Notes: generated by a model from the letters alone, not told the origin. Numbered from the whole stretch's first letter, positions 1 to 63,100 are shown. The stretch: DNA of 63,100 bases, filler included, from Candidatus Hydrogenedentota bacterium (GCA_040752395.1; 4 parts of 4 records of this genome joined end to end with filler, not necessarily neighbours in it); one strand, 5' to 3'. Translations and numbers: made by a program.

Positions 1-1015
1 TTCTTATTTCCTTATTTTGTATTAAATATTTTATTCTTTCTACAAATCCGTTTAAATCGCCCTGTTCTAATAAAAACCCTGTTTTCTTATCAATCACAAG
101 TTCACTAATGCCACCGACATTCGTTGATACTACAGGCAATCCAACAGCAGAGGCTTCCATAATCGATGTAGGCAACCCTTCCCATTTCGAGGTTAATATA
201 AGAATATCAGAATGAACCAAAAATTCAAAAACATCGAGTTGTTTCCCGAGAAAAAAAATCTTTTCCTCACACGTTATTTCTTTTACCTTTTCTTTTAATA
301 CTTCTCTCAATGGTCCATCCCCCACAAGAATAAGTTTTACGTTATCAAATTCCTTTAATAGCCCCTTGAAAACCTCAAACATAAACAAATGGTTTTTCAC
401 TTCTCTTAAATTAGCAACTGAAATTAAAACAGTGTCATTGTCATTAACGTTAATCCCCAACTTTTTATAAAAATCGTTTCTACTTCCTTTAATCTCAATA
501 CTAATTCTTTCAATCCCGTTCGGAATATAGAACATCTTTTCTTTTGGAAACCCTTTTGCTGTTAGAAATTCAACTGCTTTTTTAGAATTTGATATATAAC
601 CATTGCTAAATCTGAAAGTAATTTTGTCTATTAATATATGTAAATCAGAAGCTGAATCAGATGGATATATACTTCGCAGCCCGCCAAGATGTACAGGTAT
701 TCTGCATCCTGTTTTTCTTAATATCCTTGAGATTAAATTCAATTTTAATCCATAAAATGTAACTATATCAAAACTATTATTTTTAAATAAATCTCTAATT
801 TTGAAAAAAAGGGTTATGTCAGAGATATTATAACAAGTGTCGAATAAGTAACACTTTATATCTTTCTCTTTTAATATTCTTGATACATCAGCCTTGCCCT
901 CCAGTATCGCAACCGAGACATCCAATCCTCGAGCCTTAAGTCCAGAAGCGATATTAATTACAGACTTTTCAGTACCACCAAGTATATCTTTCCTTAAAAA
1001 ATGCAGTATTTTCAT
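1..1015 (-). CDS. Glycosyltransferase family 4 (3' end runs off the window)
   Basis: Not in the ORF track; manual translation from ATG at 1015 gives MKILHFLRKDILGGTEKSV... and later ILTSKWEGLPTSIMEASAVGLPVVSTNVGG (GT-B E-x7-E motif). Confidence 0.9.
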   Translation of the reverse strand, partial: MKILHFLRKDILGGTEKSVINIASGLKARGLDVSVAILEGKADVSRILKEKDIKCYLFDTCYNISDITLFFKIRDLFKNNSFDIVTFYGLKLNLISRILRKTGCRIPVHLGGLRSIYPSDSASDLHILIDKITFRFSNGYISNSKKAVEFLTAKGFPKEKMFYIPNGIERISIEIKGSRNDFYKKLGINVNDNDTVLISVANLREVKNHLFMFEVFKGLLKEFDNVKLILVGDGPLREVLKEKVKEITCEEKIFFLGKQLDVFEFLVHSDILILTSKWEGLPTSIMEASAVGLPVVSTNVGGISELVIDKKTGFLLEQGDLNGFVERIKYLIQNKEIR

Positions 1016-1073
1016 AAATATAATCATAAGAAAATTATTTGTAATTTACAAGAAGATAATTTAAAGTAACTGA

Positions 1074-1160
1074 GTATCCCCTCAGTCTTCGGTAGAGTTT
1101 CTTTAATCTTGCTTCTTGCTTCTAAAGTAAGTTCTACTGCAGCAATAGCTGATGGGATAC
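1074..1160. mobile_element. GTA...TAC MITE-like element with internal TTGCTTC heptamers
   Basis: Terminal inverted repeats GTATCCCCTCAG / CTGATGGGATAC; reverse-complement homolog at 40347-40434; no target duplication visible here. Confidence 0.75.
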
Positions 1161-1222
1161 CACCAGCGTCGCATAGTGTGGCCAGACCACTAATGCAGGA
1201 AAAAGATTACGGATAAACATCA

Positions 1223-2341
1223 ATGAGAAAAGTCCTCTTTTTTTTATTAAGCGATATGATTGGTGGTGGGGAACGTTATGCCATAACTCTCATTAATGCT
1301 CTGCTTAAAAATACCTTTTCTGTAAAGGTATTAATATTAGCAGGCTCCCTTGAAAAATACTTAAAAAATTATGATTACGTTATACTCCCTTTTGGTAAAC
1401 CACTTGCAAAATACCGCGGGTTATCATTGCATTTTGATCTCTTATTAAAAAACAAATTTATTAAAAATCTCAAACCACATTTTCAACAATATAATCCAGA
1501 GCTGATTTTTATGCAGTATCTAAAAGAAAAAATATTGTTTACTGAATATTTTTCAAAGATGGGGGTGCCTATACTCTGGACTGAACACGGCGTTCTCCCA
1601 TTCTGGATAACAAAAAATCCTGTGTTAAAATACTATTATCTTAAAAATGCTGCTAAACCCCAAAAAATAATCGCCATCTCAAAACAAGGTAAAGATTCGC
1701 TAATTAATATAGGTGTTACTGAAGATAAAATAGAACTAATTTATAACGGTATAGATACCTGTAAATTTAAACCTGATTTAAAAGCAAAAGATTCAATTTA
1801 TATTGGTACAATATCCTCGCTTACAGAATCAAAAGGCATCAGCGATTTTATTAAATTTGCCGAGTATCTCTTTTTATCAGAATTAAAAAATAAAATTAAA
1901 ATTGAGATAGCCGGAAAAGGGCCGCTTGAAAATAGTATCCTGAGGCTTGTTTCGAAATATAATGATAGAGTAAAATTTTATGGATTTATTGATAACCCTG
2001 AAGATATTATTTCAAAGTGGGATATATTTATTAACCCTTCTCGTGGCATGGGTGAGGGTCTGCCGTTTCGTGTCCTGGAAGCAATGGCCTGCGGACTTAT
2101 TGTAGTTTCAACAGAAACAGGCGCGGTTAATGAAGTTATCAAAGATGGTTTTAATGGTTTTTTAATCAAGCCCCAAAAAATAGATTCCTGGTTACAACTT
2201 ATTAAACAAATTGTATCATCAATTGAAAAGTATAATTTCCTAAAAAAAAATGCGGAAAACACTATAAAAAACAATTTCTCGGAAAAAATTATGTTAGATA
2301 AAACTTTAAAGGTATTTTATGAATCCTGTATTTCTCATTAA
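1223..2341 (+). CDS. Glycosyltransferase family 4
   Basis: N-terminal GGGERY, EGLPFRVLEAMACG motif. Confidence 0.92.
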   Translation: MRKVLFFLLSDMIGGGERYAITLINALLKNTFSVKVLILAGSLEKYLKNYDYVILPFGKPLAKYRGLSLHFDLLLKNKFIKNLKPHFQQYNPELIFMQYLKEKILFTEYFSKMGVPILWTEHGVLPFWITKNPVLKYYYLKNAAKPQKIIAISKQGKDSLINIGVTEDKIELIYNGIDTCKFKPDLKAKDSIYIGTISSLTESKGISDFIKFAEYLFLSELKNKIKIEIAGKGPLENSILRLVSKYNDRVKFYGFIDNPEDIISKWDIFINPSRGMGEGLPFRVLEAMACGLIVVSTETGAVNEVIKDGFNGFLIKPQKIDSWLQLIKQIVSSIEKYNFLKKNAENTIKNNFSEKIMLDKTLKVFYESCISH

Positions 2342-3683
2342 AATAAGCAGTCTGCTTTCTTACCCACCATACAGTTTGTTCTATCTTGCCGCATCACTTG
2401 ATAAAGATAAGATACCCTACAGGATATTCTTTATAAAACCTGAGCAAACTTCTATTCTTCTTAAGAGTATAAGAAATGAAAAACCAGCACTACTCTGCTT
2501 TAGTTTGGTCACTGACCACTCTATATCTTTCACTTATAGTCTAATAAATAAAATTAAATCTTTATATCCCAAACTTCCTGTTCTTTGCGGCGGCACGCAT
2601 ATATCATTATTTCAAGAACTTATATTTAATGATATGCCTTTTGATTATGGATGTATCGGTTTTGGCGAAGAATTTATAAATAAATTTTATCAATGCTTTT
2701 GTGATAAAATTTCTCTTGATGAGAATTTAACTATTTTTAAAAGATCAGATACTAAATGTTTGTTTACTAATTACCAGCTAAATGATATCGATAACTATGT
2801 ATTCGCTGACAAAATTATCGATAATTTTAAATATAATAACATTTCGAGTTTTCCTCTTATCACAAGCAGGGGCTGTCCCTATGATTGTGGGTTCTGCTAT
2901 TGTCCTGCAGTATATAAGCGGAACTGGCTGCCACATTCGATTGAGTGGGTTAAAGACCTCTTTGATAGAATAAACCATAAATTCAGCCCCAAGTCAGTTG
3001 ATTTTTGTGATGATCATTTTTTTGTTAATTTCGAGCGGGGTAAAAATATAATTGAATTGATAAATAAACCCTGGTCAGCAGAGATCAGAGCCGAGCTTGT
3101 TGATAATAACTTCGCTCAGTTTGTCTCTAAAACTAAATGCAAAAAAATATTTATCGGCGTAGAATCCGCTTCCTCAGAAACTCTCAACAAAATTAACAAA
3201 AACTTATCCATAGAACAAATAGAAAACGCAATCTCAATTCTCTCTAAATATAGAATAAATACTGATTTAAGTTTTATCATCGGATTCCCATTTGAAACAG
3301 ATAAAACTATTGATTTAACAATTAATTTCATCAAGAATCTATTTTCAAAATATAAATATGTTAATGCCAGTATAAAGTTATACACCCCATATCCAAACAC
3401 TCATTTGTGGAACGATTCAGTTAACGCAGGATTTAAAATACCTGTTAAAAGAAATGACTATATTTCAATGACTCGTTTTGGTGTTATTCTTCCCTGGCTT
3501 TCTGAAAAATACAGGCTCATAGCCTTCTCAAGCCAGTATGCGTTTTCACGAATGACAGAACTACAAAGGAGATTTCATAAGATTTACAGCCCGATTGCAA
3601 AGCTTCGCTTCAGATACGATTTTTTCTCTTTGCCAGCTGAACTCTTTCTGCTGAAAGTTGCAGTGAAAATAAGCTCCTTATAA
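2319..3683 (+). CDS. B12-binding-domain radical SAM protein
   Basis: TSRGCPYDCGFC (CxxxCxxC), GGTH, IGVES and FIIGFPFET motifs. Confidence 0.88.
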   Translation: MNPVFLIKISSLLSYPPYSLFYLAASLDKDKIPYRIFFIKPEQTSILLKSIRNEKPALLCFSLVTDHSISFTYSLINKIKSLYPKLPVLCGGTHISLFQELIFNDMPFDYGCIGFGEEFINKFYQCFCDKISLDENLTIFKRSDTKCLFTNYQLNDIDNYVFADKIIDNFKYNNISSFPLITSRGCPYDCGFCYCPAVYKRNWLPHSIEWVKDLFDRINHKFSPKSVDFCDDHFFVNFERGKNIIELINKPWSAEIRAELVDNNFAQFVSKTKCKKIFIGVESASSETLNKINKNLSIEQIENAISILSKYRINTDLSFIIGFPFETDKTIDLTINFIKNLFSKYKYVNASIKLYTPYPNTHLWNDSVNAGFKIPVKRNDYISMTRFGVILPWLSEKYRLIAFSSQYAFSRMTELQRRFHKIYSPIAKLRFRYDFFSLPAELFLLKVAVKISSL

Positions 3684-3688
3684 AATTT

Positions 3689-4552
3689 ATGAAAATTACT
3701 GCTATAATTCCGAGTATCCGTGACGAAACCAGGCTTGTAAATAATCTTAAAAACCAAATAGATATTAAATTTGAGATTGAAATAATAAAAAATGTTTATC
3801 CCAATGGTAAAGCCAGGAATACCGGCATATCCAAACATCCTGACTCTGACGTCTATATTTTTTTAGATGATGATATAGAACTTAATAGAAATGACTTGCT
3901 TAAACAGATGATAGATGGCTTAGAAAAACTACCCGAAGCCTCTGCCTGCGGTATCGTTCGTTCAGTACCTGAAAAAGGGGTGAATTGGTTCCAGCAAAGA
4001 ATCGGACACGAGGTTCCATTATATAACATAACCCCACCCTCTGAATTCAAATTATGCGAACTGCCATTAAAAGGAAAATACTGGCTTCTGATTTCAACCA
4101 CCTGTATCGCAATAAAAAAGCACGTCTTTGATAAAATTGGTTTATTTCGAGAAGATATGCCAAAAGGCGTAGATACAGAATTCTTTTATAGGATGGCACT
4201 CGCAAATTTAAAATTCACAGTAGTACCAAATGTAACAATAGAGCATTATCCTCCAGCAACGCTCGTTGATTTTATTAAAACCCATTTTTATTACGGCTTT
4301 GGCCATGCATTCGAATCAAAATTATATCCCCATAGAGGTATCGGTTATCCTCAAAATGTCTTTATTTTACTGCTCTTTTTTGTGTTACGCTTATTATTTT
4401 TCCCTATTCATATATTTTTACCATATTCAGCGTTTTATAAAAGATACTTCATTTCATTCTGTCCGTTTATTGCAATCGCAAGTCTGTCATCATTTTTTGG
4501 ATACTGCTACTTCTTTTTAAAAGCAGAAAATAAGCATATACCTAAAGGATAA
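3689..4552 (+). CDS. Glycosyltransferase family 2
   Basis: IIPS start, ARNTG, FLDDD (DxD), C-terminal hydrophobic segments. Confidence 0.88.
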   Translation: MKITAIIPSIRDETRLVNNLKNQIDIKFEIEIIKNVYPNGKARNTGISKHPDSDVYIFLDDDIELNRNDLLKQMIDGLEKLPEASACGIVRSVPEKGVNWFQQRIGHEVPLYNITPPSEFKLCELPLKGKYWLLISTTCIAIKKHVFDKIGLFREDMPKGVDTEFFYRMALANLKFTVVPNVTIEHYPPATLVDFIKTHFYYGFGHAFESKLYPHRGIGYPQNVFILLLFFVLRLLFFPIHIFLPYSAFYKRYFISFCPFIAIASLSSFFGYCYFFLKAENKHIPKG

Positions 4553-5208
4553 CTAAATCTATATTCAATATTTACAATCGGATCTAAAAATATTCTCAAT
4601 AAATTTCTTATCCTGGATGGAACTAAACCATAAAGTATACTGATCCAGATTGTAAACAATTGATAATGTCTATATTCAATCAAATCAAAATTTGAAAGTT
4701 TCTTACAAAAAAAATCTATTTTATAATGTCTTAAATGAAAATGAGTTGATTTCATACCTACGGTTGATTTAATTTTATAAAGTATATTCACAGGATCAAG
4801 ATATCTTAAATTAGCTGATGGTACGGTTATAACAAGATATCCCGACTCTTTAATTATTCTATCAAATCCCTGTAAAACCGCATCATCATTACTAATATGT
4901 TCCAATGTTTCCATACATACAATCGTTTCAACCGAACAATTCTTAAATGGCAGATTACAGGCATCAGCGACAACTACTTTATCACAAAAACTGCGGGCTC
5001 TTAAAATATCAGTAAAATTGATATCAACCCCAAGTGTTTTACATCCATATTTTCGTAGTATATCTCTTATAAAATAACCACTTGCGCAACCGATATCTAA
5101 TATATAACCTTTCTTATATACTTTCTTTATAAATCTTCCTACAGCTTGCGACCTGCCACAGGCTTTAAAATCATCGCTCTGACAATTGTTAAAGCATAAC
5201 CTTTTCAT
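4507..5208 (-). CDS. Class I SAM-dependent methyltransferase
   Basis: ILDIGCASG motif I, ADACNLPF, ETLEHI, LVITVP. Confidence 0.88.
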   Translation of the reverse strand: MKRLCFNNCQSDDFKACGRSQAVGRFIKKVYKKGYILDIGCASGYFIRDILRKYGCKTLGVDINFTDILRARSFCDKVVVADACNLPFKNCSVETIVCMETLEHISNDDAVLQGFDRIIKESGYLVITVPSANLRYLDPVNILYKIKSTVGMKSTHFHLRHYKIDFFCKKLSNFDLIEYRHYQLFTIWISILYGLVPSRIRNLLRIFLDPIVNIEYRFSYPLGICLFSAFKKK

Positions 5209-5231
5209 AAATTTTAATATGTTCTGATATA
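5117..5231. repeat. 115-bp direct repeat, copy 1 (GT4 3' end plus methyltransferase 5' end)
   Basis: Matches 6105-6219 with 2 mismatches. Confidence 0.95.
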
Positions 5232-5317
5232 GAGCATCTTACATAAGTTAGCAAACAACCTTATATTTTAATATAATTTTAAACTACAAATTTTGTCAAA
5301 ATATGTCTTTTGGGTCT

Positions 5318-5433
5318 CTCCTCTGAAAAACATTGTAACTCTAATGATATCAAGTAGAAGCAAGAAGCAAGATAAACAAACATCTGGTTTTTCATACGTT
5401 GTGTAGAGCGCAAACCGCGCTCATGAGTACTCC
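5318..5433 (-). mobile_element. Modular heptamer element (CCTCTGAAAAAC family)
   Basis: 5320-5414 matches 23258-23352 at 93 of 95 nt; contains AGAAGCA repeats; CTCC at both ends. Confidence 0.8.
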
Positions 5434-5622
5434 CCTTTAAAGTGTCTCACGTTTCAGTGGAGCAGTATAATCATATTGCCACTCCCCAAAGAATTCTCTT
5501 GATTTTTTTAGACAATTTGTTTATTAAAAGATTTTAAAAGACTTGTGCAACACAGGCTCATTTGTCAAAATTTTTAGGTTATACATGCATTACCATAAAT
5601 ACTTAGAATGGAGGTTTGAACA

Positions 5623-5811
5623 ATGAAACCTACTAATATCAAAGAGGAAGTATACCATCTGTTAGAGAAGCTGCCCAAAGATGCAACATGGGACGACCTA
5701 ATGGATGAGATCTATGTTCGACAGGCTATCGAATCAGGGCTTAAAGATAGTGAGGCTGGTCGGACTACAGATGTCAAGGAAGTCCGTGCTAAATTTGGAC
5801 TATCAAAATGA
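5623..5811 (+). CDS. Putative antitoxin of a ParE/RelE-type TA pair
   Basis: 62 aa, GGAGG SD, ATGA overlap with the toxin, AIESGLKDSEAGR-type motif. Confidence 0.8.
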   Translation: MKPTNIKEEVYHLLEKLPKDATWDDLMDEIYVRQAIESGLKDSEAGRTTDVKEVRAKFGLSK

Positions 5812-6095
5812 GAGTACATTGGACAAATAATGCAATAACACATCTTGTGGATATTTATGAATATATTGCCCATGATTCACCTGTATATGCTAAACGGATG
5901 GTAGATCGGCTAACGAGACGGTCAGAACAGATAGCAGACTTTCCAATGTCAGGGCGTATGGTATCAGAATATGAAGTAGATGACATACGCGAAGTGATAG
6001 AGAAGCCATATCGAATTATTTATCGGATAAAACCGGATCAAATAGATGTTTTGGCGGTAATTCACTGTGCACAACTATTGCCAGAAGAGATATAG
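5808..6095 (+). CDS. RelE/ParE family toxin
   Basis: VHWTNNA..IYEYIA.DSP..A, FPMSGR, YRIIYRI, VLAVIH. Confidence 0.9.
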   Translation: MRVHWTNNAITHLVDIYEYIAHDSPVYAKRMVDRLTRRSEQIADFPMSGRMVSEYEVDDIREVIEKPYRIIYRIKPDQIDVLAVIHCAQLLPEEI

Positions 6096-6104
6096 GTGAA
6101 CTGC

Positions 6105-6219
6105 TATACTTTCTTTATAAATCTTCCTACAGCTTGCGACCTGCCGCAGGCTTTAAAATCATCGCTCTGACAATTGTTAAAGCATAACTTTTTCATAAAT
6201 TTTAATATGTTCTGATATA
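6105..6219. repeat. 115-bp direct repeat, copy 2
   Basis: Matches 5117-5231. Confidence 0.95.
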
Positions 6220-7304
6220 AACCGCGGTAAATCATATTTTTCAATAACTGTTTTTACACCGTTTTGTCCCATTATATCTTTTAAACATCTATCTTTTAAT
6301 ACCTTACATATCTTATCAGCACAATCCGCTACATCCTGTGGCTTAAAAAGATAGCCGTTCTGACCATCATTAATTATTTCCTTTAGACCACCGGTACAAC
6401 TCGCAACTACAGGTGTTCCGCAAATTAATGATTCTAATGCAACGCGGCCGAATGCTTCCCACAAAGAAGGTATAACTACTACATCAAATATTTTATACAA
6501 AGCATAAAAATTTCTTTGATAACCCAATGTGATGACATTATTCTTTAACAGATCGTCCCGGTTAATTAATGAATCAATCTCTTTTTTCAGCGGACCATCA
6601 CCTATTAAAACGGTCTTGGTTCTATGATGTTTTTTTAAAACTTCCCTGAATGCCTTCAAGTAAAAAAGATGGCCCTTCTGTCTCGTCATCCTTCCAATAA
6701 AACCTATGTATTGATAGTTTTCATCCCAATTTATCTTTGCTTTCCATGTCTTATCATCCTGATCCGAAAATTTATTAAACATAGTTGTATCAATACAGTT
6801 GTATATATTTATCAGTTTATCCTCTTTTATATTGAGTTTTTCAAGAGAGTCTTTTCTTATGCTCTCTGATATTGTAACTATGAACTCAAAATTATTTTCT
6901 AATATTCTTTTATATATTCTCGTATATAGTCCGCTATCTACACATCCATTTTTATCTAAAAACAAAAAATCATGTATGGTTGTTATCAAAGGGAGCTTTT
7001 TATGAAATATCGTGGAAAGATATGAATGATAATCAGCGTTCCTTAAATGCGAATGAATTATATCTACATCATCTTTTTTAATTACATTAATTAATTTAAA
7101 AGTTGATCCGAAGTTCCATTTATTTAACAAATCTATTTCATAAGTTTTAATCCCGATCTGTCTAAGTTCTTCTGTAACAGGCCCACCTGGCTGAATAACA
7201 ACCACTACTTCTATCCCTCTCTCTTTTAATCCTTTTGAAAGAAGATATGTACTTATTTCACTCCCACCAAACCCTGAATTCCCCTGTACCTGCAGAATCC
7301 TCAT
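6177..7304 (-). CDS. Glycosyltransferase family 4
   Basis: GFGGSE, PSLWEAFGRVALESLICGTPVV. Confidence 0.92.
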   Translation of the reverse strand: MRILQVQGNSGFGGSEISTYLLSKGLKERGIEVVVVIQPGGPVTEELRQIGIKTYEIDLLNKWNFGSTFKLINVIKKDDVDIIHSHLRNADYHSYLSTIFHKKLPLITTIHDFLFLDKNGCVDSGLYTRIYKRILENNFEFIVTISESIRKDSLEKLNIKEDKLINIYNCIDTTMFNKFSDQDDKTWKAKINWDENYQYIGFIGRMTRQKGHLFYLKAFREVLKKHHRTKTVLIGDGPLKKEIDSLINRDDLLKNNVITLGYQRNFYALYKIFDVVVIPSLWEAFGRVALESLICGTPVVASCTGGLKEIINDGQNGYLFKPQDVADCADKICKVLKDRCLKDIMGQNGVKTVIEKYDLPRFISEHIKIYEKVML

Positions 7305-7355
7305 TGATAAATATCCTTGACTCTTACATATACTTCTACTTTATTATAATTTAAT

Positions 7356-8783
7356 ATGAATAAAAAATTGTCAATTCAATTGAAAACAGGCCTTCATCTT
7401 TCTATTATAATCATTTTTATATCTTTTATCCTAAAATATTTCCAGCCATCGTTCAGTATGCATGGTGATGATTGTTATTTCTTTTTTCTTGCGCAAGAAA
7501 TCGCTGAAAAATCTGGTTTCATCGATCCTGTTATCCCGCCAAAAGAAGTGCCTTTTACACTCTATCCACTGCTTATTTCATTCTTTGTGCCCACGAAGTC
7601 AGTGCCAAATATAAATTCTAATCTCCTATCTATCAAAATACTCTCTTTATTATTCACAATTATATCACTTGTTTTTATTATATATATAGGACGTAGCCTG
7701 AACCTGTCTCGTTCTTTATTATTAATACTCTATTGTTTATCCCCTTTTGTTATATATTATAGCTCACAAATATTGCCTGAAACTGGCTTGCTGTTATTAG
7801 TCGTTCTCATATTGTACGGTATGTGGAATAAAACTTTGTCTGGCTCAATAATTTCTACGGTATGCATCGTCATCCTTTACTTCTTTGATAACTCAGGAAG
7901 ATTCTATGCTCTGATATTTCTATTCTCTTATTTAATCAATCCATTAATTTTTTTAAAAAATAAAATATTTAAAATAATATGGTTACTTATAATAATTGGG
8001 ATTGGATATCTCTTAAACCTCTATCAATATCTTCTGGTCAACGTTGATACTCTGAAAATTATTATCTCTTATTTTATAAAGTATTACCCTGGTTATTTCT
8101 TTTTCCCGCTGCTTAAATATGGTATCTCTCAAAAATTCGTTTTTTTGTTTTCCATCCCATTAATTATAATCTTTTATTATATAATTTCAATCGGACTGCT
8201 CAATTACTATAAAACTAATCCACATTTACTTGTCGTTTTTACCTTACCTTTGCTCACTCTTCCGTTTACTGGATTTACTGAATCAGGAAGATTCATCTTT
8301 CCTTTATATCCTATTTTAATCTTATCTATTACATCCTTTATTAAAAATTATTACCCAAATTTTATTAATAAATTATCATTAATCCTGTTTATATTTTATT
8401 TCATTCTATCGTTTTTATTCTACCACATTACTTTTGAACCATATACACCTGAATATAAATCCTTCAATTCATCTGTAATTTTATCAACCGATCGCTATGC
8501 AGATACATCTTCTCTTTTAATCCTTGGTAAACGCCATTACTATCCCTTCTTAAAAAATAAAAATGTTTTACTCCTTAGACCATCTCTATCCAATCCATTA
8601 CCAGAACATATCATAAAAAACTTTGCTCATAATGGTATTGTTTTAATCGCTGATTCATTAAAAGGAAAAGAACTCCATAATAATGAACTCGAATATATTC
8701 AATCACAGAATGTGTGGAAATTATTAAACGACGATGGTATAACCCGGGTATTTTATTTACAGGAGACCGCGGTTGTAGAATAA
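7356..8783 (+). CDS. Polytopic membrane protein, possible GT-C (ArnT/PMT-like) glycosyltransferase
   Basis: Many transmembrane segments, early GDD loop, YPLL and RFIFPLYP; located in a glycan locus. Confidence 0.55.
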   Translation: MNKKLSIQLKTGLHLSIIIIFISFILKYFQPSFSMHGDDCYFFFLAQEIAEKSGFIDPVIPPKEVPFTLYPLLISFFVPTKSVPNINSNLLSIKILSLLFTIISLVFIIYIGRSLNLSRSLLLILYCLSPFVIYYSSQILPETGLLLLVVLILYGMWNKTLSGSIISTVCIVILYFFDNSGRFYALIFLFSYLINPLIFLKNKIFKIIWLLIIIGIGYLLNLYQYLLVNVDTLKIIISYFIKYYPGYFFFPLLKYGISQKFVFLFSIPLIIIFYYIISIGLLNYYKTNPHLLVVFTLPLLTLPFTGFTESGRFIFPLYPILILSITSFIKNYYPNFINKLSLILFIFYFILSFLFYHITFEPYTPEYKSFNSSVILSTDRYADTSSLLILGKRHYYPFLKNKNVLLLRPSLSNPLPEHIIKNFAHNGIVLIADSLKGKELHNNELEYIQSQNVWKLLNDDGITRVFYLQETAVVE

Positions 8784-8791
8784 TTTTATCT

Positions 8792-8903
8792 GAGGTCTCT
8801 GAAAAATTTTAAGCTTGATTTTTAAAGAATTACGAGCATTAAAAAGCTAGTTTTATAAAATTTTCAAACAAGTTCCTTAAAATAGGGTTTTAAAAGAAAT
8901 CTC
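8792..8903. mobile_element. MITE with GAG(G/A)TCTCT-type ends
   Basis: GAGGTCTCT...AGAAATCTC ends flanked by 6-bp direct repeat TTATCT; right end matches the reverse complement of 27773-27793. Confidence 0.65.
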
Positions 8904-8997
8904 TTATCTTTTCAATTGAGAGTGACCATTCCATATTAGCAATAGGCCACAAGATATAGAAGATATTACTAACATTAAAAATAAATAAAGAAATGTT

Positions 8998-10089
8998 TTA
9001 CAAACTACTTTCTTTTAATATTTCAACAAGTCTTTTTATATTTGTCTTTAAATCAAATTTTTCTTTAATCGTATTATAACTATTTATTGATAGCGTTTCG
9101 TATAATTTTTTATCTTGGATAATCTGACTGATAATATTTTCAATATTTTGAAAATTATCCGGCTCTACTAAAAAGCCGTTTTCAGCGTTTCTAACTATTT
9201 CAGGGATGCCTGAAATAGCAGTAGCTATTACCGGGATACCCCTTGCCATCGCTTCCATAAAAGAAACCGGTATACCGTCACGATCACCCTGAGAATCAAT
9301 TAATGCTAATAAAACAAAGAGCGAGCATTGCTCAAGAATATTCATAGCTTCATTATTAGAAAGTGCTCCATAAAATATTACCTTGCCTTTCATTCCACAT
9401 CTTGTGCTTAACTTAACCAGATTATTGTATTCGGGACCATTCCCAATATAATGCAAAGTCGTATTATAACCCATTTCATTCAAATATGCGGTCATTTGAA
9501 TTGCATTATCTACACCCTTTTTCTTTACACTCCTTGCAATAGTGCAGATTTGAATATTATCTTTATGTAATAAATTGATTCTTGGCAGTTTAGGGATCTC
9601 AACACCTAAATAGTTAACGTATATTTTATTATCTATTCTACCAAAATTTTCATAAATATAATTTCTATTATATTCAGAGATACAGATAACATACTCAGCC
9701 TTTTCTATTTTTTTTCTTAAATTTTTTGCATCTACAAACAAATCTCGTGCGTGGCAGGTAAACCCATAGGGAATATTATACCTCTTTGATAGCCATAAAC
9801 CAACTGATGCAGGCGCTGACGCATAATGGCAATGTATAATGTCCGGCTTAAACTCCTCTATAATTGAAACTAACTTCAGCAATTTCAATGGAAGTGTTAG
9901 TGATTCCCTGTAAGTTGAAAAGTCAAGCATATTTTTAAAGGAAGCGAGAGTAAATGACAGCGGATTTTCTCTAATAGTAAAGACATTCAAGTTAATCTCG
10001 TGAAAATTTTGTTGTATGCTATTTATCTCGTTTGTAATAAAGGTTTCAGATAGTGTTGGTTTATGATCAAGTATATACAGAATCTTCAT
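8998..10089 (-). CDS. Glycosyltransferase family 4 (WcaL-like)
   Basis: SETFITNEI, HARDLF, GDRDGIPVSFMEAMARG; ATG at 10089 preferred. Confidence 0.9.
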   Translation of the reverse strand: MKILYILDHKPTLSETFITNEINSIQQNFHEINLNVFTIRENPLSFTLASFKNMLDFSTYRESLTLPLKLLKLVSIIEEFKPDIIHCHYASAPASVGLWLSKRYNIPYGFTCHARDLFVDAKNLRKKIEKAEYVICISEYNRNYIYENFGRIDNKIYVNYLGVEIPKLPRINLLHKDNIQICTIARSVKKKGVDNAIQMTAYLNEMGYNTTLHYIGNGPEYNNLVKLSTRCGMKGKVIFYGALSNNEAMNILEQCSLFVLLALIDSQGDRDGIPVSFMEAMARGIPVIATAISGIPEIVRNAENGFLVEPDNFQNIENIISQIIQDKKLYETLSINSYNTIKEKFDLKTNIKRLVEILKESSL

Positions 10090-10113
10090 AATCAATCAGC
10101 GTCAGTTATTTTG

Positions 10114-10166
10114 CGATTGCCACGAGAGTGGCAATCAATATAAAAGTGTCGCACTGACGCGACACC
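10114..10166. repeat. Two adjacent short hairpins (REP-like)
   Basis: GATTGCCAC-gaga-GTGGCAATC and GTGTCGC-actgac-GCGACAC. Confidence 0.6.
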
Positions 10167-10167
10167 T

Positions 10168-11475
10168 TCATCTCAAAATAGGACCATCATGGATGGATGA
10201 GCCTATAATCTGCTTTAAATTATAACTAAATAAGGTTTTTAATCTTTTCCAATCCCCTTTCTTTATTATTAGAAGTTCATTTATTTCTGCATTTTTAAAT
10301 CTTATATAAAAAAATATCATAATGACCATAACTATAAAATTACTTATAATATATGAGAAAATAATCCCATATATAAAGTATAAATACCCAAATACAGAAT
10401 AAAATATTAAAAGAATCATACAATGTATTGCTGTTATCAGTGAGACAAGACCAGCTTTCCCATTGCCGAGAAGATTTGCAGATATTATTCTTACTGGAAC
10501 CATTGCTATCACACCTATTATTATATAATTGAAATAAATAATACTCTTATAAAAGGTATCTCCAAAGAAAATCGGCACAATAATAGGCATTATATAATAA
10601 TATACAGTCACAATAACTATAGATATAAAAAATATGTTTCGAAGCATCAACCGTGTAATATCTTCTTTCTCTCCTTTTGCTTCGCTACTTTGTATTCTTA
10701 AAAGAATTATTCTTACCGAATCCGGGAGCAGCCATATCGTTTCTGCGATAAGCAACGCTACTGAATATAATCCAACCTCTGACTTATTGCAGTATAAATT
10801 TATAAAATAATAAGCTGTTCGGTTAATTAAGAGTTGAAAAAACACTCCTACCTGCGATTTAAAACCCCATATTAGAGTATTCTTATAAACCTTCCAGTCA
10901 ATTTTAAAAACATATTTCTTTTCTTTTAAGTTAGACAAAATATAGAATATCTCAACAGCATACGAAAGACACCAAAATGCTATCACTCTATTAACATTGC
11001 TTATAATAAATTCTTTAAAAAATATTAATGTTGTTAAAAAGGTTATCGACCTTATAACCAGCGAAAAATTAAAAAATTTTGTTTCGGCGTCCACAATGAA
11101 TAGTCTTAAAAGTATCGTTTCCACACTGACCCAGAAAATACCTAAAAAATAGATAACTATATTGAATCTATGAACTTTTTCCATTATTATAGCGCATAAT
11201 ATTGTCAGAAAGAAAATAATTGATAGATGAAAAAAAGTATTGCTCTTTATTTTTGAGTGAATATCTGGTATTGATCCTGTTTTACCTGAAAAATAAATAT
11301 TGGCATTTGAAAGCCCGCAATCAAATATCATCGAAATAACAGCTATATCCAGAGTAAACAGAGCAAAATATCCTTTACCCGAGGGCCCCAACCATCTCGC
11401 AATAAGAACATTTGTAATGAAACCCACCACTAAAATAATTATGCGCGTTATAAAAAATATTATACTATCTTTCAT
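10168..11475 (-). CDS. wzx: Wzx-like oligosaccharide flippase
   Basis: ARWLGPSGKG, VGLYSVA motifs, many transmembrane segments. Confidence 0.85.
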   Translation of the reverse strand: MKDSIIFFITRIIILVVGFITNVLIARWLGPSGKGYFALFTLDIAVISMIFDCGLSNANIYFSGKTGSIPDIHSKIKSNTFFHLSIIFFLTILCAIIMEKVHRFNIVIYFLGIFWVSVETILLRLFIVDAETKFFNFSLVIRSITFLTTLIFFKEFIISNVNRVIAFWCLSYAVEIFYILSNLKEKKYVFKIDWKVYKNTLIWGFKSQVGVFFQLLINRTAYYFINLYCNKSEVGLYSVALLIAETIWLLPDSVRIILLRIQSSEAKGEKEDITRLMLRNIFFISIVIVTVYYYIMPIIVPIFFGDTFYKSIIYFNYIIIGVIAMVPVRIISANLLGNGKAGLVSLITAIHCMILLIFYSVFGYLYFIYGIIFSYIISNFIVMVIMIFFYIRFKNAEINELLIIKKGDWKRLKTLFSYNLKQIIGSSIHDGPILR

Positions 11476-12716
11476 ATATCTTTATTATACTTATTTTTTA
11501 AATATCTTCCATAAACAACCGCTCCCATAACCCAGAAATGGAAAAGAACAAAGTGATGACCAGATGCCAACCCCTGTAGCAAACTCGATATCATCCCAAA
11601 ACTTATAAGCGTATACAAAATATGTCTGTTTTCTAAACTAAACCCTGTTTTAATTATAAATAAAAATATGCCTATAAACGAGCTCAACCCAAATATCCCG
11701 CGTTCACTTAATATGTCAAGAAACCAATTATGGATAGTCGTCCCGATCCCGTATGCCCCACGGCCACAAATGAATGATGTTAACGTCATCGTATCAAAAA
11801 ATAGGCTATAAAATCTTATTCTATCCTTATACGAATTTGTGTGTGTTATAAACAGGTAACTATCCCATCTCACTGCTGTATCGATACATAGAGGAACAAT
11901 AAAAATAAAAAGTATCGCGACCACAAAAATAATTTTATTAATTTTGAATTTCTTTTTCATATTCACAATAAAACTTATTAATATAATCAATAGCAAACTT
12001 ACAATCCCCATCTTGACTTTGGTATAAAAAAGCATAAAAACTGATATTAGAAACAAAAAAAATACTTTTTTATAATTTCTACTGAATGCATAATAGTAAT
12101 ACATCGCCGATAGAAACAAAAGATAGTTCGTAGAATGATACTCACGCGTAAAAAGCAACCTGTACCATAATTTTTCTCTATCAAATATTATCACGAAAAT
12201 AGCATACGCTATATGAATGATAAACGACGCGATTAGTAAATCGAATATAATCTCTTCCTTAACTTCAATAAATGAAAATAATATGGAAACGATTAAAAAT
12301 ATATAGAATAACGAGAAATAGTTTAATATAAACCTTATATTACTTTTAGCCGGCTGACAATAGATGTACGGCAGAAAACCCGATATAATGAAAATTATGC
12401 TTAGCATAAAAACCGGTTCTAAAAAATATCTTGATATTTTTTTACCGTATTGTAATAGTAGATATATGGTTGAGAACACGGCAACTATATGAAGCGGTTT
12501 GATGTAAAAATCAAAACGTTCTATAAAGAAACTACCACTGCCTTCAAAAAATGATAATATAACAGCCATATAAACTATATACGAATTCCTATAATATATT
12601 AATGCAAAAACAAATAACCAGAATATAATTTTTACATATATATTTTCTATGAATAAAATTCCTATTGTTATAATTAAAGTATATCTGATTTCCTTTAAGG
12701 TATCTATTAAAGGCAT
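11472..12716 (-). CDS. O-antigen polymerase/ligase-like membrane protein
   Basis: Polytopic; GRGAYG...HNWFLDILSERGIFG (Wzy_C-like). Confidence 0.75.
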   Translation of the reverse strand: MPLIDTLKEIRYTLIITIGILFIENIYVKIIFWLFVFALIYYRNSYIVYMAVILSFFEGSGSFFIERFDFYIKPLHIVAVFSTIYLLLQYGKKISRYFLEPVFMLSIIFIISGFLPYIYCQPAKSNIRFILNYFSLFYIFLIVSILFSFIEVKEEIIFDLLIASFIIHIAYAIFVIIFDREKLWYRLLFTREYHSTNYLLFLSAMYYYYAFSRNYKKVFFLFLISVFMLFYTKVKMGIVSLLLIILISFIVNMKKKFKINKIIFVVAILFIFIVPLCIDTAVRWDSYLFITHTNSYKDRIRFYSLFFDTMTLTSFICGRGAYGIGTTIHNWFLDILSERGIFGLSSFIGIFLFIIKTGFSLENRHILYTLISFGMISSLLQGLASGHHFVLFHFWVMGAVVYGRYLKNKYNKDI

Positions 12717-12775
12717 AGATTATATATTTAATATATTTTCTTGTTTAATCAATCTATTTTTTATAGAAATCACTT

Positions 12776-13852
12776 ATGAATAAGGACAGATTATCACAGG
12801 TTTCAAAATCTCTTATCATTCTATGGTTTCTATCTATCCCGCTCTCTATTACATTAGCTGATACACTCTTTACGATTTTAATTTTTCTTTCGTTATTTAA
12901 AATTAAATCTTCCGGTTTTTTAAAAAATTATTGGCCTACCTGGCTCTTTTTATCGGTGATAATTATAATCTCATTATTCGCACCAGATAGCTTGCTTGCT
13001 TTGAAAAGATCCAAAAGGTTTCTGTCATTTTTAATTATTATTCCTATTTCAATATTTGATTTTTCAATAAACGATTTTAAAAAATTATCTTTGATGTTTT
13101 TAGTAGAAATACTGGTGCTTGAAATTATATCAATTGTTTTTAAAAATTACGACCAAAGTTCCAGACTCTATATGGCTATCCACCCTCTACACCCAGGCCT
13201 CTTTGGCTCTTTGATGGGTTTTGCTATCTTAAATGTCTTGTCCAAAAATGTTAAATATCTTAAATTACTTGTTATTGTTATACTACTTTTTGGAATCTAT
13301 AAAACTCAAAGCAGGATTACTTTTATTTTATTAGTATTTCTTTTACCATATATTTTATATAAAAATAAACTTAATTATAAAATAATATCCGGAATACTTG
13401 TTTTAATGATTTTCTTTATTATTATGATCTTAATATCAAGATATAAACTTTATATTAATACAATTGATGACCCGAGTTTAAAGATGCGTTTCATCTTATG
13501 GAAGATGGGTCTTATGATGTTTCTCGATAATTGGCTTTGGGGTGTTGGTCCGGGACATATCGAATCTGTATATAATAAATATGCTTTTGATTGGTTAAAA
13601 ACCTCTTTATGGGATGACCTCCATTCTGATTATATCCAGATTTTAGTAGAATATGGTATAATCGGATTTTTAAGTTACATATCCTATATTTTTTTTACGT
13701 TAAAATGTTCTTATAAACTCTCTTGTAACTATTTTCTTTTATTAATATTTATTTTATTATGTGGATGTTTTCAATTGATGTTATTTTCATCACTATTCAA
13801 CAGAATCATAGCTTTTGTTTCAGGGGTAATTATATACTGCTCCTCTGATTAG
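12776..13852 (+). CDS. O-antigen ligase family protein
   Basis: TQSR, R..LWK.G..MF.DN..WGVGPG, LHSDYIQILVEYGIIG. Confidence 0.85.
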   Translation: MNKDRLSQVSKSLIILWFLSIPLSITLADTLFTILIFLSLFKIKSSGFLKNYWPTWLFLSVIIIISLFAPDSLLALKRSKRFLSFLIIIPISIFDFSINDFKKLSLMFLVEILVLEIISIVFKNYDQSSRLYMAIHPLHPGLFGSLMGFAILNVLSKNVKYLKLLVIVILLFGIYKTQSRITFILLVFLLPYILYKNKLNYKIISGILVLMIFFIIMILISRYKLYINTIDDPSLKMRFILWKMGLMMFLDNWLWGVGPGHIESVYNKYAFDWLKTSLWDDLHSDYIQILVEYGIIGFLSYISYIFFTLKCSYKLSCNYFLLLIFILLCGCFQLMLFSSLFNRIIAFVSGVIIYCSSD

Positions 13853-13865
13853 AATGGTCAGGTCA

Positions 13866-13917
13866 AAATGTGCCGAAAATTTACTAAAAAATGTCTCGAC
13901 AAACGGGGAGCACTACA
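13866..13917. repeat. 52-bp dispersed repeat, copy 1
   Basis: Reverse complement of 63049-63100 with 1 mismatch. Confidence 0.9.
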
Positions 13918-13960
13918 CCTCTTTAATATTGTGGTATCTTATCTATAAAGAAAAGCCAAA

Positions 13961-15715
13961 TCAATCAGGCACATAGATAATGCGCCAGTCGACTTCCTCG
14001 TGCCACGATGGCTGGTTTTCTTTGTTTAAAATAAATGGTCCCAATACAAGCGTATCCATATGCGTGCGCATAAAACAACGATACGCATCCTCAGGGGTAC
14101 AAACTATGGGCTCACCCCGGACATTAAATGAGGTGTTGATTATTACCGGACACTTTGTACGTTTTTCGAACTCCTTGAGTAAATCATAATATATCGGGTT
14201 CTGCTTTCTGTTTATTGTCTGGATTCTTGCGGAATTGTTAACGTGTGTTATTGAAGGGACCGCTCTTTGCTTATCCTCTCGTATCTCCTTTCTTACATCA
14301 GCAACAAGGAGCATATATGGGCTCGGTCTATCAAGCTCAAAATATTCATTGACTCTTTCTTCAAGCACAGTTGGTGCAAACGGCCTGAAACTTTCTCTGA
14401 ACTTTATTTTAAGATTTACTTTCTGCCAGTTCTCTTTGTTTCTTGCATCTGCTAAGATACTTCGCGTTCCAAGCGACCTCGGTCCAAACTCCATCCTGCC
14501 AGTAAGCCAGCCAACTACGTGCTGTTTCTCAATCCTTTCTGCTACCTCTTTTATTAATTCATCGTACTCATACTCCCTGTAAACAGCCTTGAACTTCTTC
14601 AGTGTCTTTAATATCTCTTCTTTTGAGAACTCGGGTCCTAAAAATACATCAGTCAATGGTTCAGGTCTTGGTAATCTAAGTGTTCCGCAATTAACAACAA
14701 GTGCAGCACCAAGCGCACCGCCAGCATCTCCGGCTGCTGGCTGAATAAATATATCATCATAACCAGCTCGTCTTAATATCTCGCCGTTTGCTACACAATT
14801 TAGTGCAACACCACCAGCTAAACATAAATACCTCATCCCGGTCTCTTTTCTTAAATTTATAGCCATCTTTAACATAATCTCCTCTGTTACTCTCTGGAGA
14901 CTTGCTGCCATATCTTTATGAAATTGAGTAAGTTCAGTCTCAGGGATACGCGGGGGCTGACCAAAGAGCTTATCAAAATTTTCATTAGTCATTTTAAGAC
15001 CATAATCATAAGCAAAATATCTCATATTCATTTTAATACTGCCATCTTCTTTTACATCAATCAATTCGTTCATTATCTTATCCACATATTTAGGCTCACC
15101 ATACGGAGCTAATCCCATAACTTTATATTCTGCACTGTTAACTTTGAACCCGAGATAATATGTAAAAGCACTGTATAATAATCCTAATGAATGCGGAAAC
15201 CTCAGTTCACGGCGTATCTCTATATCTAAATCTTTGCCTATACCCTCTGTCGAGGTTGCCCATTCACCCACACCATCTATAGTTAATATCGCAGCTTCTT
15301 TATAAGGCGAGACATAGAACGCACTTGCTGCATGGGATAAATGATGGTTCGAAAAAAGTAATTCTCCCTCATAATTTAATTCGTCCCGTATTAGATTGGC
15401 TATCCACAATTTCTCCTGTATCCAGACAGGTATAGCTTTTAAATACGATTTCAAAGATCTGGGCCAGGTAGCAAAATATGTTTGTAATAATCTTTCAAAT
15501 TTTATAAATGGTTTATCATAAAAAACTACATAATCTAAATCTTCGCCAGTGAGATTCCCTTCTTTTAAACAATACTTTATAGCATTATGTGGAAACCCTT
15601 CATCATGTTTTTTTCGGGTGAATCGTTCTTCCTGCGAGGCTGCAATTATTTTACTATCTCTAATTAACGCAGCAGCTGAATCATGATAATAACACGAGAT
15701 ACCTAAAATGTTCAT
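13961..15715 (-). CDS. Carbamoyltransferase (NodU/CmcH family)
   Basis: HDSAAA, EERFTRKKHD, HHLSHAASAF, KFRESFRPFAP, NTSFNVRGEPIV. Confidence 0.95.
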   Translation of the reverse strand: MNILGISCYYHDSAAALIRDSKIIAASQEERFTRKKHDEGFPHNAIKYCLKEGNLTGEDLDYVVFYDKPFIKFERLLQTYFATWPRSLKSYLKAIPVWIQEKLWIANLIRDELNYEGELLFSNHHLSHAASAFYVSPYKEAAILTIDGVGEWATSTEGIGKDLDIEIRRELRFPHSLGLLYSAFTYYLGFKVNSAEYKVMGLAPYGEPKYVDKIMNELIDVKEDGSIKMNMRYFAYDYGLKMTNENFDKLFGQPPRIPETELTQFHKDMAASLQRVTEEIMLKMAINLRKETGMRYLCLAGGVALNCVANGEILRRAGYDDIFIQPAAGDAGGALGAALVVNCGTLRLPRPEPLTDVFLGPEFSKEEILKTLKKFKAVYREYEYDELIKEVAERIEKQHVVGWLTGRMEFGPRSLGTRSILADARNKENWQKVNLKIKFRESFRPFAPTVLEERVNEYFELDRPSPYMLLVADVRKEIREDKQRAVPSITHVNNSARIQTINRKQNPIYYDLLKEFEKRTKCPVIINTSFNVRGEPIVCTPEDAYRCFMRTHMDTLVLGPFILNKENQPSWHEEVDWRIIYVPD

Positions 15716-15720
15716 AATCT

Positions 15721-15862
15721 TCCTCTGAAAAACGCTGTAACTCTAATAATTCGGGCTACAGGCTACGGGCTACGGACTACAGCCGGCTGGAGCCCGAAGC
15801 CCGGAATCTGCTGAAAAGTCTTGAGTCTTGAGTCTTGAGTCTCGAGTCCTGTTTTGACTCAC
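15721..15862 (-). mobile_element. Modular heptamer element, cut by contig end
   Basis: TCCTCTGAAAAAC end, (GGCTACR)n and (GTCTTGA)n blocks; reverse-complement homolog at 47583-47731. Confidence 0.8.
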
Positions 15863-15962
15863 NNNNNNNNNNNNNNNNNNNNNNNNNNNNNNNNNNNNNN
15901 NNNNNNTTAATTAATTAANNNNNNNNNNNNNNNNNNNNNNNNNNNNNNNNNNNNNNNNNNNN
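15863..15962. other. Artificial contig spacer
   Basis: 100 nt of N with central TTAATTAATTAA (stop codons in all six frames). Confidence 0.97.
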
Positions 15963-17175
15963 AGCATACGCAGACTTTAATCGTTCGCTCTGGCAGTATA
16001 GAAAACCTATTCTATCGTTACCGAACTCGGAATTTACAGAATGGCTTGTTGATTATCAGGTATATAATCGTTGTGGAAAAGATTTGTTGAGTTTACGATT
16101 AATTGATGAGAATGGTTCAGAGGTAGCGTATGTAATAAAAAGAAGGCCACCTGATTTAAAAATAAATTATATTATTTCACAGATTACAGATTTTACACGA
16201 GGTAAAGATTATATAAGATTTGAGATAGATACAGGTAGAAACCAGCAGTTTCATAACTATATAGAATTCTCGATAAAAAAAGAAGAATATCATATTCCTG
16301 TAACTATTGAAGGTAGCAGTGACCAGCAGAACTGGAAGGTTTTACGCGATAAGGCTTATATTTTGCGATACCAGACAGACCATCCTGTTTCTGGCAATGA
16401 ACTATATTACACCCAGTCTAATCTTAGATTTTTACGGATAACTTTTAAAAGCAGTCTATTAAAAGAAGAAAATTTGATCTCTGTAAGGATTGCCAGGGTA
16501 ATTAAAGAGAGCGGAGAACTTGTTGAACGTAAATTTACCAAAATCTCAGAAACCATCATTGGGGATCAATATGGTCCGGACTCTGTAATTCTACTTGATT
16601 TAGAAAAAAGAGGGTTCACTCATCAGGAATTATCACTTATCTGTGATGATAAAACTTATACGCGTATAGTAGATATTTATGATGGCGATAGTTCTAATGG
16701 GCCGTGGCAGTATATCGGTACAGGGTCTATTTATAAATATGGTGGAGAAAAAAACGATATTGTTGAATATGATGAGAGTATAAAGCGCTTTATAAAAGTT
16801 GTTATACATAATTATGATGAGAGTCCTTTAACTGTAAACGTGATTTCTGTAAGAGGGGTGCCGAGATATATTGTTTTTCCTACTATTACTATTTCGCATC
16901 CTGAATTTTTATATTATTGTAATAATAAAGCTCGTATGCCGATATACGATTTCAGCAGAGAATGTGAAAAGAAATCAGAGATACCAGAAGCCAGTCCCGC
17001 AGAACTTGGTAACGAAGAACCGAACCCATATTTTAAAGGCGAAATAATAGAAAAACCGTTCTGTGAACGTTACCCGTGGGTGATCTATATCGCTCTCGGT
17101 TCTGGTATAATCATTCTTGGACTTATAGCAGCTCTATTGATGAAACCACAACCACCAACATCATCTCCACACTAA
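15963..17175 (+). CDS. DUF3999-like exported protein with C-terminal membrane anchor (5' truncated)
   Basis: Frame is open back to the contig start (AYADFNRSLWQYRKPI...); IEGSSDQQNW, IHNYDESPL, C-terminal TM helix. Confidence 0.65.
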
Positions 17176-17188
17176 AAATGGTGAAAAA

Positions 17189-19708
17189 ATGAAAAAATAT
17201 TTTATATTAACTTCTATAATAATTTTTTTAGTTAATGCCTCATTATCGGGCCGAATAATTAATGCATCACAGGATGACATTATAAAGATTATTGAAAAAG
17301 CCAAAAAAGGGGATGTGATAAATCTTAACCCGGGTATCTATAAAACCAATCTTATCTTAAGTGATGGAATAAGTATCACTTCTATAGATAAGATTAACAC
17401 TGTTATAGAATCACAAGATACAGAAAAATACAGTATAATTAAATATGGTTCTGGTATAATAGAAAACATCACAATTATTAACGGGATTTATGCGACTAAT
17501 TCTGATGCTGTTATACAGAATAACATAATAAAAAATAGTAATCACCACGGGATCCAAACAGCATTCTTTAATGGTAAAATAATAAATAATATAATCGAGA
17601 ACAATAAATTAGATGGTATAAAATGCTATAACTCAAATGCTACAATAACAAATAATGTTATAAGCTCTAATGAAGATGATGGTATACAGGTTTTACATTC
17701 AAGTCTTGTAATAGATTCAAATCTTATTGCTAATAATCGGAACAATGGTGTGGAGTTCTGGTTTGATGATAAGACCGAGGTGAAAAATAATACTTTTATT
17801 CAAAATGAGAATGCTTTTAAATTTATAGTCGGAAATAAGAATGCTAATTTTATAGATAACACGGTTAATAATGAAGTAATAAAAGTTATTCCAGATAGAG
17901 TTGAACAAGCCAGGGATGAGATAACTAGAGAAAGACAAATAATTCCAAGTTTTATCACTGATACAGAGGGCATTAATGATGCGCTTTATTATATAATGCT
18001 TAAGCTAGCTGATTTTAATCTTGACCACCGTATTGAAAAATCCGATATAGACTTACCAGTGTTTTTAAATCTCTTTTCAAATACTCTGAATACAGGTAAA
18101 TATATAAAAGGTTTTGCAGATAAATTGTCTGAGACGGTTTGCATAAGTTATAAAATTGATAATATCTTATCTATTGATAGTCTTGCACCATTCCGCACGA
18201 TGGATGCCACGGAATGTCGCGAGATAAAACTACCTAAAAAGTATCCGCTTGAACTGAAAAATTATATAAATCAGATATATCAATTAACTGAAATGTATTA
18301 TGAAGAATACAATAAGGTTAAATCTAAATTAAAAGACGAGGAATGGGATTTTATAAACGATAAAATAAAACATATCTTTACAGTTAAAAGACCGCTAAGC
18401 CTGACTTTAAAAGAAGAACTCAGACAAAAAGATGAGGATGATAAAGAAGAATTAAAATTAAAAATGTTGTTTGAAAAAATTGATTTAACTAAACTTCAAA
18501 TCATAGGATATAATATAATTAGAATCGCTGAAAAAATTAAAGAGATAGATTTCTCTAAAATAAATAATAAGACCAATTTTAATAAAAAAACACCGTTCGG
18601 CGAGATAAGGATATGCACAGAAGATAATAACCCCCATCTTAATTCTGATTGTTTTATCTTGATTGATATATCAGGTGATGATGTGTATAAAAATAATATT
18701 GCAAACTCTAATGAAAATAAACCTGTATCTTTATATTTTGATTTAAAAGGGAATGATAACTATACATCAGATAATAATTTTGATATCGCTTCAGCTTACT
18801 TTGGCATAAGTTATATTTATGATAAAGAAGGTAATGATAGATATGTAGCCAAAAATAATTCCATCGCTGCTGCTTATTTCGGGATGAGTATAATAGATGA
18901 TAACTCAGGTGATGATTATTATGAATGTAACAACTATGGGATTTCATCTGCGATGTTTGGTGTTAGCATCCTGCAGGATTTAAATGGTAATGATGTTTAT
19001 AAAGCAGGAACATATTGCCAGGGTTTTGGACTTACAAAAGGGTATGGTATTATATTTGACAGAGAAGGGAGTGATAATTATCTGAGCGGCAATACTATGG
19101 CTGATGCTATAAGAAATGAGGCGCATAGTATTACTATGAGCCAGGGGTTTGGTTATGGGATAAGACCTCATATCTCTGGCGGACTCGGTTTGATTATTGA
19201 TAAATCAGGTAATGATTTATATAAATCAGATGTATTTGGCCAGGGAGGTGCCTATTTTCTTTCTATTGGTGGTCTTATTGATTACTCAGGTGATGATGAT
19301 TATATATCTTACAGTTACTCTCAAGGTGCTGGTGTGCATCTTGGTATAGGCGCTCTTATTGATATAGCAGGTAATGATGAATACACATCCCATAATGTCT
19401 CACAGGGTATGGGGCTTGATATGTCATTTGGTTTACTCTGCGACTTATCCGGTGATGATTTTTATAAGATCCATGATTTTGGCCAGGCTGCGGGCTATGC
19501 AAATGGCATAGGACTATTGATAGAAGAATCAGGCAACGATGCATATTTTGCTTATGGTAAAGATACCGGATACGGCGAATATTTCATAGATAGAGAGTTC
19601 GGCAGTATAGGTATATTTTACGATAAATCAGGTGATGATACCTATCAAAGAGCTAAAAATAATTCTATTCAACGAAAAGATAGATACGGTTTATTTTATG
19701 ACAAATAA
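17189..19708 (+). CDS. Secreted protein: right-handed beta-helix domain plus G(D/N)DxY repeat domain
   Basis: Signal peptide; NNII.NN..DGI repeats; about 13 DxxG(D/N)DxY repeats in the C-terminal part. Confidence 0.75.
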   Translation: MKKYFILTSIIIFLVNASLSGRIINASQDDIIKIIEKAKKGDVINLNPGIYKTNLILSDGISITSIDKINTVIESQDTEKYSIIKYGSGIIENITIINGIYATNSDAVIQNNIIKNSNHHGIQTAFFNGKIINNIIENNKLDGIKCYNSNATITNNVISSNEDDGIQVLHSSLVIDSNLIANNRNNGVEFWFDDKTEVKNNTFIQNENAFKFIVGNKNANFIDNTVNNEVIKVIPDRVEQARDEITRERQIIPSFITDTEGINDALYYIMLKLADFNLDHRIEKSDIDLPVFLNLFSNTLNTGKYIKGFADKLSETVCISYKIDNILSIDSLAPFRTMDATECREIKLPKKYPLELKNYINQIYQLTEMYYEEYNKVKSKLKDEEWDFINDKIKHIFTVKRPLSLTLKEELRQKDEDDKEELKLKMLFEKIDLTKLQIIGYNIIRIAEKIKEIDFSKINNKTNFNKKTPFGEIRICTEDNNPHLNSDCFILIDISGDDVYKNNIANSNENKPVSLYFDLKGNDNYTSDNNFDIASAYFGISYIYDKEGNDRYVAKNNSIAAAYFGMSIIDDNSGDDYYECNNYGISSAMFGVSILQDLNGNDVYKAGTYCQGFGLTKGYGIIFDREGSDNYLSGNTMADAIRNEAHSITMSQGFGYGIRPHISGGLGLIIDKSGNDLYKSDVFGQGGAYFLSIGGLIDYSGDDDYISYSYSQGAGVHLGIGALIDIAGNDEYTSHNVSQGMGLDMSFGLLCDLSGDDFYKIHDFGQAAGYANGIGLLIEESGNDAYFAYGKDTGYGEYFIDREFGSIGIFYDKSGDDTYQRAKNNSIQRKDRYGLFYDK

Positions 19709-20606
19709 ACAATTTTATAGATGTTTCTATTTTTTTATTTTAAATCTTTTTTTTAGTAGCTTAATCTTTGGCTCTGATTATAATTTTGATGATTTTGATG
19801 ATATTATCTCTTATGCGCTAAATCCAGCAACCGCTCAGAGACAGACCGCTAACTGGGCAAAAGATATACTGAATAAAGATACACCAGCTATAATAAATCT
19901 TGTAAACCATCTTAATACAACTAATCCACACTCACTCTGGGAGATTAAATATCTCCTGAAAGATATAGGTAAACCTGCGGTAGAACCATTGCTCGATTAT
20001 GTTTCAGATACAATAACCACCGGCAATCTCACAGCTATTTATGTTCTTGGTGAAATAGGTGATCACAAAGCACTTGATAAACTTTTGCAATTATTAGAAT
20101 CAGAACATCCCCCTGTCCGAAGCAATGCAGCGCTTTCTATTGGTAAAATCCCTGATGAAGTCTCTATTGATAAACTGGTAAAATTATTAAGTGATACTTA
20201 CCCGATGGTAAGAAAATCAGCTGCTGTATCTATTGGAAAGATCGCGCCAAAAAACGAAGATGTTATTTATGCATTATTAGAAAACGTTGATGATACTTAT
20301 TATTTTGTCAGATTCTCTGTTTGTGAAGCCATACAGAAATTTGATACAGAAATATTAACTAATGTCTTATTAACAGAGATAAAAAACACAAAAGATACCG
20401 AAACTTTAAGATTAATTATGAGGATACTATCAGGCTCTAATATAAACTCTAATGAAATCTTAAATATAGTAAGAGAGATATTTTATACCACACAGGATGA
20501 GTTAATAGCTGAATATTCACTTGCAATATTGCCGAATAGTAGTAATCTAAAAAATGAATTTTATAAAAAATTCAGGCGGTATCCTTATGAGAAAGAGAGA
20601 AAGTAA
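19698..20606 (+). CDS. HEAT-repeat protein, probably exported
   Basis: LGEIGD, VRSNAALSIGKI, VRKSAAVSIGKI; ATG at 19698 precedes a signal-like segment. Confidence 0.8.
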   Translation: MTNKQFYRCFYFFILNLFFSSLIFGSDYNFDDFDDIISYALNPATAQRQTANWAKDILNKDTPAIINLVNHLNTTNPHSLWEIKYLLKDIGKPAVEPLLDYVSDTITTGNLTAIYVLGEIGDHKALDKLLQLLESEHPPVRSNAALSIGKIPDEVSIDKLVKLLSDTYPMVRKSAAVSIGKIAPKNEDVIYALLENVDDTYYFVRFSVCEAIQKFDTEILTNVLLTEIKNTKDTETLRLIMRILSGSNINSNEILNIVREIFYTTQDELIAEYSLAILPNSSNLKNEFYKKFRRYPYEKERK

Positions 20607-20847
20607 AAAGATTAAGAAGCTAAAACAGATAGCCACTGAATTAATCTACGAAGACGAAGCCTTTATCGAGATTTTAAGATTAAGAATCAAGGATGAAGAT
20701 AAGATACGAGAGATACTAAAAGACCTGTTAAAAAAAGCTATAAGATTGGTATATAAAGCCAGAGGGCTATCAAATAAAGAAGCATATAATTTTTTATATA
20801 GAAAAATAAAAAGATTAAAAGAGAGGGTAATTTTAAAGCTTACTTAA
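20587..20847 (+). CDS. Hypothetical basic protein
   Basis: ORF overlapping the upstream stop; no motif recognised. Confidence 0.5.
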   Translation: MRKRESKKIKKLKQIATELIYEDEAFIEILRLRIKDEDKIREILKDLLKKAIRLVYKARGLSNKEAYNFLYRKIKRLKERVILKLT

Positions 20848-21556
20848 AAATTATTACCCCGAAACATTCAGGTTCGTGGAACCAGTTCTTTGTTTTGCTC
20901 CAGGCATAATACTTCGTCGCCTGATTAATATCTACATCTATGCGATAAAAATTGATAGCCCATTTCTTGCCTTTAATATTATCACTGATTCTTAAACTTT
21001 TTAAGGGTATTTTTATCTCAGTAACCCATCTCAGATGTTTATAGTCCTCTTCTACAGAAGAAGCAGTCTTTAATTCCTTGCAATCCCACTTTATAGCGTT
21101 TTCAAAATCTATTTTTTGAGAATACTTTATATATGCATCAAATACGGTATTAACAGGGTTCACTTCAAACTCAAAATAAGTTTTGCCCTCTCCTTTGATA
21201 TCTATAAATACTTCACAAGCATCGTCACTGTAGACAGGGCCATCGTTATCTGTTATGTTGTTTATCAGGATATCATCTTTGCATTCAAAAGCGATGTATA
21301 AGTTATCTTTGTCATAGCAGACCCGAACCACGGTCTCGTCTTTTACTTTTTTATTTGTCTTTATCTCATAAAACTCATTTAATTTTTTCGCACGCAACCA
21401 CACCCTCTCATCTAATCTGCCATCAATTACAATCTCTTTGTTGGTAAAGACAGCAGTGTATTTATTTATTCGAGTTGCAGAAAGAAGCAAGGAATAAGAA
21501 GTAAGAAACAAGAAAGAAGTAGTAAGTGGTAAGATAGAAACTATATTTCTTATCAT
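20840..21556 (-). CDS. Carbohydrate-binding family 9-like (DOMON) exported protein
   Basis: IDGRLDE..W, LYIAFECKD, DDACEVFID, YFEFEVNP, FHEPECFG; ATGA overlap with the sulfatase stop. Confidence 0.85.
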   Translation of the reverse strand: MIRNIVSILPLTTSFLFLTSYSLLLSATRINKYTAVFTNKEIVIDGRLDERVWLRAKKLNEFYEIKTNKKVKDETVVRVCYDKDNLYIAFECKDDILINNITDNDGPVYSDDACEVFIDIKGEGKTYFEFEVNPVNTVFDAYIKYSQKIDFENAIKWDCKELKTASSVEEDYKHLRWVTEIKIPLKSLRISDNIKGKKWAINFYRIDVDINQATKYYAWSKTKNWFHEPECFGVIIFK

Positions 21557-23250
21557 TTTAACTTTATCTCCACCCATTCACTGAATTTTCTCGGTTCTTT
21601 ATCAATAGCCACACGCATTTTATATGGGTTTCTTATAACAAGAAATGTTTCCCAGTAGTTTTTTGAAAACGGTCCAAAACTTTTTTTGTTACCTTTTACT
21701 TTCATAGTACCATCTAAATAATATAAACCATCACCAACCTTGTATTCTATAACGTAAGGGATAGCATCTTTTCCAGTCCAGGTAATATCAACCCTTCCCT
21801 GTAGATTCTCATAAGAAAGTATGTCTCCATTTTTCGGGAATATCAATTCAGGCGGTTCCGGGACATTGGTTAAATCAAGTTCCTCTTTTTCAAATAAACC
21901 CTTTATTTTTGCAATTAACCCCTTTTGTTTAATAGATTTTCCTTGTGGAACACTCTGTTCACAGCAAAGCAGCCAGTTGAATAATTTAGTCTTGTATTCT
22001 TTTGCGATCTCTGGATAAGTATCTATTACATTAATTAATTCGTCAGGGTCATCTTTTAAGTTAAACAACTCAAACCTTGTCACATCTTCTTTGTACTGAT
22101 AATGTATTAGTTTCCATTCTGATGTTCTGACAGAACGAATATAGTCAGTAACGTTTTTCGGGTCAGGTTCACTATAACCATATCTTGATGTTTCGCTGAA
22201 AGCTATCCGGTCTTCAGTCTCAAGTCCTTGTATCATTGGTAAAAGGGATTTCCCCTGTAAATATTCAGGTATCTCTATGTTCATTATATCAAGTATTGTA
22301 GGCATTATATCAATACCTCTTACCTGAAGCAATATCTTTTTGTCTACTGGCAATTCTTTTGGGAAACTAATAATAAACGGTGTATGGATTATCTCATCGT
22401 ATAAAGTCCCGGCAGATGATGTAGAGGCATGGCCTATGAAATTATGGTCAAGCAGCTCTTCACCATGGTCAGCACCAATAATGATTATAGTTTTATCGCG
22501 TAAATTATATTTATCAAGCATATCAAGAAGCCGTTTTATATCGTCATCCAGATATCTAATTTCAGCATCGTATAAAGCCTCAATAATTTCTTTATCTTCT
22601 GGTTTGAATTCAACCGAGCCTTTTTTAATCATATAATTCGTAAAAACACTCTTATATATCCGTTCTTTACTTTCGTCATTCTTATACATCGAATCATCTA
22701 AAAACATTTTTATATATGTATCAGTAGCATTATACGGTAGATGGGGGTGTAAAAACTGGTACCATATAAAAAATCTTTCATTACGATGAGCTTCTAACCA
22801 GTCCCAGGGAGCAGAGTCAGTTATAAAATCATCAAACCCTAAATTGCTATGGTTCTCATTTATCTGCCAGCCCTGTAATTTCGGAATCAGATAACCATAA
22901 TCCCGTAATATCTCAAGTGGCAGGTACCAATCCTGTGAGATGCTTATATCTCTTGTGACAACCTTGTGTACAGGTGATTCAAGCGAAGAAAAAATTGAGA
23001 CAAGGCTCTGATTGGTCCAGCCTGATGGATTTATCAGATTATAAAAAAGAACACCATTTTTAGCTAATGTATCTATTGTCGGACTCGTTACCCTTTTTGT
23101 ATAACCGTAACAATTTAAATGGTCGGGTCTAAAGGAGTCAGCAGCAATAAATAGAACGTTGTATAATTGCGGTTCCGCGTTTTTTATGAAAAAAAATATA
23201 ATAAGAAGAATTGTTATTAAGATAGCTATGGTCAATAAAATCTTTTTCAT
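21553..23250 (-). CDS. Sulfatase-like hydrolase (alkaline phosphatase superfamily)
   Basis: DSFRPDHL, TSPTIDTLA, PHLPY, ADHGEE, ELFNLKDDPDE; likely true start ATG 23250. Confidence 0.88.
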   Translation of the reverse strand: MKKILLTIAILITILLIIFFFIKNAEPQLYNVLFIAADSFRPDHLNCYGYTKRVTSPTIDTLAKNGVLFYNLINPSGWTNQSLVSIFSSLESPVHKVVTRDISISQDWYLPLEILRDYGYLIPKLQGWQINENHSNLGFDDFITDSAPWDWLEAHRNERFFIWYQFLHPHLPYNATDTYIKMFLDDSMYKNDESKERIYKSVFTNYMIKKGSVEFKPEDKEIIEALYDAEIRYLDDDIKRLLDMLDKYNLRDKTIIIIGADHGEELLDHNFIGHASTSSAGTLYDEIIHTPFIISFPKELPVDKKILLQVRGIDIMPTILDIMNIEIPEYLQGKSLLPMIQGLETEDRIAFSETSRYGYSEPDPKNVTDYIRSVRTSEWKLIHYQYKEDVTRFELFNLKDDPDELINVIDTYPEIAKEYKTKLFNWLLCCEQSVPQGKSIKQKGLIAKIKGLFEKEELDLTNVPEPPELIFPKNGDILSYENLQGRVDITWTGKDAIPYVIEYKVGDGLYYLDGTMKVKGNKKSFGPFSKNYWETFLVIRNPYKMRVAIDKEPRKFSEWVEIKLK

Positions 23251-23256
23251 AAAACT

Positions 23257-23370
23257 TCCTCTGAAAAACATTGTAACTATAATAATATCAAGTAGAAGCA
23301 AGAAGCAAGATAAACAAACATCTGGTTTTTCATACGTTGTGTAGAGCGCAAAAGCGATTAGGGGGCTCCT
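23257..23370 (-). mobile_element. Modular heptamer element (CCTCTGAAAAAC family)
   Basis: Near-identical to 5320-5414; overlaps the GH31 stop codon and the sulfatase SD. Confidence 0.85.
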
Positions 23371-25537
23371 TTACTAAACACTCTATCTTTAGCGATTTAC
23401 CACTGTATTCGATCGCTATTTCAAAACTACTAAAAAATGAGATTAGTTCATCAAAAACTTTATATACCCTCTTCCAGCGTATAATTTTATTGTTTATTTT
23501 AACACTATCTATAATTATTCTGTCAATAAAATGTAATATTAATCTTAACCTTCTTTTCTTTTTAACATTTTTATAATAGCCCGACATTTTACCAATAATG
23601 ATGATAACTCTGTTATTATCTGATTTGACTTTTACAGGGATTTTTATGTATTTACCCTTTTTATATTCATCTGTTATGCCGTCGTCTTCGTAATACACAA
23701 ATTCGCTCTGTTTATGCGGAAATATCTCAAAAGATAAAATGTCATTCTTCTTTTTACCAATATACGTAATATCTTGATTAACGGGTATTATCGAGCCCAT
23801 TTTTACAAAAAATGGTATTTTTGAGATGGGGATACCTAAAGCCTTAAGGCAATTACCTTTTATAGTAGTACCATCCTCTATATCTATCCATTCTCCATCA
23901 GGGAAAAATATCTGTTTTTTTAGATACTCTTTATTTTTCTGTGGTCTGACAACAGGTGCCACTAAGATATTATCACCAATCATATATTGATACTTAAATT
24001 CATAGGATTCAGCATCTTGCGGATAATTGTGATACATAGCCCTTATAATAGGGAGCGCCTCGTTATAGGAGATATGTGCGTGAGTATAAAAATATGGTAT
24101 TAGTCGGTATCTTAAACGAGTATATTTCCTGAATATTTCAACACTCTCCTTGTCATAATTCCACGGCTCTCTTATGCCGTGGTTACTATGAGTTCTCATA
24201 ATCGGAGAGAAACAACCGAACTCTATCCAGCGTATGTATAAATCTTTATCTAATTTATTGCTTAAAAAACCGCCTAAATCATGTGACCAGTAATTTGTTA
24301 ACACATTGCCTGCTGTATACGTGAAATAAACCTGATATGCGAGTGTCTTCCAGGTAGAAAAAGTGTCACCTGAAAACCAGACCGGATATCTATGAGACCC
24401 TATGCCACCCCATCTGCTTAATATTAAACCACGTTTCTTTGTACTCTCACTTCTGCTTTTATAATAAAAATAATTAAGCCGCATCTGGGGATTAAGTGTT
24501 TCATAACCATTACTGCCTGGTGCTATCTGGTCCACAGCACCCCAACCATCAACCCACCAGAAATCTATACCAAGCCTTATTTTAGGTTTTAATAAAAGCT
24601 CGCAGAATGCAGTAACCTCTTTTTTATTACCAAAGTTGCACCGCCATTCAGTCATATCCTTTTTAAGATACTTTTTTATTTTATCAAAACTTGTATCAGA
24701 GCACGCCAGGGTCTCAGATGAATTGTAACCTGGATGGTCATTCAACGAAAGTTTTATTCCAAGCCGTTTCATTTGCTTTATGAATTTTTCAGGATTATAA
24801 AAATATTTCTCATTCCAATCATAACCACGCCATCCCTCTTTTCTCCAATCAGTATCAATAACCATAACATCAATCGGGATACTAGATTCACGATACCGTT
24901 TAACTAAATCTATGAATTCATCCTGGGTATAAGCGTAGTATCTACTACACCAGTATCCAAAAGCGAAGAGAGGCGGTAGATTGGGTTTCCCAAAGATTTT
25001 AGAAAACTCAGATAACCCTGCTTTATAATTATTACCATACCCTATGAAAAAAAGGGTTTTATATCCCTTATTATATTCGAAACCTGGCCAATCTTTATTC
25101 TTATCCCAGAAGGTATAAGTATTGTCATAATACGCATAAACCCCGTTTCTGCTTAATACACCATCACTTAAATCACCGGGTTTAACACATTTAGGAAACA
25201 TAAACAGATGTAAGAAAGAGCCACCAAGGTTTTTATTATCCTTTTTACCATAATACCATTTTTTTGTTGAATTTTTATAGCTGTAAAATACCTGGAGACT
25301 CTTTTGGTTAAAACCAGCCCAAGCTGAGTTATATAGAATTTCTATATATTTTGTCTTTATTCTAAGAACCGAGCCCTTAATATTTACGATGGCGTCAGGA
25401 GGCATTATATTATTTATCTCTGTTACGAATAGCTCTTTATTAATAAATTTACCAGTGGGAGAATACTCTGCTTTGAATGAATAATCAGATAATAGAGTAA
25501 ATCTTGCTTTTTTAAAGTGGATAATGTGCTTTTTCAT
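23330..25537 (-). CDS. Glycoside hydrolase family 31
   Basis: IPIDVMVIDTDW, GIDFWWVD, FSGDT, WSHDLGGF, FSPIMRTH, REPW. Confidence 0.93.
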   Translation of the reverse strand: MKKHIIHFKKARFTLLSDYSFKAEYSPTGKFINKELFVTEINNIMPPDAIVNIKGSVLRIKTKYIEILYNSAWAGFNQKSLQVFYSYKNSTKKWYYGKKDNKNLGGSFLHLFMFPKCVKPGDLSDGVLSRNGVYAYYDNTYTFWDKNKDWPGFEYNKGYKTLFFIGYGNNYKAGLSEFSKIFGKPNLPPLFAFGYWCSRYYAYTQDEFIDLVKRYRESSIPIDVMVIDTDWRKEGWRGYDWNEKYFYNPEKFIKQMKRLGIKLSLNDHPGYNSSETLACSDTSFDKIKKYLKKDMTEWRCNFGNKKEVTAFCELLLKPKIRLGIDFWWVDGWGAVDQIAPGSNGYETLNPQMRLNYFYYKSRSESTKKRGLILSRWGGIGSHRYPVWFSGDTFSTWKTLAYQVYFTYTAGNVLTNYWSHDLGGFLSNKLDKDLYIRWIEFGCFSPIMRTHSNHGIREPWNYDKESVEIFRKYTRLRYRLIPYFYTHAHISYNEALPIIRAMYHNYPQDAESYEFKYQYMIGDNILVAPVVRPQKNKEYLKKQIFFPDGEWIDIEDGTTIKGNCLKALGIPISKIPFFVKMGSIIPVNQDITYIGKKKNDILSFEIFPHKQSEFVYYEDDGITDEYKKGKYIKIPVKVKSDNNRVIIIIGKMSGYYKNVKKKRRLRLILHFIDRIIIDSVKINNKIIRWKRVYKVFDELISFFSSFEIAIEYSGKSLKIECLVKEPPNRFCALHNV

Positions 25538-25611
25538 ATTGCGTAATCTATATAAAATTTATAAATTTTATCAATAAAAAACGCATCTCATTTACAACCA
25601 GGACATTGTTT

Positions 25612-26631
25612 ATGAAAACAACAAAAGAATGGAACGACTGGCACTGGCAAATTGCAAATAGTATCACAAGCTATAGTCAATTAAAAAAAATAATCAATCT
25701 TTCCTGGTTCGAATCCATAAAAACACTACAGATATTGCAAAAACCGCTTCGTATTACACCGTATTTTGCAAAACTCATTGATAAAAATAATACCAACGAC
25801 CCGTTACGTAGAACAGTTGTCCCCTCTATTTTTGAATTCAAAAAAACCAAAGGAGAAAAAAAAGACCCGCTTGATGAGGAAAAACAAAGTCCAGTAAAAG
25901 GGCTTGTTCATCGTTACCCTGATAGGGTACTTCTCTTAACAACATCGCTTTGCGCTACGTATTGCAGGTATTGCAATCGCAAAAGACTGGTTGGTAAAAA
26001 AAAGGGTTGTTATTTAAGTTTTGCTCAATGTGAAAGAATTTTTGATTATATCAAAAGTAATAAAAATATAAGAGATGTTTTGTTTTCAGGTGGTGACCCG
26101 TTAATACTTGAAGATGAACATCTGGATTATTTGTTAAAAAGAGTAAAGAGTATCCCAAACGTTGAGGTAATGAGAATCAGCACCAGGATACCTGTTGTGC
26201 TACCCTACAGAATTACTCGCTCTCTACTCAAAATATTAAAAAAATATCAGCCGCTCTGGGTGAATATACATTTTACTCATCCCTGTGAGATCACAGATGA
26301 GGTAGAAAAAACCTGCAACAGACTCGCAGATTCCGGGATACCGCTTGGTAGCCAGACCGTGTTATTAAAAGATATAAATGATAATCCTGAGGTATTAAAA
26401 AAATTATTTCATAAACTTGTAAGGCTTCGTGTTAGACCATATTATTTATTTCAATGTGAACGTGTGATAGGGTCAGCACATTTCAGAACAGAGATTAATA
26501 AAGGGCTTGAGATTATTTCTTCGTTAATTGGACATACCTCTGGTTTTGCTGTGCCTGCTTATGTTATGGACACACCTCGTGGTAAAGTCCAGTTATTACC
26601 AGGATTGAAAAATATAGACCGATTATTATAA
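25612..26631 (+). CDS. KamA family radical SAM protein (lysine 2,3-aminomutase-like)
   Basis: LVHRYPDRVL, CATYCRYCNR, SGGDPL, QTVLLKDIND, RVRPYYL. Confidence 0.92.
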   Translation: MKTTKEWNDWHWQIANSITSYSQLKKIINLSWFESIKTLQILQKPLRITPYFAKLIDKNNTNDPLRRTVVPSIFEFKKTKGEKKDPLDEEKQSPVKGLVHRYPDRVLLLTTSLCATYCRYCNRKRLVGKKKGCYLSFAQCERIFDYIKSNKNIRDVLFSGGDPLILEDEHLDYLLKRVKSIPNVEVMRISTRIPVVLPYRITRSLLKILKKYQPLWVNIHFTHPCEITDEVEKTCNRLADSGIPLGSQTVLLKDINDNPEVLKKLFHKLVRLRVRPYYLFQCERVIGSAHFRTEINKGLEIISSLIGHTSGFAVPAYVMDTPRGKVQLLPGLKNIDRLL

Positions 26632-26693
26632 TCGTGGATATTATTAGGTGCGTAAAATCTAATATTCTGACTGTAAAAAAATCGAAAATAATC

Positions 26694-26722
26694 TTGATAT
26701 TTAATAAAAAATGGCATATAAT
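26694..26722 (+). promoter_or_regulatory. Sigma70-type promoter (second copy at 27280-27308)
   Basis: TTGATA-17 bp-TATAAT upstream of each protease copy. Confidence 0.7.
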
Positions 26723-26748
26723 TAATTGAAAGGATTTAAGGAAATTTT

Positions 26749-27168
26749 ATGGGTAAAGTTTTTGAGAAAATAAAAATACAGAATTATGAGGATATTATTC
26801 GCGCAAAGGATGGTAGATTGGATAAAAGTAAAATTCGGCAGATTGAGGTCGAGGGATTGGTTGATACCGGAGCAACGTTATTGCAATTACCAAAAAATAT
26901 AGTTGATAATTTAGGATTAGAGGTTTACAGGGAAGTTACTGCCACTTATGCTAATGGGAAAAAAGAGATAAAAGGGGTAGCTGGCGGGATCAGACTTGAA
27001 ATTCTCGGTCGTCAGGCTGAAGTGGAGTGTATTGTTGAGGAAGAAGGGACAAATGTATTAATCGGACAGATACCATTAGAAGCAATGGATTTAGTTGTTG
27101 ATTGCCGTACTAATAAATTAGGACCTCGGCCTGAATCGCCAGATATGGCTATGATAGATATGTTCTAA
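26749..27168 (+). CDS. Clan AA aspartic protease (retropepsin-like), copy 1
   Basis: LVDTGAT catalytic motif, LIGQIPLEAMDLVVD. Confidence 0.9.
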   Translation: MGKVFEKIKIQNYEDIIRAKDGRLDKSKIRQIEVEGLVDTGATLLQLPKNIVDNLGLEVYREVTATYANGKKEIKGVAGGIRLEILGRQAEVECIVEEEGTNVLIGQIPLEAMDLVVDCRTNKLGPRPESPDMAMIDMF

Positions 27169-27334
27169 TGTTTATTGACCACTGTTTATGCCACCGAAAC
27201 CCAGAACATTGAGGATATAGCGAGCACCTTTAGGTGCGTAAAATCTAATATTCTGACCGTAAAAAAATCGAAGATAATCTTGATATCTAATAAAAAATGG
27301 CATATAATTAATTGAAAGGATTTAAGGAAATTTT

Positions 27335-27754
27335 ATGGGTAAAGTTTTTGAGAAAATAAAAATACAAAATTTAGAAGATATTTTTTTATCAGAAAAAGGA
27401 TATATTCTTAAAGATAAAATTAGAGAAATTGAGGTCGAAGGTCTTGTCGATACTGGTGCAACCTTACTACAATTGCCTAAAGATATTGTTGATAAATTAG
27501 GATTAAAAATTTACAGGGAAGTTACTGCCACTTATGCTGATGGCCGAAAACAAAAAAAGAGTGTGGCAAGAGGGCTTTTAATTGAAATTCTCGGTCGTCA
27601 GGCTGAAGTAGAATGCATTGTAGAACCAGAAGGGTCGCAGGTACTGATCGGTCAAATCCCTCTGGAGGCGATGGATCTGGTTGTTGACTGCAGAACGAAT
27701 AAATTGGGTCCGCGACCAGAATCGCCTGATATGGCTATGATAGATATGTTCTAA
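27335..27754 (+). CDS. Clan AA aspartic protease, copy 2
   Basis: LVDTGAT; same length as copy 1. Confidence 0.9.
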   Translation: MGKVFEKIKIQNLEDIFLSEKGYILKDKIREIEVEGLVDTGATLLQLPKDIVDKLGLKIYREVTATYADGRKQKKSVARGLLIEILGRQAEVECIVEPEGSQVLIGQIPLEAMDLVVDCRTNKLGPRPESPDMAMIDMF

Positions 27755-27772
27755 CGTCCTTTTTTATTTCTT

Positions 27773-27905
27773 GAGATCTCTTTTAAACCCTATCTCGCTT
27801 ATGGGTTACAAAGTGACAAAGGCAAAAGAGACACAAAGGAATATAAAAAACCTCAAAAACTTTGTGCCTTTGTGCCTTAAAAAAACGACTTTTAAAAGAG
27901 ACCTC
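27773..27905. mobile_element. MITE with GAG(G/A)TCTCTTTTAAA inverted ends
   Basis: GAGATCTCTTTTAAA / TTTAAAAGAGACCTC; internal CTTTGTGC repeats; partial reverse copy near 45968-46015. Confidence 0.75.
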
Positions 27906-28098
27906 TGGAGAGATTATTGAGCGAGATTATGGTATCGCTTGTTTTGTGATTGATGGTATAGGTAAGGGTGGTTCAGATGTTATCTTTGGTGAGGAGACTG
28001 CTGCTGAATTATTAGGATTGCTTACACTTGAAAGTATGGCATTAACTGTAGATACAAAAACAGGTGAATTAAAACCAATAGAATTGTTTTTATTATAG
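27906..28098 (+). pseudogene. C-terminal fragment of a third aspartic protease
   Basis: VIFGEE...LLGLLTLESMALTVD..TGELKP; the DTG-containing half is missing and the MITE abuts the fragment. Confidence 0.75.
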
Positions 28099-28283
28099 AA
28101 TTTTTGGGTGTCCTATTAGATTCTTATATTGTGAGATCTGTGCAATTCGAGCAGAATTTTAACTTAACTACCTTGTGTCAAAAGTCCTCAAATAGAAGTT
28201 TGGTTGGTGGCACTGCCACCTTAGGCTTTATAAGTATGGGAGTTTACATAATATCATATAAAAAAAATTTTTGAAATTAATAC

Positions 28284-28311
28284 TTGACAAAAGTTTAAAA
28301 ATCTGTAAAAT
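28284..28311 (+). promoter_or_regulatory. Putative sigma70 promoter of the porin gene
   Basis: TTGACA-16 bp-TAAAAT. Confidence 0.55.
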
Positions 28312-28602
28312 TATATAATCTAATAAATTTTTATTAAACTCCTTAATTCTCCTCTGGCAGTGCTTTGTGCTCTGGAGGACAAGTTCCTGAACGCTTATTG
28401 TCACGTTTGCAGGAACGCGGTTCTTTAATTGTTTTAAAAAGGAGGTGAAGCAAAGATTTCAAGGTCTGGATTGAAATACGGACCATAAAACCAGAGAACC
28501 AGAAACATTAGGGAGAGAAAGTATAGATCCCAAGATTCAAAAAAAGAGTTTGAAAATTTGGCGCCGTAGAGCGCTGTTAACATAAATTTCGGAGGACGTA
28601 TA

Positions 28603-29775
28603 ATGAAAAAGGCTATTTTAGCAATAATTATGACTTTCTGTTTGGTTACCGTAGTATATGCTGACATTGAGATATCTGGTCATGTTGTTACAGTCTGGTC
28701 AGATGCACAGTACGATGAGCTGACTGCCAGAGGGACATCGGCAGGAGTACCATTGGCATTGACAATGGGTAGTGGTCCCCAGGTGATTGAGAATAACCCG
28801 TTATCAAGTGGTGTTTACCAATTAAATTCGACTGCTGCAGCTGCTGCAGATGTATTAGCGGTTGCAGAGATCGAGCTTGATATCGATGCTGATATTACTG
28901 ACAACATCTCAGCAAGGATCGATCTTGAAGCTGCTGAAAATCTTGGTCCAGATGTCGAAGCTGCTTACATTAAACTTGTACAGCCATTTGATGTGCCGTT
29001 TGATGTTATCGTTGGTAAGTTTGTTGCTCCGGTTGGCGTCGAGCCACAGGAACAGATTGACAGAAAACTTATCACAAATTCATTACCTGATAAATTTCTT
29101 CCAAATACTCTAACAGGTATAGCAGTCACTGGAACAGTTTCAGCGATTGACTATGTAATTTTCTATGTCAATGATCTTGATGCTGGTGACAATGATCGTA
29201 ATGAGGTTACTGATGGTTCGAATGCAATTGGTGCGAGACTTGCTACAAGCCCGCTTGAAGGTCTTGATATCGGTATCGCATACGCAGTCGAGAGCTTAAA
29301 TGATGTTACCAATCTCAATCCAACTGACGTTGATTTTAGAGTACTTGACGTCGATGCAGTGTATGCAAATGGGCCATGGGAAATCCGTGGTGAATATTTA
29401 GCTGCAAGCGAAGACGATTCAGCTCCAGAAATTGTTTATGTCGGTGGTTTTAACACAAATGGAGACCAGGATGTGGATGCTTACAGTATTCAGGTTTCTT
29501 ATGATGTAGATGAACAGATCAATGTTGTTGCAAGATATGCGAATGAAGAACCTAATCAGGCAAATGCAAGAAGAACCAATAACAATCTAGGAGCTACTAG
29601 AACTGCGCTTGGGAATGAGTATACAGTAGTATCAGTTGGTGCTTCGTATGCATTCAGCGAAAATGCGATTTTCAAGATTGAATATTCTGATATAGATACA
29701 GAAGAAGCTACAGGTGTCCCAGTATATGACCCAGATGACAATCTTATTGCATGCGAGTTAACAGTTGCCTTCTAA
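28603..29775 (+). CDS. Outer-membrane beta-barrel porin
   Basis: Signal peptide, alternating beta-strand pattern (EAAYIKL, VIVGKFVAPVG, WEIRGEY, FKIEYS), terminal Phe, GGAGG SD. Confidence 0.85.
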   Translation: MKKAILAIIMTFCLVTVVYADIEISGHVVTVWSDAQYDELTARGTSAGVPLALTMGSGPQVIENNPLSSGVYQLNSTAAAAADVLAVAEIELDIDADITDNISARIDLEAAENLGPDVEAAYIKLVQPFDVPFDVIVGKFVAPVGVEPQEQIDRKLITNSLPDKFLPNTLTGIAVTGTVSAIDYVIFYVNDLDAGDNDRNEVTDGSNAIGARLATSPLEGLDIGIAYAVESLNDVTNLNPTDVDFRVLDVDAVYANGPWEIRGEYLAASEDDSAPEIVYVGGFNTNGDQDVDAYSIQVSYDVDEQINVVARYANEEPNQANARRTNNNLGATRTALGNEYTVVSVGASYAFSENAIFKIEYSDIDTEEATGVPVYDPDDNLIACELTVAF

Positions 29776-29791
29776 GTTGATGATGTAATTC

Positions 29792-29838
29792 AGCAAAAGA
29801 AAGCCCGGGTTGGGTTAACTGACCCGGGCTTTTTTGCT
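29792..29838 (+). terminator. Rho-independent terminator
   Basis: AAAGCCCGGGT...ACCCGGGCTTTTTT downstream of the porin gene. Confidence 0.9.
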
Positions 29839-29957
29839 TTAAAATAATTTTCTTGATTTTTAATAGGATTGATTATATAAATATATTAATGATGAAGCCA
29901 CAGATAAGGCTCGCTGTTTAATGAGGTTTTTATCTTAAGTATTTTAGGATATAATGT

Positions 29958-30034
29958 GGGCGCATAGCTCAGGTGGTGAGAGTACTTGCTTGACATGCAA
30001 GGGGTCGAAGGTTCAAGTCCCTCTGCGCCCACCA
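29958..30034 (+). tRNA. tRNA-Val(GAC)
   Basis: GGGCGCA/TGCGCCC acceptor stem, CTTGC-TTGACAT-GCAAG anticodon arm, GGTTCAAGTCC T-loop, encoded CCA. Confidence 0.96.
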
Positions 30035-30089
30035 CTCTCACTTCTTACTTCTTGTCTCTTTCGTTATCTTACTCTAAAGGATATAAATT

Positions 30090-31781
30090 ATGGAAGAATC
30101 AAACCATTCTGATGATAAAATCAAAGACCTCGATACTATGCGACATACAGCCTCGCATATTATGGCACAGGCAGTGCTTCGGCTCTTCAAAGGAACAAAA
30201 CTCGGGTTCGGACCCACAATCGAGGATGGGTTCTACTATGATTTTGATTCAGAGAAAGTTTTTACTGAGGAAGATTTCAAAGAGATAGAAAAAGAAATGA
30301 AAAAAATAATAGATGAAGATCTCCAGATTATTCGTAAAGAGATATCGAAACAGGATGCATTGGAGTTATTCAAGGATAATAGATATAAAATTGAGCTTAT
30401 AAACGAGATTACTGATGTAACGGTCTCGGTTTATTCACAGAGTGAATTTACTGACCTGTGTCGGGGACCGCATCTGTCATCAACTGGTAAAGTAAAAGCA
30501 TTCAAGCTTTTAAAAGTAGCAGGCGCGTACTGGCGTGGCAAGATAGAGAACCCGCAACTCCAGCGAATTTATGCAACCGCCTTCTTTAATAAAAAACAGC
30601 TCGATTCTTATCTGCATAAATTAGAAGAAGCAAAAAAAAGAGACCACCGTAAAATCGGCAAAGAGCTCGATCTGTTTTCGTTTCACGAAGAAGGACCAGG
30701 ATTTGTTTTCTGGCATCATAAAGGGTATCTACTCTTTAAAATGATTGAGGAACTGATACGTACAGAGTGCAAAAAAAGAGGATATATTGAGGTTAAAACA
30801 CCGGTTATCCTGAATGATGCATTGTGGCGCAGAAGCGGACACTTTGATAATTTTAAAGATAATATGTATTTCACAACTATCGAGAATAAAAGCTATGCAA
30901 TAAAACCGATGAACTGCCCGGGTAGTTTGCTTATCTATAAATCACGGCTACATTCTTATCGCGAACTACCACTTAGATTCGCAGAGATGGGTGAGGTGCA
31001 CAGACATGAGTTGTCTGGCGTTTTGCATGGTCTCTTCCGTGTCAGAAGCTTTACTATCGATGATGCTCATATATATTGCACCACAAAACAGATTGAGAAC
31101 GAGATACTTGATATGGTCGATTTCACAATAGAGGTTTACAGGAGGTTTGGGTTTGAGGAGTACGATATCTATATAGCAACCCGACCGGAAAAGTATATAG
31201 GCTCACTCGAAGACTGGGAACTCGCTACGGATAGTCTAATGAAGGCTTTAGAACTAAAAAAGATCGCATACAGGCTAAAACCAGGCGAAGGCGCGTTCTA
31301 CGGACCAAAAATTGAGTTCAACATAAAAGATTGTTTAAAACGAAACTGGCAATGCGGCACCATACAGGTCGATTTCTCAATGCCAAAACGCTTCGAGGTA
31401 GAATATATCGCAGAGGACGGTAAACCCCACACTCCGGTAATGATACATAGAGCGATTATCGGCTCTGTTGAACGGTTTATAGGTGTGCTAATAGAACATT
31501 ACAAAGGTGCATTTCCTTTCTGGCTCGCACCTTTGCAGGTAAAAATACTTACGGTAACAGATAGAGCAAAAGATAGAGCAATCGAGCTTGAGAAGATTTT
31601 AGTAGATGAAAAGATCCGGGCTGAAACTGACCTGCGGAATGAGAAAATAAGTTTAAAAATAAGAGAAGCCCAGCTTTTGAAGGTACCATATATGATAATT
31701 TTGGGTGATAGAGAGATAAAAGAAGGGAATATCTCAATAAGGACAAGAAAAGGGGAACAGCTTAATAATATTTCAAAAGAA
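30090..31781 (+). CDS. thrS: Threonine--tRNA ligase (lacks N-terminal TGS domain; 3' truncated by contig end)
   Basis: RHTASH, DLCRGPH, RDHRKIG, KPMNCP, GAFYGPK, QCGTIQVDF. Confidence 0.97.
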
Positions 31782-31881
31782 NNNNNNNNNNNNNNNNNNN
31801 NNNNNNNNNNNNNNNNNNNNNNNNNTTAATTAATTAANNNNNNNNNNNNNNNNNNNNNNNNNNNNNNNNNNNNNNNNNNNN
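31782..31881. other. Artificial contig spacer
   Basis: N run with TTAATTAATTAA. Confidence 0.97.
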
Positions 31882-32002
31882 CCAGCTGGCTGTAGTCCGT
31901 AGCCTGTAGCCTGTAGCCCGTCCTGATACCTCTCACTTCTTCCGTTATCTTGCTTCTTGCTTCTACTTGATATCATTAGAGTTACAATGTTTTTCAGAGG
32001 AG
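31882..32002 (+). mobile_element. Modular heptamer element at contig start
   Basis: (YGTAGCC)n, CCTGATACCTCTCAC, (TTGCTTC)n, TTAGAGTTACAATGTTTTTCAGAGGAG. Confidence 0.8.
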
Positions 32003-32115
32003 AAGAGATCAGTTGAGTGGAAAAAGTTAAAAAAGTATTTTACAATTTGAGAAAATTATTAATAATATTGAAAGAGTGTATACGAATTGTTATTAAAAGG
32101 TAAAACATTTACTTT

Positions 32116-32514
32116 ATGGATAACACCCTTGTAATAATCAAACCCGATGCAGTGAAACGTAATATTATAGGTAAAATTTTAACAATCTTTGAAGAACAGG
32201 GTTTTATAATACGTGAAGCTAAAATGCTAAGATTAACAAAAGAAGAGGCTGAAAGTTTTTATGAGGTACATAAAGATAAACCGTTTTTTAATCCTTTAAT
32301 AGAGTATATAACTTCTGGTAAAGTATTAGTATGTGTGCTTGAGGGTAAAGATGCTGTTTATAGGGTTAGAGAGATAATGGGTGCTACTGACCCGAAAGAG
32401 GCAGAGGAAGGGACTATTAGAAAACTCTTTGGTATAAACAAACAGGAGAATTCTGTGCATGGCTCTGATTCAGATGAAAATGCGCTACGCGAAATCTCGT
32501 TCTTTTTTAAATAA
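32116..32514 (+). CDS. ndk: Nucleoside diphosphate kinase
   Basis: IKPDAV, GTIR, NSVHGSDS. Confidence 0.97.
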   Translation: MDNTLVIIKPDAVKRNIIGKILTIFEEQGFIIREAKMLRLTKEEAESFYEVHKDKPFFNPLIEYITSGKVLVCVLEGKDAVYRVREIMGATDPKEAEEGTIRKLFGINKQENSVHGSDSDENALREISFFFK

Positions 32515-32532
32515 ATCTACAACCTATTAACA

Positions 32533-32580
32533 TATCCTCTCAGTCTTTGGTCGGTTTTTTTATCTTGCTTCTTGCTTCTA
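32533..32580. repeat. Partial GTA...TAC MITE (left half)
   Basis: CTCAGTCTTTGGT...TATCTTGCTTCTTGCTTCTA resembles 1081-1124. Confidence 0.65.
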
Positions 32581-32590
32581 ATTAACTTAT

Positions 32591-32773
32591 ATGCCTAAAC
32601 GTGATAAAGATACAAAAAATAAACAAATCTTTATTCTTACCATCTTAATAGCTATCTTGTTAGGCGTTTTTTTTATCGGCATTAAATCTTTTACAAGAAA
32701 CCCATATACTATCAAAGAATGCATCCGCTCAAATAAAGAGAATAATTTCTATCCACTCATAGAGGTCGAATAA
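32591..32773 (+). CDS. Small single-TM hypothetical protein
   Basis: 60 aa with one hydrophobic helix, abutting comEC. Confidence 0.5.
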   Translation: MPKRDKDTKNKQIFILTILIAILLGVFFIGIKSFTRNPYTIKECIRSNKENNFYPLIEVE

Positions 32774-32774
32774 A

Positions 32775-35700
32775 TTGAGATACTTTAACATTATAATGTG
32801 TTTCTGTTATTCCTTTGTTGTAGGCGTAGCTGCTTCAATTATAGTTCAACCCTCTGAAACATTATATCAGTATTTTTATATAATATCTATTATTGCTGGT
32901 TGTACAGGTTTAGCTCTATTTGTTATCACAGATATTTTTGAAATTTTTAGATTGCATCAAGCTATTATATTTATCGTTGCAGGTCTATCTGGCATCTCAC
33001 TTGGTATGGGTAGATTTGTTCATAATAAGATTATTCCTCCTTTTGTTAATGACCCTGATTATCCTAATCACATAGTGCATTTTGTAGATGAGGACCGTAA
33101 TGCCTTGACAATCGTTGTAGGCAGGATCGCAATGGCCCCTGAAATGAGGTTTATGAAATATGGTGATAAAGTAGATATTTTATTTAAACCCGAGGTGGTC
33201 ATTCCTGAGCCAGGTGATAATAAAGAGTATCTTGTTGGGGAGGGTTATATTCAGGTATCTGTTTCAGCAAATGTAGGAGAAATATATCCTGAGATAGCGA
33301 GCAGTCAGGCCTATGGTTACAGAGTCCAGTTTGAAGGCGCTCTATTAAGATTCGAGCCCACAACTGTTCCGTATACTCTTGATTTAAGAGAATATTTTGA
33401 GAAGCAGAATATATTTGCGAAAATGAATTTTTACAGACTCAAAACAGGAGAGGAGATAAAGATATTAAAAGACCCAAAAACAGGGTTGCCGCATAAAGGT
33501 AATTTCGTGTTCGAATGGTCGATGATAATTAAAGATAAAATATTAAAAGTTATTAAGCAGACAACACCGTACCCTTATTCAGCATTCCTCGCAGGTGTGA
33601 CACTCGGGTTAAGACGCGGGCTTGAGCAGGCTTACAATATTTTTGAAAAAGAGAAAAAGTATAAAACAAAGTTTGATCTAATAACCGAGGAATTTCGCTG
33701 GTCAGGAACAAGTCACGTTTTAGCTGTTTCTGGTTTACATGTTACCATCATTACAGTGATGCTTTATGGCCTGTTTGCAGTTTTTCGAGTCCCGAAAAAA
33801 ATAAGTTCACCGTTGATTATATTCTCTTTAATTATTTTTACAATTATTACAGGTGCAAGACCATCTTCCATAAGAGCAACTATTATGAATAGCCTCGTAG
33901 TAGTATCAGAAGCATATTTAGGCATAGGGTTAAAGACCTCACTTTTGTTTGGTATAGGGATAGCTTGTTTTTCAGAACTTATTTTTAATCCTAAACTTAT
34001 TTTTGAGCCTGCGTTTTCGTTATCATTTATGGCTGTTTTATCACTCGCTCTGATTACAGGTCCTGCCGATAGATTCTTGAAACGTAAAACAGGTAAACGA
34101 ACTTTAGGCGGAATTATAGGTTTTTATACAGGAATGATTCTCGGCTCATTTCTACCAGGCCCGAGTACAATGATATTTATTTTTATAGGAATTATAGCAG
34201 GTATTTATTTCGGGCAAAATATTATTAAACTGATACCGAGATGGTTAATGCAATTTATAGCCTCACAATTTGCCATCCAATTCGGAATGATGCTGCCTCT
34301 ATCAGCATATTATTTCAATCATCTACCAGTAGCAGGCCCAATTGCAAATATTGTTGCCATCCCATTAATTGGTATTATTGTTCAGCTCGGAATGATAGCC
34401 GGCATCATTGGAACTGTAATACCGTCTATCGGGATATATATAGCATTGATGCTGAATGCTACGAACTATCTATGTATGTGGGTTTTTATGGCCGTGACTC
34501 ATCTGAGCACAATAACAATGCCTTATCCCTATATGAAAACTTTTACACCAAAATTAGTGGCTTTTTATTATTCATTTCTTGGTGTACTCTTAATAATAGA
34601 TAAAGTATATCCTGATTTAGAGGTCTGGTATTATAAAAAATTAGCACAGGCCACAAAATATCTCAAACAAAGAATTTATGCCACGGCAATAACTGGTTTC
34701 ATAATTTTGTTTGTGATACCAGCTATTATCTGGAGAGAGCCTTATCAGAAATATGATGGTAATTTACAGGTGAACTTTTTAGATGTTGGTTATGGTTCTG
34801 CTATGCACATAAAAACGCCTCAAGGTAAAAATTTCCTTGTAAACGGTGGCCGGTTCGGAAAATACGATAGAGACGGCGGCTTTGATTTAGCTGATTTTAA
34901 AATCGTCCCGTATTTTTACAAGCAGAGAATAGGGATACTTGATGGTGTATTTATCACGAGTATAAATGACGAAGATATAAGCGGACTTATCTCTGTCGTA
35001 GATTATATGATCGTAGATAAGATTTATTCTTTTTTTGATTCATCCGAAATAAATATTTATAAGAAATGGGATGAACTAAGTAGAGAAATATTTGAAAAAA
35101 TCGGTGACAGTTATCTTGCTGAAAACTGTGATAAATTTTATATTAGAAATAAAGCTATTTATTATCGTGATATAATTGAAAAGGCAAATACCCCCTTCTT
35201 CCCTTTTGAATGGTTTGACCATCTTGCTGTTTCTACAATAAGATTTATAAAAGAATTATTCAAAAAAGAGAATAAAAGACCTGATTTCTTAGCTATCAAA
35301 AAAATAGGTACCATTATTTATGAAGAAGAATTTAATGGTAAAAAACTCAGGATATATACCTTAAATCCAGATTGGGAAAACCCATCTTCAAATGCTTCTG
35401 ATATGAGTATAGTATTAAAAATCGAGTACGGCAGGACTGGTATTATATTATTGAATGCTTTAAAAAAGAGTGGCGACTCAAAGATACTTAGATTCAGGAA
35501 TAATCTCAAGGCAGATGTTATGCAGGTCCCTTCACATGGTTCAAAAGATGCCTGCTCAGATGCTCTTATCAGAGCTATTTCTCCAGAAATCGCTATTCTT
35601 GAGTTCGGTTATCCACGACATTTATACAAAAGGCTGAGAACAGAGGCTATTGACGATGCTGATTACACTACTCTTAAATTGCAGGGAAATGATATAAAGG

Positions 35701-35840
35701 TTTACAGAACCGACAAAGTTGGTAGTGTACTGATAATCTCAGATGGTGAAAAGATATTAGAACCATTAACTTTTAAAGGCAGGCTGGAGGAAGAGCCAGA
35801 AAAAGAAGGTATCACTCTCGAAACACTACCAGAATTTTAG
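32775..35840 (+). CDS. comEC: ComEC/Rec2 DNA uptake channel
   Basis: GTSHVLAVSGLHV, PSSIRATIM, LSF; C-terminal MBL-fold (FLDVG, HGS, YRTD). Confidence 0.92.
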   Translation: MRYFNIIMCFCYSFVVGVAASIIVQPSETLYQYFYIISIIAGCTGLALFVITDIFEIFRLHQAIIFIVAGLSGISLGMGRFVHNKIIPPFVNDPDYPNHIVHFVDEDRNALTIVVGRIAMAPEMRFMKYGDKVDILFKPEVVIPEPGDNKEYLVGEGYIQVSVSANVGEIYPEIASSQAYGYRVQFEGALLRFEPTTVPYTLDLREYFEKQNIFAKMNFYRLKTGEEIKILKDPKTGLPHKGNFVFEWSMIIKDKILKVIKQTTPYPYSAFLAGVTLGLRRGLEQAYNIFEKEKKYKTKFDLITEEFRWSGTSHVLAVSGLHVTIITVMLYGLFAVFRVPKKISSPLIIFSLIIFTIITGARPSSIRATIMNSLVVVSEAYLGIGLKTSLLFGIGIACFSELIFNPKLIFEPAFSLSFMAVLSLALITGPADRFLKRKTGKRTLGGIIGFYTGMILGSFLPGPSTMIFIFIGIIAGIYFGQNIIKLIPRWLMQFIASQFAIQFGMMLPLSAYYFNHLPVAGPIANIVAIPLIGIIVQLGMIAGIIGTVIPSIGIYIALMLNATNYLCMWVFMAVTHLSTITMPYPYMKTFTPKLVAFYYSFLGVLLIIDKVYPDLEVWYYKKLAQATKYLKQRIYATAITGFIILFVIPAIIWREPYQKYDGNLQVNFLDVGYGSAMHIKTPQGKNFLVNGGRFGKYDRDGGFDLADFKIVPYFYKQRIGILDGVFITSINDEDISGLISVVDYMIVDKIYSFFDSSEINIYKKWDELSREIFEKIGDSYLAENCDKFYIRNKAIYYRDIIEKANTPFFPFEWFDHLAVSTIRFIKELFKKENKRPDFLAIKKIGTIIYEEEFNGKKLRIYTLNPDWENPSSNASDMSIVLKIEYGRTGIILLNALKKSGDSKILRFRNNLKADVMQVPSHGSKDACSDALIRAISPEIAILEFGYPRHLYKRLRTEAIDDADYTTLKLQGNDIKVYRTDKVGSVLIISDGEKILEPLTFKGRLEEEPEKEGITLETLPEF

Positions 35841-36796
35841 TGGAAAATAGTAGTGAGGGTCACAAAACCAGTAGCATATATTCTATGTTTAATTTTAAGT
35901 TCAGCGTCTTTCAGAAACTTATTATTTTATTATCAGCTATCCTGATCACTGTGGGTGGCTTAGTTTTAATTAAACCTGATACCAAAGAACAAAGCTATGA
36001 TGATACTACTCTAAATTTAAAACCATTATCCAATCTCGAATTAGCCTCACCACTCAAAATTGTAACTGAAGATGAACAGATAAAACTGCAGGAAGAGGTA
36101 AAGATTAACATTAACACAGCCACAGTAGATGAACTCACAACTGTTCCTGGCATCGGCGAGGCAACAGCCAGAGCCATTGTAGAATATAGAGAGAAAAATA
36201 GAAAAGAAGATGAACCTGTATTTTATAAGCTATCTGATTTAGAGAAAGTCCCTCGTATGGGTGAGAAAAAAATTGAGAAACTTTCACAATACCTTACTGT
36301 CGGCTGGGGTGTTATGCAGCTTGAAAAAGAAAAATCCATTAATATTGAAGAAAAAGAAGACAAAATTAATATTAATACTGCTGATGTTATTAAACTGCAG
36401 GATTTACCCGGTATAGGACCAAAGACAGCAGAGAATATTATTAAGTATAGAGAGACAAAACAATTTGAAAAAATAGAAGATATTATGAATGTTCCGCGCA
36501 TCGGACCAACACGGTTTGAGAAAATAAAAGATAAAATAACAGTTGGTGAAGAGATGGAAAAATTGTTGAAAAAGAAAAGCTTGACTAAACCTAAAAAAGT
36601 AGAAAAAATTAATCTTAATAAAGCTACAATGGAAGAACTTATAACTTTACCAGGGATCGGTGAACAGACAGCAAAAAATATTATAGAGTACAGAACAGAA
36701 CTTAAAAAATTTAGATCACTTGAGGATTTGCTTGAGATACCTGGCTTTGGCGAAAAAAAACTTGAAAAAATTAGACCATACGTAGAGGTTAAATAA
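35840..36796 (+). CDS. comEA: ComEA-like protein, membrane anchored, three HhH domains
   Basis: Three ININTA/INLNKA...PGIG...A..I..YR units. Confidence 0.9.
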   Translation: MENSSEGHKTSSIYSMFNFKFSVFQKLIILLSAILITVGGLVLIKPDTKEQSYDDTTLNLKPLSNLELASPLKIVTEDEQIKLQEEVKININTATVDELTTVPGIGEATARAIVEYREKNRKEDEPVFYKLSDLEKVPRMGEKKIEKLSQYLTVGWGVMQLEKEKSINIEEKEDKININTADVIKLQDLPGIGPKTAENIIKYRETKQFEKIEDIMNVPRIGPTRFEKIKDKITVGEEMEKLLKKKSLTKPKKVEKINLNKATMEELITLPGIGEQTAKNIIEYRTELKKFRSLEDLLEIPGFGEKKLEKIRPYVEVK

Positions 36797-37000
36797 GGTT
36801 GTAATATGCTAAAAACATTTTTGGCAGTGGTTAAAAATAAAAAAATTGAACTTTTGTTATCCTTTCTCAGACCTATCTGGTTCAAAGGTTAGACCTGCGA
36901 TTATCGTTAATTCTGAACACGTATTCGAAAAGCTTAGAGAATTCCTTGCAAAAATGGCTGGGACTTAAAGATTAATCAATTTTTTATAGGAGATTTTTTT

Positions 37001-37909
37001 ATGAGAAAGCTTATTATTCTATTGATGGTTCTTGGGCTCGTATTTTATGCAGGATGTGGAAAAAAGAAGGAAGCTGAAGAAAGTAAAACTATGGAACTTG
37101 AACAGGAAGAAGTACCAGAGATTGAAGAAGGTGAAGAAGAAATAACTGAAATTACAAAAGAAGATATTGAAAAAGATGTATCTGAAGAAGATGCGAAGAT
37201 AAATGTAAACGAGGCTGATTTAGATGAACTTTTATCAGTAAAAGGATTAGGTCCCACTAAAGCTGAAAAAATTATTCAATATAGAGAAGAACACGGACCT
37301 TTTAAATCCCTCGATGAACTAACTAAAGTTCCAGGTATCGGTGAGAAAACAGTAGAAAAATTAAGAGAGTATCTTACAGTAGGTAAAGTAGAAAAAGAGG
37401 AAGAATCAGAGGAAAGTAAAACTGAAGATGAGTCAACAGATGAAGAAGGAAAGATAAACATTAATACAGCCTCGTTAGAAGAACTTGATAATCTGCCGAA
37501 AATAGGACCCACTATCGCTCAAAGAATAATTGACTATCGTGAAGAACACGGCGGATTTAAAAGTATTGAAGAATTAAACGAAGTTAAAGGCATAGGCGAT
37601 AAAATGTTCAAAAATTTAAAAGACCTGGTTACTGTTGGGAAAGAAGCTAAAAAAGAGGTAGACGAAGAGAAACCAGTAAAAAAGACTGAAAAAAAGACTA
37701 CTACAACAAAAAAGACAGGACCAGCAGGCAAGGTTAATATAAATAAAGCATCGAAATCCGAACTTATGACAATTAAAGGCATAGGTGAGACTACTGCTGA
37801 GAGAATCATTGAGGGAAGACCATATAAAACTATTGATGACCTGAAGAAAGTTAAAGGCATAGGTGAAAAAAAGTTTGAAGCACTAAAACCTTTTGTCACA
37901 GTAGAATAA
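37001..37909 (+). CDS. ComEA-like lipoprotein with three HhH domains
   Basis: Lipobox-like FYAG-C, acidic linkers, three HhH units. Confidence 0.88.
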   Translation: MRKLIILLMVLGLVFYAGCGKKKEAEESKTMELEQEEVPEIEEGEEEITEITKEDIEKDVSEEDAKINVNEADLDELLSVKGLGPTKAEKIIQYREEHGPFKSLDELTKVPGIGEKTVEKLREYLTVGKVEKEEESEESKTEDESTDEEGKININTASLEELDNLPKIGPTIAQRIIDYREEHGGFKSIEELNEVKGIGDKMFKNLKDLVTVGKEAKKEVDEEKPVKKTEKKTTTTKKTGPAGKVNINKASKSELMTIKGIGETTAERIIEGRPYKTIDDLKKVKGIGEKKFEALKPFVTVE

Positions 37910-37995
37910 CCATCTTTACGCTCTACCCCAGAGTCTTCGGTTATTTCTTCTTTCTCAATCCCTGTTTCTTATTTTTAAAGGAACGGTAGAAATGG

Positions 37996-40341
37996 ATGGG
38001 TTTTTTAAAAGAACATCCTGATAAATGGATACAAGAAGAATATAAAAAGTGGGAGAGTATCCCTGATATTAAAGAACATCAGCTAACGATCCTCGAGAGT
38101 GAACTCGCCACTTTAGGGAATGTCGATAAAATAAAGTTTGTTTTTAAATTAATAGATGGTTTAAATTCAGAACAGATGGAATCAGTTTTGCATAATCATT
38201 CTACCGAAGGTCCCATTCTTATATTAGCAGGTGCCGGAACCGGTAAAACAGCCACCCTTACTCGCCGGGTCGTTTATCTACTTATTAAAGAAATTTTACC
38301 CGAGCATATTCTCTGTATGACATTTACAAATAAAGCAGCAGATGAAATGAAAGAAAGGATTTATTTTTTAATAGACAGGCTCTCACAAGAAAATCCCGGG
38401 GAAACCTCTTATTATCTTAATAATGTTAAAACCAGAATCACTACTATGTGGATTTCGACATTTCATTCCTGTTGTTTAAGATTACTTAGAGATAGATTAA
38501 AAGAAGTGAGTAATTTTGAGAGAGTTGGGTTACCACCATATATCTCTATAATAGAACCGATTGAGCAGAAAGAAATTATTAAAGAAATACTCAATTCTCT
38601 AAAGATATCATTTAAAGAGCTTGAGCCAGAAGAGGCGCTGACACAGATAAGCATACTTAAAAATGAGTTAAAAGATATAGATATTGCAAAAAATGAGGCT
38701 TCAACAACCGAAGAGAAACGTATCACAGAGATTTATCAACGTTACCAGAAGAAATTGAAAGAAAGACAGATGATAGATTTTGATGATATGATATTTTATG
38801 CTACCACAGTTTTGAATGAGTTTTTAGATGTACTTGAATATTACAGAAACCTCTTTCAATATTGTCTGATAGATGAGTATCAGGACACGAATTTTGCCCA
38901 GTATATCTTTGCATTAAGTATCGTAGAAAAGCACAGAAGACTTTTTGCTGTGGGCGATGACGACCAGTCGATATATGGCTGGCGTGGAGCTGATATCAGA
39001 AACATTCTTAATTTCAAACGTGATTTTCCTTTTTGTAAGATTGTAAAAATGGAGAAAAATTATCGCAGCACAGGTAATATCCTGTTATCAGCGAATCAGA
39101 TATTTATAGAAAAAAAACCCGAATATAGAAAAATACTTAAAGTAACTAAAACCGGTAATACCGCATTGGACAGGTATGGCGAGCGAATAATTATGTTCAG
39201 AGCAAAAGATGAAGTGGAAGAGGCAGAGTTTGTAGCTTACGAAATTGAGAACCTGACTAAAAAAGAAAAACATAGACTTTATGATTTCGCAGTACTTTAC
39301 AGAACCAATCATATGAGAGAACCATTTCTTGATGTTTTTAGTAAAAAAGGGATTAAATATATAGAGATGGGGAACAGCGAAAATTTACGACAGAAAATAA
39401 TAGTTCAATTCCTTGAGTTCGCATCGATATTTTCAGATTTTATACCATTATTAAAAGAACCCGAGAAAGTAGGTGAAAGCTTTAAAACAAGACTGGATGA
39501 AAAAATAACACGCGTACTTTCTTTGCCTGCTTTTGCAATAAACGAAAACGATATGAATCTTTTAAAATATTTACCAACGAATAAAACCACAGGTAAAACC
39601 TATCATATTTATGAATTGTTTCTAAACCCTGATTTATATGAACAAATATATAAAACTTTATCAAATAACGCAAAAACCAGAATAGCAAACTATTATGCTA
39701 TTCTCTCAGAAATGATAAGCAATTTTAATCAATATACTTTATATGGTTACCTTTCTGAGATATTAAGACGTGGCGGGTTCGAGGCAGAGATAAAAGCCGA
39801 TGGATTAAGAAACGACCGCAAAAAATTAATAAACAATCTTCTTAATACAGCCGGTTTCATTGAAAGAACAATGCCAGCAGAAGTTCAGACTTATGACAGA
39901 CTCAGACTATTTCTCGAAGACATAAACGAGAAACTTTATGGTTCCCAAACTGAATTTTCACCTTATGAAGATGGTGTGAGATTAGTTACGCTTCATTCTG
40001 CCAAAGGACTCGAGTTTAGAAATGTATTTTTTATCGGATTAGAGGAAGGCATCTGCCCGCTTGAGCACCCCTCTGAAAAATATCTGTCCAAACAAGAAAA
40101 AGAGAAACGATTAGATGAAGAAAAACGGCTCTTTTACGTCGGCGTTACAAGAGCGATGCAGAGATTATATCTTTTACATACTTATACAAGGCTGTGGTTT
40201 GGAAAACGACAGGATATGGAACCCTCCAGATATCTGAATCTGCTCCCACAGAATTTGATTGAAAAAGGCGAATCTATCAACAGTCTCAAGGACAAACTTA
40301 AACAACGAACAAAACGCTTCCTCTCAAAAATAATCGAATAA
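37996..40341 (+). CDS. pcrA: UvrD/PcrA superfamily 1 helicase
   Basis: AGAGTGKT, TFTNKAA, DEYQDTN, VGDDDQSIY, NYRS, TLHSAKGLEF, YVGVTRA. Confidence 0.93.
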   Translation: MGFLKEHPDKWIQEEYKKWESIPDIKEHQLTILESELATLGNVDKIKFVFKLIDGLNSEQMESVLHNHSTEGPILILAGAGTGKTATLTRRVVYLLIKEILPEHILCMTFTNKAADEMKERIYFLIDRLSQENPGETSYYLNNVKTRITTMWISTFHSCCLRLLRDRLKEVSNFERVGLPPYISIIEPIEQKEIIKEILNSLKISFKELEPEEALTQISILKNELKDIDIAKNEASTTEEKRITEIYQRYQKKLKERQMIDFDDMIFYATTVLNEFLDVLEYYRNLFQYCLIDEYQDTNFAQYIFALSIVEKHRRLFAVGDDDQSIYGWRGADIRNILNFKRDFPFCKIVKMEKNYRSTGNILLSANQIFIEKKPEYRKILKVTKTGNTALDRYGERIIMFRAKDEVEEAEFVAYEIENLTKKEKHRLYDFAVLYRTNHMREPFLDVFSKKGIKYIEMGNSENLRQKIIVQFLEFASIFSDFIPLLKEPEKVGESFKTRLDEKITRVLSLPAFAINENDMNLLKYLPTNKTTGKTYHIYELFLNPDLYEQIYKTLSNNAKTRIANYYAILSEMISNFNQYTLYGYLSEILRRGGFEAEIKADGLRNDRKKLINNLLNTAGFIERTMPAEVQTYDRLRLFLEDINEKLYGSQTEFSPYEDGVRLVTLHSAKGLEFRNVFFIGLEEGICPLEHPSEKYLSKQEKEKRLDEEKRLFYVGVTRAMQRLYLLHTYTRLWFGKRQDMEPSRYLNLLPQNLIEKGESINSLKDKLKQRTKRFLSKIIE

Positions 40342-40346
40342 AAATT

Positions 40347-40434
40347 GTAATGCCTCAGTTATTGGTGCAGTAGAACTTATACTTTAGAAGCAAGAAGCAA
40401 GATTACAGAATCCCACTGAAGACTGAGGAAATAC
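40347..40434. mobile_element. GTA...TAC MITE with perfect 8-bp target duplication
   Basis: GTAATGCCTCAGT / ACTGAGGAAATAC ends; TAAAAATT on both flanks. Confidence 0.88.
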
Positions 40435-40453
40435 TAAAAATTAATTTAAGAGG

Positions 40454-40482
40454 TTGACAACTAACAGATCGTAAGTTATAAT
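40454..40482 (+). promoter_or_regulatory. Perfect consensus sigma70 promoter
   Basis: TTGACA-17 bp-TATAAT. Confidence 0.85.
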
Positions 40483-40489
40483 AATCCTT

Positions 40490-40633
40490 ATGGATATACT
40501 GCTATCAGGGAATTTTAAACATCTTGCTAATATTTATAAACAATTTGATATTAATGCAATCAATAAGAAGGAAGGTTATGTATATCCACTTGCATTGACT
40601 AATCCTTTTGAGGTAATGTATGAAAAAGACTGA
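40490..40633 (+). pseudogene. Probable C-terminal remnant of a PIN-domain toxin
   Basis: Manual translation MDILLSGNFKHLANIYKQFDINAINKKEGY...NPFEVMYE resembles the LLSWNFKHLAN PIN C-terminus. Confidence 0.6.
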
Positions 40634-40814
40634 GGAAATATCAAACGCACTTATTGAGGTATGGGAATGGAAGGACAAAGTATATCAGGATATAAAGAAT
40701 AAATCCTTCAAAGAAAAACAAAAATATTTCAATGACAGCTTAAACCGCGGCGCAAGAAGGTTAAACGGTAAATTGAAATCAAATCCTGATGGCAGTTATC
40801 AGATTGTTATATGA
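40620..40814 (+). CDS. Small hypothetical protein (possible partner of the PIN toxin)
   Basis: 64 aa overlapping the remnant, GAGG SD. Confidence 0.6.
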   Translation: MKKTEEISNALIEVWEWKDKVYQDIKNKSFKEKQKYFNDSLNRGARRLNGKLKSNPDGSYQIVI

Positions 40815-40817
40815 AAT

Positions 40818-41849
40818 TTGGCTTGGCAAAAGGAAAAAATAAGAGATAATATGAGGGGAAAATTTCAACTAAAACATAAAAGAGTAGAATCTTTGAGAGT
40901 TAGAGAGCCCTTGCAACAATATTTATTTCCAGATTTATTTCCGATAGGCCCAAAACAAGAATTCTTACAGAGTTTAAGAGGCAAAGGGAAAAGATATAAA
41001 AGATATTTAGGTTCTCCTTTAAGATATGCGGGAGGGAAAAGCTGGGCTGTCGGTTATGTAATAAAGAGATTGCCAGAAAATATAAAGAGATTAGTTTCAC
41101 CGTTTTTGGGTGGTGGTTCAATTGAAATTGCAGTGGCAAAAGAATTAGGCATAGATGTAGTAGGCTTTGAAATATTTGATATTCTTGTAAATTATTGGAA
41201 AGTCCTAATTGAAAAACCTTATGACCTATATCGGGAATTGGTGAAATTAAAACCTACGAAGGAAACTTATAATTGGGTTAAAAAGGAATTAAAGAAACAC
41301 TGGAAAGGAAAAATAAAACTATTACCATTAAAATTGGCAACCTATTATTACTTTAATCATAATCTTTCATATGGTCCTGGCTTTTTAGGATGGATGTCAA
41401 GCGTTTATGCCAATGAGAAAATGTATCAACGCCTTTTAGAGAGAGTTAAAAATTTTAATGTCCAAAATATAAAAATTGAATGTGCCTCATTTGAGAAAGT
41501 TATACCTAAATTTAAAAATGATTTTTTTTATTGTGACCCACCATACTATTTAGGAAAAGATAGTACCCTTTTTAGGGGACTTTATCCTCAAAGGAATTTC
41601 CCTATCCACCACAATAATTTTAATCACGAATTGTTGAGAGACCTTTTACTAAACCATAAAGGAGGTTTTATTTTGTCTTACAACGATTCGCCTACAATTA
41701 GAAAATGGTATAAGGATTTTGAAATTATTGAATTACCTATCCATTACACTATGGGACAAGGAGAAACAAGAATAGGACTAAACCGCAAGATGAAAAATAG
41801 TAATCACATTAAAAAAACACAAGAGCTATTGATAATTAAAGAGGGGTAA
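40818..41849 (+). CDS. Dam-family DNA adenine methyltransferase
   Basis: SPLRYAGGKS, SPFLGGGS, YCDPPY, ILSYND; the start may be ATG 40851. Confidence 0.92.
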   Translation: MAWQKEKIRDNMRGKFQLKHKRVESLRVREPLQQYLFPDLFPIGPKQEFLQSLRGKGKRYKRYLGSPLRYAGGKSWAVGYVIKRLPENIKRLVSPFLGGGSIEIAVAKELGIDVVGFEIFDILVNYWKVLIEKPYDLYRELVKLKPTKETYNWVKKELKKHWKGKIKLLPLKLATYYYFNHNLSYGPGFLGWMSSVYANEKMYQRLLERVKNFNVQNIKIECASFEKVIPKFKNDFFYCDPPYYLGKDSTLFRGLYPQRNFPIHHNNFNHELLRDLLLNHKGGFILSYNDSPTIRKWYKDFEIIELPIHYTMGQGETRIGLNRKMKNSNHIKKTQELLIIKEG

Positions 41850-42031
41850 ATTATGGCAAAAAAGTGTGCCTCAAATATTAACCAACTCCACCGACAACTG
41901 ATGGAATACTTGTGAAAAATCACAAACCATGATTATGGGGACGGTTCTGATTTCTATATCATACAAGGAGTCAAAACCACCAAAGACAGAGGAGATACAA
42001 GTTATAATGTTTTAAAAGAGGTTATGAATTA

Positions 42032-42355
42032 ATGAATTTTAAAAGTAATAAGGCATTCAGGATATATTATTCTAAAGGATTGTTACAAGAATACGAGATA
42101 CACGCAAAAAAAATTGAGAACTCTACTTTGTTCGGGTTCATAGAACTGTCTGAATTTGTTTATCCACAGAAAAAAAATATAATTATTGAGCCAGGTAGCG
42201 ATAGAATAGAAAAAGAATTTAAAGACGTTAAACGAACCTATATCCCGATTAAAGACGTTATCCGTATTGATGAATACGAGCTCAGCTCCGAAACCGAAGA
42301 AAGTCACCTCAAAGTTATAGAATTCAAAAAACAAGAAAAAAAGCAAGGGGGCTAA
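42032..42355 (+). CDS. DUF1820-like protein
   Basis: YEIHAK..LFGFIE...[10 protein letters not shown]...IRIDE pattern. Confidence 0.7.
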
Positions 42356-42356
42356 A

Positions 42357-43730
42357 ATGGTAAATGAGGATATTATTAAACAGATAGTCGAAGAAGTATT
42401 AAAAAAGCAGAAAGAGAGTATCTCAAACAAAGAGACCGAGCTAAAAAAAAGCACAGAGATTCAAGCACCAGAAGGGGCAAAAAATATACTTGGGTTAATT
42501 ACCGGTGCACCTGCTTTTGAGGATGAGGCTATCGTTCAATTAAGAAAACTCACTGAAAATGGACTCGATATTACACTCATATTTACACGTGGAGCTAAAA
42601 GAGTACTTAACCTTGATAGATTCAGACTCGGGATAAGCGGTGTTAAGATTTTACTCGTTGATGAAGTCACTGACCCTGAACGGTTCGCTGAAACTTTTGA
42701 TGTCGTAATCGTCCCGCTTTTAAGTATGAACTCTGCTGCAAAATTAAGTCTGATGATAAGCGATAACGTTATTACAATAATAGCGCTCTGGGCTCTTGGT
42801 AAAGGTAAACGTGTGATCGCTTCGTATAGTTCTATGATATTTAATGAGAACCCACCTGAAGGCGTTATTAAAAAAAGAGATGAATATATAAAACTATTAA
42901 GAGACATAGGAATCGAGGTGGTAGAAGTGGCTCATTTAGCTGAAGCTGTATTAAAAGAGGGCACGCTGACTACAAAAGATACAACCGATCAAACAAAAGA
43001 GTTAAAGCCACTTTTCGAGGCTGGTGCTGATAGAATCTCTTCTCGTGGCTCTATGCTAAATGTTGGTAGTGAAGTGGCATCAATCATAGACCACACATTA
43101 TTGAAACCCAATGCTACAACATCCCAGATAGCTAAACTATGCGAAGAAGCTAAACAATACGGGTTTGCGTCGGTCTGTGTTAATCCCGCATACGTTGCGC
43201 TTGCTAAACAATTATTAAAAGACTCAAGACCTAAGGTCTGCACAGTTGTGGGTTTCCCGCTTGGCGCAACTACACCTTATGCTAAAGCACAGGAAACCAT
43301 TGACGCAATAAAAAATGGCGCTGATGAGATAGATATGGTAATAAACGTGGGCGCTTTGAAAAGCGGTGATTATGAGACTATTAAAAAAGAGATAAGAGCA
43401 GTTGTTGATGCAGCAGAAGGTAGAATTGTGAAAGTCATACTTGAAACAGCGCTTCTTACTGATGAAGAAAAAGTCAAAGCCTGCCAGATTGCAAAAGAAG
43501 CAGGTGCTGATTTTGTAAAAACATCAACCGGGTTTGGACCCGGCGGTGCTACTGTTGAGGATATAGCGTTGATGCGAAAAACAGTAGGACTTGGAATGGG
43601 TGTAAAGGCATCTGGTGGCGTTCGTGATCTTGAAACAGCTATAAAGATGATCCGCGCAGGCGCCTCGCGTATCGGCGCATCCGCAAGCATCGCTATCGCA
43701 AAAGGCGAAACCACTAAGACTGATTATTAA
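42357..43730 (+). CDS. deoC: Flavoprotein-domain / deoxyribose-phosphate aldolase fusion
   Basis: C-half [37 protein letters not shown]-half resembles HFCD flavoproteins ([17 protein letters not shown]...DN). Confidence 0.9.
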
Positions 43731-44918
43731 ATGGATATGATATTCCACAGAATTTTTTTGGTAGTTATTGATGGGCTCGGTGTAGGAGAACTCCCTGACT
43801 CTGAAAAATATGGCGATAAAGGATCAAATACTCTTGTACATATCCTTGAGAATGTTAAAAAAATAAAATTACCAAATATGACCAGCCTCGGGCTCGGCAA
43901 TATACTAAATAAAGATGACATCCTGCCGGTATTAAAAGAAACAAAAGGGTTCTATGGAAAATCTGATGAATTAAATGAAGGTAAAGATACTGTAACCGGC
44001 CACTGGGAGATGGCTGGTATAAAACTGCAAACACCATTTCGCACTTACCCAAACGGCTTCCCTGAAGAATTACTTGACGAATTTTCAAAAAGAGTTGGCA
44101 GAGCCGTTATCGGCAATAAAGCTATATCCGGAACAATAATACTTGATGAATTAGGTGAAGAACACATTAAAACCGGGGCTTTAATAGTTTATACCTCTGC
44201 TGATAGTGTATTTCAAATAGCTGCAAATGAAGATATCATCCCGATAGACGAACAGTATAAGATATGCAAGATCGCACGTGAATTATTAGTTGACGAATAT
44301 TTTGTAGGAAGGGTTATAGCTCGACCATTTGTTGGAAATAAAAAAGGAGAATTTAAACGAACACCTAATCGTAAAGATTTCGGCGTGCCACTACCAAAAC
44401 CAAACCTTTTAAATAATATGCTTGAAAAAGGGTATGATGTTATAGGGGTCGGTAAAATTTATGATATATTTTCTGGTGAAGGGCTCAGTGAATATGTTAA
44501 ACAAAAAGATAACAAAGAGGGATTAGAGCACGTAAATAATTATATCGATAAAGATTTCACCGGTTTATGTTTTATTAATTTAGTTGATACAGATATGAAG
44601 TATGGTCACAGACTGGACATCCAGGGTTTTTATAATGCGCTCGAAGAAATTGATGATTATGTTGGTAATTATATGAAAAAGTTAAGAACCACAGATTTAT
44701 TTATTATAACAGGCGACCATGGTTGTGACCCAACAAATCACACAGACCATAACAGAGAATATATACCTATTTTATGTTATTCTTCTTTATTTAAAAGAGG
44801 CAAAAGTTTAGGAACCCGTAAGACCTTTGCAGACATAGGTCAGACGATAGCAGAAAATTATGATGTCGATAGACTCGCTATCGGCAAAAGTTTTTTACCG
44901 ATATTGACCCAAATCTAA
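43731..44918 (+). CDS. deoB: Phosphopentomutase
   Basis: DGLGVG, GKDTVTGHWE, YTSADSV, RVIARPF, DHGCDP, DHNREY. Confidence 0.96.
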   Translation: MDMIFHRIFLVVIDGLGVGELPDSEKYGDKGSNTLVHILENVKKIKLPNMTSLGLGNILNKDDILPVLKETKGFYGKSDELNEGKDTVTGHWEMAGIKLQTPFRTYPNGFPEELLDEFSKRVGRAVIGNKAISGTIILDELGEEHIKTGALIVYTSADSVFQIAANEDIIPIDEQYKICKIARELLVDEYFVGRVIARPFVGNKKGEFKRTPNRKDFGVPLPKPNLLNNMLEKGYDVIGVGKIYDIFSGEGLSEYVKQKDNKEGLEHVNNYIDKDFTGLCFINLVDTDMKYGHRLDIQGFYNALEEIDDYVGNYMKKLRTTDLFIITGDHGCDPTNHTDHNREYIPILCYSSLFKRGKSLGTRKTFADIGQTIAENYDVDRLAIGKSFLPILTQI

Positions 44919-44971
44919 CACCACCATCACAACCCAATTCTATCTCATTACAAAGCTATCATAAATTAGAC

Positions 44972-45385
44972 TCATAATACTGAACTGCCTTCCTGGGTTG
45001 TTATTTTATGATATCCAAATTCAGTCCTTTGAAGATTATTTTGTAAAAGATATTGTTTGATCTGATTTTTTATATTATAGAATTCTTTATCTCCGATAAT
45101 GGGGACCCCATCTAAAAAAATATCCATAATAAATCCGCTTGTCAATCTATCTTGCAATTCTTCAGGCCGCCAGGGTATAATATCTATTCTCCCTGGTTTT
45201 TCAGGCCAGAGTAGATCAAGACGCATAAAATAATCTTTTGGTAAGCTATTTGAAATAATGAATATGTCGATATCGGTATATCCTATCGCATCATTCCTCG
45301 CACAAGAACCAAATAATACCGCAACCTCAATATCTATTTTACTATTAATTAAGTTCAGGTAATTTGTAATAATTTCTTTACACAT
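44972..45385 (-). CDS. Minimal nucleotidyltransferase (MNT antitoxin)
   Basis: LFGSCARND....DIDI (GSx10DxD). Confidence 0.85.
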   Translation of the reverse strand: MCKEIITNYLNLINSKIDIEVAVLFGSCARNDAIGYTDIDIFIISNSLPKDYFMRLDLLWPEKPGRIDIIPWRPEELQDRLTSGFIMDIFLDGVPIIGDKEFYNIKNQIKQYLLQNNLQRTEFGYHKITTQEGSSVL

Positions 45386-45774
45386 AGGATTATGGTTTCA
45401 CAATCATCCATACAATTCTTTGCATCCTTTAATCCAAAGTATCGATACGCTACCCCGTAAGGGACCCCATTGGGATACCTTGTCGGGATATAATATCTAT
45501 CAAGTCTTCTAGCTTGTTCACTGCAATTCTTTAATTCTTCAATCCCATTTATCCTGTATGTTTTATCTCCTTCTATAAGGACAAAAATACTATGAACTTT
45601 TTCAACATATTCTCCCCTGTTTATATACACGGCTTTAACTGCTTTTTCACTGGCTTGCTGACACAAATAACAACACCAATTATATCGTTGTTTTTCATAA
45701 AGATCCCTTGCTGTATCAAAATCATATTTTGCTTGTTCTATCCATCGCATTTGTTCAACAATTCTATTGTTCAT
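45355..45774 (-). CDS. HEPN domain protein
   Basis: CQQASEKAVKA, HSI, LDRYYIPTRYP. Confidence 0.9.
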   Translation of the reverse strand: MNNRIVEQMRWIEQAKYDFDTARDLYEKQRYNWCCYLCQQASEKAVKAVYINRGEYVEKVHSIFVLIEGDKTYRINGIEELKNCSEQARRLDRYYIPTRYPNGVPYGVAYRYFGLKDAKNCMDDCETIILCVKKLLQIT

Positions 45775-45777
45775 ATT

Positions 45778-45914
45778 ATTAATCTCCGCAATTCAGACAG
45801 TAGACCATAAAGATTAGATGTTAGACTTAAAAGCATAGCAATTGACAGATGAAGTCCGTAATTCAGTAGGTTTAGTCTGAAGTCTGATGTCCAGTGTCTG
45901 AATCCCAGATTAAT
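45778..45914. repeat. Long imperfect inverted repeat with heptamer arms
   Basis: ATTAATCT..ATTCAGACAGTAGAC versus GTCCAGTGTCTGAAT..AGATTAAT; AGTCTGA-type repeats. Confidence 0.65.
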
Positions 45915-46029
45915 CTCTGATTATTATAATAAGATATTAAGATATTATAGTCAAATAAAATCATAACAGAGTTCTTAAAAAAGTCGTTTTCTTCAGACAC
46001 AAAGTCACATAGTAAAAGGAAAGCCTAAT

Positions 46030-46650
46030 TTAATCTATAATAATATCTCCCAGTGATCTTTTAGGTACATGATGTATCCCGTCTTTATCACGCCAGTATT
46101 TAATATCGCCAGACGCATCTATCTCCTCGAGTTTTATAATTTCCTTCGGCTTACCAAGAGCAACAACAAGAAGTATTTTATAGCTGGATGCTATGTTTAA
46201 ATCTCTGCTTAATTGTTCTCTATTAATTGAGCCAATCATACATCCCCCTAAACCCATCTCTACAGATGAGAGCAAGATAGTTTGTGCTGCAATACCACAA
46301 TCATTCTCAAATGAATTACATATAGAAGTATCTCCTAAAATAACAATATATGCTGATGGTCTTTCTCCCTCGATGGGTCCATCCCAGTCCTTAAGATACC
46401 CTGCCCACGCAAGATTCCCAAATATTAATTTATTCTTTTTGTCATCGCAAGAGAGAATATATTTTAAAGGCTGTAAATTAGCCGCTGAGCCGCAAATCCT
46501 TGCAATATTGACAAGCTCTCTTAAGGTATCCATCCCGATTACAAAATCCTGGTAAAATCTTCTATAACTCCTGTTCTTTGATACCAAATCTTTTAAAAAA
46601 ATGGCCTGTCCCTCGACTTTTCTACTTTTTGAATTTTCTATCATCGACAT
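46030..46650 (-). CDS. Nitroreductase family protein
   Basis: RSYRRF, SAANLQPL, GLGGCMIG, VVALGKP, VPKRSL; the ORF-track N-terminus is repeat-derived. Confidence 0.9.
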   Translation of the reverse strand: MSMIENSKSRKVEGQAIFLKDLVSKNRSYRRFYQDFVIGMDTLRELVNIARICGSAANLQPLKYILSCDDKKNKLIFGNLAWAGYLKDWDGPIEGERPSAYIVILGDTSICNSFENDCGIAAQTILLSSVEMGLGGCMIGSINREQLSRDLNIASSYKILLVVALGKPKEIIKLEEIDASGDIKYWRDKDGIHHVPKRSLGDIIID

Positions 46651-46662
46651 AAATCGTATATA

Positions 46663-46844
46663 CTCCTGTGAAAAACGTTGTAACTCTAATAATATCAAAT
46701 AGAAGCAAGAAGCAAGATAACGAAAAAAGTAAGAAGTAAGAAGTGGGAAGTGAGAGGTATCAGGACGGGTGTGTAGAGCGCAAACTCGCTCATGTTGACT
46801 CCTTCGAAAAAGTTCGGAGTCCGGAGCTATTATTACGAACTCCT
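46663..46844 (-). mobile_element. Two stacked modular elements separated and bounded by CTCCT (AGGAG on minus strand)
   Basis: CTCCT at 46663, 46799 and 46840; the first unit shares modules with the 5318 and 31882 copies, the second matches 51744-51809. Confidence 0.8.
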
Positions 46845-46888
46845 ATCATTTTTTGTCAACTCATTCAGTGAATTCAAAAAATTCATAT

Positions 46889-47272
46889 TTACGCTTTCAT
46901 CTGTGCTAATGCTACTCTTTCAGCCATAGCACTCACTCTCTCGAGTATCGCACTTATCTTGGTCATATCCTCACTCAACACTTTGAACCCTTCTCGTTGA
47001 CCCTCGGTCAACACTCTGAGACCCTCGGTTAACGCTCTAAACCCCTCTCGCTGACCCTCCTCTATCTTTACCAGTATCTCTGCCACCTCTCTATGCACAT
47101 CCAGTGACATCTTCTGCACATCAAGAGATGTTTTCTGCACATCAAGAGATGTTTTCTGCACATCAAACATAGATCTTAATAATTTACTGTTCTCCTTTCT
47201 TACATCCCGAATAAACCAGACTATTGTAACACAGCCAGCTACAAGCGTTATAATTGTTATGACCCATTCCAT
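46889..47272 (-). CDS. Membrane-anchored coiled-coil hypothetical protein with internal tandem repeats
   Basis: N-terminal TM helix, (DVQKTSL)x2-3 from 21-bp repeats, EGQREGF twice, GAGG SD. Confidence 0.75.
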   Translation of the reverse strand: MEWVITIITLVAGCVTIVWFIRDVRKENSKLLRSMFDVQKTSLDVQKTSLDVQKMSLDVHREVAEILVKIEEGQREGFRALTEGLRVLTEGQREGFKVLSEDMTKISAILERVSAMAERVALAQMKA

Positions 47273-47482
47273 ATATAACTCCTCTCTCTTCCCTCCACAT
47301 CAACCTAAACCTTTACCCCTTTACATTCAATCTTTTATCTCTAATATAATTATAACTATAGTTAAGCACTTTTCTATTGAATAAATAGAAAGACCTCCGT
47401 ATAATATTGATTATAATTTAATAATCTTACTATACCGAGGAATCTACAATGCTTAATACACAGCAAAGTATACAGCCACCCG

Positions 47483-47582
47483 NNNNNNNNNNNNNNNNNN
47501 NNNNNNNNNNNNNNNNNNNNNNNNNNTTAATTAATTAANNNNNNNNNNNNNNNNNNNNNNNNNNNNNNNNNNNNNNNNNNNN
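47483..47582. other. Artificial contig spacer
   Basis: N run with TTAATTAATTAA. Confidence 0.97.
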
Positions 47583-47731
47583 AGTCGTGAGTCGCAAGTC
47601 GTGAGTCAAAACAGGACTCGAGACTCAAGCCTCAAGACTTTTCAGCAGGCTCCGGGCTTCGGGCTCCAGCCGGCTGTAGTCCGTAGCCTGTACCCCGAAT
47701 TATTAGAGTTGCGAAGTTTTTCAGAGGAGGA
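47583..47731 (+). mobile_element. Modular heptamer element at contig start
   Basis: Reverse-complement homolog of 15721-15862; ends TTTTTCAGAGGAGGA five nt before an ATG. Confidence 0.82.
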
Positions 47732-47736
47732 TATTA

Positions 47737-48501
47737 ATGGCAAAAACCATTCTTGTGGTCGATGACCATTTAAATGTTCGAAACATATTAAAATTTAATC
47801 TTCAAAGAAAAGGATATAATGTTCTAACAATTGACGATGGCGGGAGTGTGTTACCTATGGTAATGAAAGAAAAGATAGACCTTGTTCTACTTGATATAAT
47901 GTTACCGGACATTGATGGTTTTAAGGTTCTTGATAGTATGAAAGCAAAGGGTGTTATCGATAAATCGCCTGTTATTGTACTCAGTGCCAAAGGCGAAGAG
48001 TCTGATATTCTTACAGCATTAAAAAAGGGTGCACGCGACTATGTTGTGAAACCTTTTAATTTTGAGGTATTATATAGTAAAATAAACAGATTGTTACACA
48101 CAACAATGGATACTTCAGTTGCTTCAACTAAAGAAGAGGAACCCAAAGCTCGGGTTATGACACTTGGAAGAAATATTAAACACGCTATTTTAATCCAGAT
48201 AACAGCTGAATTTGAAGAAGATGAAGCGAACGAACTTGAAGAAAATCTAAACCCTCTTGTAGAATCTGGCTGGACAAATATATGCATCGATTTCAAACCT
48301 GGTATAAAAGTTAAAACCATTGCTATTGGTAAGCTTGTTAAAATTCAGCAGGAGATTGCTAAAAGAGGTGGCGTTATATATTTGATAGTTCGGGACAACG
48401 AAATAGAGACTCATTTTAAAGAGGCAAATTTTGCTAAATATTTTACAATATTTAAATCTTTTGATGAGGCCTTCTCACTGGTTTCTACAGAGAATACTTA
48501 A
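47737..48501 (+). CDS. Response regulator receiver fused to a STAS-like domain
   Basis: VVDD, LLDIMLPDIDG, KPF; C-terminal anti-sigma-antagonist-like pattern. Confidence 0.85.
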   Translation: MAKTILVVDDHLNVRNILKFNLQRKGYNVLTIDDGGSVLPMVMKEKIDLVLLDIMLPDIDGFKVLDSMKAKGVIDKSPVIVLSAKGEESDILTALKKGARDYVVKPFNFEVLYSKINRLLHTTMDTSVASTKEEEPKARVMTLGRNIKHAILIQITAEFEEDEANELEENLNPLVESGWTNICIDFKPGIKVKTIAIGKLVKIQQEIAKRGGVIYLIVRDNEIETHFKEANFAKYFTIFKSFDEAFSLVSTENT

Positions 48502-48516
48502 GTAGTTCCTCTTTAT

Positions 48517-48939
48517 ATGGCTGTTAATATCTCGAAATTACTTTTTGATAAATTAATAGATTATAGTTTAAGTAAACTACCTTTCGAGTCCTGTGGGATG
48601 CTAACCTTAAAAGATTCTCATATTATTGATTTTTATCCAGTGATTAATATAAGCCCTTATAGACATAAGTTTGAGATGAACAAAGAAGAGTTTGAAAAGG
48701 TTTATAGGATTTATAAACACGATAGTGAAAAAAGCATTGGTTTGTTTCATTCTCATACAGAGGATTTTGCTGTACCTTCTTTAGCTGATCTGGACAATTT
48801 TAAATCATTTAATTTTTCATTTCTTTTAATTATCTCTCATTTATATAGAGATAAACCTGAGGTCAGGTTATATTTTATAAAAGAAAAAAGCCTGGTTTCT
48901 GAAGATATAAGAGTAAAGGAAGTTATACAAAATTATTGA
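48517..48939 (+). CDS. JAB/Mov34 (M67) metallopeptidase
   Basis: PFESCGML, FHSH...PSLAD (HxHx7Sx2D). Confidence 0.88.
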   Translation: MAVNISKLLFDKLIDYSLSKLPFESCGMLTLKDSHIIDFYPVINISPYRHKFEMNKEEFEKVYRIYKHDSEKSIGLFHSHTEDFAVPSLADLDNFKSFNFSFLLIISHLYRDKPEVRLYFIKEKSLVSEDIRVKEVIQNY

Positions 48940-49011
48940 CTGGTTTTAGAGTATTGAATAAAAGAGGAGTAGAGCAAGACATAAGTGGCTGGCCGAGATC
49001 TTTAAGAAGAT

Positions 49012-51693
49012 ATGGAGATAAAAAGGATGGAGACGCGGTATAATCCCGCAAGTTTTGAAACAAAATGGTATAATTTCTGGCTATTAAAGAGGTATTTTCA
49101 TTCAGAGATAGACCCCGGTACAAAACCTTATGTAATAGTTATTCCACCGCCCAATGTCACTGGTGTTTTACATATGGGTCATGGATTGAATAACACTATT
49201 CAGGATATTTTAATCCGGATGTATCGGAAACTCGGGTTTAATACATGCTGGGTTCCGGGGACAGACCATGCTGGCATAGCGACACAGAATGTAGTTGAAA
49301 AAAAGCTTTTAAGTGAGGGTAAGACTCGTGAATCTTTTACTCGTTCTGAATTTCTTAATGAGGTATGGAAATGGAAAGAAGAGCACGGCAGTACAATAAT
49401 CAAGCAATTGAAACGGTTAGGGGCTTTATGTGATTGGGAGCGGGAGCGGTTCACAATGGATGAGGGGTTATCAAGGGCTGTCAAAGAGGTATTTATCCGT
49501 TTATTTGAGAATGGGCTTGTTTACAGAGATGAGTATATAATAAATTGGTGTGTACGATGTAAAACCGCTTTAAGTGATGAAGAGGTAGAGTATAAAGAAA
49601 CTACGGGTAAATTATATTATATAAAATATCCTTTAGAGAACAATAATAATTACATTATTGTAGCGACCACAAGACCCGAGACAATGCTCGGTGATACAGC
49701 AGTAGCGGTTCATCCTGATGACAATAGATACAAACAATATTGGGGGAAGTACATTATATTACCTCTTATGAGAAGAAAGATACCGCTTATTTGTGATTCT
49801 GTTGTTTTAATGGAATTTGGTACCGGTGCTGTTAAGGTTACTCCTTCTCATGACCCTAATGATTTTGAGATCGGAAAAAGGCATAATTTGCAGTTTATAA
49901 ACATTTTAAATCCAGACGGTACATTAAACAATAATGTAGCTCCATATAATGGGCTTGATAGATTTAGAGCAAGAGAGAGAGTCATTGAAGATTTAAAAAA
50001 AGAGAATTTAATCGAAAAGATTGAATCGTATAAACATTCAGTGGGACATTGCTATAGATGCGATACAGTTATCGAACCTTATATATCTAAACAATGGTTT
50101 GTTAAGATGAGACCGCTTGCCGAACCCGCAATAGATGTTGTTAAAAAAGAGAGGATAAAATTTTATCCTTCAAGATGGCGTGGTGTTTATCTTAACTGGA
50201 TGGAGAATATTAAGGACTGGTGCATCTCTCGCCAGATATGGTGGGGACACAGGATACCTGTATGGTACTGTAAAAAGATGGAGAATGAGGATTGCAGAAT
50301 AAAAAATGGTGTTATAGTTAGAAGAGATCAGCCAAAAGAGTGCCCTTATTGTGGAGCTACTGAATTGGTACAGGATGCGGATGTTCTTGATACCTGGTTT
50401 TCATCTGCATTATGGCCGTTCTCGACACTCGGCTGGCCAGAAGAAACAGAGGAATTAAAATATTATTATCCAACAACAGTTCTTGTAACAGACCCTGGTA
50501 TAATTTTCTTCTGGGTTGCGCGTATGATTATGATGGGGCTTTTTTTTATGAAAGAGATACCCTTCTCTGATGTTTACATCCACGGAACAGTGATGGATGC
50601 AATTGGCAGAAAGATGTCAAAGAGTTTAGGGAATGGGATCGATCCATTAGAGGTTATAGATAAATACGGGGCTGATGCGCTCAGATTTACTATTACAGCT
50701 ATAACCCCAACAGGTCAGAATCTTTTATTATCAATGGATAAATTTTCAATAGGTCAGAATTTTGCTAATAAATTATGGAATGCTGCAAGATTTCTTAAGA
50801 TGAAGGTAATCTCTGATAGAATACAAACAATAGATTTAAAAATTAACACAGACGATTTATCTTTTATGGATAGATGGATACTATCTTTATTAGACAAATT
50901 AATAGAGGATACAGAGCAGAATTTGAGGATATATAAACTTAATGAGATAGCTATGGATATTTATGCTTATTTCTGGCATGAATATTGTGATTGGTATCTT
51001 GAGTTTTTAAAAATAGATATTAGAGAGAATACCAGCCTAACAAAAAGAGAGACAGCAATCTATATCTTTAATTCTCTTCTTTCCCTGCTTCATCCTTTTA
51101 TCCCATTTATAACCGAGGAGATATATCAGTCGTTCCCACATTCATACGATAGCATTATGATAACTCCTTTTCCTGCAAAGTTATCCATAAATTTTGATAA
51201 AGAAGAATCAGAAAAAATAGAGTACTTAAAAGAATTAATTAATGGCATCAGAAACATAAGGTCTATATTTTTAGCTGGCAGAGAAGAATACGTGGGAATA
51301 AACGTCGAAGATACAGAAACCACAGCCAGAGATTTGATAAAAGAATATTCAGTTTTTATTAAGACACTTGCAAAAGTAAAAGAGATTAATTTCTTAAAAA
51401 GTCCTGAATCAGTTTTACGTTCAGCAATTTTTGTTACCAAATACGGAGCTATCGGTATTCCTTTAAGCGATAAAATAAAAATTGATAAACAATATAAAAA
51501 ATTATTAAAAGAAAAGGAGATTATTAGTAGAAGAGTAATCAAGATTCAATCAAGGTTAAATAATAAAGATTTTCTTTCCAAAGCACCGTTTGAGATTTGT
51601 GAACAAACAAAAGAAGATCTGGATAAGTTTCAGGGAAAATTGAAACGCATAGAAGAGAGTTTGAAGATGATAGAGAGAATATATAATAAATAA
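49012..51693 (+). CDS. valS: Valine--tRNA ligase
   Basis: PPPNVTGVLHMGH, DWCISRQIWWGH, KMSKS, C-terminal coiled coil. Confidence 0.98.
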   Translation: MEIKRMETRYNPASFETKWYNFWLLKRYFHSEIDPGTKPYVIVIPPPNVTGVLHMGHGLNNTIQDILIRMYRKLGFNTCWVPGTDHAGIATQNVVEKKLLSEGKTRESFTRSEFLNEVWKWKEEHGSTIIKQLKRLGALCDWERERFTMDEGLSRAVKEVFIRLFENGLVYRDEYIINWCVRCKTALSDEEVEYKETTGKLYYIKYPLENNNNYIIVATTRPETMLGDTAVAVHPDDNRYKQYWGKYIILPLMRRKIPLICDSVVLMEFGTGAVKVTPSHDPNDFEIGKRHNLQFINILNPDGTLNNNVAPYNGLDRFRARERVIEDLKKENLIEKIESYKHSVGHCYRCDTVIEPYISKQWFVKMRPLAEPAIDVVKKERIKFYPSRWRGVYLNWMENIKDWCISRQIWWGHRIPVWYCKKMENEDCRIKNGVIVRRDQPKECPYCGATELVQDADVLDTWFSSALWPFSTLGWPEETEELKYYYPTTVLVTDPGIIFFWVARMIMMGLFFMKEIPFSDVYIHGTVMDAIGRKMSKSLGNGIDPLEVIDKYGADALRFTITAITPTGQNLLLSMDKFSIGQNFANKLWNAARFLKMKVISDRIQTIDLKINTDDLSFMDRWILSLLDKLIEDTEQNLRIYKLNEIAMDIYAYFWHEYCDWYLEFLKIDIRENTSLTKRETAIYIFNSLLSLLHPFIPFITEEIYQSFPHSYDSIMITPFPAKLSINFDKEESEKIEYLKELINGIRNIRSIFLAGREEYVGINVEDTETTARDLIKEYSVFIKTLAKVKEINFLKSPESVLRSAIFVTKYGAIGIPLSDKIKIDKQYKKLLKEKEIISRRVIKIQSRLNNKDFLSKAPFEICEQTKEDLDKFQGKLKRIEESLKMIERIYNK

Positions 51694-51697
51694 AAAA

Positions 51698-51809
51698 TAG
51701 GAGACAGGAGACAGAATACAGAAGACAGAAGGAGAAGACACAAAGGAGTTCGTAATAATAGATCCGAGCTTCGAGCTCCGAACTCCGAACTCCGAACTTT
51801 TTCAAAGGA
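51698..51809 (+). mobile_element. Heptamer tract plus AGGA-bounded (CCGAACT)n element
   Basis: (AGRAGAC)n then AGGAG-TTCGTAATAATAG...CCGAACTTTTTCAA-AGGA; homolog at 46799-46844. Confidence 0.78.
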
Positions 51810-51815
51810 TGTAAT

Positions 51816-52712
51816 ATGGAAAATGAGGTATCGGGTAGAAAACAGAAGATTGAATTGATTGAGAGATTATCAACAAGTAATGACCCGGATAATCTTGCAC
51901 GACTTGTTAATTTTCTTCTTGATGATGATAACGAGATAAGGAGGGTTGTTATCGTATCTTTGACCCGGATTAATAGAGAAGTGATATTAGAATCTTTTCC
52001 AAAGATTGAGGACCGACTTAAACCATTTGTAGCTAAATTATTACAAAAGATTGATACAGGCATCGCAGACAAGTTGGTCAGAGATTTGCAGCATATGGAT
52101 TCAAACAGGAGAGTCAGAGCCATAGATTTAATGGTGCGGCTGGGGAAAAAAGAAGGTGTACGAGAAGCCCTTAAAAATGTAATTAAAGATAATGACTCTA
52201 AAGTAAGGGCTTCTTCTATTAAAGCAATAGGTTTACTCGGGGATAGCAGGGACTTAGGTGACTTAATAAGTATGGTTAATGACCCTGACCCACGTGTCAG
52301 AGCAAATGTAATCGAGGCTTTTGAAAAAATAGGAGATGATAGTGTTGTATGGCTGCTTCTTAGATTTTCGTCGGATGAAAATAATCGAATCAGAGCCAAT
52401 GCTATGAAAGCTTTATGGCACTTTGGTTATAAAGATATAGAAGGTAAGTTGAAGAAGATGTTATTTGATGAGAATGAATGGATGAGAGCGAGTGCATGCT
52501 GGGTGATAGGTGAGTTACGAGATGAAAATTTATTATCTTTATTATTAATGCGTCTGAATGATACGAGCCCAAACGTACGAATTAATATTGTAAGAGCACT
52601 TGATAAAATAGGTTCAGCACTATGTATAAAAAAACTTGAAGAAATGCAGGACGACCCATCTGCTGAAGTAAGAGCTGCTGTTATAAATGTTTTATCAAGA
52701 ATAGGTAGATAA
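51816..52712 (+). CDS. HEAT-repeat protein
   Basis: Repeated D.D.RVRA.A..A.G units. Confidence 0.88.
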   Translation: MENEVSGRKQKIELIERLSTSNDPDNLARLVNFLLDDDNEIRRVVIVSLTRINREVILESFPKIEDRLKPFVAKLLQKIDTGIADKLVRDLQHMDSNRRVRAIDLMVRLGKKEGVREALKNVIKDNDSKVRASSIKAIGLLGDSRDLGDLISMVNDPDPRVRANVIEAFEKIGDDSVVWLLLRFSSDENNRIRANAMKALWHFGYKDIEGKLKKMLFDENEWMRASACWVIGELRDENLLSLLLMRLNDTSPNVRINIVRALDKIGSALCIKKLEEMQDDPSAEVRAAVINVLSRIGR

Positions 52713-52716
52713 TTGG

Positions 52717-53511
52717 ATGTTAATAGGTATAATTCAAATCTCGGCAACCTCTGATTATAAATATAACTTTGATAAAGTCTGTGGATACGTGATAAAAATG
52801 ACGGATTGTGAATTGATAGTTCTACCTGAAGTTTTCCTTTATCGTGGAGATAATAGAAAGATTAAAGAGGTGTATAATTTTTATAGAAAAAAGGTTTATC
52901 CTTATTTGTTGGATTTTTCAAAAAAAAATAATCTATGTTTAATTGCAGGAACACTTCTTATCCCTTTTTATAGAAAATTTAAAAATACAGCTGAAGTTTT
53001 ATATAAAGGAGATAAAATAGCTAATTATACAAAAATACATCTTTTTAAAATAGACTCTGGAGAAAAAAAGATAAATGAAGGAGAATATCTATCAAGTGGT
53101 AAAAGACCCGTTGTATTCAAGTTCAATGATTGGCTGATCGGTTTAGGGATATGTTTTGATTTACGTTTCCCTGAACTTTTCAGATATTATGCAAAAAAGA
53201 GGGTCGATATAATTGTGATACCATCGAATTTTTTATATAAAACAGGGAAAAAACACTGGACGGTTTTATTAAGAGCAAGAGCGATTGAAAACCAGTGTTT
53301 TGTAATAGCTGCAAATCAATGCGGGATTCATCCATACCTCAAAATACCAGCCTATGGCCATTCTATGGTGATAGGTCCTGATGGCGAAATAGTAGACGAG
53401 ATAAGAAACAGGGAAGGCATTATAAAGGTTGATATATCTAAAAAGCAGATAATAGAGAGTAGAACGCAACTCTGTTCTTTGCCGCGTGGTCTCAGCCGTA
53501 ACTCGGGTTAG
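52717..53511 (+). CDS. Carbon-nitrogen hydrolase (Nit-like)
   Basis: VLPE, YTKIHLF, ICFDLRFPEL, LRARAIENQ, YGHSMV. Confidence 0.92.
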   Translation: MLIGIIQISATSDYKYNFDKVCGYVIKMTDCELIVLPEVFLYRGDNRKIKEVYNFYRKKVYPYLLDFSKKNNLCLIAGTLLIPFYRKFKNTAEVLYKGDKIANYTKIHLFKIDSGEKKINEGEYLSSGKRPVVFKFNDWLIGLGICFDLRFPELFRYYAKKRVDIIVIPSNFLYKTGKKHWTVLLRARAIENQCFVIAANQCGIHPYLKIPAYGHSMVIGPDGEIVDEIRNREGIIKVDISKKQIIESRTQLCSLPRGLSRNSG

Positions 53512-53577
53512 AAAATATTGACCTGGCAGCGGTTAGCTAATATCAGTGGTTTGATATGTGGGTTCTCTCATCAGGAT

Positions 53578-54456
53578 TTATCGAATATCTTTTATAAGAT
53601 ATTTCCAGGGATCGACCTTTGTCTTGTTTATACTAATCTCATAATGGAGATGAGGGCCTGTTGACAAACCTGAGTTTCCGAGTAAACCTATTACATCACC
53701 CCGCTTAACTTTCTGACCATCTTTTACTTTTATCTTATAAAGATGACCATACATCGTTTCATAATTGAACCTGTGTTTAATAACAACGCAGTTTCCAAAA
53801 CCGATTTTCCTGTCTGCAAATGTTACTGCACCGTCAGCTGTGGCAAAAATTTTTGATTTATAAGGAGCAACTATATCTATTCCTTCGTGAAACTCTAAAA
53901 GATAGGTAAAAGGATTTATTCGATAGCCAAAGGGGGAGCTTATATAATATGAAGTTGATAAATCAATCGGCCAGCCAATCGGCGTTGCCTTAAATATATT
54001 TGTAAGTTCACGATAAAACTCCTCAAGTTTTAGAAGATCCTGGTCAACAGAACCTTTATTAATAGATTTTATAATAAGATCATTGCCATCAACACTCCCA
54101 GCAATAACGTTATTTACCTTGTTATCTAATGGAAAGCCACCAATATTTTTTGTAACATCGTCTTTCGATGAAGAGAATGCATAACGATGAAGTTTAGACA
54201 GCAGTGTTTCGTAAACATCGATTTTTTGTGATTGATTGTTTATTTCTTTTTGTTGTTTGTAAGTTATATCCATAAAATGAATCACATCTTTTATATGAGA
54301 GAGACTGCTTAAAATAGGTATTATAAATAATACTAAAACACCTAAAAGACTCGCATATAAAAGGTTCTTTGATATTTTAAGGGAGAACATTCTTTTTGAA
54401 TCAGGTGTTACAATAACAAATGTAAATCGTTTTTTAATCTTCCATCTGCTTGACAT
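53578..54456 (-). CDS. M23 family peptidase
   Basis: FHEGIDI, YGHL, STGPHLHYEI, N-terminal TM helix. Confidence 0.93.
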   Translation of the reverse strand: MSSRWKIKKRFTFVIVTPDSKRMFSLKISKNLLYASLLGVLVLFIIPILSSLSHIKDVIHFMDITYKQQKEINNQSQKIDVYETLLSKLHRYAFSSSKDDVTKNIGGFPLDNKVNNVIAGSVDGNDLIIKSINKGSVDQDLLKLEEFYRELTNIFKATPIGWPIDLSTSYYISSPFGYRINPFTYLLEFHEGIDIVAPYKSKIFATADGAVTFADRKIGFGNCVVIKHRFNYETMYGHLYKIKVKDGQKVKRGDVIGLLGNSGLSTGPHLHYEISINKTKVDPWKYLIKDIR

Positions 54457-54477
54457 ATTAAATTCCAGGGTGCCTAT

Positions 54478-54669
54478 CTAAAGTATTTTTATTATTTTAT
54501 TATTTTTAATACAATTGGTGCAGACATAGCCGCGGGTCTTTTTTTCATTTAATACAAATGTTAATTTCTGCAAATTAGGATTAAATCTACGATTGGTCTT
54601 TCTGTTTGAATGGCTTACATTATGTCCTGAAGACGATTTCTTACCGCAGACTTTACACTCTTTACTCAT
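54478..54669 (-). CDS. rpmB: 50S ribosomal protein L28
   Basis: [33 protein letters not shown]. Confidence 0.96.
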
Positions 54670-54747
54670 ATATTAATTTTACTCATAATTAAGATATTTG
54701 TCAAATTTTTTATTTATTTTTTTTGGAAATTATGTAAACTTTAATCT

Positions 54748-56742
54748 ATGTGGGATGAATTGAAAAAAAAAGGATTAATAACATTAAAAGGTATAGGCGA
54801 ATATAGAGTCAGGCTATTAAAGATACTGGGAATCGAAACTGCTTATGATTTAATATTTTATTTTCCAAGAACTTATAAAATTAGATTAAGACCTGTAAAA
54901 ATTTCTAATATTAAAACAGGGCTTTATGCTATTGCTGGCATTATTCTAAAAAAAGATTTTAGTACCCCTTATGGAAATTATAAAAAAAGATATCTTGTGA
55001 TCACAGTCTCTGATAATAGCGGGAGTGTAAAATTAATAGCATTTCAAAGGAGGGCTTTGTTTTTGAATTCTTCTTTTAAAAAGGGTGATAATGTTTATGT
55101 GGAGGGACATTTTGTAAAAGAGGGAGATATTCTTCAATCCACAAGATTTGATATAGAAAAAGATACTAAAAATAGATTTTCTATATTACCTGTTTATCCG
55201 TTAAAAGAGGGTGGTGTTGGTCAGAAGTTTTTAAGAAATATAATACATTTTGCTTTAAGTAATTCTGATTTTTCAAATTACGGGTACAGTGTATCTTTAT
55301 TTAAAAGGGCTGGTTTAAAGACACCTGATAATGCAATAAAAGGTCTACATTTTCCCGACTCTTTAGAGGATGCTGAAAAATCAAGAAAAACATTTGCTTT
55401 TTTAAAACTAATAGAATGGAAGAAATCCTCGATTTTAGAGAGAAGAAAAAGGATGAAGTATTACATAAAACCGGTTAATATTAATCTAAGTAAATTTGAT
55501 TTTCTTTACAAACTGCCGTATAAATTAACTACCAGTCAGATAGATTTTTTGACTAAAATAAAACAAGACCTTTCTTTTAATTATCCTTTTGAGAGGTTAT
55601 TACAGGGCGAGGTTGGAACAGGTAAAACAATAGTAGCGATAACTTCTATAATAATGGCTTTAGAGAATGGTGGTCAGGGAGCATTTGTTGTTCCTACTGA
55701 GATACTTGCTCAGCAAATCTTCTGGAATTATAAAGAAATAATAGAAAAGAACACAAAACTGAAAACCGCTGTATTATATGGTGGTTTGTCCGAGAAAGAT
55801 AAAAATAATATTTGTGATATGATACAAGATGGGAAGATTGATATAGTATTTGGTACCCATAGTTTATTTTCAGAAAAAGTATATTTCAAAGATTTACGTG
55901 TGCTGGTAATCGATGAAGAGCATAGATTCGGTGTTAACCAGAAGTTGAAACTTCTACTTAATAAAGGTTCGAGACCACATCTTGTGGTAATGACAGCAAC
56001 GCCTATACCGCGTTCCTGTGCGATAGTATTGTATGGCGGTATGGATATCTCTTTTCTTTTAGAACAACCTTTTGGTCAAAGAAATGTTAAAACTCTATTA
56101 TTAAAAAGATCATCGAAGAAAAAGTTGTTCGAAGGATTGAAAAGAGAGATAAATAAAGGAAGATCCGTGTATTATATCTGCCCTCTGATAGAAGAAATGG
56201 AGAATAAGAGTGACGTAGCAAATGTGATAGAGAGAACAAAAGAAATCATCTCCTGTGGATTTAAGGCTAATTGTTTATACAGCAGGTTATCGACTCAGGA
56301 AAAAATAAAAGTTTTAGACGAATTTAAGAAAAAAGAGATAGACATCCTTGTCTCAACAACTGTTATTGAGGTTGGACTTGACATACATAATGCAGGTATA
56401 ATTGTTATAGAGAATCCGGAGCGGTTCGGTATGGCGCAGCTTCATCAGTTGAGGGGAAGGGTAGGTCGGGATGGACGGCTGGGTTATTGTGTTTTATTTT
56501 ATGATGATAATCTAAATTACATAAGTTTGAAGAGGTTACGTGCTTTTGCAAGGCAAACATCAGGATATAATGTTTCAATGGAGGATTTAAAACTTCGCGG
56601 GCCCGGAGAGATTGAAGGCATAAAACAGACCGGATTTCACTTTATGTATCCATTTGAGCCGATCAAAGATGATGACCTTATGAAAACATTAGACACTTTC
56701 AACGACGAAGAAATTGTTAATGTACCCCCCAGTTATAGGTGA
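54748..56742 (+). CDS. recG: ATP-dependent DNA helicase RecG
   Basis: LLQGEVGTGKT, DEEHRFG, TATPIPR, QLHQLRGRVGR, DLKLRGPGE. Confidence 0.93.
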   Translation: MWDELKKKGLITLKGIGEYRVRLLKILGIETAYDLIFYFPRTYKIRLRPVKISNIKTGLYAIAGIILKKDFSTPYGNYKKRYLVITVSDNSGSVKLIAFQRRALFLNSSFKKGDNVYVEGHFVKEGDILQSTRFDIEKDTKNRFSILPVYPLKEGGVGQKFLRNIIHFALSNSDFSNYGYSVSLFKRAGLKTPDNAIKGLHFPDSLEDAEKSRKTFAFLKLIEWKKSSILERRKRMKYYIKPVNINLSKFDFLYKLPYKLTTSQIDFLTKIKQDLSFNYPFERLLQGEVGTGKTIVAITSIIMALENGGQGAFVVPTEILAQQIFWNYKEIIEKNTKLKTAVLYGGLSEKDKNNICDMIQDGKIDIVFGTHSLFSEKVYFKDLRVLVIDEEHRFGVNQKLKLLLNKGSRPHLVVMTATPIPRSCAIVLYGGMDISFLLEQPFGQRNVKTLLLKRSSKKKLFEGLKREINKGRSVYYICPLIEEMENKSDVANVIERTKEIISCGFKANCLYSRLSTQEKIKVLDEFKKKEIDILVSTTVIEVGLDIHNAGIIVIENPERFGMAQLHQLRGRVGRDGRLGYCVLFYDDNLNYISLKRLRAFARQTSGYNVSMEDLKLRGPGEIEGIKQTGFHFMYPFEPIKDDDLMKTLDTFNDEEIVNVPPSYR

Positions 56743-56806
56743 AATTAAGAAGCAAGATAACGAAATTCTACAGCGCATTAATTTGGACAAATCAGGTTGT
56801 AGACAA

Positions 56807-57139
56807 TCAAAAAGGAGGATTCCCCAGAGCCTCGTTTGATTTTTCCTGCAGCGGTTCTTCTATAGATATATCTTTTTGCTGTTTTACTTTTTCATATTCA
56901 TCGAGGATGAGTTTCTGCAGGTCTTCGCGTGCGTCTCTTGTTATAGGGAAAAATATATCTTCGAATTTTCCTTCGCCTGTGCCTTTACTTGGCATCGAGA
57001 CAAATAAACCATTCTGACCCTCAATGATTCTAAAACCACGCACTACAAAACATTCATTAATAAGAAGGTCAGCAAAACCACGTAGTTTATCCTTATTAAA
57101 TATTTTGAGTCTCGAGACTTTTAAATTTAAACCTTCCAT
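56807..57139 (-). CDS. spoVG: SpoVG family nucleic-acid-binding protein
   Basis: FVVRGFRIIEGQNGLFVSMPS, FEDIFFPI. Confidence 0.9.
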   Translation of the reverse strand: MEGLNLKVSRLKIFNKDKLRGFADLLINECFVVRGFRIIEGQNGLFVSMPSKGTGEGKFEDIFFPITRDAREDLQKLILDEYEKVKQQKDISIEEPLQEKSNEALGNPPF

Positions 57140-57145
57140 AAAATC

Positions 57146-57193
57146 CTCCTATGAAAAGAAGCAAGAAGCAAGATAACGAAAAAAGTAAGAAGT
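57146..57193 (-). repeat. Internally deleted modular element at the spoVG SD
   Basis: CTCCTATGAAAA-GAAGCAAGAAGCAAGATAACGAAAAAGTAAGAAGTG, matching modules of the 46663 copy. Confidence 0.7.
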
Positions 57194-57198
57194 GTATA

Positions 57199-58071
57199 CT
57201 AGGCATTTACAAGCAAATGAAATAGTTCAGCCTTTTTTAATTCGTTGGATAGATTCATAACAATGTATTCTATATCAGTTTTTGATAAACCTGTCATTTT
57301 CCATGCTATCTCACTTAGAGGTGGGATTCTACCTTCTTTCAGACCTATTTTTTGGGAATAAATTATTATGTCTGATATATGAACTATAGCAGGAAAAATA
57401 AAGAACTCCTTTGCTTCTTCTGGTTTATGATGGTAATGTATGGAGTACTCAAGTGATAGAGGTAATTTCCAGTGTTTAGCGAGCCACATTCCCACATCTG
57501 AATGGTTAAACCCGAATACAGATTCTTCTGCTTCAAAATCAAGATAATTGTTTTCCTTTATAGCTTTTATGACATCTTCGTAGTCTTTTCTTGCATATTC
57601 AATCATAATTATTTTACCGAGGTCGTGTAATATTCCTGAAACAAAAACTTCTTCCTGTTCTTTCTCGAGTCTCATTCTCTGGGCTATCATTCGCGAGCAT
57701 ACGCCAACACCGATTGAATGTTGCCAGAAAAGATTCAAATTAATAATCTCTTTTATTTCTGTTGAGGTATTGGTCATTTTAAATCTATCGAAAACAGTTG
57801 TAGATAAAGCTAAACTTTTTATAGTATTAAATCCTAAAATTATGATAGCCTGGGTTACAGTTGAGATCTTGCCTGAAAACCCATAAAAAGCCGAGTTTAC
57901 AAGTCTTAATATTTTTGAAAGAAATGCCTGGTCATGTTGAACCAGATTATTTATTTCCTGTGGTGTTACTTCAGGGTCTTCGAGCTTTTTTAGTATTTCT
58001 TGTATAATTATAGGTAGGGTGGGAAGTTTTTCAATATGTTCTACCAATTTTTTAATACCGGATTTCACCAT
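57199..58071 (-). CDS. HDOD domain protein
   Basis: LPTLP, ILRLVNSAFYG, FWQHS, ILHDLGK, W.LP. Confidence 0.93.
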   Translation of the reverse strand: MVKSGIKKLVEHIEKLPTLPIIIQEILKKLEDPEVTPQEINNLVQHDQAFLSKILRLVNSAFYGFSGKISTVTQAIIILGFNTIKSLALSTTVFDRFKMTNTSTEIKEIINLNLFWQHSIGVGVCSRMIAQRMRLEKEQEEVFVSGILHDLGKIIMIEYARKDYEDVIKAIKENNYLDFEAEESVFGFNHSDVGMWLAKHWKLPLSLEYSIHYHHKPEEAKEFFIFPAIVHISDIIIYSQKIGLKEGRIPPLSEIAWKMTGLSKTDIEYIVMNLSNELKKAELFHLLVNA

Positions 58072-58103
58072 AAAATTTTCAGTCTCTTTGTATTTTGCAT
58101 TTT

Positions 58104-58172
58104 TTTACCCTGTTAAATAAGTTAAAATCATATCTAATCATAATTGAATACTCCTATATCTAACGGGGTGAA
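58104..58172. mobile_element. Short MITE-like element with 16-bp inverted ends
   Basis: TTTACCCTGTTAAATA / TATCTAACGGGGTGAA (13 of 16 match). Confidence 0.6.
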
Positions 58173-58196
58173 ACATTCCATAGGATATTGCATAAC

Positions 58197-58718
58197 TCAT
58201 TCAGAATCATATTTTATGATGGTATATACAGGATAATTCTTTAGTTTTTCTCTACCTTTTAAAAAGCTGAGTTCTATTAAGAAAAATATCTCAACAACAA
58301 TACCACCGAGTTTTTCAACAAGTTCAACAGATGCTTTAGCAGTCCCTCCTGTTGCAATAAGGTCATCTATAATTAACACCCGTTCCCCTTTTACTATCGC
58401 ATCTCTGTGTATTTCTATGCTATCAGTGCCGTATTCAAGTTCATAAGAGGCAGAGATAGTTTCTGCAGGCAGTTTACCTGGTTTTCTTGCAGGCACAAAT
58501 CCTATACCAAGATTAGATGCTAATGATGCACCGAAGATAAATCCCCTTGATTCTATCCCAACAATTTTTTGTAAATTATATTTTTTATATCTTTCAGTTA
58601 ATTCCAAGATAAGATTAGAAAATACTTTTCCGTTTTTAACAAGTGTTGTTATGTCTTTAAAAATGATCCCTTTTTTAGGAAAATTAGGGACATCTCTTAT
58701 AAATTCGGCATAATTCAT
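58197..58718 (-). CDS. apt: Adenine phosphoribosyltransferase
   Basis: [35 protein letters not shown]; likely true start ATG 58718. Confidence 0.96.
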
Positions 58719-58724
58719 AATCGT

Positions 58725-58787
58725 CTCCTCTGAAAAACGCTGTAACTCTAATAATATCAAATAGAAGCAAGAGGCAAGAAGCAAGGA
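58725..58787 (-). mobile_element. Modular heptamer element between upp and apt
   Basis: CTCCTCTGAAAAACGCTGTAACTCTAATAATATCAAAT(AGAAGCA)x3. Confidence 0.82.
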
Positions 58788-58793
58788 TTACTA

Positions 58794-59417
58794 TTATTCG
58801 TACGTGCCGTACAGTCTGTCGCCTGCATCACCAAGACCAGGAAGAATATATCCTTTATCATTTAATTTTCTATCAAGAGCCACTGCAAAAATCTTCACAT
58901 CGGGATGATGTTTTTCCATAAGTTTTATGCCTTCGGGTGCAGCTACGAGACAGAAATATCTTAAATCTTTAACACCCTGTGATTTAAGATAATCGCAAGA
59001 AGATTTAGCACTACCACCTGTTGCCAACATAGGATCTAATAAAATTACGGTTTTCTTTGCAATAAAAAGCGGTAGATTTCTGTAATAATCCACGGGTTCA
59101 AGCGTTTCTTCGTTTCTGTATAATCCCATAAACCCTATTTTTGCATCACCGATAACATTCAGAAACCCATCAACCATTCCAAGACCTGCACGAAGTATAG
59201 GGACTAATACGATATCTTTTTTTACTTTAACTCCTGTAGTTTTCTCAAGCGGCGTCTTGACGTTTATCTTGATAACTTCTACGTCTTCAAGTATAGCAAA
59301 AACAGACATCGCTGTAATCTCTTTTAGAAGTCTTCTTACTGTATAAAAAGGTGTATTTTTGTTACGGATTTCTGATAGTTTTGCTTTTAATACCGGATGA
59401 TCTAATATTTTTAACAT
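58794..59417 (-). CDS. upp: Uracil phosphoribosyltransferase
   Basis: VPILRAGLGM, LDPMLATGGS, YILPGLGDAGDR. Confidence 0.97.
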   Translation of the reverse strand: MLKILDHPVLKAKLSEIRNKNTPFYTVRRLLKEITAMSVFAILEDVEVIKINVKTPLEKTTGVKVKKDIVLVPILRAGLGMVDGFLNVIGDAKIGFMGLYRNEETLEPVDYYRNLPLFIAKKTVILLDPMLATGGSAKSSCDYLKSQGVKDLRYFCLVAAPEGIKLMEKHHPDVKIFAVALDRKLNDKGYILPGLGDAGDRLYGTYE

Positions 59418-59860
59418 TTCAATCCTTCAATCTTTTTTAATCTTCTTTTATGTCTTCCACCATCAAACTTTTCTTTTAAAAAAACATTAGTTATACTTAA
59501 AGCTGATTCTTCTTTCAAAATTCTACCACTTAAACATAAAATATTAGCATCATTATGCTTCCGTGCCATCGAAGCAGTATATTCATTATAACATAGAGCA
59601 GCTCTTATATTACGGGACCTATTTGCAGTTATGCACATTCCAATACCTGTTCCGCAAATTAAGATCCCGGTATTAGCCTTTTTATTAAGTATCAGATTCA
59701 CAACCTGTTTTGCAATATCAGGATAATCAACTTTTTTGTATTTTTTTGTACCAATATCTATTATAATATATTGAGAACTAAGAGATTTTTTTAAAAACTC
59801 TTTTAAATAAAATCCAGCGTGATCAGAGCCTATAGCAATTTTAGTTTTAGTTTTTTTCAT
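59411..59860 (-). CDS. rpiB: Ribose-5-phosphate isomerase B
   Basis: GSDHAG, DYPD, CGTGIGM, HNDANIL, GGRH. Confidence 0.96.
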   Translation of the reverse strand: MKKTKTKIAIGSDHAGFYLKEFLKKSLSSQYIIIDIGTKKYKKVDYPDIAKQVVNLILNKKANTGILICGTGIGMCITANRSRNIRAALCYNEYTASMARKHNDANILCLSGRILKEESALSITNVFLKEKFDGGRHKRRLKKIEGLKC

Positions 59861-59966
59861 AAATTTTTTTTAAGGTAAACATAATAATTCTTTAAGTCAA
59901 GGATAAAAATTTTGTTCGACTTAAAATTATAATTTAATATCATTATTTAAAGACTTATAGGAGATT

Positions 59967-61019
59967 ATGAAAAGTATAATTTTTGTAATATGTTCTATAT
60001 TTTTCTTTTTATCCCCTCTTTGTGCATTCTTTCCGCGAGGGATATATACTTCTAATTATACAACGTTTGACACGCTTGCTTTAATGGGTTTTAATCTTGT
60101 TATAGGTCCCGGGTCCGATACTGACCTTTATTGGGCAAAAAAATATGATTTTAAAGTTATACCAAATATATTTTTTGATAAAACGAGTGATAATCAAGGA
60201 AGTTTAAATTATATAAAAAATAAAAGCAATGATACAGCAATATTAGCCTGGTACCCATTTGATGAACCTGATATATATAATGTGAGTTATGATACTTATG
60301 CGCTTTGGCGTAAACAGATAAAAGCGATTGATAAAAATAAACCGATTTATCTTACAATTTATACCCCACAACAATATCAGAGATTTGCAGAGCTTACTGA
60401 TATTTTTGCCATAGACCCATATCCTGTTATCTCTAAAACAGATGATAATAAAAACCAATTGGAGCGGGTATATCAACAGGTGAGATATGCAAGAACAATA
60501 TGTAAAAATAAACCATTATATACAATCATTCAATGCTTTTATCAAATGCCCTGGTGGGAACGGGAACCAGAACCAAAAGAACTGCATAATATGGTATATC
60601 AGGCGTTGATCGGTGGAAGTGATGGGATTTTATACTATACATTCGCAACGAATAGCCCGGAAAATTACTGGGACATTTATAAAAGACAGGATATATTAAC
60701 CGAGCTTAAAAGGATAAATAAAGAACTTATAACTTTAGAGCCTGTTTTGTTAAAAGGTAAAAATGAACATAATATCGCATTTAATCTTAATGTCTCTGAA
60801 TTACTATATTGCATTAAAAATTATAAAGGAACCTATTATCTTTTTGTAGCAAATCCATTCAAAAATAATAAAACATTAGAATTATCATTTAATATCGAAG
60901 TAAAAAATTATAAAACTTTATTTGATAGTGAATCAGTCTCTGTAAAATTAAAAAATGGCTTTATTTTCTCTATAAACCTTGGTAAGTATGATTATCTTAT
61001 TATGATTATAAATCAATGA
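59967..61019 (+). CDS. Exported protein, putative TIM-barrel glycoside hydrolase
   Basis: Signal peptide, ILAWYPFDEP, AIDPYP, GSDGILYY. Confidence 0.55.
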   Translation: MKSIIFVICSIFFFLSPLCAFFPRGIYTSNYTTFDTLALMGFNLVIGPGSDTDLYWAKKYDFKVIPNIFFDKTSDNQGSLNYIKNKSNDTAILAWYPFDEPDIYNVSYDTYALWRKQIKAIDKNKPIYLTIYTPQQYQRFAELTDIFAIDPYPVISKTDDNKNQLERVYQQVRYARTICKNKPLYTIIQCFYQMPWWEREPEPKELHNMVYQALIGGSDGILYYTFATNSPENYWDIYKRQDILTELKRINKELITLEPVLLKGKNEHNIAFNLNVSELLYCIKNYKGTYYLFVANPFKNNKTLELSFNIEVKNYKTLFDSESVSVKLKNGFIFSINLGKYDYLIMIINQ

Positions 61020-61022
61020 TGG

Positions 61023-61127
61023 GTAACGCCTTATTCTTCGGTGGAGTTTCCTTATCTTGCTTCTTGCCTCTTACGCCTTTTTTTCTGATACTTCTTACTT
61101 CTTCCCCACCTATAGCTGAGGGATTAC
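61023..61127. mobile_element. GTA...TAC MITE with near-perfect 8-bp target duplication
   Basis: GTAACGCC... / CTGAGGGATTAC; flanks AATGATGG and AACGATGG; expanded heptamer interior. Confidence 0.8.
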
Positions 61128-61195
61128 AACGATGGTATCTTATTTGCTTAAAGTTATTTTGTATCGTTTATTTTAACTTTTTCGGAGGAAACGTT

Positions 61196-61801
61196 ATGAG
61201 AAGCTTAGCCTTTATTGTTGTAATTGGTTTATTAGTATTGTCGAGTGGTTGCTTTCAAGCAACAATTAAAGAAAAAGACCCGGATGCAAGTTTACATTAT
61301 GATGCAGAATACGATTATACTGATTTGCATCAATTTACTGTAAAACTCAGTGATTCTTTATCAAAGAGTAAACCGATATCAGAAGCTAAAAGTAAACCAA
61401 TTATTGTTGACTATGGGATCGATAATCATACAAGTGAGCATATTGATATGAAAGCTATAACTGATGCTATAAGAAAAGAATTAATAGCAAAAGACCAGGT
61501 TGATTTTGTTAATATAACTCGAAGAGATGATATTAATATAGAAGCAGATTATATGTATTCGGGTAAAGTCGATCCGTCAAAACGAATTGTGCTTGGTAAA
61601 CAGCTCGGTGCTGATTATATGCTTACAGGAACAATGTACTCAATAAAAAAGAAACAACCAAAACAGTTTCGGCTGAAAAGGAAAGAACTAAACTGGTATA
61701 AATTAACTCTCGAACTCACAAACATAGAGACATCTGTTATAGAATGGACTGACGAGGTTGAGATAGCTCGAGAGATAGGTAAACCATTAATCGGTTGGTG
61801 A
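61196..61801 (+). CDS. lpoB: Penicillin-binding protein activator LpoB-like lipoprotein
   Basis: GGAGG SD, lipobox SSG-C, NHTSEHID, GKQLGADYMLTG. Confidence 0.8.
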   Translation: MRSLAFIVVIGLLVLSSGCFQATIKEKDPDASLHYDAEYDYTDLHQFTVKLSDSLSKSKPISEAKSKPIIVDYGIDNHTSEHIDMKAITDAIRKELIAKDQVDFVNITRRDDINIEADYMYSGKVDPSKRIVLGKQLGADYMLTGTMYSIKKKQPKQFRLKRKELNWYKLTLELTNIETSVIEWTDEVEIAREIGKPLIGW

Positions 61802-61808
61802 CCATCCT

Positions 61809-63020
61809 TTGAAAGTTATCTTGAAAAGCCGTTATCTTTTACTTTTTACCTCTTATTTCTTATTCCTTAATTCCTGCGCAACTTTAGATACTCTTTCTTT
61901 AAGCAGACAATATTTTTATCGTGGTGAATATGAAAAGGCAGTTGACCAGTTCCAGTTAAATAAGATTATCTCAAAAAAAGATAAAATATTATATGAACTT
62001 GAATATGCAACCTCACTTATGGCAGCAGAAAAATATACTGAATCCTCAAAGATGTTTAATTCTATAAAAGAGAGATTAAAACAGCAGGACATTATCTCAG
62101 TACATCAGAAACTGCTTGATTTAACACTATCAGATGCCATCACAGAATATCGACCATCCTTTTATGAAAGATATTTGATGCATACGTTAAATGCTATTAA
62201 TTACCTCGTTTTAAAAGATTATGAGAACGCTCTTATAGAAGCTAAATTATCGATTGAAGATATAGATGAATATGAGCAATATTTTGGTTTTCTGGGTTTT
62301 ATTCACTATATAGCTGGCTTATGTTATGAACTCAATGAAGATATTAATAGCGCTTATATTGAGTATAAAAAAGTCTATGAATATAATAACAATTTATTTT
62401 TTATTCTACCTAAATTAAAAAGGCTCTCGTGGTATCTAAGCAGAACCGATGACTATAATACATATAATTCAATCATCGAAAGCAACAATATCCCACTTTC
62501 TGAATTTGAAAATAAAGCAGAGGTTATTTTAATCATAGCAAAGGATAGGGCACCGATTAAAAAAGAATATTTTATTATAGTTGAAGAAGGCGAAAAAATC
62601 AGTATCCCGGTATACGATAGTAATTATTTAAATATTTTACCGACTAAAATATTGCTGGACGAGATTCATATCGTTAATACTGATATCCTGCTCGATTTAA
62701 ATCCGGTAACGCAGAAATTAAATGACAGGCAGATGATGAAAAACATAATTAAAGAACTCGTACGGGTACAAACGCGTAAAAAAGTGGTTGATAAAACAAA
62801 GGAAAGATATGGTGAAAAAGCATCAGAATTAATGGAGTACGCCTTATTTTTTTTAATTCATCCTGATTTACGCACGTGGCAGACACTACCCTGTAGTTTT
62901 CAATTAAAAAATTTCTATGTTGATAAAGGCGAACACTCAATAACAATTGATGGTAATATAGAACTTAATCTTATAATCAATGATTATAAACCGAGTATAT
63001 TATTTATACGAATCCCGTAA
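61809..63020 (+). CDS. COG3014-like TPR lipoprotein
   Basis: LNS-C lipobox, YE..L....NAINYL, ALIEA, DLRTWQTLP; typical lpoB neighbour. Confidence 0.75.
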   Translation: MKVILKSRYLLLFTSYFLFLNSCATLDTLSLSRQYFYRGEYEKAVDQFQLNKIISKKDKILYELEYATSLMAAEKYTESSKMFNSIKERLKQQDIISVHQKLLDLTLSDAITEYRPSFYERYLMHTLNAINYLVLKDYENALIEAKLSIEDIDEYEQYFGFLGFIHYIAGLCYELNEDINSAYIEYKKVYEYNNNLFFILPKLKRLSWYLSRTDDYNTYNSIIESNNIPLSEFENKAEVILIIAKDRAPIKKEYFIIVEEGEKISIPVYDSNYLNILPTKILLDEIHIVNTDILLDLNPVTQKLNDRQMMKNIIKELVRVQTRKKVVDKTKERYGEKASELMEYALFFLIHPDLRTWQTLPCSFQLKNFYVDKGEHSITIDGNIELNLIINDYKPSILFIRIP

Positions 63021-63048
63021 AATTAGTGAATATTAAACTGCAACTTCT

Positions 63049-63100
63049 TGTAGTGCTCCACGTTTGTCGAGACATTTTTTAGTAAATTTTCGGCACATTT
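63049..63100. repeat. 52-bp dispersed repeat, copy 2 (runs to window end)
   Basis: Reverse complement of 13866-13917. Confidence 0.9.

Follow-up and report, generated by a model that had tools for sequence, protein, structure and literature searches.

Copies of the repeat family in the window

The window, i.e., the whole stretch of 63,100 nucleotides that was analysed, consists of four contigs joined by N-spacers and stems from Candidatus Hydrogenedentota bacterium, a member of a deeply branching, uncultured bacterial lineage; the best public homologues are merely 58–59% identical. Together with one 2.2-kb public contig (L001), the window defines the scope of this work, and all frequencies given are local to it. 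A sequence-only reading had placed copies of a short repeat at 5318, 15721, 23257, 32002, 46663, 46799, 47731, 51809, 57146 (degenerate) and 58725, on all four contigs, and a copy is present at every one of these positions, the one at 57146 corresponding to the P module at 57140..57198. Two degenerate copies can be added, at 61178 (LpoB-like gene) and at 40319 (antisense, UvrD-like 3′ end). The individual copies and their relatives are:

1066..1150, plus strand: S-type element, an imperfect palindrome with a P module in the loop; no Shine-Dalgarno (SD) module
5318..5436, minus strand: long T-type copy with left AGGGGAG, a module of small hairpin plus TTTGCGCTCTACACA, TCTTGCT heptamers and the 31-nt right module ending in GAGGAG
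15720..15862, minus strand: G-type copy, truncated at the contig end, in which the 31-nt right module follows two heptamer hairpin arrays, of GACTCAA and GGCTCCG/GTAGCCC type; carbamoyltransferase gene
23256..23372, minus strand: long T-type copy at the GH31/sulfatase junction; its left AAAGGAG forms K-E codons of GH31
30035..30089, plus strand: pyrimidine heptamers resembling the P module take up the tRNA-Val/thrS spacer; the final AAAGGA is 8 nt from the thrS ATG
31882..32002, plus strand: copy located where a contig starts, with a linker between its GTAGCCC and TCTTGCT heptamers and the right module last; upstream of ndk
40319..40432, minus strand: S-type element plus degenerate TTTTTGAGAGGA, antisense at the 3′ end of the UvrD-like helicase gene; no ORF follows
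46663..46803, minus strand: long T-type copy, nitroreductase gene; its left AGGAG (46799-46803) doubles as the right end of the adjoining v-type element
46799..46845, minus strand: v-type element of AGGAG, TTCGTAATAATAG, CTCCGAA-type heptamers and CTTTTTCGAAGGAG, in tandem with the preceding copy
47583..47729, plus strand: G-type copy at a contig start, upstream of the response-regulator/STAS gene
51694..51810, plus strand: ValRS-HEAT spacer; purine-rich GGAGACA-type heptamers, then a v-type element (51744-51810) ending in AAAGGA
57140..57198, minus strand: P module (pyrimidine heptamers) alone, filling the HDOD-spoVG spacer; neither 31-nt module nor left AGGA
58725..58793, minus strand: short copy forming the entire upp-apt spacer; TCTTGCT-type heptamers plus right module, without left AGGA
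61020..61190, plus strand: S-type hairpin element with P module, a degenerate relative; about 60 nt of other sequence, then CTTTTTCGGAGGA; LpoB-like lipoprotein gene

Three copies are truncated by contig ends.

Sequence conservation and mosaic architecture

The core of the family is a 31-nt module, TTATTAGAGTTAC-N4-TTTTTCAGAGGAG, which is 84–100% identical across all eight copies compared (seven in the window and one on L001). In the window, TTTTTCASAGGA is matched 12 times at no more than one mismatch (1.56 expected; none of 100 shuffles reaches 12), with three of these matches, at 6583, 40069 and, weakly, 40319, not being clean family members. The variant GAACTTTTTCRAAGGA occurs four times against 0.24 expected, and the P core TWATCTTGCTTCTTGCTTCT nine times against 0.04. 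These counts, together with the identity of the 31-nt module, show the family to be real, as the earlier reading had held; it is non-coding. In the S-type element at 1066..1150, the right end (GGGATACC/GATTACAA type) is a relative of GAGTTACAATG within the 31-nt module.

A period of seven nucleotides was found in 24 of the 65 TRF rows of the window, mostly in intergenic spacers or contig-end arrays, with those inside ORFs including 21482-21534, 17577-17591, 26138-26152 and 61851-61873. The family thus contains tandem 7-nt arrays that are intergenic and near start codons, and at least seven heptamer unit types occur alongside conserved linkers and the 31-nt end that bears the SD. At least three different heptamer arrays are found attached to one and the same right end, and the left parts are mosaic; the single two-ended element originally envisaged does not hold up.

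Copies at different loci can be nearly identical far beyond the core. Those at 5319 and 31990 share 59 nt at 100% identity (partner segment 31945-32003), those at 5319 and 23257 (23257-23352) share 96 nt at 98% identity, and the 85 nt at 15721-15805 are 100% identical to positions 53-137 of L001, a different locus; none of these pairs has related genes at its flanks. Identity of 98–100% over 59–96 nt at unrelated loci points to recently copied DNA rather than to a conserved operator.

Placement relative to gene starts

Measured to the ATG from the final A of AGGA, the distance is 5 nt for the carbamoyltransferase, 6 nt each for the sulfatase, the HEAT protein and the LpoB-like protein, 7 nt for apt, 8 nt for the response regulator-STAS gene and 13 nt for the nitroreductase; at spoVG, AGGAGG is followed by 5 nt and the ATG. 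The sequence-only reading had given about 5–7 nt at six of these genes and 12 nt at the nitroreductase. The identities of the downstream genes are supported by Pfam, according to which their functions are unrelated. Five of the seven window copies of the 31-nt module place AGGA 5–13 nt before a Pfam-supported start (P ~8e-7 for random intergenic placement, chance per copy 0.033), which confirms a strong enrichment at SD spacing. The canonical copies at 5319 and 31990 are off this spacing, lying 110 nt before a methyltransferase gene and 114 nt before ndk, respectively; both nonetheless end in GAGGAG. Most copies lie within apparent operons, among them those at the operon junctions upp-apt, GH31-sulfatase and ValRS-HEAT, and eight of the nine P cores are oriented toward a co-oriented downstream gene. 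In sum, this is a multi-copy intergenic repeat that lacks terminal inverted repeats (TIRs), lies directly upstream of ORFs and contains the ribosome-binding site (RBS), as is the case for REP2.

An SD-like motif of any kind precedes only 21 of the 52 window genes, and 9 of these 21 motifs are element-associated; starts used for this statistic are longest-ORF guesses, except for genes with typical N-termini. Contexts resembling TTTTYRNAGGAG are also found ahead of the element-free genes at 28603 and 37001, so that the terminal motif may in part be the organism's own RBS consensus.

AGGA(G) boundaries and possible site-specific insertion

Similarity between copies stops exactly at AGGA(G) in every copy, as had been predicted for the 3′ boundary. 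The left boundary is [A/G]GGAG in all five copies having a left end, and the far-end GGAG/AGGA reported at 5430, 23366, 46799, 46840 and 51744 is there in all five cases. The notion of AGGA(G) on both sides thus stands for complete copies, but fails for three short ones (upp-apt, spoVG, tRNA-Val/thrS); with the left AGGA missing in three of the eight copies whose left side is visible, the AGGA-to-AGGA architecture is not universal. At 46663-46845, the two tandem elements have three AGGAGs around and between them, the one at 46799-46803 being shared; for n elements there are thus n+1 cores. The copies at 5319 and 23257, otherwise 98% identical, disagree in the 6–7 nt beside their left AGGAG; the true left boundary is uncertain by ~7–15 nt and, hence, the left AGGAG could be borne by the element instead of being target DNA. 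A GC hairpin of 5–6 bp lies 7–9 nt inside the left AGGAG in two of the three long copies.

The GH31 ORF reads 11 codons into the element 23256..23372 and stops inside it at 23330, while 14 aligned GH31 homologues end at least eight alignment columns earlier, bar one to three stray aligned residues in three of them. This 11-residue C-terminal extension is a footprint of an insertion where two genes lie close together. When the DNA between the flanking AGGA repeats is deleted by hand, the GH31 frame meets a stop codon overlapping the sulfatase ATG, and the C-terminus falls within the homologues' length range; this empty-site reconstruction is not unique, because of the 6–15 nt uncertainty at the left boundary.

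In its strict form, an insertion model would hold that a non-autonomous element is moved by an enzyme dedicated to it, a transposase or site-specific recombinase with its gene elsewhere, which targets AGGA(G), the SD sequence, and either duplicates it (target-site duplication) or inserts 3′ of it, whereby the downstream gene always keeps an SD. The paired [A/G]GGAG boundaries, the n+1 cores of the tandem pair, the hand deletion at GH31-sulfatase and the enrichment at SD spacing all argue for it. We nevertheless regard it as rather unlikely, given the short copies devoid of a left AGGA, the mosaic left parts, which define no single donor element, the ambiguous GH31 reconstruction, and the two of seven copies that lie away from any SD; the scarcity of SD-like motifs in the window is also easier to understand if the element brings its own. 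Among the 50 window ORFs scanned, no transposase or recombinase was found, in agreement with the earlier reading, and the window showed no sign of a Y1/HUH transposase. A weak IS110-family match is the helix-hairpin-helix motif of a ComEA-like protein.

The original designation as a miniature inverted-repeat element (MITE) must also be given up. In local alignments of the left 35 nt with the reverse complement of the right 35 nt, no TIRs were found in the three long T-type copies, where the fraction of shuffles reaching the observed score was 0.54, 0.99 and 0.74; in two v-type copies the score was marginal (0.15, 0.04), owing to pairing of GGAGTTCG with the heptamers. The absence of TIRs rules out a classical (DDE-type) MITE and weighs on the strict insertion model in the same way.

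Regulatory readings

Alternatively, the 31-nt module could be a conserved, non-mobile 5′-leader or operator for one translational regulator, either a protein or a small RNA, uniting the genes in a post-transcriptional regulon, with the heptamers arising by local slippage. A position fixed relative to start codons and the strong sense-strand bias of the P cores are compatible with this idea, and there are precedents in the TAACTGA heptamers (MacGregor 2015, PMC4679880) and the Neisseria REP2 regulon (Delihas 2011, PMC3184786), as these sources present them. However, the shared 59–96 nt at 98–100% identity exceed a binding site and include linkers that vary in other copies; the downstream genes are functionally unrelated; two copies lie more than 100 nt upstream of genes, ahead of promoter-like sequences; one degenerate copy is antisense within the 3′ end of a gene; and the GH31 stop codon has been displaced into the element. 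Furthermore, predicted pairing of the SD does not exceed that of composition-matched, shuffled-upstream controls in the 10 window copies computed (shuffle fraction 0.30–1.0; the c46804v row, with its SD position mis-set, is uninformative), and Rfam returned only tRNA-Val at gathering score, with no element-overlapping match at E up to 1. We therefore consider an operator improbable.

A portable promoter-plus-RBS cassette, in which transcription would begin within the right module along the lines suggested for Neisseria REP2 (Delihas 2011, PMC3184786), is highly improbable: a TACAAT-like hexamer within that module and the location of the copies at 5319 and 31990 upstream of genes speak for it, but no −35 hexamer is seen by eye 16–18 nt from TACAAT, a sigma-70 scan of 46000-63100 placed no site in any element (76 sites versus 74.2 expected from shuffles), most copies are inside apparent operons, and canonical TTGACA/TATAAT promoters elsewhere in the window imply that the organism uses the standard consensus.

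Proposed nature of the family

With a probability of roughly 60%, we favour the view that the repeats are a lineage-specific, non-coding and mosaic family of intergenic DNA, mobile, similar to REP2 and BOX, and equipped with a portable SD. Such a repeat would be built from an optional left module (small GC hairpin plus TTTGCGCTCTACACA), at least one array of 7-nt units of several types, some predicted to form long imperfect hairpins, short linkers, and the conserved 31-nt right module ending in the SD sequence GAGGAG. DNA has been copied between loci, and the modules were probably reshuffled via recombination or slippage in the heptamer arrays. Where a copy abuts a gene start, the spacing of 5–13 nt between its terminal GAGGAG and the ATG suggests that it supplies or replaces the RBS of that gene, which would allow the element to live inside operons.

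The AGGA(G) on both sides of complete copies may mark a joint for insertion or recombination of the element. AGGAG-directed insertion is plausible, though less likely than not. In its boldest form, which we hold to be conceivable but would not expect, a new kind of non-coding cassette would use the SD core AGGA(G) as its specific site of insertion or crossover: elements would enter at the SD of a gene and leave a fresh SD at their 3′ end, giving n elements with n+1 SD cores. Candidates for the mobilising activity would then be an undescribed recombinase, microhomology-driven template switching or an HUH-type enzyme. If this were true, selfish DNA could colonise operon junctions without polarity, and, since the majority of genes in this organism have no SD, the family would be a major source and shaper of its RBSs.

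Comparison with known systems

Related architectures are found among several classes of bacterial repeats. Intergenic heptamer direct repeats are known from cyanobacteria as STRR, and the BIMEs of E. coli are, like BOX, composite modular repeats. Non-autonomous elements derived from IS200/IS605 and the REP/RAYT systems lack TIRs, are strand-specific, insert beside a specific 4–5-nt sequence and possess subterminal hairpins. These systems are a candidate for how the present repeats might work, with the GC hairpin near the left AGGAG as a parallel; the T-type copies are without a consistent hairpin near the right end.

Chunjie, a MITE located in an operon of Geobacter uraniireducens (PMC3184786, PMC10969869), is similarly small, non-coding and multi-copy in an AT-rich context, and bacterial MITEs as outlined there can sit in operons and commonly occur as partial copies. 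Chunjie is described with 21-bp TIRs and 9-bp direct repeats, whereas the present repeats have no TIRs and their flanking repeat, if it is one, is the specific AGGA(G). BOX of Streptococcus pneumoniae (Croucher 2011, PMC3049150) is modular as well, with a variable tandem middle between conserved end modules, resides in transcribed intergenic regions and can extend or create ORFs. According to the portions of that work used here, BOX has TIRs and target-site duplications and no tie to the RBS, while the ends of the present repeats are not inverted repeats. Should AGGAG turn out to be the insertion site, such a target would be without a described precedent among the elements found in the literature searched.

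TAACTGA heptamers of marine Beggiatoaceae, cyanobacteria and some Bacteroidetes are located just upstream of starts and were proposed as sites for S1, Csp or CsrA (MacGregor 2015, PMC4679880). Both systems have tandem 7-nt intergenic units, mostly a few nt before start codons, downstream genes without common function and a proposed translational role, and mixed arrays of different heptamers have been reported for Microcystis (MacGregor 2015, PMC4679880). In the parts of that study drawn on here, one heptamer dominates, canonical SDs are rare (~10%) in the repeat spacers and a conserved non-repeat terminus is not described; here, in contrast, whole composite stretches have been copied between loci.

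The earlier statement that no described family shows such behaviour overlooked Neisseria REP2 and Borrelia IR-A/IR-B, which are intergenic, lack TIRs and place an RBS directly ahead of genes (Delihas 2011, PMC3184786). As portrayed in that account, they share with the present repeats a short, intergenic, TIR-less form with internal stem-loops, a location upstream of many unrelated ORFs, and the portable RBS. REP2 differs in being a fairly uniform unit of 120–150 bp that holds promoter and ATG, with its genes co-regulated (PMC3184786). The present repeats, compared with REP2 by description, have no detectable sigma-70 promoter, leave the ATG outside, consist of mosaic 7-nt arrays and occur within operons, with AGGA(G) at their boundaries. 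So far, few pathogens are known to have RBS-carrying repeats (REP2, Borrelia IR), and these are the only known cases, and heptamer arrays before start codons are still unexplained in cyanobacteria and Beggiatoaceae; the family presented here unites both features and may illustrate ways in which mobile DNA gives rise to translation signals, or rewires them, and persists in operons.

Composition and Anatomy of the Repeat Family

The window, with a GC content of ~34%, contains a multi-copy mosaic repeat, the copies of which have their 3' boundary at a Shine-Dalgarno (SD) sequence and, when full, carry AGGA(G) at both boundaries. We regard it as a REP2/BOX-like mosaic repeat that is mobile and brings along a portable SD, a reading to which we assign a probability of roughly 0.6. 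The motif TTTTTCASAGGA matches 12 times in the window at ≤1 mismatch against 1.56 expected, a count reached by none of 100 dinucleotide-preserving shuffles, and the variant GAACTTTTTCRAAGGA matches four times against 0.24 expected. A copy is present at every position where the sequence-only reading had placed one, and Pfam bears out the downstream genes it had named, i.e., those for a carbamoyltransferase, a sulfatase, a response regulator with a STAS domain, a HEAT-repeat protein, SpoVG, a phosphoribosyltransferase beside Upp (apt) and a nitroreductase; an LpoB-like lipoprotein gene at 61196 is a further element-associated gene. While the observation is confirmed, its interpretation as an SD-targeting MITE finds support in part: the MITE label does not hold, given that terminal inverted repeats are absent (0.54–0.99 of shuffles reach the observed score in three long copies).

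The 31-nt right module, TTATTAGAGTTAC-N4-TTTTTCAGAGGAG, is 84–100% identical among eight copies, comprising seven from the window and one from the public contig L001, and AGGA(G) is the exact end of similarity between copies, the 5–13 nt from there to the ATG being unrelated. Left of this module, the copies are mosaics of several sequences rather than one. Five of them carry a pyrimidine-rich module with TCTTGCT heptamers, the core of which, TWATCTTGCTTCTTGCTTCT, matches nine times in the window against 0.04 expected. In three (15721, 47717 and the L001 copy), GGCTCCG-type and GTAGCCC-type heptamers build a long imperfect hairpin on the left side, and GAGTCGT and GACTCAA units form another hairpin ahead of it; the 115-nt stretch around each of the three copies has a predicted fold of -32 to -43 kcal/mol. 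The shorter v-type element (two copies) shows the order AGGAG, TTCGTAATAATAG, CTCCGAA heptamers, CTTTTTCRAAGGA, and the S-type element (four to five copies) is imperfectly palindromic, holds the pyrimidine module in its loop and has a right end, GATTACAAYG, that is related to GAGTTACAATG within the 31-nt module. The left module TTTGCGCTCTACACA is found in three long copies and in L001 (three exact matches in the window), and a 5–6-bp GC hairpin precedes it in two of the three long window copies.

Period 7 accounts for 24 of the 65 tandem-repeat rows in the window, and recombination or slippage within heptamer arrays may be what reshuffles the modules. Of the six contig ends that meet at joints, three fall within elements; the filler between the four contigs reads N44-TTAATTAATTAA-N44 (15863-15962, 31782-31881, 47483-47582). 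Further heptamer and tandem arrays are the following:

56743-56806 and 57140-57198, same orientation: the CGTTATCTTGCTTCTT part of the pyrimidine heptamer module, flanking spoVG on both sides.
21482-21534, minus strand, within ORF 20840-21577: pyrimidine heptamer tract resembling that module (period 7, 7.6 copies) at the 5' end of a CBM9-domain gene, encoding a hydrophobic, signal-peptide-like N-terminus; repeat material may have been recruited here as coding sequence.
46999-47166: two 21-nt tandem arrays (up to 3.5 copies, 81–90% matches) within the small ORF 46889-47272, of unassigned function, directly upstream of the tandem elements.

Several other readings of the element body were rejected. 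Rfam returned no element match, whether the gathering score was applied or E values up to 1 were allowed. Sequestration of the SD was discarded, as its pairing probability was at or below that of shuffled controls in the 10 copies computed, with the SD position mis-set for the v-type copy c46804v. A conserved small ORF was likewise dismissed, since hand translation shows that the frame varies between copies; the long copy 46664 has an SD, an ATG and a 32-codon hydrophobic ORF, but copy 5319 loses this frame to a 1-nt indel and copy 23257 lacks the ATG.

Placement before Start Codons and Shine-Dalgarno Usage

Counted from the final A of AGGA, the distances to the ATG are 5, 6, 6, 6, 7, 8 and 13 nt, and in front of spoVG, 5 nt come after AGGAGG. 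Enrichment at SD spacing is strong: against a null of random intergenic end and random orientation (7,029 nt of intergenic DNA, 52 starts), which gives 0.033 for 5–13 nt, the 31-nt module lies at this distance before a start in five of seven window copies (P ~8e-7), and with the degenerate copy 61178 and both v-type copies included, in seven of ten (P ~5e-9). Eight of nine pyrimidine cores are oriented toward a co-oriented downstream gene. Between several co-directional genes, element DNA fills the whole spacer from upstream stop to SD, as in upp-apt (75 nt), HDOD-spoVG (59 nt), tRNA-Val-thrS (55 nt) and, likewise, GH31-sulfatase. By eye, the N-termini of the downstream proteins look native, e.g., MNILGIS.. 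in the carbamoyltransferase and the lipobox of the LpoB-like protein.

By a local and rough count based on the longest ORF per gene, an SD-like AGGA, GGAG or GAGG is found 3–14 nt before the start in only 21 of 52 genes, and nine of these 21 are element-associated; the upstream regions of most window genes are A/T-rich and SD-free. SDs seem to be little used in this organism, a point that matters for the role of the strong GAGGAG of the repeat, and the family appears to supply a large share of them. The figure of nine in 21 fits more readily with an element that carries its own SD along than with one that only lands at SDs already in place. Two canonical copies are not at SD spacing, namely 5319 (110 nt before a methyltransferase gene) and 31990 (114 nt before ndk); since both still end in GAGGAG far from any start, the SD belongs to the repeated unit. 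At the other loci, the terminal GAGGAG would act as the ribosome-binding site of the downstream gene.

Element Boundaries and Copying between Loci

AGGA(G) may also be the joint used in insertion or recombination. The sequence-only reading had pointed to GGAG/AGGA at the far end of complete copies, and (A/G)GGAG is indeed present at the left in all five copies with a visible left end (5430, 23366, 46799, 46840, 51744). In tandem at 46663-46845 stand a v-type element and a long T-type one that have a single AGGAG in common, so that three AGGAGs bound the two. The left AGGA is absent in three short copies (upp-apt, spoVG, thrS), and the 6–7 nt beside the left AGGAG vary even where copies match at 98% elsewhere, so that the left boundary is uncertain.

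The GH31-sulfatase locus allows insertion to be viewed at a single site. The GH31 ORF extends 11 codons beyond the end of 14 aligned homologues (50–58% identical), the C-termini of GH31 homologues not being conserved, and its stop codon now lies inside the element, by which an ancestral stop has thus been displaced. In this copy, 23257, the left AAGGAG forms K-E codons near the end point of the homologues, and taking out the stretch that the AGGA repeats flank makes the GH31 frame meet a TGA overlapping the sulfatase ATG. A stop codon overlapping the next ATG is a common operon junction. As a unique reconstruction of the empty site, this was rejected because the left boundary is uncertain by 6–15 nt; it serves only as evidence of insertion.

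The joints and the GH31 frame fit insertion at a pre-existing SD and are not decisive for it. A strict SD-targeting version, in which a dedicated enzyme uses AGGA(G) as an obligatory target, would account for them and is, nevertheless, rather unlikely. As the sequence-only reading had stated, the window is devoid of a transposase: neither a transposase nor a recombinase was found among the 50 ORFs scanned, and the sole transposase-family match was discarded because it falls on the helix-hairpin-helix of a ComEA-like protein. An SD-homing mechanism, which would be the more novel reading, is plausible though less likely than not.

Near-identical stretches connect loci that are otherwise unrelated: 5319 and 31990 share 59 nt at 100%, 5319 and 23257 share 96 nt at 98%, and 15721 and the L001 copy, the downstream genes of which differ, share 85 nt at 100% (15721-15805 in the window). 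These stretches far exceed the length of a binding site and include linkers that differ in other copies. They and the GH31 locus show recent copying between loci and at least one insertion event. A non-mobile regulon leader is improbable, given that the long identities and the GH31 footprint argue against a merely conserved operator. Least probable is a promoter cassette: the elements contain no sigma-70 consensus (scan total 76 vs 74.2 in shuffles), and canonical promoters are visible by eye elsewhere in the window. At both 5319 and 31990, a promoter-like stretch is seen by eye 3' of the element.

Copy 5319 lies, moreover, within an 873-nt segment flanked by a 115-nt direct duplication of 98% identity (5117-5231 and 6105-6219), which covers 23 nt upstream and the first 92 nt of the methyltransferase gene. 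The segment also holds a ParE-like toxin gene (5808-6095) and a small upstream ORF; it looks like a toxin-antitoxin cassette plus repeat inserted between glycosyltransferase and methyltransferase genes.

Distribution

A pattern scan of public genome contigs gave at least one true match, L001 (G001:C128), a 2198-nt contig of the unclassified MAG G001 that begins inside an element. The rest of G001 is without a further copy (TTTTTCASAGGA, three matches vs one in the control; pyrimidine core, zero) and its ValRS is 52% identical to that of the window, for which reasons L001 is probably mis-binned; a GH31 orthologue was not found in G001 either. Among 41 relatives of G001, local ValRS identity is at most 63%, no GH31 orthologue was found in any of them at E up to 1e-100, and the motif is at chance level in the five of the 41 with the highest local identity. 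Two matches among metagenome contigs were rejected as chance matches inside coding sequence, and scans of viral contigs gave zero matches for both the right module and the pyrimidine core. The best public homologues reach 58% (GH31) and 59% (ValRS), the named matches being MAGs labelled Spirochaetota, Omnitrophota or "bacterium". Judged by the collections searched, with at least one true match among genome contigs, this repeat family is all but confined to the lineage of the window.

Further Features of the Window

13866-13917 and 63049-63100: 52-nt inverted pair, 98% complementary, just downstream of genes 12776-13852 and 61809-63020, the second copy being cut by the window end; it is a separate repeat family, possibly a 3'-end element.
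26644-27754: tandem duplication with a 586-nt period, comprising a retropepsin-like aspartyl-protease gene and a promoter-like upstream region (upstream parts 95% identical, coding parts 76%).
44972-45774: overlapping HEPN and minimal-nucleotidyltransferase genes, a toxin-antitoxin-like module.
1-15862 (contig 1): mostly a polysaccharide-synthesis cluster with five glycosyltransferase genes (four GT4, one GT2), two Wzy-like genes, a flippase-like gene, a radical-SAM/B12 enzyme and a carbamoyltransferase.

Comparison with Known Systems

In the literature searched, which lies mostly outside subscription journals, no element described as inserting at SD sequences was found. According to Delihas 2011 (PMC3184786), Neisseria REP2 and Borrelia IR-A/B lack terminal inverted repeats, bear a ribosome-binding site and lie directly before unrelated ORFs; in its working, the present family is most like these. 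In appearance, it comes closest to the heptamer arrays that Beggiatoaceae and cyanobacteria carry ahead of start codons (MacGregor 2015, PMC4679880), and its modular build resembles that of BOX (Croucher 2011, PMC3049150). Unlike REP2/IR, the heptamer arrays and BOX, the present family unites many heptamer types with AGGA(G) boundaries and a conserved terminus that bears the SD.
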